A DNA stretch of 64,000 nt, taken from positions 142,848,001 through 142,912,000 of the forward strand of contig OZ024743.1 in the NCBI GenBank assembly GCA_964016885.1, in the 5' to 3' direction. Source of the DNA: Eledone cirrhosa (taxonomy: Eukaryota). This document shows, in pieces, positions 1-64,000 of this stretch. The notes beneath the pieces are model-generated. The model was not told the DNA's origin and did no database searches. It saw only the letters and a list, made by a program, of their open reading frames with translations. Both the position numbers and the translations under genes were made by a program. Every line of letters begins with the position of its first letter. The first letter of the stretch is position 1.

Positions 1-3000
1 GCACCAAACACCAAGCACCAAGCACGAAGCACCAAACACCAAGCACCAAACACTTAACACCAAGCACCAAGCACCAAGTACCAAACACCAAGCACCAAAC
101 ACCAAACACCAAGCACCAAACACCAAGCACCAAGCACCAAACACCAAACACCAAGCACCAAGCACCAAACACCAAGCACCAAGCACCAAGCACCAAACAC
201 CAAAGACCAAGCACCAAGCACCTAGCACCAAACACAAAGCACCAGGCACCAAGCCCCAAACACCAAGCACCATGCACCAAACACCAAGCACCAAGCACCA
301 AGCACCAAACACCAAGCACCAAGCACCAAACACTTAACACCAAGTACCAAGCACCAAGTACCAAACACCAAGCCCCAAACACCAAACACCAAGCACCAAA
401 CACCAAGCACCAAGCACCAAACACCAAGCACCAAGCACCAAGCACCAAACACCAAGAACCAAGCACCAAACACCAAGCACCAAGCACCAAGTACATACAC
501 CAAGCACCAAACACCAAACACAAAACACCAAGCACCAAGCAACAAGCATCAAACACCAAGCATCAAACACCAAACACCAAGTACCAAGCACCAAACACCA
601 AACACCAAGCACCAAGCACCAAGCACCAAACACCATACACCCAGCACCAAACACCAAGCACAAAGCACCAAACACCAAACACAAAGCACCAAACACCAAA
701 CACCAAGCACCAAGCACCAAACACCAAACACCAAGCCCCTAGCACCAAAAACCTAACACCAAGTACCAAGCACCAAGCACCAAGCACCGAACACCAAGCA
801 CCAAACACCAAGCACCAAACACCAAGCACCAAGCACCAAACACCAAACACCAAGCACCAAGCACCAAGCATCAAGCACCAGGCACCAAGCCCCAAACATC
901 AAGCACCATGCACCAAACACCAAGCACCAAGCACCAAGCACCAAACACGAAGCACCAAGCACCAAACACTTAACACCAAGCACCAAGCACCAAGCACCAA
1001 ACACCAAGCACCAAACACCAAACACCAAGCACCAAGTACCAAACACCAAGCACCAAGCACCAAACACCAAGCACCAAGCACCAAGCACCAAACACCAAGA
1101 ACCAAGCACCAAACACCAAGCACCAAGCACCAAGTACATACACCAAGCACCAAACACCAAGCACCAAACACCAAGCACCAAGCACCAAACACCAAACACC
1201 AAACACCAAACACCAAACACCAACCACCAAGCACCAAACACCAAACACCAAACAGCAAGCACCAAGCACCAAACACCAAGCACCAAGCACCAAGCACCAA
1301 ACACCAAGCACCAAGCAGCAAGCACCAAACACCAAGCGCCAAGCACCAAACACCAAACACTAATAACCAAGCACCAAGCACCAAGAACCAAACACCAAGC
1401 ACCAAGTACCAAGCACCAAACACCAAAGACCAAGCACCAAGCACCTAGCACCAAACACAAAGCACCAGGCACCAAGCCCCAAACAACAAGCACCATGCAC
1501 CAAACACCAAGCACCAAGCACGAAGCACCAAACACCAAGCACCAAACACTTAACACCAAGCACCAAGCACCAAGTACCAAACACCAAGCACCAAACACCA
1601 AACACCAAACACCAAGCACCAAACACCAAGCACCAAGCACCAAGCACCAAACACCAAGAACCAAGCACCAAACACCAAGCACCAAGTACATACACCAAGC
1701 ACCAAACACCAAACACAAAACACCAAGCACCAAGCAACAAGCATCAAACACCAAGCATCAAACACCAAACACCAAGTACCAAGCACCAAACAACAAACAC
1801 CAAGCACCAAGCACCAAGCACCAAACACCATACACCCAGCACCAAACACTAAGCACAAAGCACCAAGCACCAAACACCAAGCACCAAACACCAAACACCA
1901 AACACTAAGCACCAACACCAAACACCAAAACCCAAACACTAGACCCCAAGCACGAAACACCAAACACCAAATACCAAGCACCAAGCACCAAAGACTAATC
2001 ACCAAGCACCAAGCACCAAACAACAAGCACCAAGCACCAAGCACCAAACACAGAACACCAAGCACCAAGCACCAAGCACCAAGCACCAAGCATCAAACAC
2101 CAAACACCAAGCACCAAACACCAAACACCAAGCACTAAGCACCAAGCACCAAGCACCAATCACCAAACACCAAGCACCAAGCACCAAACACCAAGCACCA
2201 GGCACCAAGCACCAAACACCAAGCACCAAGCACCAAACACCAAACACCAAGCACCAAAGACCAAGCACCTAGCACCAAACAACAAGCACCAAGCACCAAG
2301 CACCAAACACCAAGCACCAAGCACCATGCACCAAAAACCAAGCACCAAGCACCAAGCACCAAACACCAAACACCAAGCACCAAAGACCAAGCACCAAGCA
2401 CCAAACAACAAGCACCAAGCACCAAGCAGCAAGCACCAAACACCAAACACCAAGCACCAAGCACCAAACACCAAGCACCAAGGACCAAACATCAAACACC
2501 AAGCACCAAGCACCAAACACCTAACACCAAGCACCAAGCACCAAGCACCAAGCACCGAACACCAAGCACCAAACACCAAGCACCAAACACCAAGCACCAA
2601 GCACCAAACACCAAGCACCAAACACAAAGCACCAAGCAGCAAGCAACAAACACCAAGCACCAGGCACCAAGCACCAAACACCAAGCACCATGCACCAAGC
2701 ACCAAGCCCCAAACACTTAACACCAAGCACCAAACACCAAGCACCAAGCACCAAACACCAAGCACCAAAGACCAAACACCAAGCACCAAGTACCAAACAC
2801 CAAGCACCAAGCACCAAACACCAAGCACCAAGCACCAATCACCAAATACCAAGCACCAAACACCAAACACCAAGCACCAAGCACCAAGCACCAAACACCA
2901 AGCACCAAACACCAAGCACCAAACACCAAGTCCCACGCACCAAGCACCAAACACCAAACACCAAGCACCAAGCACCAAACACCAAGCACCAAGCCCCAAG

Positions 3001-5581
3001 CCCCTAGCACCAAACACCAAACACCAAGCACCAAGCACAAAACACCAAGCACCAATCACCAAGCACCAAACACCAAGCAGCAAGCAGCAAGCACCAAACA
3101 CCAAACACCAAGCACCAAGCACCAAATACCAAACACCAAGCACCAAGGACCAAACATCAAACACCAAGCACCAAGCACCAAACGCCTAACACCAAGCACC
3201 AAGCACCTAGCACCAAACACAAAGCACCAGGCACCAAGCCCCAAACACCAAGCACCATGCACCAAACACCAAGCACCAAGCACGAAGCACCAGACACCAA
3301 GCACCAAGCACCATACACCAAACACCAAACACCAAACACCAAGCACCAAGACCGAAGCACCAAACATCAAGCACCAAACTCCTAACACAAAACACCAAGC
3401 ACCAAGCAGCAAGCACCACACACAAAACACCTAGCACCAAGCACCAAACACCAAACACCAAGCACCAAGGACCAAACATCAAACACCAAGCACCAAGCAC
3501 CAAACACCTAACACCAAGCACCAAGCATCAAGCACCAAGGACCAAACACCAAGCATCAAACACAAAGCACCAAGCACCAAACACCAAGCACCAAGCACCA
3601 AACACCAAGCACCAAGCACCAAACACCAAACCCCAAGCACCAAACACCAAACCCCAAGCACCAAGCACCAAACACTAATCACCAAGCACCAAGCATCAAA
3701 CAACAAGCACCAAGCACCAAGCACCAGGCACCAAGCACCAAGCACCAAACACTAATCACCAAGCACCAAGCACCAAGCACAAACACCAATCACCAAGCAC
3801 CAAGCACCAAACACCAAGCACCAAGCACCAAACACCAAACACCAAGCACCAAAGACCAAGCACCAAGCACCAAGCACCAAGCACCAAACCCCATGCACCA
3901 ACCACCAAGCACCAAACACCAAGCACCAAGCACCAAACACCAACCACCCAGCACCAAGCACCAAGCACCAAACACCAAGCACCAAACACCAAACACCAAA
4001 CACGAAGCACCAAGCACCAAGCACCAAACACCAAGCACCAAGCACAAAGCACCAAACACCAAGCCCCAAGCACCAAGCACCAAACACCAAACACCAAGCA
4101 CCAAGCACCAAACCCCAAGCACCAAGCACCAAATACCTAGCACCAAACACCAAACAACAAGCACCAAATACCCAACACCAAGCACCAATCACCAAGCACC
4201 AAACACCAAGCAGCAAGCAACAAGCACCAAACACCAAACACCAAGCACCAAGCACCAAACACCAAGCACCAAGCATCAAACATCAAACACCAAGCACCAA
4301 GCACCAATCACCTAACACCAAGCACCAAACACCAAGCACCAAGCACCGAACACCAAGCACCAAACACCAAGCACCAAACACCAAGCACCAAGCACCAAAT
4401 ACCAAGCACCAAACACCAAGCACCAAGCACCAAGCACCAAACACCAAGCACCAGGCACCAAGCACCAAACACCAAGCACCATGCACCAAGCACCAAGCCC
4501 CAAACACTTAAACACCAAGCACCAAGCACCAAGCATCAAACACCAAGCATCAAAAACCAAACACCAAGCACCAAGTACCAAACACCAAGCACCAAGCACC
4601 AAACACCAAGCACCAAGCACCAATCACCAAACACCAAGAACCAAGCACCAAACACCAAGAACCAAGCAACAAGTACATACACCAAGCACGAAACACCAAA
4701 CACAAAACACCAAGCACCAAGCAACAAGCATCAAACACCAAGCATCAAACACCAAACAACAAGCACCAAGCACCAAACACCAAACACCAAGCACCACGCA
4801 CCAAGCACAAAACACCAAGCACTCAGCACCAAACACCAAGCACCAAACACCAAGCACCAAACACCAAACACCAAGCACCAAGCACCAAAACCCAAACACC
4901 AAGCACCAAGCACCAAACACCAAACACCAAACACCAGACACCAAGCACCAAACACCAAACACCAAACACCAAGCACCAAGCACCAAACACCAAACACCAA
5001 GCACCAAGCACCAAACAGCAAACCCCAAGCACCAAGCACCAAACACTAATCACCAAGCACCAAGCACCAAATACCAAGCACCAAACACCAAGCACCAAGC
5101 ACCAAGCACCAAACACCAAGCACCAGGCACCAAGCACCAAACACCAAGCACCATGCACCAAGCACCAAGCCCCAAACACTTAACACCAAGCACCAAGCAC
5201 CAAGCATCAAACACGAAGCATCAAAAACCAAACACCAAGCACAAAGTACCAAACACCAAGCACCAAGCACCAAACACCAAGCACCAAGCACCAATCACCA
5301 AACACCAAGAACCAAGCACCAAACACCAAGAACCAAGCACGAAGTACATACACCAAGCACCAAACACCAAACACAAAACACCAAGCACCAAGCAACAAGC
5401 ATCAAACACCAAGCGTCAAACACCAAACACCAAGCACCAAGCACCAAACACCAAACACCACGCACCAAGCACAAAACACCAAGCACTCAGCACCAAACAC
5501 CAAGCACCAAACACCAAGCACCAAACACCAAACACCAAGCACCAAGCACCAAAACCCAAACACCAAGCACCAAGCACCAAA

Positions 5582-8500
5582 CACCAAACACCAAGCACCA
5601 AGCACCAAACACCAAGCACCAAGCACCAAACAGCAAACCCCAAGCACCAAGCACCAAACACTAATCACCAAGCACCAAGCACCAAACAACAAGCACCAAG
5701 CACCAAGCACCAGGCACCAAGCACCAAGCACCAAACACAAAACACCAAGCACCAAGCACCAAGCAGCACACACCAAGCATCAAACACCAAACACCCAACA
5801 CCAAGCACCAAACACCAAACACCAAGCACTAAGCACCAAGCACCAAGCACCAAACTCCAAGCACCCAGCACCAAACAACAATCACCAAGCACCAAGCACC
5901 AAACACCAAATACCAAGCACCAAGCACCAAGCACCAAACACCAAACACCAAGCACCAAACACCAGACACCAAGCAGCAAACACCAAACACCAAGCACCAA
6001 GCACCAAACAGCATACAACAAGCACCAGGCACCAAGCACCAAACACCAAACACCAAGCACCAAGCACCAAACACCAAGCACCAAGCACCAAATGCCAAAC
6101 ACCAAGCACCAAGCACAAAGCACCAAACACCAAACACCAAACACCAAACAGCAAACACCAAACACCAAACAGCAAAAACCAAATACGAAACAGCAAACAC
6201 CATACAGCAAACACCAAACACCAAAAAGCAGACACCAAACAGCAAACACCAAACAGCAAACACCAAACACCAAACACCAAGCACCAAGCACCAACCACCA
6301 AACTCCAAGCACCAAAGACCAAGCACCAAGCACCAAGCACCAAGCACCAAACAACAAGCACCAAGCACCAAGCACCAAACACCAAGCACCAAGCACCAAA
6401 CACCAACCACCCAGCACCAAGCACCAAGCACCAAACACCAAACACTAAACACCAAGCACCAAGCACCAAGCACCAAACACCAAGCCCCAAGCACCAAGCA
6501 CCAAACACCAAACACCAAGCACCAAGCACCAAACACCAAGCCCCAAGCACCAAGCACCAAACACCAAACATCAAGCACCAAGCACCAAACACCAAACACC
6601 AAGCACCAAACACCAAACACCAAGCACCAAGGACCCAACATCAAACACCAAGCACCTAGCACCAAACACCAAACACCAAGCCCCAAGCACCAAGCACCAA
6701 GCACCGAACACCAAGCCCCAAACACCAAGCACCAAACACCAAGCACCAAACATCAAACACTAAGTCCCACGCACCAAGCACCAAACAACAAACAGCAAGC
6801 ACCAAGCACCAAGCACCAAGCCCCTATCACCAAACACCAAACACCAAGCACCAAGCACAAAAGACCAAGCACCAATCACCAAGCACCAAACACCAAGCAG
6901 CAAGCAGCAAGCACCAAACACCAAACACCAATCACCAAGCACCAAACACCAAACACCAAGCACCAAGGACCAAACAACAAACACCAAGCATCAAGCACCA
7001 AACACCTAACACCAAGCACCAAGCACCAAGCACCAAGCACCAAACACCAAGCACCAATCACCAAACACCAAGCACCAAGCACCAAACACCAAGCACCAGG
7101 CACCAAGCACCAAACACCAAGCACCAAGCACCAAACACCAAGCACCAAGACCGAAGCACCAAACACCAAGCACCAAACTCCAAACACAAAACACCAAGCA
7201 CCAGGCAGCAAGCATCAAACACCAAACACCAAGCACCAAGCACCAAGCACCAAACACCAAGCACCAAACACCAAGCACCAAACACCAAGTCCCACGCACC
7301 AAGCACCAAACACCAAACACCAAGCACCAAGCATCAAACACCAAGCACCAAGCAGCAAGCACCAAACACCAAACACCAAGCACCAACCACCAACCACCAA
7401 ACACCAAGCACCAAGCACCAAACACCAAACCCCAAGCACCAAAGACCAAGCACCAAGCACCAAGGACCAAACACCAAGTACCAAGCACCAAGCACCAAGC
7501 ACCAAGCACCAAACACCAAGCACCAAGCACCAAACACCCAGCACCAAGCACCAAGCACCAAACACCAAGCACCAAGCACCAAACACCAAACACCAAACAC
7601 CAAGCACCAAGCACCAAACAGCAAGCACCAAGCACCAAACACCAAGCACCAAGCACCAAACAACAAACACCAAGGACCATGCACCAAACACTAAACACCA
7701 AACTGCAAACACCAAACACCAAACAGCAAAAACCAAATACGAAACAGCAAACACCATACAGCAAACACCAAACACCAAACACCAAACACCAAACACCAAA
7801 CAGCAAGCACCAAACAGCAAACAGCAAACAGCAGACGCCAAACACCAAGCACCAAGCACCAGGCACCAAACACCAAGCACCAAGCACCAACCACCAAACT
7901 CCAAGCACCAAAGACCAAGCACCAAGCACCAAGCACCAAACAACAAGCACCAAGCACCAAGCACCAAACACCAAGCACCAAGCACCAAACACCAACCACC
8001 CAGCACCAAGCTCCAAGCACCAAACACCAAGCACCAAACACCAAACACTAAACACCAAGCACCAAGCACCAGACACCAAGCCCCAAGCACCAAGCACCAA
8101 ACACCAAACACCAAGCACCAGGCACCAAACACCTAGCCCCAAGCACCAAGCACCAAACACCAAACATCAAGCACCAAGCACCAAACACCAAACACCAAGC
8201 ACCAAAGACCAAACACCAAGCACCAAGGACCCAACATCAAACACCAAGCACCAAGCACCAAACGCCAAACACCAAGCCCCAAGCACCAAGCACCAAGCAC
8301 CAAGCACCGAACACCAAGCCCCAAACACCAAGCACCAAACACCAAGCACCAAACACCAAACACTAAGTCCCACGCACCAAGCACCAAACACCAAACAGCA
8401 AGCACCAAGCACCAAACACCAAGCACCAAGCACCAAGCCCCTAGCACCAAACACCAAACACCAAGCACCAAGCACAAAACACCAAGCACCAATCACCAAG

Positions 8501-11500
8501 CACCAAACACCAAGCAGCAAGCAGCAAGCACCAAACACCAAACACCAAGCACCAAGCACCAAACACCAAACACCAAGCACCAAGCACCAAACATCAAACA
8601 CCAAGCACCAAGCACCAAACACCTAACACCAAGCACCAAGCACCAAGCACCAAGCACCAAACACCAAGCACCAATCACCAAACACCAAGCACCAAGCACC
8701 AAACACCAAGCACCAGGCACCAAGCACCAAGCACCAAACACCAAACACCAAGCACCAAGCACCAAACATCAAACACCAAGCACCAAGCACCAAACACCTA
8801 ACACCAAGCACCAAGCACCAAGCACCAAGCACCAAACACCAAGCACCAATCACCAAACACCAAGCACCAAGCACCAAACACCAAGCACCAAGCACCAAAC
8901 AGCAAACCCCAAGCACCAAGCACCAAACACTAATCACCAAGCACCAAGCACCAAACAACAAGCACCAAGCACCAAGCACCAGGCACCAAGCACCAAGCAC
9001 CAAACACAAAACACCAAGCACCAAGCACCAAGCAGCACACACCAAGCATCAAACACCAAACACCCAACACCAAGCACCAAACACCAAACACCAAGCACTA
9101 AGCACCAAGCACCAAGCACCAAACTCCAAGCACCCAGCACCAAACAACAATCACCAAGCACCAAGCACCAAACACCAAATACCAAGCACCAAGCACCAAG
9201 CACCAAACACCAAACACCAAGCACCAAACACCAGACACCAAGCAGCAAACACCAAACACCAAGCACCAAGCACCAAACAGCATACAACAAGCACCAGGCA
9301 CCAAGCACCAAACACCAAACACCAAGCACCAAGCACCAAACACCAAGCACCAAGCACCAAATGCCAAACACCAAGCACCAAGCACAAAGCACCAAACACC
9401 AAACACCAAACACCAAACAGCAAACACCAAACACCAAACAGCAAAAACCAAATACGAAACAGCAAACACCATACAGCAAACACCAAACACCAAAAAGCAG
9501 ACACCAAACAGCAAACACCAAACAGCAAACACCAAACACCAAACACCAAGCACCAAGCACCAACCACCAAACTCCAAGCACCAAAGACCAAGCACCAAGC
9601 ACCAAGCACCAAGCACCAAACAACAAGCACCAAGCACCAAGCACCAAACACCAAGCACCAAGCACCAAACACCAACCACCCAGCACCAAGCACCAAGCAC
9701 CAAACACCAAACACTAAACACCAAGCACCAAGCACCAAACACCAAGCCCCAAGCACCAAGCACCAAACACCAAACACCAAGCACCAAGCACCAAACACCA
9801 AGCCCCAAGCACCAAGCACCAAACACCAAACATCAAGCACCAAGCACCAAACACCAAACACCAAGCACCAAACACCAAACACCAAGCACCAAGGACCCAA
9901 CATCAAACACCAAGCACCTAGCACCAAACACCAAACACCAAGCCCCAAGCACCAAGCACCAAGCACCGAACACCAAGCCCCAAACACCAAGCACCAAACA
10001 CCAAGCACCAAACATCAAACACTAAGTCCCACGCACCAAGCACCAAACAACAAACAGCAAGCACCAAGCACCAAGCACCAAGCCCCTATCACCAAACACC
10101 AAACACCAAGCACCAAGCACCAAACACCAAACACCAAGCACCAAGGACCAAACAACAAACACCAAGCATCAAGCACCAAACACCTAACACCAAGCACCAA
10201 GCACCAAGCACCAAGCACCAAACACCAAGCACCAATCACCAAACACCAAGCACCAAGCACCAAACACCAAGCACCAGGCACCAAGCACCAAACACCAAGC
10301 ACCAAGCACCAAACACCAAGCACCAAGACCGAAGCACCAAACACCAAGCACCAAACTCCAAACACAAAACACCAAGCACCAGGCAGCAAGCATCAAACAC
10401 CAAACACCAAGCACCAAGCACCAAGCACCAAACACCAAGCACCAAACACCAAGCACCAAACACCAAGTCCCACGCACCAAGCACCAAACACCAAACACCA
10501 AGCACCAAGCATCAAACACCAAGCACCAAGCAGCAAGCACCAAACACCAAACACCAAGCACCAACCACCAACCACCAAACACCAAGCACCAAGCACCAAA
10601 CACCAAACCCCAAGCACCAAAGACCAAGCACCAAGCACCAAGGACCAAACACCAAGTACCAAGCACCAAGCACCAAGCACCAAGCACCAAACACCAAGCA
10701 CCAAGCACCAAACACCCAGCACCAAGCACCAAGCACCAAACACCAAGCACCAAGCACCAAACACCAAACACCAAACACCAAGCACCAAGCACCAAACAGC
10801 AAGCACCAAGCACCAAACACCAAGCACCAAGCACCAAACAACAAACACCAAGGACCATGCACCAAACACTAAACACCAAACTGCAAACACCAAACACCAA
10901 ACAGCAAAAACCAAATACGAAACAGCAAACACCATACAGCAAACACCAAACACCAAACACCAAACACCAAACACCAAACAGCAAGCACCAAACAGCAAAC
11001 AGCAAACAGCAAACGCCAAACACCAAGCACCAAGCACCAGGCACCAAACACCAAGCACCAAGCACCAACCACCAAACTCCAAGCACCAAAGACCAAGCAC
11101 CAAGCACCAAGCACCAAACAACAAGCACCAAGCACCAAGCACCAAACACCAAGCACCAAGCACCAAACACCAACCACCCAGCACCAAGCTCCAAGCACCA
11201 AACACCAAGCACCAAACACCAAACACTAAACACCAAGCACCAAGCACCAGACACCAAGCCCCAAGCACCAAGCACCAAACACCAAACACCAAGCACCAGG
11301 CACCAAACACCTAGCCCCAAGCACCAAGCACCAAACACCAAACATCAAGCACCAAGCACCAAACACCAAACACCAAGCACCAAAGACCAAACACCAAGCA
11401 CCAAGGACCCAACATCAAACACCAAGCACCAAGCACCAAACGCCAAACACCAAGCCCCAAGCACCAAGCACCAAGCACCAAGCACCGAACACCAAGCCCC

Positions 11501-11908
11501 AAACACCAAGCACCAAACACCAAGCACCAAACACCAAACACTAAGTCCCACGCACCAAGCACCAAACACCAAACAGCAAGCACCAAGCACCAAACACCAA
11601 GCACCAAGCACCAAGCCCCTAGCACCAAACACCAAACACCAAGCACCAAGCACAAAACACCAAGCACCAATCACCAAGCACCAAACACCAAGCAGCAAGC
11701 AGCAAGCACCAAACACCAAACACCAAGCACCAAGCACCAAACACCAAACACCAAGCACCAAGCACCAAACATCAAACACCAAGCACCAAGCACCAAACAC
11801 CTAACACCAAGCACCAAGCACCAAGCACCAAGCACCAAACACCAAGCACCAATCACCAAACACCAAGCACCAAGCACCAAACACCAAGCACCAGGCACCA
11901 AGCACCAA
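5582..11908 (+). repeat. HOR duplication A: about 5582-8730 copied at about 8851-11908 (offsets 3269, then 3262, then 3178)
   Basis: Matching ORF pairs 5665/8934 (+3269), 6571/9833 (+3262), and 7006/10184, 7679/10857, 8167/11345 (+3178). Rare markers CCCCTATC (6821/10083) and AAACTGCAAAC are shared. Confidence 0.93.
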
Positions 11909-14900
11909 ACACCAAGCACCAAGCACCAAACACCAAGCACCAAGACCGAAGCACCAAACACCAAGCACCAAACTCCAAACACAAAACACCAAGCACCAAG
12001 CAGCAAGCACCAAACACCAAACACCAAGCACCAAGCACCAAACACCAAACACTAAGCACCAGGGACCAAACATCAAACACCAAGCACCAAGCACCAAACA
12101 CCTAACACCAAGCACCAAGCACCAAACACCAAGCAACAAACACCAAACACCAAACAACAAGCACCAGGCACCAAGCTCCAAACACCAAACACCAAGCACC
12201 AAGCACCAAACACCAAACACCAAGCACGCAGCATCAAACACCAATCACCAAGCACCAAGCACCAAACACCAAGCACCAAACACCAAGCACCAAGTACCAA
12301 ACACCAAACACCAAGCACCAAACACCAAACACCAAGCACCAAGCACCAAGCACGAAACACCAGGCACCAAGCACCAAGCACCAAAATCCAAACACCAAGC
12401 ACCAAACACCAGCCACCAAGCACCAAGCACCAAACACCAAACAGCAAACACCAAACAGCAAACACCAAACACCAAACAGCAAACAGCAAACGCCAAACAC
12501 CAAGCACCATGCACCAAGCACCAAACACCAAGCACCAAGCACCAAGCAGCAAGCACCAAACACCAAACACCAAGCACCAAGCACCAAACACCAAACACCA
12601 AACACCAAGCACCAACCACCAAACAGCAAGCACCAAGCACCAAACACCAAGCACCAAGCACCAAACAACAAACACCAAGGACCATGCACCAAACATTAAT
12701 CACCAAGCACCAAGCACCAAACACCAAACAGCAAGCACCAAACACCAAACACCAAACACCAAACACCAAACAGCAAGCACCAAACAGCAAACAGCAAACA
12801 GCAAACGCCAAGCACCAAGCACCAAGCACCAAGCACCAAACACCAAGCACCAAGCACCAAGCATTAAACACCAAACACCAAGCACCAAGCACCAGGCTTC
12901 AAACACCAGGCACCAAGCACCAAGCACCAAACACCAAACACCAAGCACCAACCACCAGCCACCAAGCACCAAGCACCAAACACCAAACACCAAGCACTAA
13001 GCACCAAACACCAAACAACAAGCACCAGGCACCAAGCACCAAACACCAAACACCAAGCACCAAGCACCAAGCACCAAACACCAAGCACCAAGCACCAAAT
13101 GCCAAACACCAAGCACCAAGCACAAAGCACCAAACACCAAACACCATACACCAAACAGCAAACACCAAACACCAAACAGCAAAAGCCAAATACGAAACAG
13201 CAAACACCATACAGCAAACACCAAACACCAAAAAGCAGACACCAAACAGCAAACACCAAACAGCAAACACCAAACCCCAAACACCAAGCACCAAGCACCA
13301 ACCACCAAACTCCAAGCACCAAAGACCAAGCACCAAGCACCAAGCACCAAACAACAAGCACCAAGCACCAAGCACCAAACACCAAGCACCAAGCACCAAA
13401 CACCAACCACCCAGCACCAAGCACCAAGCACCAAACACCGAGCACCAAACACCAAACACTAAACACCAAGCACCAAGCACCAAGCACCAAACACCAAGCC
13501 CCAAGCACCAAGCACCAAACACCAAACACCAAGCACCAAGCACCAAGCACCAAGTACCAAACACCAAACACCAAGCACCAAACACCAAACACCAAGCACC
13601 AAGCACCAAGCACGAAACACCAGGCACCAAGCACCAAGCACCAAAATCCAAACACCAAGCACCAAACACCAGCCACCAAGCACCAAGCACCAAGCACCAA
13701 GCACCAAGCACCAAATACCAAACAGCAAACACGAAACACAAAACAACAAACACCATACAGCAAACACCAAACACCAAACAGCAGACACCAAACAGCAAAC
13801 ACCAAACAGCAAACACCGAACACCAAACCCCAAGCACCAAACACTAATCACCAAGCACCAAGCACCAAGCACCAAGCACAAACACCAAACACCAAGCACC
13901 AAGCACAAACACCAAACACCAAGCACCAAAGACCAAGCACCAAGCACCAAGCACCAAACAATAAGCACAAAGCACCAAGCACCAAACACCAAGCACCAAG
14001 CACCAAACATCAACCACCCAGCACCAAGCACCAAGCACCAAACACCAAACACCAAACACCAAGCACCAAGCACCGAGCACCAAACAGCAAGCACCAAGCA
14101 CCAAACACCAAGCCCCAAGCACCAAGCACCAAACACCAAACACCAAGCACCAAGCACCAAACACCAAGCACCAAGCACCAAGCACCTAGCACCAAACACC
14201 AAACACCAAGCACCAAGCACCAAGCACCAAACACCAAGCACCAATCACCAAGCACCAAACACCAAGCAGCAAGCAGCAAGCACCAAACACGAAACACCAA
14301 GCACCAAGCACCAAACACCAAACACCAAGCACCAAGGACCAAACATCAAACACCAAGCACCAAGCACCAAAAACCTAACACCAAGTACCAAGCACCAAGC
14401 ACCAAGCACCGAACACCAAGCATCAAACACCAAGCACCAAACACCAAGCACCAAGCACCAAACACCAAACACCAAGCACCAAGCACCAAGCACCAAACAC
14501 CAAGCACGAGGCACCAAGCCCCAAACATCAAGCACCATGCACCAAACACCAAACACCAAGCACCAAGTACATACACCAAGCACCAAACACCAAACACAAA
14601 ACACCAAGCACCAAGCACCAAACACCAAGCACCAAGCACCAAGTACATACACCAAGAACCAAACACCAAACACAAAACACCAAGCACCAAACACCAAGCA
14701 CCAAGCACCAAACAGCAAACCCCAAGCACCAAGCACCAAACACTAATCACCCAGCACCAAGCACCAAGCACCAAACACCAAGCACTAAGCACCAAGCACC
14801 AAGTACCAAACAGCAAACACCAAGCGCCAAACACCAAACACCAAACACCAAGCACCAAGCACCAGGCACCAAACACCAGGCACCAAGAACCAAGCACCAA

Positions 14901-17900
14901 ACACCAAACACCAAGCACCAAACACCAGCCACCAAGCACCAAGCACCAAACACCAAACACCAAGCACTAAGCACCAAACACCAAACAACAAGCACCAGGC
15001 ACCAAGCACCAAACACCAAACAACAAGCACCAAGCACCAAGCACCAAACACCAAGCACCAAGCACCAAACACCAAACACCAAACACCAAACACCAAACAC
15101 CAAGCACCAAGCACCAAACACCAAACACCAAACAGCAAGCACCAAGCACCAAACACCAAGCACCAAGCAGTAAGCACCAAACACCAAACACCAAGCACCA
15201 AGCACCAAGCACCAAGCACCAAACACCAAGCACCAAGCACCAAACACCAAACCCCAAGCACCAAAGACCAAGCACCAAGCACCAAGGACCAAACACCAAG
15301 CACCAAGCACCAAGCACAAAGCACCAAACACCAAGCACCAAGCACCAAACACCCAGCACCAAGCACCAAGCACCAAACACCAAGCACCAAGCACCAAACA
15401 CCAAACACCAAACACCAAGCACCAAGCACCAAACAGCAAGCACCAAGCACCAAACACCAAGCACCAAGCACCAAACAACAAACACCAAGGACCATGCACC
15501 AAACACTAATCACCAAGCACCAAGCACCAAACACCAAACAGCAAGCACCAAACACCAAACACCAAACACCAAACACCAAACAGCAAGCACCAAACAGCAA
15601 ACAGCAAACGCCAAGCACCAAGCACCAAGCACCGGGCACCAAACACCAAGCACCAAGCACCAAACACCAAACCCCAAGCACCAAAGACCAAGCACCAAGC
15701 ACCAAACACCAAACACCAAACAGCAAACACCAAACACCAAACAGCAAAAACCAAATACGAAACAGCAAACACCATACAGCAAACACCAAACACCAAAAAG
15801 CAGACACCAAACAGCAAACACCAAACAGAAAACAACAAACACCAAACACCAAGCACCAAGCACCAAGCACCAAACTCCAAGCACCAAAGACCAAGCACCA
15901 AGCACCAAGTACCAAACAACAAGCACAAAGCACCAAGCACCAAACACCAAGCACCAAGCACCAAACACCAACCACCCAGCACCAAGCACCAAGCACCAAA
16001 CACCAAGCACCAAACACCAAACACTAAACACCAAGCACCAAGCACCAAGCACCAGACAGCAAGCCCCAAGCACCAAGCACCAAACACCAAACACCAAGCA
16101 CCAAGCACCAAACACCAAGCCCCAAGCACCAAGCACCAAACACCAAACATCAAGCACCAAGCACCAAACACCAAACACCAAGCACCAAAGACCAAACACC
16201 AAGCAGCAAGGACCCAACATCAAACACCAAGCACCAAGCACCAAACACCAAACACCAAGCCCCAAGCACCAAGCACCAAGCACCGAACACCAAGCCCCAA
16301 ACACCAAGCACCAAACACCAAGCACCAAACACCAAACACTAAGTCCAACGCACCAAGCACCAAACACCAAACAGCAAGCACCAAGCACCAAACACCAAGC
16401 ACCAAGCACCAAGCCCCTAGCACCAAACACCAAACACCAAGCACCAAGCACAAAACACCAAGCACCAATCACCAAGCACCAAACACCAAGCAGCAAGCAG
16501 CAAGCACCAAACACCAAACACCAATCACCAAGCACCAAACACCAAACACCAAGCACCAAGCACCAAACATCAAACACCAAGCACCAAGCACCAAACACCT
16601 AACACCAAGCACCAAGCACCAAGCACCAAGCACCAAACACCAAGCACCAATCACCAAACACCAAGCACCAAGCACCAAACACCAAGCACCAGGCACCAAG
16701 CACCAAACACCAAGCACCAAGCACCAAACACCAAGCACCAAGACCGAAGCACCAAACACCAAGCACCAAACTCCAAACACAAAACACCAAGCACCAAGCA
16801 GCAAGCACCAAACACCAAACACCAAGCACCAAGCACCAAACACCAAACACCAAGCACCAGGGACCAAACATCAAACACGAAGCACCAAGCACCAAACACC
16901 TAACACCAAGCACCAACCACCAAGCACCAAGCACCAAACACCAAGCACCAAGCACCAAACACCAAGCACCAAGCACCAAACACCAAGCACCAAGCACCAA
17001 GCACCAAACACCAAGCATCAAACACCAAACACCAAACAACAAGCACCAGGCACCAAACAACAAGCACCAGGCACCAAGCTCCAAACACCAAACACCAAGC
17101 ACCAAGCACCAAACACCAAACACCAAGACACGCAGCATCAAACACCAATCACCAAGCACCAAGCACCAAACACCAAGCACCAAGCACCAAGTACCAAACA
17201 CCAAACACCAAGCACCAAACACCAAACACCAAGCACCAAGCACCAAGCACGAAACACCAGGCACCAAGCACCAAGCACCAAAATCCAAACACCAAGCACC
17301 AAACACCAGCCACCAAGCACCAAGCACCAAACACCAAACAGCAAACACCAAACAGCAAACACCAAACACCAAACAGCAAACAGCAAACGCCAAACACCAA
17401 GCACCAAGCACCAATCACCAAACGCCAAGCACCAAGCACCAAGCAGCAAGCACCAAACAGCAAACACCAAGCACCAAGCACCAAACACCAAGCACCAAGC
17501 ACCAAGCACCAAACACCAAACCCCAAGCAGCAAAGACCAAGCACCAAGCACCAAGGACTAAACACCAAGCACCAAGCACCAAACTCCAAACACCAAACAC
17601 CAAGCACCAACCAACAAACAGCAAACACCAAGCACCAAACACCAAGCACCAAACACCAAACAACAAACACCAAGGACCATGCACCAAACACTAATCACCA
17701 AGCACCAAGCACCAAACACCAAACAGCAAGCACCAAACACCAAACACCAAACACCAAACACCAAACAGCAAGCACCAAACACCAAACAGCAAACATCAAA
17801 TGCCAAACACCAAGCACCAAGCACCAAGCACCAAACACCAAGCACCAAGCACCAAGCATTAAACACCAAACACCAAGCACCAAGCACCAGGCACCAAACA

Positions 17901-20900
17901 CCAAGCACCAAGCACCAAACACCAAACCCCAAGCAGCAAAGACCAAGCACCAAGCACCAAGCACCAAGCACCAAACACCAAACACCAAGCACTAACCACC
18001 AAACACCAAACAACAAGCACCAGGCACCAAGCACCAAACACCAAACACCAAGCACCAAGCACCAAGCACCAAACACCAAGCACCAAGCACCAAATGCCAA
18101 ACACCAAGCACCAAGCACAAAGCACCAAACACCAAACACCAAGCACGCAGCATCAAACAACAAACACCAAACACCAAACAGCATAAACCAAATACGAAAC
18201 AGCAAACACCATACAGCAAACACCAAACACCAAAAAGCAGACACCAAACAGCAAACACCAAACAGCAAACACCAAACACCAAACACCAAGCACCAAGCAC
18301 CAACCACCAAACTCCAAGCACCAAAGACCAAGCACCAAGCACCAAGCACCAAACAACAAGCACCAAGCACCAAGCACCAAACACCAAGCACCAAGCACCA
18401 AACACCAAACACCAACCACCCAGCACCAAGCACCAAGCACCAAACACCAAGCACCAAACACCAAACACTAAACACCAAGCACCAAGCACCAAGCACCAAA
18501 CACCAAGCCCCAAGCACCAAGCACCAAACACCAAACATCAAGCACCAAGCACCAAGCACCAAGCACCAAACACCAAACACCAAGCACCAGGGACCAAACA
18601 TCAAACACGAAGCACCAAGCACCAAACACCTAACACCAAGCACCAACCACCAAGCACCAAGCACCAAACACCAAGCACCAAGCACCAAACACCAAGCACC
18701 AAGCACCAAACACCAAGCACCAAGCACCAAGCACCAAACACCAAGCACCAAACACCAAACACCAAACAACAAGCACCAGGCACCAAACAACAAGCACCAG
18801 GCACCAAGCTCCAAACACCAAACACCAAGCACCAAGCACCAAACACCAAACACCAAGCACCAAGGACCCAACATCAAACACCAAGCACCAAGCACCAAAC
18901 GCCAAACACCAAGCCCCAAGCACCAAGCACCAAGCACCAAGCACCGAACACCAAGCCCCAAACACCAAGCACCAAACACCAAGCACCAAACACCAAACAC
19001 TAAGTCCCACGCACCAAGCACCAAACACCAAACAGCAAGCACCAAGCACCAAACACCAAGCACCAAGCACCAAGCCCCTAGCACCAAACACCAAACACCA
19101 AGCACCAAGCACAAAACACCAAGCACCAATCACCAAGCACCAAACACCAAGCAGCAAGCAGCAAGCACCAAACACCAAACACCAAGCACCAAGCACCAAA
19201 CACCAAACACCAAGCACCAAGCACCAAACATCAAACACCAAGCACCAAGCACCAAACACCTAACACCAAGCACCAAGCACCAAGCACCAAGCACCAAACA
19301 CCAAGCACCAATCACCAAACACCAAGCACCAAGCACCAAACACCAAGCACCAGGCACCAAGCACCAAACACCAAGCACCAAGCACCAAACACCAAGCACC
19401 AAGACCGAAGCACCAAACACCAAGCACCAAACTCCAAACACAAAACACCAAGCACCAAGCAGCAAGCACCAAACACCAAACACCAAGCACCAAGCACCAA
19501 ACACCAAACACTAAGCACCAGGGACCAAACATCAAACACCAAGCACCAAGCACCAAACACCTAACACCAAGCACCAAGCACCAAACACCAAGCAACAAAC
19601 ACCAAACACCAAACAACAAGCACCAGGCACCAAGCTCCAAACACCAAACACCAAGCACCAAGCACCAAACACCAAACACCAAGCACGCAGCATCAAACAC
19701 CAATCACCAAGCACCAAGCACCAAACACCAAGCACCAAACACCAAGCACCAAGTACCAAACACCAAACACCAAGCACCAAACACCAAACACCAAGCACCA
19801 AGCACCAAGCACGAAACACCAGGCACCAAGCACCAAGCACCAAAATCCAAACACCAAGCACCAAACACCAGCCACCAAGCACCAAGCACCAAACACCAAA
19901 CAGCAAACACCAAACAGCAAACACCAAACACCAAACAGCAAACAGCAAACGCCAAACACCAAGCACCATGCACCAAGCACCAAACACCAAGCACCAAGCA
20001 CCAAGCAGCAAGCACCAAACACCAAACACCAAGCACCAAGCACCAAACACCAAACACCAAACACCAAGCACCAACCACCAAACAGCAAGCACCAAGCACC
20101 AAACACCAAGCACCAAGCACCAAACAACAAACACCAAGGACCATGCACCAAACATTAATCACCAAGCACCAAGCACCAAACACCAAACAGCAAGCACCAA
20201 ACACCAAACACCAAACACCAAACACCAAACAGCAAGCACCAAACAGCAAACAGCAAACAGCAAACGCCAAGCACCAAGCACCAAGCACCAAGCACCAAAC
20301 ACCAAGCACCAAGCACCAAGCATTAAACACCAAACACCAAGCACCAAGCACCAGGCTTCAAACACCAGGCACCAAGCACCAAGCACCAAACACCAAACAC
20401 CAAGCACCAACCACCAGCCACCAAGCACCAAGCACCAAACACCAAACACCAAGCACTAAGCACCAAACACCAAACAACAAGCACCAGGCACCAAGCACCA
20501 AACACCAAACACCAAGCACCAAGCACCAAGCACCAAACACCAAGCACCAAGCACCAAATGCCAAACACCAAGCACCAAGCACAAAGCACCAAACACCAAA
20601 CACCATACACCAAACAGCAAACACCAAACACCAAACAGCAAAAGCCAAATACGAAACAGCAAACACCATACAGCAAACACCAAACACCAAAAAGCAGACA
20701 CCAAACAGCAAACACCAAACAGCAAACACCAAACCCCAAACACCAAGCACCAAGCACCAACCACCAAACTCCAAGCACCAAAGACCAAGCACCAAGCACC
20801 AAGCACCAAACAACAAGCACCAAGCACCAAGCACCAAACACCAAGCACCAAGCACCAAACACCAACCACCCAGCACCAAGCACCAAGCACCAAACACCGA

Positions 20901-23900
20901 GCACCAAACACCAAACACTAAACACCAAGCACCAAGCACCAAGCACCAAACACCAAGCCCCAAGCACCAAGCACCAAACACCAAACACCAAGCACCAAGC
21001 ACCAAGCACCAAGTACCAAACACCAAACACCAAGCACCAAACACCAAACACCAAGCACCAAGCACCAAGCACGAAACACCAGGCACCAAGCACCAAGCAC
21101 CAAAATCCAAACACCAAGCACCAAACACCAGCCACCAAGCACCAAGCACCAAGCACCAAGCACCAAGCACCAAATACCAAACAGCAAACACGAAACACAA
21201 AACAACAAACACCATACAGCAAACACCAAACACCAAACAGCAGACACCAAACAGCAAACACCAAACAGCAAACACCGAACACCAAACCCCAAGCACCAAA
21301 CACTAATCACCAAGCACCAAGCACCAAGCACCAAGCACAAACACCAAACACCAAGCACCAAGCACAAACACCAAACACCAAGCACCAAAGACCAAGCACC
21401 AAGCACCAAGCACCAAACAATAAGCACAAAGCACCAAGCACCAAACACCAAGCACCAAGCACCAAACATCAACCACCCAGCACCAAGCACCAAGCACCAA
21501 ACACCAAACACCAAACACCAAGCACCAAGCACCGAGCACCAAACAGCAAGCACCAAGCACCAAACACCAAGCCCCAAGCACCAAGCACCAAACACCAAAC
21601 ACCAAGCACCAAGCACCAAACACCAAGCACCAAGCACCAAGCACCTAGCACCAAACACCAAACACCAAGCACCAAGCACCAAGCACCAAACACCAAGCAC
21701 CAATCACCAAGCACCAAACACCAAGCAGCAAGCAGCAAGCACCAAACACGAAACACCAAGCACCAAGCACCAAACACCAAACACCAAGCACCAAGGACCA
21801 AACATCAAACACCAAGCACCAAGCACCAAAAACCTAACACCAAGTACCAAGCACCAAGCACCAAGCACCGAACACCAAGCATCAAACACCAAGCACCAAA
21901 CACCAAGCACCAAGCACCAAACACCAAACACCAAGCACCAAGCACCAAGCACCAAACACCAAGCACGAGGCACCAAGCCCCAAACATCAAGCACCATGCA
22001 CCAAACACCAAACACCAAGCACCAAGTACATACACCAAGCACCAAACACCAAACACAAAACACCAAGCACCAAGCACCAAACACCAAGCACCAAGCACCA
22101 AGTACATACACCAAGAACCAAACACCAAACACAAAACACCAAGCACCAAACACCAAGCACCAAGCACCAAACAGCAAACCCCAAGCACCAAGCACCAAAC
22201 ACTAATCACCCAGCACCAAGCACCAAGCACCAAACACCAAGCACTAAGCACCAAGCACCAAGTACCAAACAGCAAACACCAAGCGCCAAACACCAAACAC
22301 CAAACACCAAGCACCAAGCACCAGGCACCAAACACCAGGCACCAAGAACCAAGCACCAAACACCAAACACCAAGCACCAAACACCAGCCACCAAGCACCA
22401 AGCACCAAACACCAAACACCAAGCACTAAGCACCAAACACCAAACAACAAGCACCAGGCACCAAGCACCAAACACCAAACAACAAGCACCAAGCACCAAG
22501 CACCAAACACCAAGCACCAAGCACCAAACACCAAACACCAAACACCAAACACCAAACACCAAGCACCAAGCACCAAACACCAAACACCAAACAGCAAGCA
22601 CCAAGCACCAAACACCAAGCACCAAGCAGTAAGCACCAAACACCAAACACCAAGCACCAAGCACCAAGCACCAAGCACCAAACACCAAGCACCAAGCACC
22701 AAACACCAAACCCCAAGCACCAAAGACCAAGCACCAAGCACCAAGGACCAAACACCAAGCACCAAGCACCAAGCACAAAGCACCAAACACCAAGCACCAA
22801 GCACCAAACACCCAGCACCAAGCACCAAGCACCAAACACCAAGCACCAAGCACCAAACACCAAACACCAAACACCAAGCACCAAGCACCAAACAGCAAGC
22901 ACCAAGCACCAAACACCAAGCACCAAGCACCAAACAACAAACACCAAGGACCATGCACCAAACACTAATCACCAAGCACCAAGCACCAAACACCAAACAG
23001 CAAGCACCAAACACCAAACACCAAACACCAAACACCAAACAGCAAGCACCAAACAGCAAACAGCAAACGCCAAGCACCAAGCACCAAGCACCGGGCACCA
23101 AACACCAAGCACCAAGCACCAAACACCAAACCCCAAGCACCAAAGACCAAGCACCAAGCACCAAACACCAAACACCAAACAGCAAACACCAAACACCAAA
23201 CAGCAAAAACCAAATACGAAACAGCAAACACCATACAGCAAACACCAAACACCAAAAAGCAGACACCAAACAGCAAACACCAAACAGAAAACAACAAACA
23301 CCAAACACCAAGCACCAAGCACCAAGCACCAAACTCCAAGCACCAAAGACCAAGCACCAAGCACCAAGTACCAAACAACAAGCACAAAGCACCAAGCACC
23401 AAACACCAAGCACCAAGCACCAAACACCAACCACCCAGCACCAAGCACCAAGCACCAAACACCAAGCACCAAACACCAAACACTAAACACCAAGCACCAA
23501 GCACCAAGCACCAGACAGCAAGCCCCAAGCACCAAGCACCAAACACCAAACACCAAGCACCAAGCACCAAACACCAAGCCCCAAGCACCAAGCACCAAAC
23601 ACCAAACATCAAGCACCAAGCACCAAACACCAAACACCAAGCACCAAAGACCAAACACCAAGCAGCAAGGACCCAACATCAAACACCAAGCACCAAGCAC
23701 CAAACACCAAACACCAAGCCCCAAGCACCAAGCACCAAGCACCGAACACCAAGCCCCAAACACCAAGCACCAAACACCAAGCACCAAACACCAAACACTA
23801 AGTCCAACGCACCAAGCACCAAACACCAAACAGCAAGCACCAAGCACCAAACACCAAGCACCAAGCACCAAGCCCCTAGCACCAAACACCAAACACCAAG

Positions 23901-26316
23901 CACCAAGCACAAAACACCAAGCACCAATCACCAAGCACCAAACACCAAGCAGCAAGCAGCAAGCACCAAACACCAAACACCAATCACCAAGCACCAAACA
24001 CCAAACACCAAGCACCAAGCACCAAACATCAAACACCAAGCACCAAGCACCAAACACCTAACACCAAGCACCAAGCACCAAGCACCAAGCACCAAACACC
24101 AAGCACCAATCACCAAACACCAAGCACCAAGCACCAAACACCAAGCACCAGGCACCAAGCACCAAACACCAAGCACCAAGCACCAAACACCAAGCACCAA
24201 GACCGAAGCACCAAACACCAAGCACCAAACTCCAAACACAAAACACCAAGCACCAAGCAGCAAGCACCAAACACCAAACACCAAGCACCAAGCACCAAAC
24301 ACCAAACACCAAGCACCAGGGACCAAACATCAAACACGAAGCACCAAGCACCAAACACCTAACACCAAGCACCAACCACCAAGCACCAAGCACCAAACAC
24401 CAAGCACCAAGCACCAAACACCAAGCACCAAGCACCAAACACCAAGCACCAAGCACCAAGCACCAAACACCAAGCATCAAACACCAAACACCAAACAACA
24501 AGCACCAGGCACCAAACAACAAGCACCAGGCACCAAGCTCCAAACACCAAACACCAAGCACCAAGCACCAAACACCAAACACCAAGACACGCAGCATCAA
24601 ACACCAATCACCAAGCACCAAGCACCAAACACCAAGCACCAAGCACCAAGTACCAAACACCAAACACCAAGCACCAAACACCAAACACCAAGCACCAAGC
24701 ACCAAGCACGAAACACCAGGCACCAAGCACCAAGCACCAAAATCCAAACACCAAGCACCAAACACCAGCCACCAAGCACCAAGCACCAAACACCAAACAG
24801 CAAACACCAAACAGCAAACACCAAACACCAAACAGCAAACAGCAAACGCCAAACACCAAGCACCAAGCACCAATCACCAAACGCCAAGCACCAAGCACCA
24901 AGCAGCAAGCACCAAACAGCAAACACCAAGCACCAAGCACCAAACACCAAGCACCAAGCACCAAGCACCAAACACCAAACCCCAAGCAGCAAAGACCAAG
25001 CACCAAGCACCAAGGACTAAACACCAAGCACCAAGCACCAAACTCCAAACACCAAACACCAAGCACCAACCAACAAACAGCAAACACCAAGCACCAAACA
25101 CCAAGCACCAAACACCAAACAACAAACACCAAGGACCATGCACCAAACACTAATCACCAAGCACCAAGCACCAAACACCAAACAGCAAGCACCAAACACC
25201 AAACACCAAACACCAAACACCAAACAGCAAGCACCAAACACCAAACAGCAAACATCAAATGCCAAACACCAAGCACCAAGCACCAAGCACCAAACACCAA
25301 GCACCAAGCACCAAGCATTAAACACCAAACACCAAGCACCAAGCACCAGGCACCAAACACCAAGCACCAAGCACCAAACACCAAACCCCAAGCAGCAAAG
25401 ACCAAGCACCAAGCACCAAGCACCAAGCACCAAACACCAAACACCAAGCACTAACCACCAAACACCAAACAACAAGCACCAGGCACCAAGCACCAAACAC
25501 CAAACACCAAGCACCAAGCACCAAGCACCAAACACCAAGCACCAAGCACCAAATGCCAAACACCAAGCACCAAGCACAAAGCACCAAACACCAAACACCA
25601 AGCACGCAGCATCAAACAACAAACACCAAACACCAAACAGCATAAACCAAATACGAAACAGCAAACACCATACAGCAAACACCAAACACCAAAAAGCAGA
25701 CACCAAACAGCAAACACCAAACAGCAAACACCAAACACCAAACACCAAGCACCAAGCACCAACCACCAAACTCCAAGCACCAAAGACCAAGCACCAAGCA
25801 CCAAGCACCAAACAACAAGCACCAAGCACCAAGCACCAAACACCAAGCACCAAGCACCAAACACCAAACACCAACCACCCAGCACCAAGCACCAAGCACC
25901 AAACACCAAGCACCAAACACCAAACACTAAACACCAAGCACCAAGCACCAAGCACCAAACACCAAGCCCCAAGCACCAAGCACCAAACACCAAACATCAA
26001 GCACCAAGCACCAAGCACCAAGCACCAAACACCAAACACCAAGCACCAGGGACCAAACATCAAACACGAAGCACCAAGCACCAAACACCTAACACCAAGC
26101 ACCAACCACCAAGCACCAAGCACCAAACACCAAGCACCAAGCACCAAACACCAAGCACCAAGCACCAAACACCAAGCACCAAGCACCAAGCACCAAACAC
26201 CAAGCACCAAACACCAAACACCAAACAACAAGCACCAGGCACCAAACAACAAGCACCAGGCACCAAGCTCCAAACACCAAACACCAAGCACCAAGCACCA
26301 AACACCAAACACCAAG
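11386..26316 (+). repeat. HOR tandem duplication B: 7459-bp unit, two apparently identical copies (about 11386-18857 and 18845-26316)
   Basis: Dozens of identical ORF translations at a constant +7459 offset, for example 11671/19130, 13099/20558, 14785/22244, 16599/24058, 18153/25612. Confidence 0.97.
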
Positions 26317-29300
26317 ACACGCAGCATCAAACACCAATCACCAAGCACCAAGCACCAAACACCAAGCACCAAGCACCAAGCACCAAGTACCAAACACCAA
26401 ACACCAAGCACCAAACACCAAACACCAAGCACCAAGCACCAAGCACGAAACACCAGGCACCAAGCACCAAGCACCAAAATCCAAACACCAAGCACCAAAC
26501 ACCAGCCACCAAGCACCAATCACTAAACACCAAGCACCAAGCACCAAGCAGCAAGCACCAAACACCAAACACCAAGCACCAAGCACCAAGCACCAAACAC
26601 CAAGCACCAAGCAACAAACACCAAACCCCAAGCAGCAAAGACCAAGCACCAAGCACCAAGGACCAAACACCAAGCACCAAGCACCAAACACCAAACACCA
26701 AACACCAAGCACCAACCACCAAACAGCAAGCACCAAGCACCAAACACCAAGCACCAAACACCAAACAACAAACACCAAGGACCATGCACCAAACACTAAT
26801 CACCAAGCACCAAGCACCAAACACCAAACAGCAAGCACCAAACACCAAACACCAAACACCAAACACCAAACAGCAAGCACCAAACACCAAACAGCAAACA
26901 GCAAATGCCAAACACCAAGCACCAAGCACCAAGCACCAAACACCAAGCACCAAGCACCAAGCATTAAACACCAAACACCAAGCACCAAGCACCAGGCACC
27001 AAACACCAAGCACCAAGCACCAAACACCAAACCCCAAGCAGCAAAGACCAAGCACCAAGCACCAAGGACCAAACACCAAGCACCAAGCACCAAGCACCAA
27101 GTACCAAACACCAAACACCAAGCACCAAATACCAAACAACAAGCACCAAGCACCAGGCACCAAACACCAGGCACCAAGCACCAAGCACCAAACACCAAAC
27201 ACCAAGCACCAACCACCAGCCACCAAGCACCAAGCACCAAACACCAAACACCAAGCACTAAGCACCAAACACCAAACAACAAGCACCAGGCACCAAGCAC
27301 CAAACACCAAACACCAAGCACCAAGCACCAAGCACCAAACACCAAGCACCAAGCACCAAATGCCAAACACCAAGCACCAAGCACAAAGCACCAAACACCA
27401 AACACCAAGCACGCAGCATCAAACAACAAACACCAAACACCAAACAGCATAAACCAAATACGAAACAGCAAACACCAAACACCAAAAAGCAGACACCAAA
27501 CAGCAAACACCAAACAGCAAACACCAAACACCAAACACCAAGCACCAAGCACCAACCACCAAACTCCAAGCACCAAAGACCGAGCACCAAGCACCAAGCA
27601 CCAAACAACAAGCACCAAGCACCAAGCACCAAACACCAAGCACCAAGCACCAAGCACCAAACACCAACCACCCAGCACCAAGCACCAAGCACCAAGCACC
27701 AAACACCAAACACTAAACACCAAGCACCAAGCACCAAGCACCAAACACCAAGCCCCAAACACCAAGCACCAAACACCAAACATCAAGCACCAAGCACCAA
27801 GCACCAAGCACCGAACACCAGGCCCCAAACACCAAGCACCAAGCACCAAAGACCCAACATCAAACACCAAGCACCAAGCACCAAACACCAAACACCAAGC
27901 CCCAAGCACCAAGCACCAAGCACCGAACACAAAGCCCCAAACACCAAGCACCAAACACCAAACACCAAACACCAAACACTAAGTCCCACGCACCAAGCAC
28001 CAAACACCAAACAGCAAGCACCAAGCACCAAACACCAAGCACCAAGCACCAAGCCCCTAGCACCAAACACCAAACACCAAGCACCAAGCACAAAACACCA
28101 AGCACCAATCACCAAACACAAAACACCAAGCACCAAGCAGCAAGCACCAAGCACCAAACACCAAGCATCAAGCACCAAACACCAAGCACCAGGGACCAAA
28201 CATCAAACACCAAGCACCAAGCACCAAACACCTAACACCAAGCACCAAGCACCAAGCACCAAGCACCAAACACCAAGCACCAAACACCAAGCACCAAGCA
28301 CCAAACACCAAGCACCAAGCACCAAACACCAAGCACCAAGCACCAAACACCAAACAACAAGCACCAGGCACCAAACAACAAGCACCAGGCACCAAGCTCC
28401 AAACACCAAATACCAAGCACCAAGCACCAAACACCAAACACCAAGCACGCAGCATCAAACACCAAGCACCAAGCACCAAGCACCAAGTACCAAACACCAA
28501 ACACCAAGCACCAAACACCAAACACCAAGCACCAAGCACCAAGCACGAAACACCAGGCACCAAGCACCAAGCACCAAAATCCAAACACCAAGCACCAAAC
28601 ACCAGCCACCAAGCACCAAGCACCAAGCACCAAGCACCAAGCACCAAACACCAAGCACCAAGCACCAAGCACCAAATACCAAACAGCAAACACGAAACAC
28701 AAAACAACAAACACCATACAGCAAACACCAAACACCAAACAGCAGACACCAAACAGCAAACACCAAACAGCAAACACCAAACACCAAACCCCAAGCACCA
28801 AACACTAATCACCAAGCACCAAGCACCAAGCACCAAACACCAAGCGTCAAGCACCTAGCACCAAACACCAAGCACCAAGCACCACGCACAAACACCAAAC
28901 ACCAAGCACCAAAGACCAAGCACCAAGCACCAAGCACCAAACAATAAGCACAAAGCACCAAGCACCAAACACCAAGCACCAAGCACCAAACATCAACCAC
29001 CCAGCACCAAGCACCAAGCACCAAACACCAAGCACCAAACACCAAACACCAAGCACCAAGCACCAAGCACCAAACAGCAAGCACCAAGCACCAAACACCA
29101 AGCCCCAAGCACCAAGCACCAAACACCAAACACCAAGCACCAAGCACCAAACACCAAGCACCAAGCACCAAGCACCTAGCACCAAACACCAAACACCAAG
29201 CACCAAGCACCAAGCACCAAGCACCAAACACCAAGCACCAATCACCAAGCACCAAACACCAAGCAGCAAGCAGCAAGCACCAAACACGAAACACCAAGCA

Positions 29301-29479
29301 CCAAGAACCAAACACCAAACACCAAGCACCAAGGACCAAACATCAAACACCAAGCACCAAGCACCAAAAACCTAACACCAAGTACCAAGCACCAAGCACC
29401 AAGCACCGAACACCAAGCACCAAACACCAAGCACCAAACACCAAGCACCAAGCACCAAACACCAAACACCAAGCACCAA

Positions 29480-32400
29480 GCACCAAGCACCAAACACCAA
29501 GCACCAGGCACCAAGCCCCAAACATCAAGCACCATGCACCAAACACCAAACACCAAGCACCAAGTACATACACCAAGCACCAAACACCAAACACAAAACA
29601 CCAAGCACCAAGCACCAAACACCAAGCACCAAGCACCAAGTACATACACCAAGCACCAAACACCAAACACAAAACACCAAGCACCAAACACCAAGCACCA
29701 AGCACCAAACATCAAACCCCAAGCACCAAGCACCAAACACTAATCACCCAGCACCAAGCACCAAGCACCAAACACCAAGCACCAAGCACCAAGCACCAAG
29801 TACCAAACACCAAACACCAAGCACCAAACACCAAACACCAAGCACCAAGCACCAGGCACCAAACACCAGGCACCAAGCACCAAACACCAGCCACCAAGCA
29901 CCAAGCACCAAACACCAAACACCAAGCACTAAGCACCAAACACCAAACAACAAGCACCAGGTACCGAGCACCAAACACCAAACAACAAGCACCAAGCACC
30001 AAGCACCAAACACCAAACACCAAACACCAAACACCAAACACCAAGCACCAAGCACCAAACACCAAACACCAAACAGCAAGCACCAAGCACCAAACACCAA
30101 GCACCAAGCACCAAACAACAAACACCAAGGACCATGCACCAAACACAAATCACCAAGCACCAAGCACCAAACACCAAGCACCAAGCAGTAAGCACCAAAC
30201 ACCAAACACCAAGCACCAAGCACCAAGCACCAAACACCAAGCACCAAGCACCAAACACCAAACCCCAAGCACCAAAGACCAAGCACCAAGCACCAAGGAC
30301 CAAACACCAAGCACCAAGCACCAAGCACCAAGCACCAAACACCAAGCACCAAGCACCAAACACCCAGCACCAAGCACCAAGCACCAAACACCAAGCACCA
30401 AGCACCAAACACCAAACACCAAACACCAAGCACCAAGCACCAAACAGCAAGCACCAAGCACCAAACACCAAGCACCAAGCACCAAACAACAAACACCAAG
30501 GACCATGCACCAAACACTAATCACCAAGCACCAAGCACCAAACACCAAACAGCAAGCACCAAACACCAAACACCAAACACCAAACACCAAACAGCAAGCA
30601 CCAAACACCAAACAGCAAACAGCAAACGCCAAACACCAAGCACCAAGCACCAAGCACCAAGCACCAAACACCAAGCACCAAGCACTAAGCATTAAACACC
30701 AAACACCAAGCACCAAGGACCAGGCACCAAACACCAAGCACCAAGCACCAAACACCAAACCCCAAGCACCATGCACCAAACACCAAACACCAAGCACCAA
30801 ACACCAGCCACCAAGCACCAAGCACCAAACACCAAACACCAAGCACTAAGCACCAAACACCAAACAACAAGCACCAGGCACCAAGCACTAAACACCAAAC
30901 AACAAGCACCAAGCACCAAACACCAAGCACCAAGCACCAAGCACCAAACACCAAGCACCAAGCACCAAACACCAAACACCAAACACCAAACACCAAACAC
31001 CAAGCACCAAGCACCAAACACCAAACACCAAACAGCAAGCACCAAGCACCAAACACCAAGCACCAAGCACCAAACAACAAACACCAAGGACGATGCACGA
31101 AACACTAATCACCAAGCACCAAGCACCAAACACTAAGCACCAAGCAGAAAGCACCAAACACCAAGCACCAAGCACCAAACACCAAGCACCAAGCACCAAA
31201 CACCAAACCCCAAGCACCAAAGACCAAGCACCAAGCACCAAGGCCCAAACACCAAGCACCAAGCACCAAACACCAAGCACCAAGCACCAAACACCCAGCA
31301 CCAAGCACCAAGCACCAAACACCAAGCACCAAGCACCAAACAACAAACACCAAACACCAAGCCCCAAGCACCGAACAGCAAGCACCAAACACCAAACACC
31401 AAACACCATACAGCAAACACCAAACACCAAGCACCAAGCACCAAACACCAAACCCCAAGCACCAAGCACTAAACACTAATATCCAAGCACCAAGCACCAA
31501 ACACCAAACACCAAACACCAAACACCAAAGACCAAGCACCAAGCACCAAGCAACAATCACCAAACAATAAGCACCAAGCACCAAGCACCAAACACCAAGC
31601 ACCAAGCACCAAACACCAACCACCCAGCACCAAGCACCAAGCATAAAACACCAAGCACCAAACACCAAACACCAAACACCAAGCACCAAGCACCAAGCAC
31701 CAAACACCAAGCACCAAGCACCAAGCACCAAACACCAAGCCCCAAGCACCAAGCACCAAACACCAAACACCAAGCACCAAGCACCAAACACCAAGCACCA
31801 AGCACCAAGCACCTAGCACCAATCACCAAACACCAAGCACCAAGCACCAAACACCAAGCACCAATCACCAAGCACCAAACACCAAGCAGCAAGCAGCAAG
31901 CACCAAACACGAAACACCAAGCACCAAGCACCAAACACCAAACACCAAGCACCAAGGACCAAACATCAAACACCAAGCACCAAGCACCAAACACCTAACA
32001 CCAAGCACCAAGCACCAAGCACCAAGCACCGAACACCAAGCACCAAACACCTAGCACCAAACACCAAGCACCAAGCACCAAACACCAAAGACCAAGCACC
32101 AAGCACCTAGCACCAAAGACAAAGCACCAGGCACCAAGCCCCAAACACCAAGCACCATGCACCAAACACCAAGCACCAAGCACGAAGCACCAAACACCAA
32201 GCACCAAGCACCAAACAATTAACACCAAGCACCAAGCACCAATCACCAAACACCAAGCACCAAACACCAAACACCAAGCACCAAACACAAAGCACCAAGC
32301 ACCAAACACCAAGCACCAAGCACCAAGCACCAAACACCAAGAACCAAGCACCAAACACCAAGCACCAAGCACTAAGTACATACACCAAGCACCAAACACC

Positions 32401-35400
32401 AAACACAAAACACCAAGCACCTGGCAACAAGCATCAAACACCAAGCATCAACCACCAAACACCAAGTACCAAGCACCAAACACCAAACACCAAGCACCAA
32501 GCACCAAGCACCAAACACCAAGCACCCAGCACCAAACACCAAGCACAAAGCACCAAGCACCAAACACCAAACACCAAGCACCAAGCACCAAACACCAAAA
32601 CCCAAACACTAGACACCAAGCACTAAACACGAAACACCAAACACCAAGCACCAAGCACCAAACACTAATCAGCAAGCACCAAGCACCAAACAACAAGCAC
32701 CAAGCACCAAGCACCGGGCACCAAGCACCAAGCACCAAACACAGAACACCAAGCACCAAGCACCAAGCACCATGCAGCAATAACCAAGCATCAAACACCA
32801 AACACCAAACACCAAGCACTAAACACCAAACACCAAGCACTAAGCACCAAGCACCAAGCACCAAACTCCAAGCACCCAGCACCAAACACCAAACACCAAG
32901 CACCAAGCACCAAACACCAAACACCAACACCAAGCACCAAGCACCAAACACCAAACACCAAGCACCAAACACCAGACACCAAGCACCAAACACCAAACAC
33001 CAAGCACCAAGCACCAAACACCAAACAACAAGCACCAGGCACCAAGCACCAAACACCAAGCACCAAGCACCAAACACCAAGCACCAAGCACCAAATGCCA
33101 AACACCAAGCACCAAGCACCAAACACCAAACACCAAACACCAAACACCAAACACCAAACAGCAAACACCAAATACGAAACAGCAAACACCTTACAGCAAA
33201 CACCAAATACCAAAAAGCAGACACTAAACAGCAAACACCAAACACCAAGCACTAAGCACAAAACACCAAACCCCAAGCATCAAGCACCAAACACTAATCA
33301 CCAAGCACCAACCACCAAACACCAAGCACCAAGCACCAAGCACCAAACACCAAGCACCAAGCACCAAGCACCAAACACCAAACACCAAGCACCAAAGACC
33401 AAGCACCAAGCACCAAACAACAAGCACCAAGCACCAAGCACCAAACACCAAGCACCAAGCACCAAACACCAACCAACCAGCACCAAGCACCAAGCACCAA
33501 ACAGCAAGCACCAAAAACCAAACAGCAAACAGCAAACGCCAAACACCAAGCACCAAGCACCAAACACCAAGCACCAAGCACCAAGCATTAAACACCAAAC
33601 AGCAAACACCAAACACGAAACAGCAAACACCATACAGCAAACACCAAACACCAAACACCAAGCACCAAACACCAAACCCCAAGCACCAAGCACCAAACAC
33701 TAATAACCAAGCACCAAGCACCAAGCACCAAACACCAAGCACCAAGCACCAAGCACCAAACACCAAGCACCAAGCACCAAGCACCAATCACCAAACAATA
33801 AGCACCAAGCACCAAGCACCAAACACCAAGCAACAAGCACCAAACACCAACCACCCAGCAACAAGCACCAAGCACAAAACACCAAGCACCAAACACCAAA
33901 CACCAAACACCAAGCACCAAGCACCAAGCACCAAACACCAAGCACCAAGCACCAAGCACCAAACACCAAGCCCCAAGCACCAAGCACCAAACACCAAACA
34001 CCAAGCACCAAGCACCAAACACCAAGCACCAAGCACCAAGCACCAAGCACCAATCACCAAGCACCAAACACCAAGCAGCAAGCAGCAAGCACCAAACACG
34101 AAACACCAAGCACCAAGCACCAAACACCAAACACCAAGCACCAAGGACCAAACATCAAACACCAAGCACCAAGCACCAAACACCTAACACCAAGCACCAA
34201 GCACCAAGCACCAAGCACCGAACACCAAGCACCAAACACCTAGCACCAAACACCAAGCACCAAGCACCAAACACCAAAGACCAAGCACCAAGCACCTAAC
34301 ACCAAACACAAAGCACCAGGCACCAAGCCCCAAACACCAAGCACCATGCACCAAACACCAAGCACCAAGCACGAAGCACCAAACACCAAGCACCAAGCAC
34401 CAAACACTTAACACCAAGCACCAAGCACCAAGCACCAAGCACCAAACACCAAGCACCAAACACCAAACACCAAGCACCAAACACCAAGCACCAAGCACCA
34501 AACACCAAGCACCAAGCACCAAGCACCAAACACCAAGAACCAAGCACCAAACACCAAGCACCAAGCACCAAGTACATACACCAAGCACCAAACACCAAAC
34601 ACAAAACACCAAGCACCAAGCAACAAGCATCAAACACCAAGTTTCACACACCAAACACCAAGTACCAAGCACCAAACACCAAACACCAAGCACCAAACAC
34701 CAAACACCAAGCACCAAGCACCAAACACCAAGCACCAAGCACCAAACGCCAAACACCAAGCACCAAGCAGCAAACACCAAGCACCAAACACCAAACACCA
34801 AACACCAAACAGCAAACACCAAATACGAAACAGCAAACACCATACAGCATACACCAAATACCAAAAAGCAGACACCAAACAGCAAACACCAAACAACAAG
34901 CACTAAGCACAAAACACAAAACCCCAGGCATCAAGCACCAAACACTAATCACCAAGCACCAACCACCAAACACCAAGCACCAAGCACCAAGCACCAAACA
35001 CCAAGCACCAAGCACCAAGCACCAAACACCAAACACCAAGCACCAAAGACCAAGCACCAAGCACCAAACAACAAGCACCAAGCACCAAGCACCAAACACC
35101 AAGCACCAAGCACCAAACACCAACCAACCAGCACCAAGCACCAAGCACCAAACAGCAAGCACCAAACACCAAACAGCAAACAGCAAACGCCAAACACCAA
35201 ACACCAAGCACCAAACACCAAGCACCAAGCACCAAGCATTAAACACCAAACAGCAAACACCAAACACGAAACAGCAAACACCATACAGCAAACACCAAAC
35301 ACCAAACACCAAGCACCAAACACCAAACCCCAAGCACCAAGCACCAAACACTAATAACCAAGCACCAAGCACCAAGCACCAAACACCAAGCACCAAACAC

Positions 35401-38400
35401 CAAGCACCAAGCACCAAGCACCAAACACCAAACACCAAACACCAAACACCAAGCACCAAGCACCAAACACCAAGCACCAGGCACCAAGCCCCAAACATCA
35501 AGCACCATGCACCAAACACCAAACACCAAGCACCAAGTACATACACCAAGCACCAAACACCAAACACAAAACACCAAGCACCAAGCACCAAACACCAAGC
35601 ACCAAGCACCAAGTACATACACCAAGCACCAAACACCAAACACAAAACACCAAGCACCAAACACCAAGCACCAAGCACCAAACATCAAACCCCAAGCACC
35701 AAGCACCAAACACTAATCACCCAGCACCAAGCACCAAGCACCAAACACCAAGCACCAAGCACCAAGCACCAAGTACCAAACACCAAACACCAAGCACCAA
35801 ACACCAAGCACCAAGCACCAGGCACCAAACACCAGGCACCAAGCACCAAACACCAGCCACCAAGCACCAAGCACCAAACACCAAACACCAAGCACTAAGC
35901 ACCAAACACCAAACAACAAGCACCAGGCACCAAGCACTAAACACCAAACAACAAGCACCAAGCACCAAACACCAAGCACCAAGCACCAAGCACCAAACAC
36001 CAAGCACCAAGCACCAAACACCAAACACCAAACACCAAACACCAAACACCAAGCACCAAGCACCAAACACCAAACACCAAACAGCAAGCACCAAGCACCA
36101 AACACCAAGCACCAAGCACCAAACAACAAACACCAAGGACGATGCACGAAACACTAATCACCAAGCACCAAGCACCAAACACTAAGCACCAAGCAGCAAG
36201 CACCAAACACCAAACACCAAGCACCAAACACCAAGCACCAAGCACCAAACACCAAACCCCAAGCACCAAAGACCAAGCACCAAGCACCAAGGCCCAAACA
36301 CCAAGCACCAAGCACCAAACACCAAGCACCAAGCACCAAACACCCAGCACCAAGCACCAAGCACCAAACACCAAGCACCAAGCACCAAACAACAAACACC
36401 AAACACCAAGCCCCAAGCACCGAACAGCAAGCACCAAACACCAAACACCAAACACCATACAGCAAACACCAAACACCAAGCACCAAGCACCAAACACCAA
36501 ACCCCAAGCACCAAGCACTAAACACTAATATCCAAGCACCAAGCACCAAACACCAAACACCAAACACCAAACACCAAAGACCAAGCACCAAGCACCAAGC
36601 AACAATCACCAAACAATAAGCACCAAGCACCAAGCACCAAACACCAAGCACCAAGCACCAAACACCAACCACCCAGCACCAAGCACCAAGCATAAAACAC
36701 CAAGCACCAAACACCAAACACCAAACACCAAGCACCAAGCACCAAACACCAAGCACCAAGCACCAAGCACCAAACACCAAGCCCCAAGCACCAAGCACCA
36801 AACACCAAACACCAAGCACCAAGCACCAAACACCAAGCACCAAGCACCAAGCACCTAGCACCAATCACCAAACACCAAGCACCAAGCACCAAACACCAAG
36901 CACCAATCACCAAGCACCAAACACCAAGCAGCAAGCAGCAAGCACCAAACACGAAACACCAAGCACCAAGCACCAAACACCAAACACCAAGCACCAAGGA
37001 CCAAACATCAAACACCAAGCACCAAGCACCAAACACCTAACACCAAGCACCAAGCACCAAGCACCAAGCACCGAACACCAAGCACCAAACACCTAGCACC
37101 AAACACCAAGCACCAAGCACCAAACACCAAAGACCAAGCACCAAGCACCTAGCACCAAAGACAAAGCACCAGGCACCAAGCCCCAAACACCAAGCACCAT
37201 GCACCAAACACCAAGCACCAAGCACGAAGCACCAAACACCAAGCACCAAGCACCAAACAATTAACACCAAGCACCAAGCACCAATCACCAAACACCAAGC
37301 ACCAAACACCAAACACCAAGCACCAAACACAAAGCACCAAGCACCAAACACCAAGCACCAAGCACCAAGCACCAAACACCAAGAACCAAGCACCAAACAC
37401 CAAGCACCAAGCACTAAGTACATACACCAAGCACCAAACACCAAACACAAAACACCAAGCACCTGGCAACAAGCATCAAACACCAAGCATCAAACACCAA
37501 ACACCAAGCACCAAGCACCAAGCACCAAACACCAAGCACCCAGCACCAAACACCAAGCACAAAGCACCAAGCACCAAACACCAAACACCAAGCACCAAGC
37601 ACCAAACACCAAAACCCAAACACTAGACACCAAGCACTAAACACGAAACACCAAACACCAAGCACCAAGCACCAAACACTAATCAGCAAGCACCAAGCAC
37701 CAAACAACAAGCACCAAGCACCAAGCACCGGGCACCAAGCACCAAGCACCAAACACAGAACACCAAGCACCAAGCACCAAGCACCATGCAGCAATAACCA
37801 AGCATCAAACACCAAACACCAAACACCAAGCACTAAACACCAAACACCAAGCACTAAGCACCAAGCACCAAGCACCAAACTCCAAGCACCCAGCACCAAA
37901 CACCAAACACCAAGCACCAAGCACCAAACACCAAACACCAACACCAAGCACCAAGCACCAAACACCAAACACCAAGCACCAAACACCAGACACCAAGCAC
38001 CAAACACCAAACACCAAGCACCAAGCACCAAACACCAAACAACAAGCACCAGACACCAAGCACCAAACACCAAGCACCAAGCACCAAACACCAAGCACCA
38101 AGCACCAAATGCCAAACACCAAGCACCAAGCACCAAACACCAAACACCAAACACCAAACACCAAACACCAAACAGCAAACACCAAATACGAAACAGCAAA
38201 CACCTTACAGCAAACACCAAATACCAAAAAGCAGACACTAAACAGCAAACACCAAACACCAAGCACTAAGCACAAAACACCAAACCCCAAGCATCAAGCA
38301 CCAAACACTAATCACCAAGCACCAACCACCAAACACCAAGCACCAAGCACCAAGCACCAAACACCAAGCACCAAGCACCAAGCACCAAACACCAAACACC

Positions 38401-40480
38401 AAGCACCAAAGACCAAGCACCAAGCACCAAACAACAAGCACCAAGCACCAAGCACCAAACACCAAGCACCAAGCACCAAACACCAACCAACCAGCACCAA
38501 GCACCAAGCACCAAACAGCAAGCACCAAAAACCAAACAGCAAACAGCAAACGCCAAACACCAAGCACCAAGCACCAAACACCAAGCACCAAGCACCAAGC
38601 ATTAAACACCAAACAGCAAACACCAAACACGAAACAGCAAACACCATACAGCAAACACCAAACACCAAACACCAAGCACCAAACACCAAACCCCAAGCAC
38701 CAAGCACCAAACACTAATAACCAAGCACCAAGCACCAAGCACCAAACACCAAGCACCAAGCACCAAGCACCAAACACCAAGCACCAAGCACCAAGCACCA
38801 ATCACCAAACAATAAGCACCAAGCACCAAGCACCAAACACCAAGCAACAAGCACCAAACACCAACCACCCAGCAACAAGCACCAAGCACAAAACACCAAG
38901 CACCAAACACCAAACACCAAACACCAAGCACCAAGCACCAAGCACCAAACACCAAGCACCAAGCACCAAGCACCAAACACCAAGCCCCAAGCACCAAGCA
39001 CCAAACACCAAACACCAAGCACCAAGCACCAAACACCAAGCACCAAGCACCAAGCACCAAGCACCAATCACCAAGCACCAAACACCAAGCAGCAAGCAGC
39101 AAGCACCAAACACGAAACACCAAGCACCAAGCACCAAACACCAAACACCAAGCACCAAGGACCAAACATCAAACACCAAGCACCAAGCACCAAACACCTA
39201 ACACCAAGCACCAAGCACCAAGCACCAAGCACCGAACACCAAGCACCAAACACCTAGCACCAAACACCAAGCACCAAGCACCAAACACCAAAGACCAAGC
39301 ACCAAGCACCTAACACCAAACACAAAGCACCAGGCACCAAGCCCCAAACACCAAGCACCATGCACCAAACACCAAGCACCAAGCACGAAGCACCAAACAC
39401 CAAGCACCAAGCACCAAACACTTAACACCAAGCACCAAGCACCAAGCACCAAGCACCAAACACCAAGCACCAAACACCAAACACCAAGCACCAAACACCA
39501 AGCACCAAGCACCAAACACCAAGCACCAAGCACCAAGCACCAAACACCAAGAACCAAGCACCAAACACCAAGCACCAAGCACCAAGTACATACACCAAGC
39601 ACCAAACACCAAACACAAAACACCAAGCACCAAGCAACAAGCATCAAACACCAAGCTTCACACACCAAACACCAAGTACCAAGCACCAAACACCAAACAC
39701 CAAGCACCAAACACCAAACACCAAGCACCAAGCACCAAACACCAAGCACCAAGCACCAAACGCCAAACACCAAGCACCAAGCACCAAACACCAAGCACCA
39801 AACACCAAACACCAAACACCAAACAGCAAACACCAAATACGAAACAGCAAACACCATACAGCATACACCAAATACCAAAAAGCAGACACCAAACAGCAAA
39901 CACCAAACAACAAACACTAAGCACAAAACACCAAACCCCAGGCATCAAGCACCAAACACTAATCACCAAGCACCAACCACCAAACACCAAGCACCAAGCA
40001 CCAAGCACCAAACACCAAGCACCAAGCACCAAGCACCAAACACCAAACACCAAGCACCAAATACCAAGCACCAAGCACCAAACAACAAGCACCAAGCACC
40101 AAGCACCAAACACCAAGCACCAAGCACCAAACACCAACCAACCAGCACCAAGCACCAAGCACCAAACAGCAAGCACCAAACACCAAACAGCAAACAGCAA
40201 ACGCCAAACACCAAACACCAAGCACCAAACACCAAGCACCAAGCACCAAGCATTAAACACCAAACAGCAAACACCAAACACGAAACAGCAAACACCATAC
40301 AGCAAACACCAAACACCAAACACCAAGCACCAAACACCAAACCCCAAGCACCAAGCACCAAACACTAATAACCAAGCACCAAGCACCAAGCACCAAACAC
40401 CAAGCACCAAACACCAAGCACCAAGCACCAAGCACCAAACACCAAACACCAAACACCAAACACCAAGCACCAAGCACCAA
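29480..40480 (+). repeat. HOR tandem duplication C: about 29480-35466 copied at about 35453-40480 (offsets 5973, 5966, 5049, 5042, 5014)
   Basis: ORF pairs 29525/35498 (+5973), 30888/35937 (+5049), 31995/37037 (+5042), and 33095/38109, 34949/39963 (+5014). Markers GGACGATGCACG, CTAATATCC and CACCTTACAGC are shared. Confidence 0.92.
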
Positions 40481-42468
40481 GCACCAATCACCAAACAATA
40501 AGCACCAAGCACCAAGCACCAAACACCAAGCACCAAGCACCAAACACCAACCACCCAGCAACAAGCACCAAGCACAAAACACCAAGCACCAAACACCAAA
40601 CACCAAACACCAAGCACCAAGCACCAAGCACCAAACACCAAGCACCAAGCACCAAGCACCAAACACCAGGCCCCAAGCACCAAGCACCAAACACCAAACA
40701 CCAAGCACCAAGCACCAAACACCAAGCACCAAGCACCAAGCACATAGCACCAAACACCAAACACCAAGCACCAAGCACCAAACACCAAGCACCAATCACC
40801 AAACACCAAACACCAAGCAGCAAGCAGCAAGCACCAAACACGAAACACCAAGCACCAAGCACCAAACACCAAACACCAAGCACCAAGGACCAAACATCAA
40901 ACACCAAGCACCAAGCACCAAACACCTAACACCAAGCACCAAGCACCAAACACCAAGCACCGAACACCAAGCACCAAACACCTAGCACCAAACACCAAGC
41001 ACCAAGCACCAAACACCAAAGACCAAGCACCAAGCACCTAGCACCAAACACAAAGCACCAGGCACCAAGCCCCAAACACCAAGCACCATGCACCAAACAC
41101 CAAGCACCAAGCACGAAGCACCAAACACCAAGCACCAAGCACCAAACACTTAACACCAAGCACCAAGCACCAAGCACCAAACACCAAGCACCAAACACCA
41201 AACACCAAGCACCAAACACCAAGCACCAAGCACCAAGCACCAAACACCAACAACCAAGCACCAAACACCAAGCACCAAGCACCAAGTACATACACCAAGC
41301 ACCAAACACCAAACACAAAACACGAAGCACCAAGCAACAAGCATCAAACACCAAGCATCACACACCAAACACCAAGTACCAAGCACCAAACACCAAACAC
41401 CAAGCACCAAGCACCAAACACCAAGCACCCAGCACCAAACACCAAGCACAAAGCACCAAGCACCAAACACCAAGCACCAAACACCAAACACCAAGCACCA
41501 AGCACCAAACACCAAACACCAAGCACCAAGCACCAAACACCAAAACCCAAACACTAGACACCAAGCACGAAACACCAAACACCAAACACCAAGCACCAAG
41601 CACCAAACACTAATCACCAAGCACCAAGCACCAAACAACAAGCACCAAGCACCATGCACCAGGCACCAAGCATCAAGCACCAAACACAGAACACCAAGCA
41701 CCAAGCACCAAGCACCAAGCAGCAAAAACCAAGCATCAAACACCAAACACCAAACACCAAGCACCAAACACCAAACACCAAGCACTAAGCACCAAACACA
41801 AAACACCAAGCACCAAGCACCAAACACCAAACACCAACACCAAGCACCAAGCACCAAACACCAAACACCAAGCACCAAACACCAGACACCAAGCACCAAA
41901 CACCAAACACCAAGCACCAAGCACCAAGCACCAAACACCAAACACCAAGCACCAAGCACCAAACACCAATCACAAAGCACCAAACGCCAAACACCAAGCA
42001 CCAGGCACCAAACACCAAGCACCAAACACCAAACACCAAACACCAAACAGCAAACACCAAATACGAAACAGCAAACACCATACAGCAAACACCAAATACC
42101 AAAAAGCAGACACCAAACAGCAAACACCAAACACCAAACACCAAGCACTAAGCACAAAACACTAAACCCCAAGCACCAAGCACCAAACTCTAATCACCAA
42201 GCACCAAGCACCAAACACCAAGCACCAAGCACCAAGCACCAATCACCAAACACCAAACACCAAGCACCAAAGACCAAGCACCAAGCACCAAACAACAAGC
42301 ACCAAGCACCAAGCACCAAACACCAAGCACCAAGCACCAAACACCAACCACCCAGCACCAAGCACCAAGCACCAAACACCAAGCACCAAACAGCAACCAC
42401 CAAAGAGCAAGCACCAAGCACCAAGCACCAAACACCAAGCACCAAGCACCAAGCACCAAACACCAAGC

Positions 42469-42508
42469 ACCAAGCACCAAGCACCAAGCTTGGTGCTTGG
42501 TGCTTGGT
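42469..42508. repeat. Spacer-less inversion junction: perfect 40-bp palindrome centred on AAG|CTT (42486-42491)
   Basis: ...ACCAAGCACCAAGCACCAAG|CTTGGTGCTTGGTGCTTGGT... has 20-bp exact arms, with the first mismatch at 42509 (A). Confidence 0.97.
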
Positions 42509-45500
42509 ATTTGGTGCTTGGTGCTTGGTGTTTGGTGTTTGGCGCTTGGTGCTTGGTGTTTGGTGCTTGGTGCTGCTTGGTGTTTGGTGCTTGGCGTTTG
42601 GTGCTTGGAGCTTGGTGCTTGGTTTTTGGTGCTTGGTGCTTGGTGCTTGGTGCTTGGTGTCTGGTGCTTGGTGTTTGGTGCTTGGTGTTTGGTGCTTGGT
42701 GCTTGGTGCTTGGTGTTTGGTGCTTGGTGTTTGGTGCTTGGTGCTTGGTGCTAGGTGTTTGGTGTTTAGTGTTTGGCGCTTGGTGCTTGGTGTTTGGTGA
42801 TTGGTGCTTGGTGTTTGGTGTCTGGTGATTGGTGCTTGGTGTTTGGTGTTTGGTGCTTGGTGCTTGGTGTTTGGTGTTTGGTGCTTGTCGCTTGGTGTTT
42901 GGTGTTTGGTGATTGGCGTTTGCTGTTTGGCGTTTGGGGTTTGGCATTTGCTGTTTGGCGTATGGGGCTTGGCGTTTGCTTTTTGGTGTTTGCTGTTTGG
43001 TGTTTGGTGCTTGGTGTTTGGTGTTTGGTACTTGGTGTTTGGTGCTTGGTGTTTGGTGTTTGGTGCTTGGCGCTTGGTGTTTGGTGTTTGGCGCTTGGCG
43101 TTTGCTGTTTGGCGTTTGGGGTTTGGCATTTGCTGTTTGGCGTTTGGGGTTTGGCGTTTGCTTTTTGGCGTTTGCTGTTTGGTGTTTGCTGTTTGGTGTT
43201 TGCTGTTTGGTGTTTGCTGTTTGGTGTTTGGTGTTTGGTGTTTGCTGGTTGGTGTTTGGTGTTTGGTGTTTGCTGTTTGGTGTTTGCTGTTTGGTGCTTG
43301 GTGCTTGGTGCTTGGTGTTTTGTGCTTGGTGTTTTGTGTTTGGTGCTTGGTGCTTGGGGTTGGGTGTTTGGTGCTTGGTGTTTGCTGTTTGGTGCTTGGT
43401 GCTTTGTGTTTGGTGCTTGGTGCTTGGTGCTTGGTGCTTGGTGCTTGGTGCTTAGTGCTTGGTGTTTGGTGTTTAGTGCTTGGTGCTTGGTGTTTGGTGT
43501 TTGGTGCTTGGTGCTTGGTGTTTGGTGCTTGGTGTTTGGTGCTTGGTGCTTGGTATTTGGCGCTTGGTCTTTGGTGCTTGGTGTTTGGTGCTTGGTGCAT
43601 GGTGCTTGGTGTTTGGTGCTTGGTGCTTGGTCCTAGGTGTTTGGTGTTTAGTGCTTGGTGCTTGGTGATTGGTGCTTGTTGCTTGGTGCTTGGTGTTTGG
43701 TGCTTGGTGCTTGGTGTTTGGTGTTTTGTGTTTGCTGTTTGCTGTTTGGTGTTTGCTATTTGGTGTTTGCTGTTTGGTGTTTGCTGTTTGGTGTTTGCTG
43801 TTTGGTGTTTGGTGTTTGGTGTTTGGTGCTTGGTGCTTGGTGCTTGGTGTTTGGTGTTTGGTGCTTGGTGCTTGGTGTTTGGTGTTTGGTGCTTGGTGCT
43901 TGGTGTTTGGTGCTTGGTGCTTGCTGGTTGGCGTTTGGTGTTTGGTGTTTGCTGTTTGGCGTTTGGTGTTTGGCGTTTAATGTTTGGCGTTTGGTGTTTG
44001 GTGTTTGGTATTTGCTGGTTGGTGTTTGGTGTTTGGTGTTTGCTGTTTGGTGTTTGCTGTTTGGTGTTTGCTGTTTGCTGTTTGGTGTTTGGTGTTTGGT
44101 TTTTGCTGTTTGGTGTTTGGTGCTTGGTGTTTGTTGCTTGGTGCTTGGTGTTTGGTGTTTAGTGCTTGGTATTTGGTGCTTGGTGTGTGGTGTTTGGCGC
44201 TTGGTGCTTGGTGTTTGGTGCTTGGTGCTTGGTGTTTGTTGTTTGGTGTTTGTTGTTTGGTGCTTGGTGTTTGGTGCTTGGTGCTTGGTGTCTGGTGCTT
44301 GGTGTTTGGTGCTTGGAGTTTGGTGCTTGGTGCTTGGTGCTTGGTGTTTGGTGCTTGGTATTTGGTGTTTGGTGCTTGGTGCTTGGTGTTTGGTGTTTGG
44401 TGCTTGGTGCTTGGTGTTTGGTGTTTGGTGCTTGGTGCTTGGTGTTTGGTGTTTGGTGTTTGGTGTTTGGTGTTTGGTACTTGGTGCTTGGTGCTTGGTA
44501 TTTGGTGCTTGGTGCTTGGTGTTTGGTGTTTGGCGCTTGGTGCTTGGTGTTTGGTGCTTGGTGCTTGGTGTTTGGTGTTTGGTGCTTGGTGTTTGGTGCT
44601 TGGAGCTTGGTGCTTGGTTTTTGGTGCTTGGTGCTTGGTGCTTGGTGCTTGGTGTCTGGTGCTTGGTGTTTGGTGCTTGGTGTTTGGTGCTTGGTGCTTG
44701 GTGCCTGGTGTTTGGTGCTTGGTGTTTGGTGCTTGGTAGTTGGTGCTAGGTGTTTGGTGTTTGGTGTTTGGCACTTGGGGCTTGGTGTTTGGTGATTGGT
44801 GCTTGGTGTTTGGTACTTGGTGCTTGGTGCTTGGTGTTTGGTGTTTGGTGCTTGGCGCTTGGTGTTTGGTGTTTGGCGCTTGGCGTTTGCTGTTTGGCGT
44901 TTGGGGTTTGGCATTTGCTGTTTGGCGTTTGCTGTTTGGTGTTTGCTGTTTGGTGTTTGGTGTTTGGTGTTTGCCGGTTGGTGTTTGGTGTTTGGTGTTT
45001 GCTGTTTGGTGTTTGCTGTTTGGTGCTTGGTGCTTGGTGTTTGGTGTATGGTGCTTGGTGCTTGGTGCTTGGTGTTTGGTGCTTGGTGCTTGGTGTTTGG
45101 TGCTTGGGGCTTGGTGCTTGGTGTTTGGTGCTTGGTGTTTGGTGTTTGGTGCTTGGTACTTGGTGTTTGGTGTTTGGTGCTTGGTGTTTGCTGTTTGGTG
45201 CTTGGTGCTTTGTGTTTGGTGCTTGGTGCTTGGTGCTTGGTGCTTGGTGCTTGGTGTTTGGTGTTTGGTGCTTGGTGCTTGATGTTTGGTGTTTGGTGCT
45301 TGGTGCTTAGTGTTTGGTGCTTGGTGTTTGGTGCTTGGTGCTTGGTGTCTGGTGCTTGGTGCTTGGTGCTTGGTGTTTGGTGCTTGGTGTTTGGTGCTTG
45401 GTGTTTGGTGCTTGGTGTTTGGTGTTTGGTGCTTAGTGCTTGGTGTTTGGTGCTTGGTGCTTGGTGCTTGGTGTTTGGTGCTTGGTGCTTGGTGCTTGGT

Positions 45501-46155
45501 GCTTGGTGTTTCGTGTTTAGTGCTTGGTGCTTGGTATTTGGTGTTTGGTGCTTAGTGCTTGGTGTTTGGTGTTTGGTGCTTGGTGCTTGGTGTTTGGTGT
45601 TTGCTGTTTGCTGTTTGTTGTTTGGTGATTCGTGATTGGTGTTTGATGTTTGGTGTTTGGTGTTGGGTGTTTGGTGCTTGGGGCTTGGTGTTTGCTCTTT
45701 GGTGCTTGGTGATTGGTGTTTGGTGTTGGGTGCTTGGTGCTTGGTGTTTGGTGCTTGGTGCTTGGTGCTTGGTGATTGGTGCTTTGTGTTTGTTGCTTGG
45801 TGCTTGGTGCTTGGCGATTGGTGCTTGGTGCTTGGTGTTTGATGTGGTGCTTGGTGTTTGGTGTTTGGTATTTGGTGCTTGGTGCTTCATGCTTGGTGTT
45901 TGGTGTTTGTTTTATGGTGCATGGTGTTTGGTGCTTGGGATTTGGTGCTTGGTGCTTGGTGTTTGGTGTTTGGAGTTTGGTACTTGGTGCTTGGTGTTTG
46001 TGTTTGGTGCTTGGTGCTTGGTGTTTAGTGTTTAGTGATTGGTGCTTGGTTCTTGGTGTTTGGTGCTTGGTGCTTGGTGATTGGTGTTTGGTGCTTGGTG
46101 CTTGGTATTTGGTGCTTGGTCTTTGGTGCTTGGTGTTTGGTGCTTGGTGCTTGGT

Positions 46156-49100
46156 GCTTGGTGTTTGGTGCTTGTTGCTTGGCGTTTGGTGCTTGGTGCT
46201 TTGTGCTTGGTGTTTGGTGCTTGGTGCTTGGTGCTTGGTGTTTGGTGTTTAGTGCTTGGTGCTTGGTGATTGGTGCTTATTGATTGGTGCTTGGTGTTTG
46301 GTGCTTGGTGTTTGGTGTTTGGTGTTTGGTGTTTGCTGTTTGCTGTTTGGTGTTTGCTGTTTGGTGTTTGTTGTTTGGTGTTTGCTGTTTGGTGTTTGCT
46401 ATTTGGTGTTTGGTGTTTGCTGTTTGCTGTTTGGTGTTTGGTGTTTGCTGTTTGGCGTTTGGTGTTTGGCGTTTGCTGTTAGGCATCTGGTGGCTGGCAT
46501 TTGCTGTTTGGCGTTTGTTGTTTGGTGTTTGCTGTTTGCTGTTTGGTGTTTGCTGTTTGCTGTTTGTTTGGTGTTTGCTGTTTGGTGTTTGGTGTTTGCT
46601 GTTTGCTGTTTGGTGTTTGGTGTTTGGTGTTTGCTGTTTGGTGTTTGGTGTTTACTGTTTGGTGTTTGGTGTTTGTTGTTTGGTGATTGGTGTTTGCTGT
46701 TTGGTGTTTGGTGTTTGGTGATTGGTGTTTGCTGTTTGGTGTTTGGTGCCTGGTGTTTGGTGTTTGGTGATTGGTGCTTGGTGCTTGGTGTTTGGTGCTT
46801 GGTGCTTGGTGCTTGGTGCTTGGTGCTTGGTGCTTGGTGTTTGGTGTTTGGTGCTTGATGCTTGGTTTTTGGTGTTTGGTGATTGGTGTTTGGTGTTTGG
46901 TGCTTGGTGCTTGGTGCTTGGTGCTTGTTGTTTGGTGCTTGGTGCTTGGTGCTTGGTGTTTGGTGTTTAGTGTTTGCTGTTTGGTGTTTGGTGTTTGCTG
47001 TTTGGTGTTTGCTATTTGGTGTTTGCTGTTTGCTGTTTGCTGTGTGGTGTTTGGTGTTTGGTGTATGATGCTTGGTGCTTGGTTTTTTTCTCTTTGGTGC
47101 TTGGTGCTTGGTGTTTGGTGCTTGGTGCTTGGTGTTTGGTGTTTGGTGATTGGTGCTTGGTGTTTGCTGTTTGGTGCTTGGTGCTTGGTGTTTGGTGCTT
47201 GGTGCTTGGTGCTTGCTGCTTGGTGGTTGGTGCTTGGTGCTTGGTGTTTGGTGCTTGGTGCTTGGTGCTTGGTGTTTGGTGCTTGGTGCTTGGTGCTTGG
47301 TGTTTGCTGTTTAGTGCTTGGTGCTTGGTGTTTGCTGGTTGGTGTTTGGTGTTTGGTGTTTGCTGTTTGGTGTTTGCTGTTTGGAGTTTGGTGTTTGCTG
47401 TTTGGTGTTTGGTGATTGGTGCTTGGTGTCTGGTGCTTGGTGTTTGGTGCTTGGTGTTTGGTGCTTGGTGCTTGGTGCTTGGTGTTTGGTGCTTGGTGCC
47501 TGGTGCTTGGTGCTTGGTATTTGGTGTTTGGTGGTTGGTGCTTGGTGTTTGGTGTTTGGTGCTTGGTGCTTGGTGTTTGGTGTTTGGTGCTTGGGGCTTG
47601 GTGTTTGGTGTTTGGTGTTTGGTGTTTGGTGTTTGGTGCTTGTTGCTTGGTGCTTGGTATTTGGTGCTTGGTGCTTGGTGATTGGTGCTTGGTGCTTGGT
47701 GTTTGGTGTTTGGTGCTTGGTGTTTGGTGCTTGGAGCTTGGTGCTTGGTTTTTGGTGCTTGGTGCTTAGTGCTTGGTGTCTGGTGCTTGGTGTTTGGTGT
47801 TTGGTGTTTTGTGGTAGGTGCTTGGTACTTGGTGTTTTGTGTTTGGTGCTTGGTGCTTGGTGCTTGGTGCTTGGTGTTTGGTGCTTGGTGCATGATGCTT
47901 GGTGCTTGGTGCTTGGTGTTTGGTGTTTAGTGCTTGGTGCTTGGTATTTGGTGTTTGGTGCTTGGTGCTTGGTGTTTGGTGTTTGGTGCTTGGTGCTTGG
48001 TGTTTGGTGTTTGCTGCTTGGTTCTTGGTGTTTGGTGATTGGTGCTTGGTACTTGGTGTTTGGTGCTCGGTGCTTGGTGCTTGGTGTTTCATGCTTGGTG
48101 CTTGGTGTTTGGTCTTTGGCACTTGGTGCTTGGTGTTTGGTGCTTGGTGCTTGGTGTTTGGTGTTTGGTGTTTGGTGCTTGGTGCTTGGTGCTTGGTGTT
48201 TGGTGTTTGCTGCTTGGTTCTTGGTGCATGGTGCCTGGTGTTTGGTGTTCGGAGTTTGGTACTTGGTGCTTGGTGTTTGGTGTTTGGTGCTTGGTGCTTG
48301 GTGTTTGGTGTTTAGTGCTTGGTGCTTGGTGTTAGTTGTTTGGTGTTTAGTGCTTGGTGCTTGGTATTTGGTGTTTGGTGCTTGGTGCTTGGTGTTTGGT
48401 GTTTGGTGCTTGGTGCTTGGTGTTTGGTGTTTGCTGCTTGGTTCTTGGTGCTTGGTGCCTGGTGTTTGGTGTTCGGAGTTTGGTACTTGGTGCTTGGTGT
48501 TTGGTGCTTGGTGCTTGGTGTTTGGTGTTTAGTGATTGGTGCTTGGTGTTTGGTGTTTGGTGCTTGGTCCTTGGTGTGTGGTGCTTGGTCCTTGGTGCTT
48601 GGTTTTTGGTGCTTGGTGCTTTGTGCTTGGTGCTTGGTGTTTGGTGCTTGGTGCTTGGCGTTTGGTTCTTGGTGCTTGGTGCTTGGTGTTTGGTGCTTGG
48701 TGCTTGGTGCTTGGTGTTTGGTGTTTAGGGCTTGGTGCTTGGTGATTGGTGCTTGTTGCTTGGTGCTTGGTGTTTGGTGCTTGGTGCTTTGTGTTTGGTG
48801 TTGGGTGTTTGCTGTTTGCTGTTTGGTGTTTGCTGTTTGGTGTTTGCTGTTTGGTGTTTGCTGTTTGGTGTTTGGTGTTTGGTGTTTGCTGTTTGGTGTT
48901 TGGTGTTTGCTGTTTGGTGTTTGGTGTTTTGTGTTTGGTGTTTAGTGTTTGCTGTTTGGTGTTTGGTGTTTGGTGTTTGGTGTTTGGTGCTTGGTGCTTG
49001 GTACTTGGTGTTTTGTGTTTGGTGCTTGGTGCTTTGTGCTTGGTGCTTGGTGGTTGGTGCTTGGTGTTTGGTGTTTGGAGCTTGGTGCTTGGTGTTTTGT

Positions 49101-52100
49101 GCTTGGTGCCTGGTGATTGGTGTTTGGTGTTTGGTGCTTGGTGTTTGGTTGTTTGGTGTTTGGTGTTTGTGTTTGCTGTTTGGCGTTTGCTGTTTGGTGT
49201 TTGCTGTTTGGTGTTTGCTGGTTGGTGTTTGCTGTTTAGTGTTTGGTGTTTGGTGTTTGGTGTTTGGTGCTTGGGGCTTGGTGTTTGCTCTTTGGTGCTT
49301 GGTGATTGGTTTTTGGTGTTTGGTGCTCGGTGCTTGGTGTATGCTGTTTGGTGCTTGGTGCTTGGTGCTTGGTGCTTGGTATTTGGTGTTTGGTGCTTGG
49401 TGCTTGGTGTTTGGTGTTTCGTGCTTGGTGCTTGGTTCTGGGTGCTTGGTGCTTGGTGTTTGGTGTTTGGTGCTTGACGCTTGGTGTTTGGTGCTTGGGG
49501 CTTGGTGATTGGTGTTTGGTGCTTGGTGATTGGTGCTTGGTGTTTGGTGTTTGGTGCTTGGTGCTTGGTGTTCGGTGTTTGGTGCTTGGCGTTTGGGGTA
49601 TGGCGTTTGCTGTTTGGCGTTTGGGTTTTGGCATTTGCTTTTTGGCGTTTGGTGCTTGGCGTTTGCTGTTTGGTGTTTGCTTTTTAGTGTTTGGTGTTTG
49701 GTGTTTGCTGGTTGGTGTTTGGTGCTTGGGGCTTGGTGTTTGGTGCTTGGTGCTTGGTGCTCCGTGTTTGGTGCTTGGTGTTTGGTGTTGGTTCTTGGTG
49801 TTTGGTGCTCGGTGCTTGGTGCTTGGTGTTTGGTGCTTGGTGCTTGGCGCTTGGTGTTTGGCGTTTAGTGCTTGGTGCTTGGTGTTTGGTGTTTGGTGCT
49901 TGGTGCTAGGTGTTTGGTGTTTGGTGCTTGGTGCTTGGTGTTTGGCGTTTCGTGCTTGGCGCTTGCTGTTTGGCGTTTGGTGTTTGGCGTTTGCTGTTTG
50001 GCGTTTGGTGTTTGGCGTTTGATGTTTGGCGTTTGCTGTTTGGTGTTTGGTGTTTGGTGTTTGCTGTTTGGTGTTTGCTGTTTGGTGTTTGGTGTTTGCT
50101 GTTTGGTGTTTGGTGTTTGGTGTTTGCTGTTTGCTGTTTGGTGTTTGGTGTTTGGTGTTTGGTGCTTGGTGCTTGGTGCTTGGTATTTGGTGCTTGGTGC
50201 TTATTGTTTGGTGTTTGGCGCTTGGTGCTTGGTGTTTGGGGCTTGGTGTTTGGTGCTTGTTGCTTGGCGTTTGGTGCTTGGTGCTTTGTGCTTGGTGTTT
50301 GGTGCTTGGTGCTTGGTGCTTGGTGTTTGGTGTTTAGTGCTTGGTGCTTGGTGATTGGTGCTTATTGATTGGTGCTTGGTGTTTGGTGCTTGGTGTTTGG
50401 TGTTTGGTGTTTGGTGTTTGCTGTTTGCTGTTTGGTGTTTGCTGTTTGGTGTTTGTTGTTTGGTGTTTGCTGTTTGGTGTTTGCTATTTGGTGTTTGGTG
50501 TTTGCTGTTTGCTGTTTGGTGTTTGGTGTTTGCTGTTTGGCGTTTGGTGTTTGGCGTTTGCTGTTAGGCATCTGGTGGCTGGCATTTGCTGTTTGGCGTT
50601 TGTTGTTTGGTGTTTGGTGTTTGCTGTTTGCTGTTTGGTGTTTGCTGTTTGCTGTTTGTTTGGTGTTTGCTGTTTGGTGTTTGGTGTTTGCTGTTTGCTG
50701 TTTGGTGTTTGGTGTTTGGTGTTTGCTGTTTGGTGTTTGGTGTTTACTGTTTGGTGTTTGGTGTTTGTTGTTTGGTGATTGGTGTTTGCTGTTTGGTGTT
50801 TGGTGTTTGGTGATTGGTGTTTGCTGTTTGGTGTTTGGTGCCTGGTGTTTGGTGTTTGGTGATTGGTGCTTGGTGCTTGGTGTTTGGTGCTTGGTGCTTG
50901 GTGCTTGGTGCTTGGTGCTTGGTGCTTGGTGTTTGGTGTTTGGTGCTTGATGCTTGGTGTTTGGTGTTTGGTGATTGGTGTTTGGTGTTTGGTGCTTGGT
51001 GCTTGGTGCTTGGTGCTTGTTGTTTGGTGCTTGGTGCTTGGTGCTTGGTGTTTGGTGTTTAGTGTTTGCTGTTTGGTGTTTGGTGTTTGCTGTTTGGTGT
51101 TTGCTATTTGGTGTTTGCTGTTTGCTGTTTGCTGTGTGGTGTTTGGTGTTTGGTGTATGATGCTTGGTGCTTGGTTTTTTTCTCTTTGGTGCTTGGTGCT
51201 TGGTGTTTGGTGCTTGGTGCTTGGTGTTTGGTGTTTGGTGATTGGTGCTTGGTGTTTGCTGTTTGGTGCTTGGTGCTTGGTGTTTGGTGCTTGGTGCTTG
51301 GTGCTTGCTGCTTGGTGGTTGGTGCTTGGTGCTTGGTGTTTGGTGCTTGGTGCTTGGTGCTTGGTGTTTGGTGCTTGGTGCTTGGTGCTTGGTGTTTGCT
51401 GTTTAGTGCTTGGTGCTTGGTGTTTGCTGGTTGGTGTTTGGTGTTTGGTGTTTGCTGTTTGGTGTTTGCTGTTTGGAGTTTGGTGTTTGCTGTTTGGTGT
51501 TTGGTGATTGGTGCTTGGTGTCTGGTGCTTGGTGTTTGGTGCTTGGTGTTTGGTGCTTGGTGCTTGGTGCTTGGTGTTTGGTGCTTGGTGCCTGGTGCTT
51601 GGTGCTTGGTATTTGGTGTTTGGTGGTTGGTGCTTGGTGTTTGGTGTTTGGTGCTTGGTGCTTGGTGTTTGGTGTTTGGTGCTTGGGGCTTGGTGTTTGG
51701 TGTTTGGTGTTTGGTGTTTGGTGTTTGGTGCTTGTTGCTTGGTGCTTGGTATTTGGTGCTTGGTGCTTGGTGATTGGTGCTTGGTGCTTGGTGTTTGGTG
51801 TTTGGTGCTTGGTGTTTGGTGCTTGGAGCTTGGTGCTTGGTTTTTGGTGCTTGGTGCTTAGTGCTTGGTGTCTGGTGCTTGGTGTTTGGTGTTTGGTGTT
51901 TTGTGGTAGGTGCTTGGTACTTGGTGTTTTGTGTTTGGTGCTTGGTGCTTGGTGCTTGGTGCTTGGTGTTTGGTGCTTGGTGCATGATGCTTGGTGCTTG
52001 GTGCTTGGTGTTTGGTGTTTAGTGCTTGGTGCTTGGTATTTGGTGTTTGGTGCTTGGTGCTTGGTGTTTGGTGTTTGGTGCTTGGTGCTTGGTGTTTGGT

Positions 52101-54241
52101 GTTTGCTGCTTGGTTCTTGGTGTTTGGTGATTGGTGCTTGGTACTTGGTGTTTGGTGCTCGGTGCTTGGTGCTTGGTGTTTCATGCTTGGTGCTTGGTGT
52201 TTGGTCTTTGGCACTTGGTGCTTGGTGTTTGGTGCTTGGTGCTTGGTGTTTGGTGTTTGGTGTTTGGTGCTTGGTGCTTGGTGCTTGGTGTTTGGTGTTT
52301 GCTGCTTGGTTCTTGGTGCATGGTGCCTGGTGTTTGGTGTTCGGAGTTTGGTACTTGGTGCTTGGTGTTTGGTGTTTGGTGCTTGGTGCTTGGTGTTTGG
52401 TGTTTAGTGCTTGGTGCTTGGTGTTAGTTGTTTGGTGTTTAGTGCTTGGTGCTTGGTATTTGGTGTTTGGTGCTTGGTGCTTGGTGTTTGGTGTTTGGTG
52501 CTTGGTGCTTGGTGTTTGGTGTTTGCTGCTTGGTTCTTGGTGCTTGGTGCCTGGTGTTTGGTGTTCGGAGTTTGGTACTTGGTGCTTGGTGTTTGGTGCT
52601 TGGTGCTTGGTGTTTGGTGTTTAGTGATTGGTGCTTGGTGTTTGGTGTTTGGTGCTTGGTCCTTGGTGTGTGGTGCTTGGTCCTTGGTGCTTGGTTTTTG
52701 GTGCTTGGTGCTTTGTGCTTGGTGCTTGGTGTTTGGTGCTTGGTGCTTGGCGTTTGGTTCTTGGTGCTTGGTGCTTGGTGTTTGGTGCTTGGTGCTTGGT
52801 GCTTGGTGTTTGGTGTTTAGGGCTTGGTGCTTGGTGATTGGTGCTTGTTGCTTGGTGCTTGGTGTTTGGTGCTTGGTGCTTTGTGTTTGGTGTTGGGTGT
52901 TTGCTGTTTGCTGTTTGGTGTTTGCTGTTTGGTGTTTGCTGTTTGGTGTTTGCTGTTTGGTGTTTGGTGTTTGGTGTTTGCTGTTTGGTGTTTGGTGTTT
53001 GCAGTTTGGTGTTTGGTGTTTTGTGTTTGGTGTTTAGTGTTTGCTGTTTGGTGTTTGGTGTTTGGTGTTTGGTGTTTGCTGGTTGGTGTTTGCTGTTTAG
53101 TGTTTGGTGTTTGGTGTTTGGTGTTTGGTGCTTGGGGCTTGGTGTTTGCTCTTTGGTGCTTGGTGATTGGTTTTTGGTGTTTGGTGCTCGGTGCTTGGTG
53201 TATGCTGTTTGGTGCTTGGTGCTTGGTGCTTGGTGCTTGGTATTTGGTGTTTTGTGTTTGGTGCTTGGTGCTTTGTGCTTGGTGCTTGGTGGTTGGTGCT
53301 TGGTGTTTGGTGTTTGGAGCTTGGTGCTTGGTGTTTTGTGCTTGGTGCCTGGTGATTGGTGTTTGGTGTTTGGTGCTTGGTGTTTGGTTGTTTGGTGTTT
53401 GGTGTTTGTGTTTGCTGTTTGGCGTTTGCTGTTTGGTGTTTGCTGTTTGGTGTTTGCTGGTTGGTGTTTGCTGTTTAGTGTTTGGTGTTTGGTGTTTGGT
53501 GTTTGGTGCTTGGGGCTTGGTGTTTGCTCTTTGGTGCTTGGTGATTGGTTTTTGGTGTTTGGTGCTCGGTGCTTGGTGTATGCTGTTTGGTGCTTGGTGC
53601 TTGGTGCTTGGTGCTTGGTATTTGGTGTTTGGTGCTTGGTGCTTGGTGTTTGGTGTTTCGTGCTTGGTGCTTGGTTCTGGGTGCTTGGTGCTTGGTGTTT
53701 GGTGTTTGGTGCTTGACGCTTGGTGTTTGGTGCTTGGGGCTTGGTGATTGGTGTTTGGTGCTTGGTGATTGGTGCTTGGTGTTTGGTGTTTGGTGCTTGG
53801 TGCTTGGTGTTCGGTGTTTGGTGCTTGGCGTTTGGGGTATGGCGTTTGCTGTTTGGCGTTTGGGTTTTGGCATTTGCTTTTTTGGCGTTTGGTGCTTGGC
53901 GTTTGCTGTTTGGTGTTTGCTTTTTAGTGTTTGGTGTTTGGTGTTTGCTGGTTGGTGTTTGGTGCTTGGGGCTTGGTGTTTGTACTTGGTGCTTGGTGCT
54001 CCGTGTTTGGTGCTTGGTGTTTGGTGCTTGGTTCTTGGTGTTTGGTGCTCGGTGCTTGGTGCTTGGTGTTTGGTGCTTGGTGCTTGGCGCTTGGTGTTTG
54101 GCATTTAGTGCTTGGTGCTTGGTGTTTGGTGTTTGGTGCTTGGTGCTAGGTGTTTGGTGTTTGGTGCTTGGTGCTTGGTGTTTGGCGTTTCGTGCTTGGC
54201 GCTTGCTGTTTGGCGTTTGGTGTTTGGCGTTTGCTGTTTGG
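46156..54241 (-). repeat. HOR tandem duplication D: about 46156-50240 copied at about 50241-54241 (offsets 4085, 4092, about 4239)
   Basis: ORF pairs 46256/50341 (+4085), 46771/50863, 47318/51410, 48354/52446 (+4092), and 49306/53545 (+4239). Markers TTAGGCATCTGGTGGCTGGC and GGTTTTTTTCTC are shared. Confidence 0.94.
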
Positions 54242-57200
54242 TGTTTGGTGTCTGGTGTTTGGTGATTGGTGTTTGGTGTTTGGTGTTTGGTGTTTGGTGT
54301 TTGGTGCTTGGCGCTTGGTGCTTGGTGTTTTGTGCTTGGTGCTTGGTGTTTGGTGTTTGGTGTTTGGTGTTTGTGTTTGCTGTTTGGCGTTTGCTGTTTG
54401 GTGTTTGCTGTTTGGTGTTTCCTGGTTGGTGTTTGGTGTTTGCTATTTGGTGTTTGGTGTTTGCTCTTTGGTGTTTGGTGTTTAGTGTTTGCTGTTTGGT
54501 GTTTGGTGTTTGGTGTTTGGTGCTTGGGGCTTGGTGTTTGCTCTTTGGTGCTTGGTGATTGGTTTTTGGTGTTTGGTGCTTGGTGCTTGGTGTATGGTGT
54601 TTAGTGCTTGGTGCTTGGTGCTTGGTGCTTGGTGTTTGGTGTTTGGTCCTTGGTGCTTGGTGTTTGGTGTTTGGTGCTTGGTGCTTGGTTCTGGGTGCTT
54701 GGTGCTTGGTGTTTGGTTTTTGGTGCTTGGTGCTTGGTGTTTGGTGCTTGGGGCTTGGTGATTGGTGTTTGGTGCTTGGTGCTTGGTGTTTGGTGCTTGG
54801 TGTTCGGTGCTTGGTGCTTGGTGCTAGGTGTTTGGTGTTTGGTGTTTGCCGCTTGGTGCTTGGTGTTTGGTGCTTGGTGCTTGGTGTTTGGTGTTTAGTG
54901 CTTGGTGCTAGGTGCTTGGTGCTTGGTGTTTGGTGTTTGGTGCTTGGAGCTTGGTGTTTGGTGTTTGGTGCTTGGTGCTTTGTTCTGGGTGCTTGGTGCT
55001 TGGTGTTTGGTGTATGGTGCTGGGTGCTTGCTGTTTGGTGCTTGGGGCTTGGTTCTTGGTGTTTGGTGCTTGGTGCTTGGTGCTAGGTGTTTGGTTTTTG
55101 GTGTTTGGCGCTTGGTGCTTGGTGTTTGGTGATTGGTCCTTGGTGTTTGGTGTTTGGTGCTTGGTGCTTGGTGTTTGGTATTTGGTGCTTGGCACTTGGT
55201 GTTTGGTGTTTGGTCCTTGGCGTTTACTGTTTGGCGTTTGGGGTTTGGCGTTTGCTTTTTGGCGTTTGCTGTTTGGTGTTTGGTGCTTGGTGTTTGGTGT
55301 TTGGTACTTGGTGCTTGGTGTTTGGTGTTTGGTGCTTGGTGCTTGGTGTTTGGTGTTTGTTGCTTGGCGCTTGGTCTTTGGTGTTTGGCGCTTGGCGTTT
55401 GCTGTTTGGCGTTTGGGGTTTGGCATTTGCTGTTTGGCGTTTGGGGTTTGGTGTTTGCTGTTTGGTGTTTGCTGTTTGGTGTTTGCTGTTTGGTGTTTGG
55501 TGTTTGGTGTTTGCTGGTTGGTGTTTGGTGTTTAGTGTTTGCTGTTTGGTGTTTGCTGTTTGGTGCTTGGTGCTTGGTGTTTGGTGCATGGTGCTTGGTG
55601 CTTGGTGCTTGGTGTTTGGTGCTTGGTGCTTGGTGTTTGGTGCTTGGGGCTTGGTGCTTGGTGTTTGGTGCTTGGTCTTTGGTGTTTCCTGGTTGGTGTT
55701 TGGTGTTTGCTGTTTGGTGTTTGGTGTTCGCTGTTTGGTATTTTCTATTTGTTGTTTTGTGTTTGCTGTTTGGTGTTTGGTGTTTAGTGTTTGCTATTTG
55801 GTGTTTGGTGTTTTGTGTTTGGTGCTTGGGGCTTGGTGTTTGCTCTTTGGTGCTTGGTGATTGGTTTTTGGTGTTTGGTGCTTGGTGCTTGGTGTTTGGT
55901 GCTTGGTGCTTGGTGTTTGGTGCTTGGTGCTTGGTGTTTGGTGTTTGGTGCTTGGTGTTTGCTGTTTGGTGATTGGTTCTTGGTGTTTGGTGCTTGATGC
56001 TTGGTGTTTGGTGCTTGGTGGTTGGTGCTTGATGTTTGGTGCTTGGTGCTTGGTGTTTGGTGTTTGGCGCTTGGTGCTTGGTGTTTGGTGCTTGGTGCTT
56101 GGTGTTTGGTGTTTGGTGCTTGGTGCTTGCTGTCTGGTGTTTGGTGCTTGGTTCTTGGTGTTTGGTGATTGGTGCCTGGTACTTGGTGTTTGGTGCTCGG
56201 TGCTTGGTGCTTGGTGTTTCGTGCTTGGTGCTTGGTGTTTGGTCTTTGACGCTTGGTGCTTGGTGTTTGGTGCTTGGTACTTGGTGTTCGGTGTTTGGTG
56301 TTAGGTGTTTGGTGCTTGGTGCTTGGTGCTTGGTTTTTGGTGTTTGGTGCTTGGTGCTTGGTGTTTGGTGTTTGGTGCTTGGTGCTAGGTGTTTGGTGTT
56401 TGGTGCTTGGTGCTTGGTGTTTAGCGTTTCGTGCTTGGCGCTTGCTGTTTGGCGTTTGGTGTTTGGCGTTTGCTGTTTGGCGTTTGGTGTTTGGCGTTTG
56501 ATGTTTGGCGTTTGCTGTTTGGTGTTTGGTGTTTGGTGTTTGCTGTTTGGTGTTTGCTGTTTGGTGTTTGGTGTTTGCTGTTTGGTGTTTGGTGTTTGCT
56601 GTTTGCTGTTTGCTGTTTGGTGTTTGGTGTTTGGTGTTTGGTGCTTGGTGCTTGGTGCTTGGTATTTGGTGCTTGGTGCTTATTGTTTGGTGTTTGGCGC
56701 TTGGTGCTTGGTGTTTGGGGCTTGGTGTTTGGTGCTTGTTGCTTGGCGTTTGGTGCTTGGTGCTTTGTGCTTGGTGTTTGGTGCTTGGTGCTTGGTGCTT
56801 GGTGTTTGGTGTTTAGTGCTTGGTGCTTGGTGATTGGTGCTTATTGATTGGTGCTTGGTGTTTGGTGCTTGGTGTTTGGTGTTTGGTGTTTGGTGTTTGC
56901 TGTTTGCTGTTTGGTGTTTGCTGTTTGGTGTTTGTTGTTTGGTGTTTGCTGTTTGGTGTTTGCTATTTGGTGTTTGGTGTTTGCTGTTTGCTGTTTGGTG
57001 TTTGGTGTTTGCTGTTTGGCGTTTGGTGTTTGGCGTTTGCTGTTAGGCATCTGGTGGCTGGCATTTGCTGTTTGGCGTTTGTTGTTTGGTGTTTGGTGTT
57101 TGCTGTTTGCTGTTTGGTGTTTGCTGTTTGCTGTTTGTTTGGTGTTTGCTGTTTGGTGTTTGGTGTTTGCTGTTTGCTGTTTGGTGTTTGGTGTTTGGTG

Positions 57201-60200
57201 TTTGCTGTTTGGTGTTTGGTGTTTACTGTTTGGTGTTTGGTGTTTGTTGTTTGGTGATTGGTGTTTGCTGTTTGGTGTTTGGTGTTTGGTGATTGGTGTT
57301 TGCTGTTTGGTGTTTGGTGCCTGGTGTTTGGTGTTTGGTGATTGGTGCTTGGTGCTTGGTGTTTGGTGCTTGGTGCTTGGTGCTTGGTGCTTGGTGCTTG
57401 GTGTTTGGTGTTTGGTGCTTGATGCTTGGTGTTTGGTGTTTGGTGATTGGTGTTTGGTGTTTGGTGCTTGGTGCTTGGTGCTTGGTGTTTGGTGTTTAGT
57501 GTTTGCTGTTTGGTGTTTGGTGTTTGCTGTTTGGTGTTTGCTATTTGGTGTTTGCTGTTTGCTGTTTGCTGTGTGGTGTTTGGTGTTTGGTGATTGGTGC
57601 TTGGTGCTTGGTGTTTGGTGCTTGGTGCTTGGTGCTTGGTGCTTGGTGCTTGGTGCTTGGTATTTGGTGCTTGGTGCTTATTGTTTGGTGTTTGGCGCTT
57701 GGTGCTTGGTGTTTGGTGCTTGGTGCTTGGTGTTTGTTGTTTGGTGCTTGGTGTTTGGTGCTTGGAGCTTGGTGCTTGGTGTTTGGTGCTTGGTGCTTGG
57801 TGCTTGGTGCTTCGCGTCTGGTGCTTGGTATTTGGTGCTTGGTGTTTGGTGCTTGGTGCTTGGTTCTTGGTGTTTGGTGCTTGGTGGTTGGTGCTTGGTG
57901 CTTGGTATTTGGTGTTTGGTGCTTGGTGCTTGTAGTTTGGTGTTTGGTGCTTGGTGCTTGATGTTTGGTGTTTGGTGCTTGGTGCTTGGTGTTTGGTGAT
58001 TGCTGCTTGGTGCTTGGTGTTTGGTGCTTGGTGGTTGGTGCTTGGTGTTTGGTGCTTGGTGCTTGGTGTTCGGTGTTTGGCGCTTGGTGCTTGGTTCTTG
58101 GTGTTTGGTGCTTGGTGCTTGGTGTTTGGTGTTTAGTGCTTGGTGCTTGGTTCTTGGTGTTTGGTGCTTGGTGCCTGGTGATTGGTGTTTGGTGCTTGGT
58201 GCTTGGTATTTGGGGCTTGGTCTTTGGTGCTTGGTGTTTGGAGCTTGGTGCTTGGTGCTTGGTGTTTGGTGCTTGGTGCTTGGTGCTAGGTGTTTGGTGT
58301 TTAGTGCTTGGTGCTTGGTGATTGGTGCTTGTTGCTTGGTCTTGGTGTTTGCTGCTTGGTGCTTGGTGTTTGGTGTTTGGTGTTTGCTGTTTGCTGTTTG
58401 GTGTTTGCTGTTTGGTGTTTGCTGTTTGGTGTTTGCTGTTTGGTGTTTGGTGTTTGGTGTTTGCTGTTTGGTGTTTGGTGTTTGCTGTTTGGTGTTTGGT
58501 GTCTGGTGTTTGGTGATTGGTGTTTGGTGTTTGGTGTTTGGTGTTTGGTGTTTGGTGCTTGGCGCTTGGTGCTTGGTGTTTTGTGCTTGGTGCTTGGTGT
58601 TTGGTGTTTGGTGTTTGGTGTTTGTGTTTGCTGTTTGGCGTTTGCTGTTTGGTGTTTGCTGTTTGGTGTTTCCTGGTTGGTGTTTGGTGTTTGCTATTTG
58701 GTGTTTGGTGTTTGCTCTTTGGTGTTTGGTGTTTAGTGTTTGCTGTTTGGTGTTTGGTGTTTGGTGTTTGGTGCTTGGGGCTTGGTGTTTGCTCTTTGGT
58801 GCTTGGTGATTGGTTTTTGGTGTTTGGTGCTTGGTGCTTGGTGTATGGTGTTTAGTGCTTGGTGCTTGGTGCTTGGTGCTTGGTGTTTGGTGTTTGGTCC
58901 TTGGTGCTTGGTGTTTGGTGTTTGGTGCTTGGTGCTTGGTTCTGGGTGCTTGGTGCTTGGTGTTTGGTTTTTGGTGCTTGGTGCTTGGTGTTTGGTGCTT
59001 GGGGCTTGGTGATTGGTGTTTGGTGCTTGGTGCTTGGTGTTTGGTGCTTGGTGTTCGGTGCTTGGTGCTTGGTGCTAGGTGTTTGGTGTTTGGTGTTTGC
59101 CGCTTGGTGCTTGGTGTTTGGTGCTTGGTGCTTGGTGTTTGGTGTTTGGTGCTTGGTGCTAGGTGCTTGGTGCTTGGTGTTTGGTGTTTGGTGCTTGGAG
59201 CTTGGTGTTTGGTGTTTGGTGCTTGGTGCTTTGTTCTGGGTGCTTGGTGCTTGGTGTTTGGTGTATGGTGCTGGGTGCTTGCTGTTTGGTGCTTGGGGCT
59301 TGGTTTTTGGTGTTTGGTGCTTGGTGCTTGGTGCTAGGTGTTTGGTGATTGGTCCTTGGTGTTTGGTGTTTGGTGCTTGGTGCTTGGTGTTTGGTATTTG
59401 GTGCTTGGCACTTGGTGTTTGGTGTTTGGTCCTTGGCGTTTACTGTTTGGCGTTTGGGGTTTGGCGTTTGCTTTTTGGCGTTTGCTGTTTGGTGTTTGGT
59501 GCTTGGTGTTTGGTGTTTGGTACTTGGTGCTTGGTGTTTGGTGTTTGGTGCTTGGTGCTTGGTGTTTGGTGTTTGTTGCTTGGCGCTTGGTCTTTGGTGT
59601 TTGGCGCTTGGCGTTTGCTGTTTGGCGTTTGGGGTTTGGCATTTGCTGTTTGGCGTTTGGGGTTTGGTGTTTGCTGTTTGGTGTTTGCTGTTTGGTGTTT
59701 GCTGTTTGGTGTTTGGTGTTTGGTGTTTGCTGGTTGGTGTTTGGTGTTTAGTGTTTGCTGTTTGGTGTTTGCTGTTTGGTGCTTGGTGCTTGGTGTTTGG
59801 TGCATGGTGCTTGGTGCTTGGTGCTTGGTGTTTGGTGCTTGGTGCTTGGTGTTTGGTGCTTGGGGCTTGGTGCTTGGTGTTTGGTGCTTGGTCTTTGGTG
59901 TTTCCTGGTTGGTGTTTGGTGTTTGCTGTTTGGTGTTTGGTGTTCGCTGTTTGGTATTTTCTATTTGTTGTTTTGTGTTTGCTGTTTGGTGTTTGGTGTT
60001 TAGGGTTTGCTATTTGGTGTTTGGTGTTTTGTGTTTGGTGCTTGGGGCTTGGTGTTTGCTCTTTGGTGCTTGGTGATTGGTTTTTGGTGTTTGGTGCTTG
60101 GTGCTTGGTGTTTGGTGCTTGGTGCTTGGTGTTTGGTGCTTGGTGCTTGGTGTTTGGTGTTTGGTGTTTGGTGCTTGGTGTTTGCTGTTTGGTGATTGGT

Positions 60201-60550
60201 TCTTGGTGTTTGGTGCTTGGTGTTTGGTGCTTGGTGGTTGGTGCTTGATGTTTGGTGCTTGGTGCTTGGTGTTTGGTGTTTGGCGCTTGGTGCTTGGTGT
60301 TTGGTGCTTGGTGCTTGGTGTTTGGTGTTTGGTGCTTGGTGCTTGCTGTCTGGTGTTTGGTGCTTGGTTCTTGGTGTTTGGTGATTGGTGCCTGGTACTT
60401 GGTGTTTGGTGCTCGGTGCTTGGTGCTTGGTGTTTCGTGCTTGGTGCTTGGTGTTTGGTCTTTGACGCTTGGTGCTTGGTGTTTGGTGCTTGGTACTTGG
60501 TGTTCGGTGTTTGGTGTTAGGTGTTTGGTGCTTGGTGCTTGGTGCTTGGT
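54240..60550 (-). repeat. HOR duplication E: about 54240-56330 copied at about 58490-60550 (offsets 4251, then 4216)
   Basis: ORF pairs 54266/58517, 54489/58740 (+4251) and 55224/59440, 55539/59755, 56036/60252 (+4216). Marker GGTATTTTCTATTTGTTG is shared. Confidence 0.9.
56360..57450 (-). repeat. Dispersed copy of about 49880-50970 (offset 6479)
   Basis: Identical ORFs 50341/56820, 50355/56834, 50586/57065. Marker AGGCATCTGG occurs at 50566 and 57045. Confidence 0.88.
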
Positions 60551-60889
60551 TTTTGGTGTTTGGTGCTTGGTGCTTGGTGTTTGGTGTTTGGTGATTGGTG
60601 CTTGGTGTTTGGTGCTTGGGATTTGGTGCTTGGTGCTTGGTGTTTGGTGTTTGGAGTTTGGTACTTGGTGCTTGGTGTTTGCTGTTTGGTGCTTGGTGCT
60701 TGGTATTTGGTGTTTAGTGCTTGGTGCTTGGTTCTTGGTGTTTGGTGCTTGGTGCCTGGTGATTGGTGTTTGGTGCTTGGTGCTTGGTATTTGGGGCTTG
60801 GTCTTTGGTGCTTGGTGTTTGGTGCTTGGTGGTTGGTGCTTGGTGTTTGGTGCTTGGTGCTTGGTGCTAGATGTTTGGTTTTTAGTGCT

Positions 60890-63800
60890 TGGTGCTTGGT
60901 GATTGGTGTTTGTTGCTTGGTGCTTGGTGTTTGGTGCTTGGTGCTTGGTGTTTGGTGTTTGGTGTTTGGTGTTTGCTGTTTGGTGTTTGCTGTTTGGTGT
61001 CTGCTGTTTGGTGTTTGCTGTTTCGTGTTTGCTGTTTGGTGTTTGGTGTTTGGTGTTTGCTGTTTGGTGTTTGGTGTTTGCTGTTTGGTGTTTGGTGTCT
61101 GGTATTTGGTGATTGGTGTTTGCTGTTTGGTGTTTGGTGTTTGGTGTTTGGTGCTTGGCGCTTGGTGCTTGGTGTTTTGTGCTTGGTGCTTGGTGCTTGG
61201 TGTTTGGTGTTTGGTGTTTGTGTTTGCTGTTTGGCGTTTGCTGTTTGGTGTTTGCTGTTTGGTGTTTCCTGGTTGGTGTTTGGTGTTTGCTATTTGGTGT
61301 CTGGTGTTTGCTGTTTGGTGTTTGGTGTTTAGTGTTTGTTGTTTGGTGTTTGGTGTTTGGTGTTTGGTGCTTGGGGCTTGGTGTTTGCTCTTTGGTGCTT
61401 GGTGATTGGTTTTTGGTGTTTGGTGCTTGGTGCTTGGTGTATGGTGTTTGGTGCTTGGTGCTTGGTGCTTGGTGCTTGGTGTTTGGTGTTTGGTGCTTGG
61501 TGCTTGGTGTTTGGTGTTTGGTGCTTGGTGCTTGGTTCTGGGTGCATGGTGCTTGGTGTTTGGTGTTTGGTGCTTGGAGCTTGGTGTTTGGTGCTTGGGG
61601 CTTGGTGATTGGTGTTTGGTGCTTGGTGCTTGGTGCTTGGTGCTTGGTGCTTGGTGTTTGGTGCTTGGTGTTCGGCGCTTGGTGATTGGTGCTAGGTGTT
61701 TGGTGTTTGGTGTTTGGCGCTTGGTGCTTGGTGTTTGGTGATTGGTGCTTGGTGTTTGGTGTTTGGTGCTTGGTGCTTGGTGTTTGGTGTTTGGTGCTTG
61801 GTGCTTGGTGTTTGGTGTTTGGTGCTTGGTGTTTGGTCCTTGGAGCTTGGTGCTTGGTTTTTGGTGCTTGGGGCTTGGTGCTTGGTGCTTGGTGTCTGGT
61901 GCTTGGTGCTTGGTGTTTGGTGTTTGGTGCTTTGTACTTGGTGTTTGGTGTTTGGTGTTTGGTGTTTGGTGCTTGGTACTTGTTGTTTTATGTTTGGTGC
62001 TTGGTGCTTGGTGCTTGGTGTTTGGTGCTTGGTGCTTGATGCTTGGTGCTTGGTGCTTGGTGTTTGGTGTTTAGTGCTTGGTGCTTGGTATTTGGTGTTT
62101 GGTGCTTGGTGCTTGGTGTTTGGTGTTTGGTGCTTGGTGCTTGCTGTTTGGTGTTTGGTGCTTGCTGCTTGGTGTTTGGTGATTGGTGTTTGCTGTTTGG
62201 TGTTTGCTGTTTGGTGTTTGCTGTTTCGTGTTTGCTGTTTGGTGTTTGGTGTTTGGTGTTTGCTGTTTGGTGTTTGGTGTTTGCTGTTTGGTGTTTGGTG
62301 TCTGGTGTCTGGTGATTGGTGTTTGGTGTTTGGTGTTTGGTGTTTGGTGTTTGGTGCTTGGCGCTTGGTGCTTGGTGTTTTGTGCTTGGTGCTTGGTGCT
62401 TGGTGTTTGGTGTTTGTGTTTGCTGTTTGGCGTTTGCTGTTTGGTGTTTGCTGTTTGGTGCTTGGCGCTTGGTGCTTGGTGTTTGGTGCATGGTGCTTGG
62501 TGCTTGGTGCTTGGTGTTTGGTGCTTGGTGCTTGGTGTTTGGTGCTTGGGGCTTGGTGCTTGGTGTTTGGTGCTTGGTCTTTGGTGTTTCCTGGTTGGTG
62601 TTTGGTGTTTGCTATTTGCTGTTTGGTGTTTGCTGTTTGGTGTTTGGTGTTTAGTGTTTGCTGTTTGGTGTTTGGTGTTTGGTGCTTGGGGCTTGGTGTT
62701 TGCTCTTTGGTGCTTGGTGATTGGTTTTTGGTGTTTGGTGCTTGGTGCTTGGTGTATGGTGTTTGGTGCTTGGTGCTTGGTGCTTGGTGCTTGGTGTTTG
62801 GTGTTTGGTGCTTGGTGCTTGGTGTTTAGTGTTTGGTGCTTGGTGCTTGGTTCTGGGTGCTTGGTGCTTGGTGTTTGGTGTTTGGTGCTTGGTGCTTGGT
62901 GTTTGGAGCTTGGGGCTTGGTGATTGGTGTTTGGTGCTTGGTGCTTGGTGCTTGGTGCTTGGTGTTTGGTGCTTGGTGTTCGGTGCTTGGTGCTTGGTGC
63001 TAGGTGTTTGGTGTTTGGTGTTTGGCGCTTGGTGCTTGGTGTTTGGTGCTTGGTGCTTGGTGTTTGGTGTTTGGTGCTTGGTGCTTGGTGCTTGGTGCTT
63101 GGTGTTTGGTGTTTGGTGCTTGGAGCTTGGTGTTTGGTGTTTGGTGGTTGGTGCTTTGTTCTGGGTGCTTGGTGCTTGGTGTTTGGTGTATGGTGCTGGG
63201 TGCTTGCTGTTTGGTGCTTGGGGCTTGGTGCTTGGTGTTTGGTGCTTGGTGCTTGGTGCTAGGTGTATGGTGTTTGGTGTTTGGCGCTTGGTGCTTGGTG
63301 TTTGGTGATTGGTCCTTGGTGTTTGGTGTTTGGTGCTTGGTGCTTGGTGTTTGGTATTTGGTGCTTGGCGCTTGGTGTTTGGTGTTTGGTCCTTGGCGTT
63401 TGCTGTATGGCGTTTGGGGTTTGGCGTTTGCTTTTTGGCGTTTGCTGTTTGGTGTTTGGTGCTTGGTGTTTGGTGTTTGGTACTTGGTGCTTGGTGTTTG
63501 GTGTTTGGTGCTTGGTGCTTGGTGTTTGGTGTTTGGCGCTTGGCGTTTGCTGTTTGGCGTTTGGGGTTTGGCATTTGCTGTTTGGCGTTTGGGGTTTGGC
63601 GTTTGCTTTTTGGCGTTTGGTGTTTCGTGTTTGGTGTTTGGTGTTTGCTGTTTGGTTTTTGCTGTTTGGTGTTTGCTGTTTGGTGTTTGGTGTTTGGTGT
63701 TTGCTGGTTGGTGTTTGGTGTTTGGTGTTTGCTGTTTGGTGTTTGCTGTTTGGTGCTTGGTGCTTGGTGTTTGGTGCATGGTGCTTGGTGCTTGGTGCTT

Positions 63801-64000
63801 GGTGTTTGGTGCTTGGTGCTTGGTGTTTGGTGCTTGGGGCTTGGTGCTTGGTGTTTGGTGCTTGGTCTTTGGTGTTTCCTGGTTGGTGTTTGGTGTTTGC
63901 TGTTTGCTGTTTGGTGTTTGCTGTTTGGTATTTGCTATTTGGTGTTTTGTGTTTGCTGTTTAGTGTTTGGTGTTTAGTGTTTGCTATTTGGTGTTTGGTG
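60890..64000 (-). repeat. More diverged, shuffled copies of HOR E modules (offsets about 2596, 1315 and 3960)
   Basis: Related ORFs 58740/61336, 58810/61406/62721 and 59349/63309. Recurrent markers TTTCCTGGTTGG, GGTTCTGGGTGC and TTGTTCTGGG. Confidence 0.75.

What the first reader, a model, noticed from the sequence alone, without database searches (positions are those of the whole stretch)
1..64000. Binary G/A monomer pattern carries nested kb-scale higher-order structure on a 7-bp base
Seen: nearly all variation is one two-state position (CACCAAG vs CACCAAA) plus rare variants, and this pattern is copied faithfully at 3.2, 7.5, 5-6, 4.1 and 4.25 kb periods. Established: the same principle underlies human HSat2/HSat3, where a CATTC-derived unit has kb-scale periods such as DYZ1. 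Inference: the array grows by long segmental copying (unequal exchange, break-induced replication or rolling circle) and not only by monomer slippage. I do not recognise CACCAAR as a named satellite, so it may be an undescribed centromeric or pericentromeric family.
Basis: partly seen in the sequence, partly recalled or inferred. Interest (0 to 1): 0.7.

Follow-up and report, generated by a model that had tools for sequence, protein, structure and literature searches.

The report
Cephalopod 7-base satellite with megabase copies
This window is a small piece of a 14.6-million-base block of one 7-letter repeat on a giant chromosome of a cephalopod (likely an octopus), which likely grew by copying pieces of every size up to a million bases, as some human satellites do; whether it lies at a centromere is untested.

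Summary
The 7-bp CACCAAR satellite and every named period (3178, 7459, 5014, 4092, 4216-4251) are real and far beyond shuffled controls. Two parts are overstated. The G/A position gives 57% of departures from consensus, not nearly all. Each period is one local duplication of at most two copies, absent from the matching arms of nine sister copies, so these are not family-wide higher-order repeats. The window sits in a 14.6-Mb array on a 379-Mb chromosome of a cephalopod. Its strand switch (42488/42489) exists as ten separately diverged copies (0.25-0.88%), paired with a second junction found ten times. They mark a roughly 1-1.9-Mb macro-unit holding a 105-256-kb inverted block. The copies differ by scattered substitutions and whole-monomer block indels. 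The satellite is almost confined to this array, and a 25-28-bp satellite on three giant chromosomes is the better centromere candidate. Closest known: human HSat2/3 nested repeats and Yq12 megabase duplications. No description turned up in the papers searched; Dfam, Repbase, nt and reads could not be checked. Up to half the macro-copies could be haplotype duplicates. An earlier scan note read another satellite in this genome similarly. New member of a known kind.

The parts
1..42488 (+). CACCAAR satellite, forward block (about 6070 monomers; 41% CACCAAG, 31% CACCAAA); the 'A arm' of the macro-unit
42469..42508 (.). Inversion junction J1 (centre between 42488 and 42489; 20-bp exact dyad on each side, no inserted DNA); 10 homologous, separately diverged copies at C4:130.4-142.9 Mb
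42489..64000 (-). CACCAAR satellite, inverted block (about 3075 monomers; 33% CACCAAA, 31% CACCAAG, richer in CAGCAAA and CGCCAA variants); the 'B' subfamily
5582..11908 (+). One roughly 3.2-kb tandem duplication seen as periods 3269 (888 bp, 0 mismatches) and 3178 (1798 bp, 1 mismatch)
11386..26316 (+). 7459-bp tandem duplication, exactly 2.00 copies, 0 mismatches in 7472 bp (a very young event or an assembly duplicate)
30788..40480 (+). One roughly 5-kb tandem duplication seen as periods 5049, 5042 and 5014 (8 mismatches in 4667 bp); absent from the matching arm of the other nine junction copies
46156..53882 (-). Roughly 4.1-kb tandem duplication seen as periods 4085, 4092 and 4239; the 4092 period is private to this copy within 10 kb of the junction
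54229..60593 (-). Partial 4.2-kb duplication seen as periods 4251 and 4216 (1.1-1.2 copies per gap-free run)

Best explanation
The window is part of a 14.6-Mb array of one 7-bp satellite, almost confined to one giant chromosome of a cephalopod, that likely grew neutrally by in-register, homology-directed copying at every scale. Inferred: an ancestral array of about 1.3 Mb acquired the inversion once, then multiplied five- to ten-fold in a short interval by unequal exchange or break-induced replication of Mb blocks, while kb duplications kept rewriting each copy. The G/A string would be a passive record of this copying, not a code. The array is most likely heterochromatin beside or between blocks of a 25-28-bp satellite, which is the better centromere candidate; this last step is untested.
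For: Array limits C4:128.823-143.422 Mb. A 42-nt word has 2027 forward and 7420 reverse hits genome-wide; 40 evenly spread 10-kb samples scale to about 1750 and 8940 for this array alone. J1 is found 10 times and each copy has private changes within 2-712 bp of the junction, 0.25-0.88% pairwise over 11,865 columns. J2 is found 10 times, nine of them 105-256 kb from a J1 and one from a replacement junction. Two J2 regions 1.0 Mb apart are collinear over 95 kb. Subfamily order repeats with the junctions. The 29-switch map matches 76 of 76 satellite samples (some samples helped build it). Between copies: 130 substitutions, 45 whole-monomer indels and 4 out-of-register length changes in the first 400 monomers; position 7 takes 46 of 253 variant alleles, the same as each C position. 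Periods differ in every copy and sample. Precedents: iterative 5-Mb duplications in Yq12, hyper-local nested repeats and inversion breakpoints in HSat3, register-preserving indels in Arabidopsis lines.
Against: No reads were laid, so neither the kb duplications nor the Mb copy number is checked outside the assembly; 5 of 27 long runs have no mismatch. A 200-N gap lies at C4:137.411 Mb, and of three copies of each end of an inserted cassette only one pair is in place, so contig order is uncertain. The two best-supported sister pairs (0.25% and 0.36%) could be the two haplotypes. G>A is the commonest change per site among the common bases (20 per 1000 G, against 10 for C>T and 5.6 for A>G), so some conversion or bias at position 7 is possible. 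Sequence cannot separate unequal exchange from break-induced replication or rolling circle. About 1.2 of 14.6 Mb was inspected.
Confidence: 0.68

Rival explanations
1. The 7-bp array is itself the working, chromosome-specific centromere of C4, and its fast turnover reflects kinetochore-associated recombination.
For: 14.6 Mb, young (about 0.5% between macro-copies), with no transposon-like insert in the 414 kb of contiguous array read (window); one large array on the chromosome; the indel-to-substitution ratio (45:130) resembles that in Arabidopsis centromeres (56:208).
Against: Not shared among chromosomes at scale, whereas a 25-28-bp satellite forms arrays at 54-60% of the length of C1, C2 and C4 and was seen at the start and middle of a 2.9-Mb unplaced scaffold. 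Human simple-sequence HSat2/3 arrays with many inversions are pericentromeric. The 25-28-bp satellite was itself not seen on C3 or the small chromosomes in 41 sampled hits, so it is not a proven centromere either.
Confidence: 0.2
2. Part of the structure is made by the assembly: both haplotypes scaffolded in tandem double the macro-unit count, and some perfect kb duplications (such as the 7459-bp one) are false.
For: Sister pairs 130.44/134.53 and 136.17/138.93 are closer than the rest; a gap and split cassette ends; 0 mismatches in 7472 bp.
Against: Ten distinct junction versions need at least five copies per haplotype in a diploid. All junctions read except one are gap-free. Mismatch densities of the 27 long runs are continuous from 0 to 3.7 per kb.
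Confidence: 0.25
3. The G/A string or the inversion junctions are kept by selection as a code or as hairpin-forming protein-binding sites, as proposed for Tribolium macro-dyads.
For: The junction is conserved in ten copies and folds as a strong hairpin; a functional reading of conserved inversion sites is in print.
Against: Junction flanks diverge like the rest of the copy, with changes as close as 2 bp; one J1 is replaced by another junction and one J1 has no J2 partner; blocks of up to 74 monomers are lost or doubled freely; any inversion in a tandem repeat folds this way.
Confidence: 0.05
4. The repeat is a telomere variant or an interstitial telomeric array left by the fusions that made the giant chromosome.
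For: G-rich/C-rich strand asymmetry; four chromosomes of 379-443 Mb beside many of 50-135 Mb.
Against: Chromosome ends carry canonical TTAGGG (3 of 14 ends read; none of the 14 carries the 7-bp repeat); the monomer has no GGG run.
Confidence: 0.03

Closest known systems
Human HSat2/HSat3 nested tandem repeats (Altemose et al., bioRxiv 10.1101/2021.07.12.452052; passages read)
   Same: Simple ancestral unit, multi-Mb arrays (13-28 Mb), kb-scale nested periods that vary hyper-locally, many strand switches in the chr9 HSat3 array.
   Different: Unit unrelated to CATTC; the 7-bp register is still intact (whole-monomer indels); no kb unit runs beyond two copies in the 414 kb read; most switches descend from four founder junctions.
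Human Yq12 DYZ1/DYZ2 heterochromatin (Rhie et al., 10.1101/2022.12.01.518724; Hallast et al., 10.1101/2022.12.01.518658; passages read)
   Same: Iterative tandem duplications of Mb size (up to 5 Mb) ascribed to unequal exchange; two satellites interleaved.
   Different: DYZ1 is a fixed unit of about 3.5 kb in long runs; here the macro-unit is marked by an internal inversion and subfamily order within one satellite, and the second satellite is a minor, partly misassembled island.
Arabidopsis CEN178 mutation spectrum (10.1101/2025.06.02.657473; passages read) and 'heterogeneous HORs' (10.64898/2026.09.17.752431; sections 4 and 6 read)
   Same: Register-preserving indels, tandem duplications as the main structural change, heterogeneous rather than regimented higher-order structure.
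   Different: 178-bp nucleosome-sized monomer on all chromosomes with shown CENH3 binding; their simulations make Mb blocks from kb events, whereas here copied junctions show Mb-scale copying directly.
Tribolium macro-dyad satellites (PMC13081366; passages read)
   Same: Inversion sites that recur with near-identical sequence inside satellite arrays; two interleaved satellites.
   Different: Thousands of sites on all chromosomes with arms of kb to 75 kb there; ten copies per junction, 105-256-kb blocks and one chromosome here, explained by descent.

Membership tests
HSat2/HSat3 (human classical satellites) | Derived from (CATTC)n | tested here: not met
   Monomer is CACCAAR; host is a mollusc.
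Simple-sequence satellite with nested tandem repeats (HSat2/3-like architecture) | Multi-Mb array of a short degenerate unit | tested here: met
   14.6 Mb, 64-79% pure monomers in samples.
Simple-sequence satellite with nested tandem repeats (HSat2/3-like architecture) | kb-scale periodicity that varies along the array | tested here: met
Regimented higher-order repeat (alpha-satellite or DYZ1 type) | One multi-monomer unit repeated many times in tandem | tested here: not met
   At most 2.02 copies in 27 of 27 long runs over 414 kb; periods private to one macro-copy.
Centromeric satellite | Large array on most or all chromosomes | tested here: not met
   The C4 array accounts for about all genome-wide hits; only small blocks at C2:250.9-251.2, C3:4.19 and C4:205.4 Mb were seen. 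Chromosome-specific centromeres are not excluded.
Centromeric satellite | CENP-A occupancy or position at the primary constriction | not testable with these tools
   No ChIP, CUT&Tag, FISH or Hi-C data on hand.
Telomeric or interstitial telomeric repeat | Same unit as the chromosome ends | tested here: not met
   Ends carry TTAGGG at 3 of 14 ends read, the 7-bp repeat at none.
Tribolium-type macro-dyad satellite | Recurrent inversion sites of conserved sequence | tested here: met
   J1 x10, J2 x10, J6 x2.
Tribolium-type macro-dyad satellite | Thousands of dyads with roughly symmetric arms on all chromosomes | tested here: not met
   29 switches on one chromosome; 4.8 Mb forward against 9.8 Mb reverse.
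Any named satellite in Dfam, Repbase or nt | Sequence match to a database entry | not testable with these tools

The most novel reading that the evidence does not exclude
The 7-bp array and the 25-28-bp satellite form one Yq12-like two-satellite block that holds the centromere of a giant octopod chromosome: the first sequence-level centromere candidate in a cephalopod, built from a megabase macro-monomer with a fixed internal inversion, whose ten anchored copies give a natural mutation-accumulation series for a simple satellite.
Probability: 0.25. Interest if true: 0.65.

Novelty: new member of a known kind. Interest (0 to 1): 0.42.

Why it matters
Each mechanism seen here has a precedent in human and plant satellites, so the biology is not surprising. 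The value is twofold. The papers searched describe no cephalopod centromere or large satellite array, and this locus supplies two testable candidates with FISH-ready probes. And the ten copies of one inversion junction are fixed anchors inside an otherwise unalignable repeat, so the mutation spectrum of a 7-bp satellite and the order of its Mb-scale duplications can be read from a single genome.

Tried and rejected
Paper searches with the monomers and dimers found nothing relevant: 0 papers and 4 papers on unrelated subjects (search listing only). Searches for cephalopod satellites or centromeres (listings) and term look-ups in four cephalopod or mollusc papers (passages) showed no description. 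The 325-species centromere atlas has no 'octopus', 'cephalopod' or 'Mollusca' in its main text; its supplementary table of 263 families was not seen and could hold this family. A search on Drosophila simple satellites added nothing. No read support was obtained. The junction hairpin (z = -18) is what any inversion in a tandem repeat gives. Long stop-free frames (up to 942 codons) follow from the monomer. A megablast self-map and one blastn of cassette arms were uninformative and were replaced by k-mer and monomer alignments. Chance 200-350-bp matches between the two blocks were discarded. Look-alikes by sequence in earlier scan notes were bacterial heptamer repeats sharing 3-6 of 144 words and were set aside.
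Full report
Observation. The window is a single 7-bp satellite with a strand switch between 42488 and 42489. The wording 'nearly all variation is one two-state position' is too strong: 69% of 9147 monomers are exact CACCAAG or CACCAAA, there are 162 types, and the G/A difference makes 4336 of 7622 departures from CACCAAG. The G/A string has a decayed 4-monomer rhythm (lag-4 correlation 0.32 and 0.47; AAGG-type words 1.3-1.6 times enriched, alternating words depleted).

What the periods are. Gap-free diagonals give 1.06-2.00 copies for each period, and neighbouring periods (3269/3178, 5049/5042/5014, 4085/4092/4239, 4251/4216) are one duplication cut by small in-register indels. In 414 kb of contiguous array from four places, none of 27 runs of 1.5 kb or more passes 2.02 copies; periods range from 2.0 to 18 kb and mismatches from 0 to 3.7 per kb. 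The 5014 and 4092 periods beside the junction are missing from the matching 10-kb arms of the nine other junction copies, which have their own, and the top periods differ across the 40 spaced samples. They are recent private duplications, not a family-level unit.

Where the window lies. It is G000:C4:142,848,001-142,912,000 in a 3.0-Gb genome with four chromosomes of 379-443 Mb, then contigs of 135 Mb and less, and TTAGGG telomeres. Molluscan haemocyanin genes are present. From recall, not from a call: the best single-unit PDB matches are squid and octopus proteins, seven units per gene is the octopod pattern, and the COX1 translation looks cephalopod. Earlier scan notes also say octopus. The array runs from about 128.823 to 143.422 Mb. 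A 42-nt word has 9447 hits genome-wide; 40 spaced 10-kb samples scale to about 10,700 for this array alone, so no second multi-Mb array is likely in the assembly. Small blocks lie at C2:250.86-251.15, C3:4.19 and C4:205.40 Mb.

The megabase level. The 201 bases around the window's switch (J1) match ten places between 130.4 and 142.9 Mb, two in the window's orientation and eight reversed. The copies are homologous monomer by monomer but each has private changes. A second junction (J2), found by reading two 95-kb stretches that hold no gap or insert, also has ten copies. J2 and J1 bound an inverted block of 105-256 kb; same-orientation J2 copies are 1.0-1.85 Mb apart, once 0.44 Mb. Two J2 regions 1 Mb apart are collinear over 95 kb, and k-mer clustering of 65 samples shows the same order of subfamilies in most intervals between junctions. 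Six markers recur 2.6-2.9 Mb apart (two J2, two J1, J6 at 136.97 and 139.61, J8 at 137.41 and 140.14), and the J1 copies at 136.17 and 138.93 are sisters (bootstrap 97, 9 shared variants). In all, 29 switches alternate without conflict and agree with 76 of 76 satellite samples (not fully independent, and small switch pairs between samples could be missed); 24 of the 29 are copies of four founder junctions.

Mutation between copies. Over the first 400 monomers of both arms (18 pairwise alignments), there are 130 distinct substitutions, 45 whole-monomer indels of 1-74 monomers and 4 out-of-register length changes (the aligner works on monomers, which favours in-register calls). In a longer alignment (11,865 columns kept where at least 7 of 10 copies aligned in runs of 15 or more monomers at 90% identity or better; the rest dropped) pairwise divergence is 0.25-0.88% and the tree is nearly star-shaped. 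Position 7 takes 46 of 253 variant alleles, like each C position (46-50); G/A exchanges there are 22 of 253. G>A is nevertheless the most frequent change per site among the common bases. The binary pattern is thus reshaped mainly by block gain and loss.

A second satellite. A 25-28-bp repeat interrupts the array at 140.07-140.14 Mb, after about 36 kb of a roughly 6.1-kb composite repeat. It forms arrays at C1:251.2-252.1 and 279.2, C2:248.2-251.1 and C4:205.5-206.3 Mb and was seen at the start and middle of a 2.9-Mb unplaced scaffold; 41 sampled hits included none on C3 or the small chromosomes. The cassette's left end occurs at C4:140.04, 142.44 and 205.42 Mb and its right end at C4:137.41 (next to a 200-N gap), C4:140.14 and C2:250.93 Mb. 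Only one left-right pair is in place, so either blocks moved between loci or contigs are misplaced and larger blocks of the second satellite belong inside the 7-bp array.

Mechanism. Shown: copying in register at scales from one monomer to about 2.7 Mb. Inferred: one inversion in an ancestral array of about 1.3 Mb, a quick five- to ten-fold multiplication by unequal exchange or break-induced replication, and continuing kb duplications. Not shown: the repair pathway, any function, centromere status, or that all ten macro-copies are on one haplotype. Five per haplotype is the firm lower bound.

Comparison. It works like human HSat2/3 (nested, hyper-local periods, inversion breakpoints) and Yq12 (iterative duplications up to 5 Mb), with an indel spectrum like Arabidopsis CEN178 and recurrent inversion sites like Tribolium; all were read as passages. 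It is not a member of HSat2/3, not a regimented HOR, not telomeric, and not a shared centromeric satellite in this assembly. No description was found in the library searched; Dfam, Repbase, nt and bioRxiv supplements were out of reach.

Verdict.

Noticed in passing
L143, L158, L168, L170, L172, L173, L193, L205, L206, L209-L211 (C4:140.1 and 205.5-206.3 Mb; C2:248.2-251.1 Mb; C1:251.2-252.1 and 279.2 Mb; C123): A 25-28-bp satellite with two alternating unit types sharing an AAATTATCTCCCC core; arrays near the middle of three giant chromosomes; about 16 Mb by rough scaling (2999 hits; 8 hits in 42 kb). Candidate centromeric family.
   Followed up: partly
L177-L180, L157, L214-L216 (C4:140.036-140.072 Mb; left end also at 142.445 and 205.420 Mb): About six tandem copies of a roughly 6.1-kb composite unit (65-bp doublet, 11-12-bp degenerate repeat, (TA)n, (TTATT)n) between the 7-bp and 25-28-bp satellites.
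   Followed up: partly
L044:1313-7037 (C4:128.816-128.822 Mb): Six tRNA-Arg calls (five TCG, one GCG) directly left of the array start.
   Followed up: no
L043:5075-6200 (C3:4.193 Mb): An isolated, purer block of the 7-bp repeat of about 1.1 kb between AT-rich flanks that look like a split transposon reading frame (not tested); possibly a seed or an escaped copy.
   Followed up: no
C4:137.411 Mb (L191) and C2:251.153 Mb (L171): 200-N scaffold gaps at satellite boundaries; cassette ends are split between C4:137.4, 142.4, 205.4 and C2:250.9 Mb, which hints at misplaced contigs.
   Followed up: partly
contig lengths: Four chromosomes of 379-443 Mb beside many of 50-135 Mb, which suggests repeated fusions in this lineage.
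   Followed up: no
L050, L051 (C2:345.1 Mb); C2:115.2, 163.8 and 206.2 Mb: Nuclear copies of mitochondrial COX1 of different ages.
   Followed up: no
L024 (C4:127.0 Mb), L207, L212, L213, end of L171: Other unrelated short-unit tandem repeats near these arrays.
   Followed up: no

Follow-up and report, generated by a model that had tools for sequence, protein, structure and literature searches.

A strand switch in a 7-bp satellite array of Eledone cirrhosa and its copies on one chromosome

Inversions of polarity within one satellite family are known from several genomes. Human HSat3B5 (chromosome 9) and beta-satellite arrays contain more than 200 inversion breakpoints, as given in the available text of the report (10.1101/2021.07.12.452052). 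The number of switches in beta-satellite and HSat3 arrays scales with array length (r = 0.90), and the passages concerned read them as a by-product of expansion (10.64898/2026.07.22.740206). In Tribolium, thousands of sites with symmetries of up to 75 kb, formed by monomers of 110-700 bp, are described for many chromosomes (accessible parts of PMC13081366 and 10.1101/2024.12.02.626372). A few types of inversion site recur there as near-identical copies, 98-99% in T. madens (PMC13081366, in part) and 95-99.9% in T. freemani (10.1101/2024.12.02.626372, in part). Hairpin potential was predicted for these sites and a function only proposed (PMC13081366, in the sections available). According to the same sections of this 2026 paper, macro-dyad symmetries are documented only in that genus (PMC13081366). 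A comparable fate is reported for insertions: a single transposon insertion with shared target-site duplications was multiplied by array duplication (10.64898/2026.09.17.752431, available text). Rules of palindrome instability were taken from the available part of a review (PMC7999016). Whether conserved satellite inversion sites are functional or mere passengers is a live question, and the array described here provides a natural control.

The strand switch and its two arms

The window, the whole stretch of 64,000 nt that was analyzed, corresponds to C4:142.848-142.912 Mb of the 3.0-Gb assembly and consists entirely of a 7-bp satellite, CACCAA(G/A). CACCAAG and CACCAAA together account for 72% of the monomers to the left of the switch and for 64% to its right. 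No paper describing this heptamer satellite was found by motif among open papers. The C-rich strand of the satellite is on the plus strand at 1-42488 and the G-rich strand at 42489-64000. No 100-bp bin of the window contained a word of the minority strand, and GC skew changed from about -0.63 to +0.64, with the flip in the 42-44 kb bin.

An initial annotation of this DNA stated that the array flips exactly at AAG|CTT, with zero spacer and mirrored monomer phase. This was true. Polarity switches at 42488|42489 (junction J1) without a spacer or a foreign base and with the monomer phase kept. The following features were assigned:

1..42488, plus strand: arm A, CACCAA(G/A) of subfamily A, C-rich on the plus strand, lying in a 732-kb C-oriented domain
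39653..39658, no strand: second AAGCTT (HindIII) site, a point variant without strand switch
42380..42422, plus strand: variant stretch of arm A, junction-linked on the basis of a 35-bp marker
42469..42508, no strand: perfect 40-bp palindrome (20 + 20 bp) of J1; its 30-bp core has nine exact copies and a tenth with one change
42488..42489, no strand: GC dinucleotide common to both arms, the putative 2-bp microhomology of the join
42489..64000, minus strand: arm B, the same heptamer, subfamily B, C-rich on the minus strand; end of a block whose opposite boundary in the remaining ten copies is J2
42573..42582, minus strand: 10-bp monomer (3-bp insertion) in arm B, which breaks the mirror register about 90 bp from the center
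44480..44549, minus strand: 70-bp paralogue, uninterrupted and identical, of the arm-B sequence at the junction; it lies 1,991 bp into arm B

Each palindrome arm is 20 bp long with 55% GC. The AAGCTT site had been thought to be unique in the window, pending a string search, which revealed the second site at 39653. HindIII alone is not diagnostic for J1.

The two arms were compared with each other. Mirror identity outward from the center was 100% up to 20 bp, 77.5% at 20-100 bp and 31-45% past 100 bp. The 25 best gapped arm-arm alignments showed 83.3-84.2% identity at many offsets, and the mirror phase was not preferred. No long diagonal between arm A and arm B was found within the window, and arm A of the window shared no 500-bp diagonal with arm B of any of three other copies (3/3). 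Both arms harbor a CAGCAAA-rich block about 55-70 monomers from the center. When in-phase AAG|C joins between the arms were drawn at random (200,000 joins), a perfect arm of at least 20 bp was obtained in 4.95%. Arms A and B are different subfamilies and not mirror copies. The giant inverted repeat of at least 21.5 kb per side that had been claimed holds only at the monomer level; past 20 bp the arms are about 83.5% alike and unmirrored. Since the arms past 20 bp represent different, unmirrored subfamilies, a recent fold-back is excluded, and arms that mirror each other outward, as expected of a fold-back inverted duplication, were not found.

The arms also differ in composition. Nested repeats gave diagonals at 7459, 5014 and 3178 bp in arm A and at about 4.1-4.25 kb and 6.5 kb in arm B. 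The CpG density of arm B was twice that of arm A (7.9 vs 3.8 per kb), and the density of an alternating-monomer marker was about one ninth. A subfamily of its own in the inverted B block is expected if orientation shields the block from homogenization.

Copies of the junction and architecture of the array

The 30-bp core of J1 had nine exact matches genome-wide, all on C4 between 130.4 and 142.9 Mb. With up to three mismatches allowed, 13 matches were found in the genome, 13 of 13 on C4. The search of the assembly for further junctions, as proposed earlier, returned ten matches with no or one mismatch and one deleted derivative. The assembly thus holds 11 descendants of J1, all on C4 (nine exact, one with a point change and one with its center deleted), with copy number and order taken from a single assembly, in which the array is broken by a gap at 137.41 Mb. 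All nine exact copies connect the same A end to the same B end, seven in one direction and two, including the window copy, in the opposite direction; for all 11 descendants the orientations are nine and two. Neighbors of the same orientation are spaced by 0.4-1.8 Mb. The 35-bp marker from 42380..42422 had nine matches in the genome, every one about 90 bp from a J1 copy.

The similarity of the copies extends into both flanks. Relative to the window copy, arm A was collinear to about 4.3 kb in seven of eight copies and to 3.4 kb in L012, and arm B was collinear over at least 4.0 kb in seven of eight copies, L013 being rearranged. Divergence among the copies was 0.2-3.6%, with private substitutions and indels, and when copies were aligned, frequent indels split the flanks into 2-10 blocks per 3 kb. 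For three copies that were compared further, A matched A and B matched B over tens of kilobases. In these comparisons of arm B with three of three other copies, 500-bp diagonals covered 40-66% per 5-kb bin, and 0% in A-versus-B controls. The deleted descendant (L108, C4:131,693,278) has lost about 0.5-0.75 kb asymmetrically across the center, a size that varies with the reference copy chosen, and the strand still switches.

The satellite block on C4 comprises 14.6 Mb. It starts at about 128.82 Mb and ends between 143.40 and 143.44 Mb, which places the array at 34-38% along the 378.8-Mb contig. Pattern search and probing mapped 31 polarity changes, which strictly alternate; unread parts may hide pairs. 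Direct joins, in eight types, account for 29 of the changes, and two lie across the gap or an island of other repeats. The domains measure 14-1,343 kb. J1 and J2 are present in ten copies each, J4 in three and J3 in two. Each of the ten J2 copies lies 105-256 kb from J1 or from the deleted J1 derivative, and a partner switch of opposite type bounding an inverted block was present for 10 of the 11 J1 descendants, the window copy being the exception. No J2 partner of the window copy was found; 143.003-143.090 Mb was read through and was G-oriented, as were further probes up to 143.40 Mb. DNA sampled between J2 and J1 was B-type, so that the stretch from J2 to J1 is a B block in inverted orientation within an array that is mostly A-type. 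This block recurs every 0.4-1.8 Mb. We infer that J2 and J1 are the ends of one B block, possibly as reciprocal products of one simple inversion.

At the five base-resolved types, which carry no insert, the overlaps were 2 bp (J1), 1 bp (J2), 0 bp (J3), 2 bp (J4) and 2 bp (J6); J5, J7 and the deleted J1 are outside this base-level set. A palindrome arm longer than 2 bp was present in only one of the eight types, J1. The J4-J2-J1 set seen at 130.0-130.4 Mb is found again, in inverted form, at 134.5-135.0 Mb. A large inverted duplication about J6 (134,466,820) was seen at C4:134.43-134.98 Mb, with J1 copies flanking J6 in opposite orientation 35 kb to the left and 59 kb to the right. As a true long inverted repeat, this duplication is a stronger candidate than J1 of the window. 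The closest pair of J1 copies was L006/L009, with six differences in 2,643 bp and six in 2,972 bp.

A 35-bp marker of the satellite had 5,872 matches in the genome, and the first 100 listed were on C2 (250.87-251.15 Mb) and C4. The C2 locus, on a different chromosome-scale contig, is a small second array of the heptamer with ten marker matches. Sampled marker density was 546 per Mb in interior probes and 60 in B blocks. By these densities the C4 array alone can account for the total, and by this rough reckoning the heptamer is probably not a repeat of all centromeres.

Other repeats were observed in and around the array. An island at C4:140.04-140.11 Mb contains a unit of about 6.16 kb composed of 11-12 bp repeats, which are AT-rich and occur in either orientation, together with (TA)n tracts, and then at least 38 kb of a second satellite with a ATTATCTCCCC core. 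No ORF of 150 aa was present in locus L117 (140.04 Mb) of this island. At C4:137.411 Mb (L113:370-1200) the assembly gap is followed by 0.6 kb of the second satellite with the ATTATCTCCCC core; from J3 on, this region matches the layout of 139.6-140.1 Mb, so the gap probably hides a collapsed copy of the island. To the left of the array, at C4:125.0 and 127.0 Mb, two other satellites with units of about 11 bp and 28 bp were recognized by eye, which suggests a wider repeat-rich block around the array. Short dispersed inverted repeats ending in the same 9-mer were seen on C1, C2, C3, C5, C6, C12, C15, C20, C21 and C108. Several of them surround (TA)n tracts, and the three loci viewed were non-array DNA.

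Origin, persistence and possible function of J1

Between the canonical strand and its own reverse complement, GC is the sole shared word of more than one base, and zero spacer and mirrored phase are therefore automatic. A join of canonical monomers with a GC overlap is always in phase and spacerless and makes AAGCTT. Uninterrupted paralogues of both arms continue one base beyond the center, which results in a 2-bp GC overlap. This overlap backs microhomology joining, one of two routes proposed in the initial annotation. The single additional T that was considered necessary for a self-complementary AGCT is dispensable, as the GC overlap suffices. Taken as a whole, the palindrome of J1 is best read as a by-product of joining at GC, a reading that we consider likely. 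The join itself would have occurred by end joining or template switch. Among open papers we found none that traced amplified satellite junctions to microhomology joins.

The second proposed route, fold-back (hairpin) priming, would have made a true inverted duplication whose arms have since diverged past recognition. Zero spacer, in-phase symmetry and the CAGCAAA-rich block at similar distance in both arms (about 55-70 monomers out) agree with it. The alignments, however, gave no advantage to the mirror phase, and same-arm copies differ by 0.2-3.6% compared to about 16% between A and B. Moreover, the 70-bp end of arm B has an identical, uninterrupted paralogue inside arm B, which shows that the B half of the palindrome belongs natively to B and was not templated from A. 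A fold-back origin is already largely refuted and, in our estimate, hardly credible. That J1 or most of its copies are artefacts of assembly or library (mis-join, chimeric reads or haplotype duplication) is extremely unlikely. Short-read contigs from two public runs cross the center with no differences and reach arm-specific bases (X1, 42474-42516, depth 188.5; X3, 42461-42503, depth 77.3), though with fewer than 31 bases on one side, below the 31-base bridging bar, and from one sample that is perhaps the assembly's own source. No pieces crossing the center were among the rows listed for X2 and X4. The N gap inside the array (137.41 Mb) would also fit an artefact. Independently of the contigs, the private substitutions and indels of the copies argue against a mis-join, as does the alternation of all mapped switches. 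Our main reading would not be affected if copy number alone were wrong.

The annotation had also suggested that the junction may be a structural site. In this case J1 would be a selected site whose hairpin or short cruciform binds proteins of chromatin or the centromere, and its ten copies would organize the array. A single strand across J1 folds strongly (-104.9 kcal/mol for 200 nt; z = -18 against 200 shuffles). Modelled extrusion of the duplex, before junction and supercoiling terms, costs only 12.6 kcal/mol up to 20 bp, and rises to 28 at 30 bp, 85 at 100 bp and 161 at 200 bp; for a perfect mirror control it was 12.6 kcal/mol throughout. Because this modelled cost climbs steeply past 20 bp, a giant cruciform is unlikely, while a short cruciform or a transient hairpin on the lagging strand is possible. 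The center is kept in 10 of 11 copies, as selection would also produce, and conserved inversion sites of Tribolium were read as possibly functional in the text available (PMC13081366), where the authors themselves nevertheless state the absence of experimental evidence (PMC13081366). Conservation did not support a structural site. Mismatches per 1000 within 100 bp were 4.0 and 4.4 for J1, 10.0 and 2.3 for J2 and 0-18 for five internal anchors, with L013 excluded from the arm-B counts because of its rearrangement. J1 is no more conserved than internal landmarks, at the low power that ten young copies allow. An apparent conservation gradient toward J1 was rejected as an anchoring effect, as five internal anchors and J2-J4 were similarly low adjacent to the anchor. 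Furthermore, seven of the eight junction types lack a palindrome, the core is deleted in one copy and mutated in another, and every J1 match is on one chromosome. A selected structural site is therefore unlikely. We consider equally doubtful the idea that J1, recurring every 0.4-1.8 Mb, nucleates a short cruciform or a hairpin on the lagging strand and is retained as a repeated structural node in a macro-repeat of megabase size. If it were such a node, macro-dyad organization of the Tribolium type would extend to a heptamer satellite, to a tenfold larger scale and to another animal genome. A role of the palindrome as a fragile site, which would stall replication and itself bring about the megabase duplications and the local rearrangements, is very unlikely. 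Inverted repeats with short spacers can stall forks, according to the available part of the review (PMC7999016), and in L013 arm B shows a rearrangement within a few hundred bases. The center was deleted (0.5-0.75 kb) in one of 11 J1 copies and in none of ten copies of the non-palindromic J2, but 1/11 versus 0/10 is hardly a difference at such counts, and the flanks have many indels along their whole length. Both flanks were copied along with J1, which places it within the duplicated units and not at their edges. Its arm of only 20 bp with 55% GC is not of the long, near-perfect and AT-rich PATRR-like kind.

J1 is likely an old inversion breakpoint that was amplified passively with the array by large duplications, and not a functional site. 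At the join, the two different subfamilies A and B face each other in opposite orientation; their ends overlap by the 2 bp GC, and nothing is inserted between them. A single join, by microhomology or near-blunt end joining or by template switch, would have formed this contact at one end of a B block of 100-250 kb that was inverted, or inserted inverted, with J2 as the other end. The 11 diverged copies of J1 carry both flanks, and unequal exchange or break-induced replication may have duplicated megabase units with J1 inside. J1 can persist without selection: slippage and in-register recombination, which depend on direct repeats, have no means of removing a polarity switch. In principle, a switch would be erased only when both ends are lost together or by a non-homologous deletion that leaves another switch. 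The only deletion observed across the center of J1 did leave a new strand switch. Judged from sequence, satellite inversion sites in this array are favored to be passengers.

Comparison with known systems

The C-rich strand runs into the junction at J1. At telomere fusions, it is the G-rich strand that enters the junction 5' to 3' on either side, and a telomere-fusion scar was rejected because of the wrong polarity. J1 shares with fold-back duplications and fragile palindromes a zero-spacer center that is able to form a hairpin. It differs from them in that the arms are not mutual copies and that the perfect arm is 20 bp long and not AT-rich. As in the transposon insertions in satellite arrays, one unique event was multiplied by array duplication; here the marker is a polarity switch without foreign DNA.

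As in Tribolium, multi-kilobase inverted sub-arrays of one satellite are present, and the copies of an inversion site closely resemble each other (for J1, about 4 mismatches per 1000 within 100 bp). Unlike in Tribolium, the monomer has 7 bp, there are about ten copies per type and the domains measure 14-1,343 kb. The same inversion sites were not found on several chromosomes, all 13 matches being on C4. Instead of a layout mostly of two sub-arrays of a few to 75 kb, a single array shows 31 changes. A (peri)centromeric location, another mark of the Tribolium type, is possible for the C4 array, which lies at 34-38% of its contig. In addition, conservation was tested explicitly here, and no excess was found. 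Since palindromic J1 and non-palindromic J2 were amplified together ten times in the same units, the two lend themselves to direct comparison in any assay for chromatin or breakage. As unique landmarks, the junctions also reveal duplications of 0.4-1.8 Mb, some of them inverted, in an otherwise unmappable 7-bp array.

The human HSat3B5, beta- and alpha-satellite arrays likewise show strand switches within one satellite family and many breakpoints, and they resemble the C4 array in their origin from simple repeats, in kilobase nested repeats and in macro-repeats. Monomer and genome are different, and J1 is traced here to a probable single ancestral join, while the main-text passages on the human arrays trace none. 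We concluded that J1 is to be filed as an intra-array satellite inversion breakpoint of the HSat3/beta-satellite type and is ordinary in kind.
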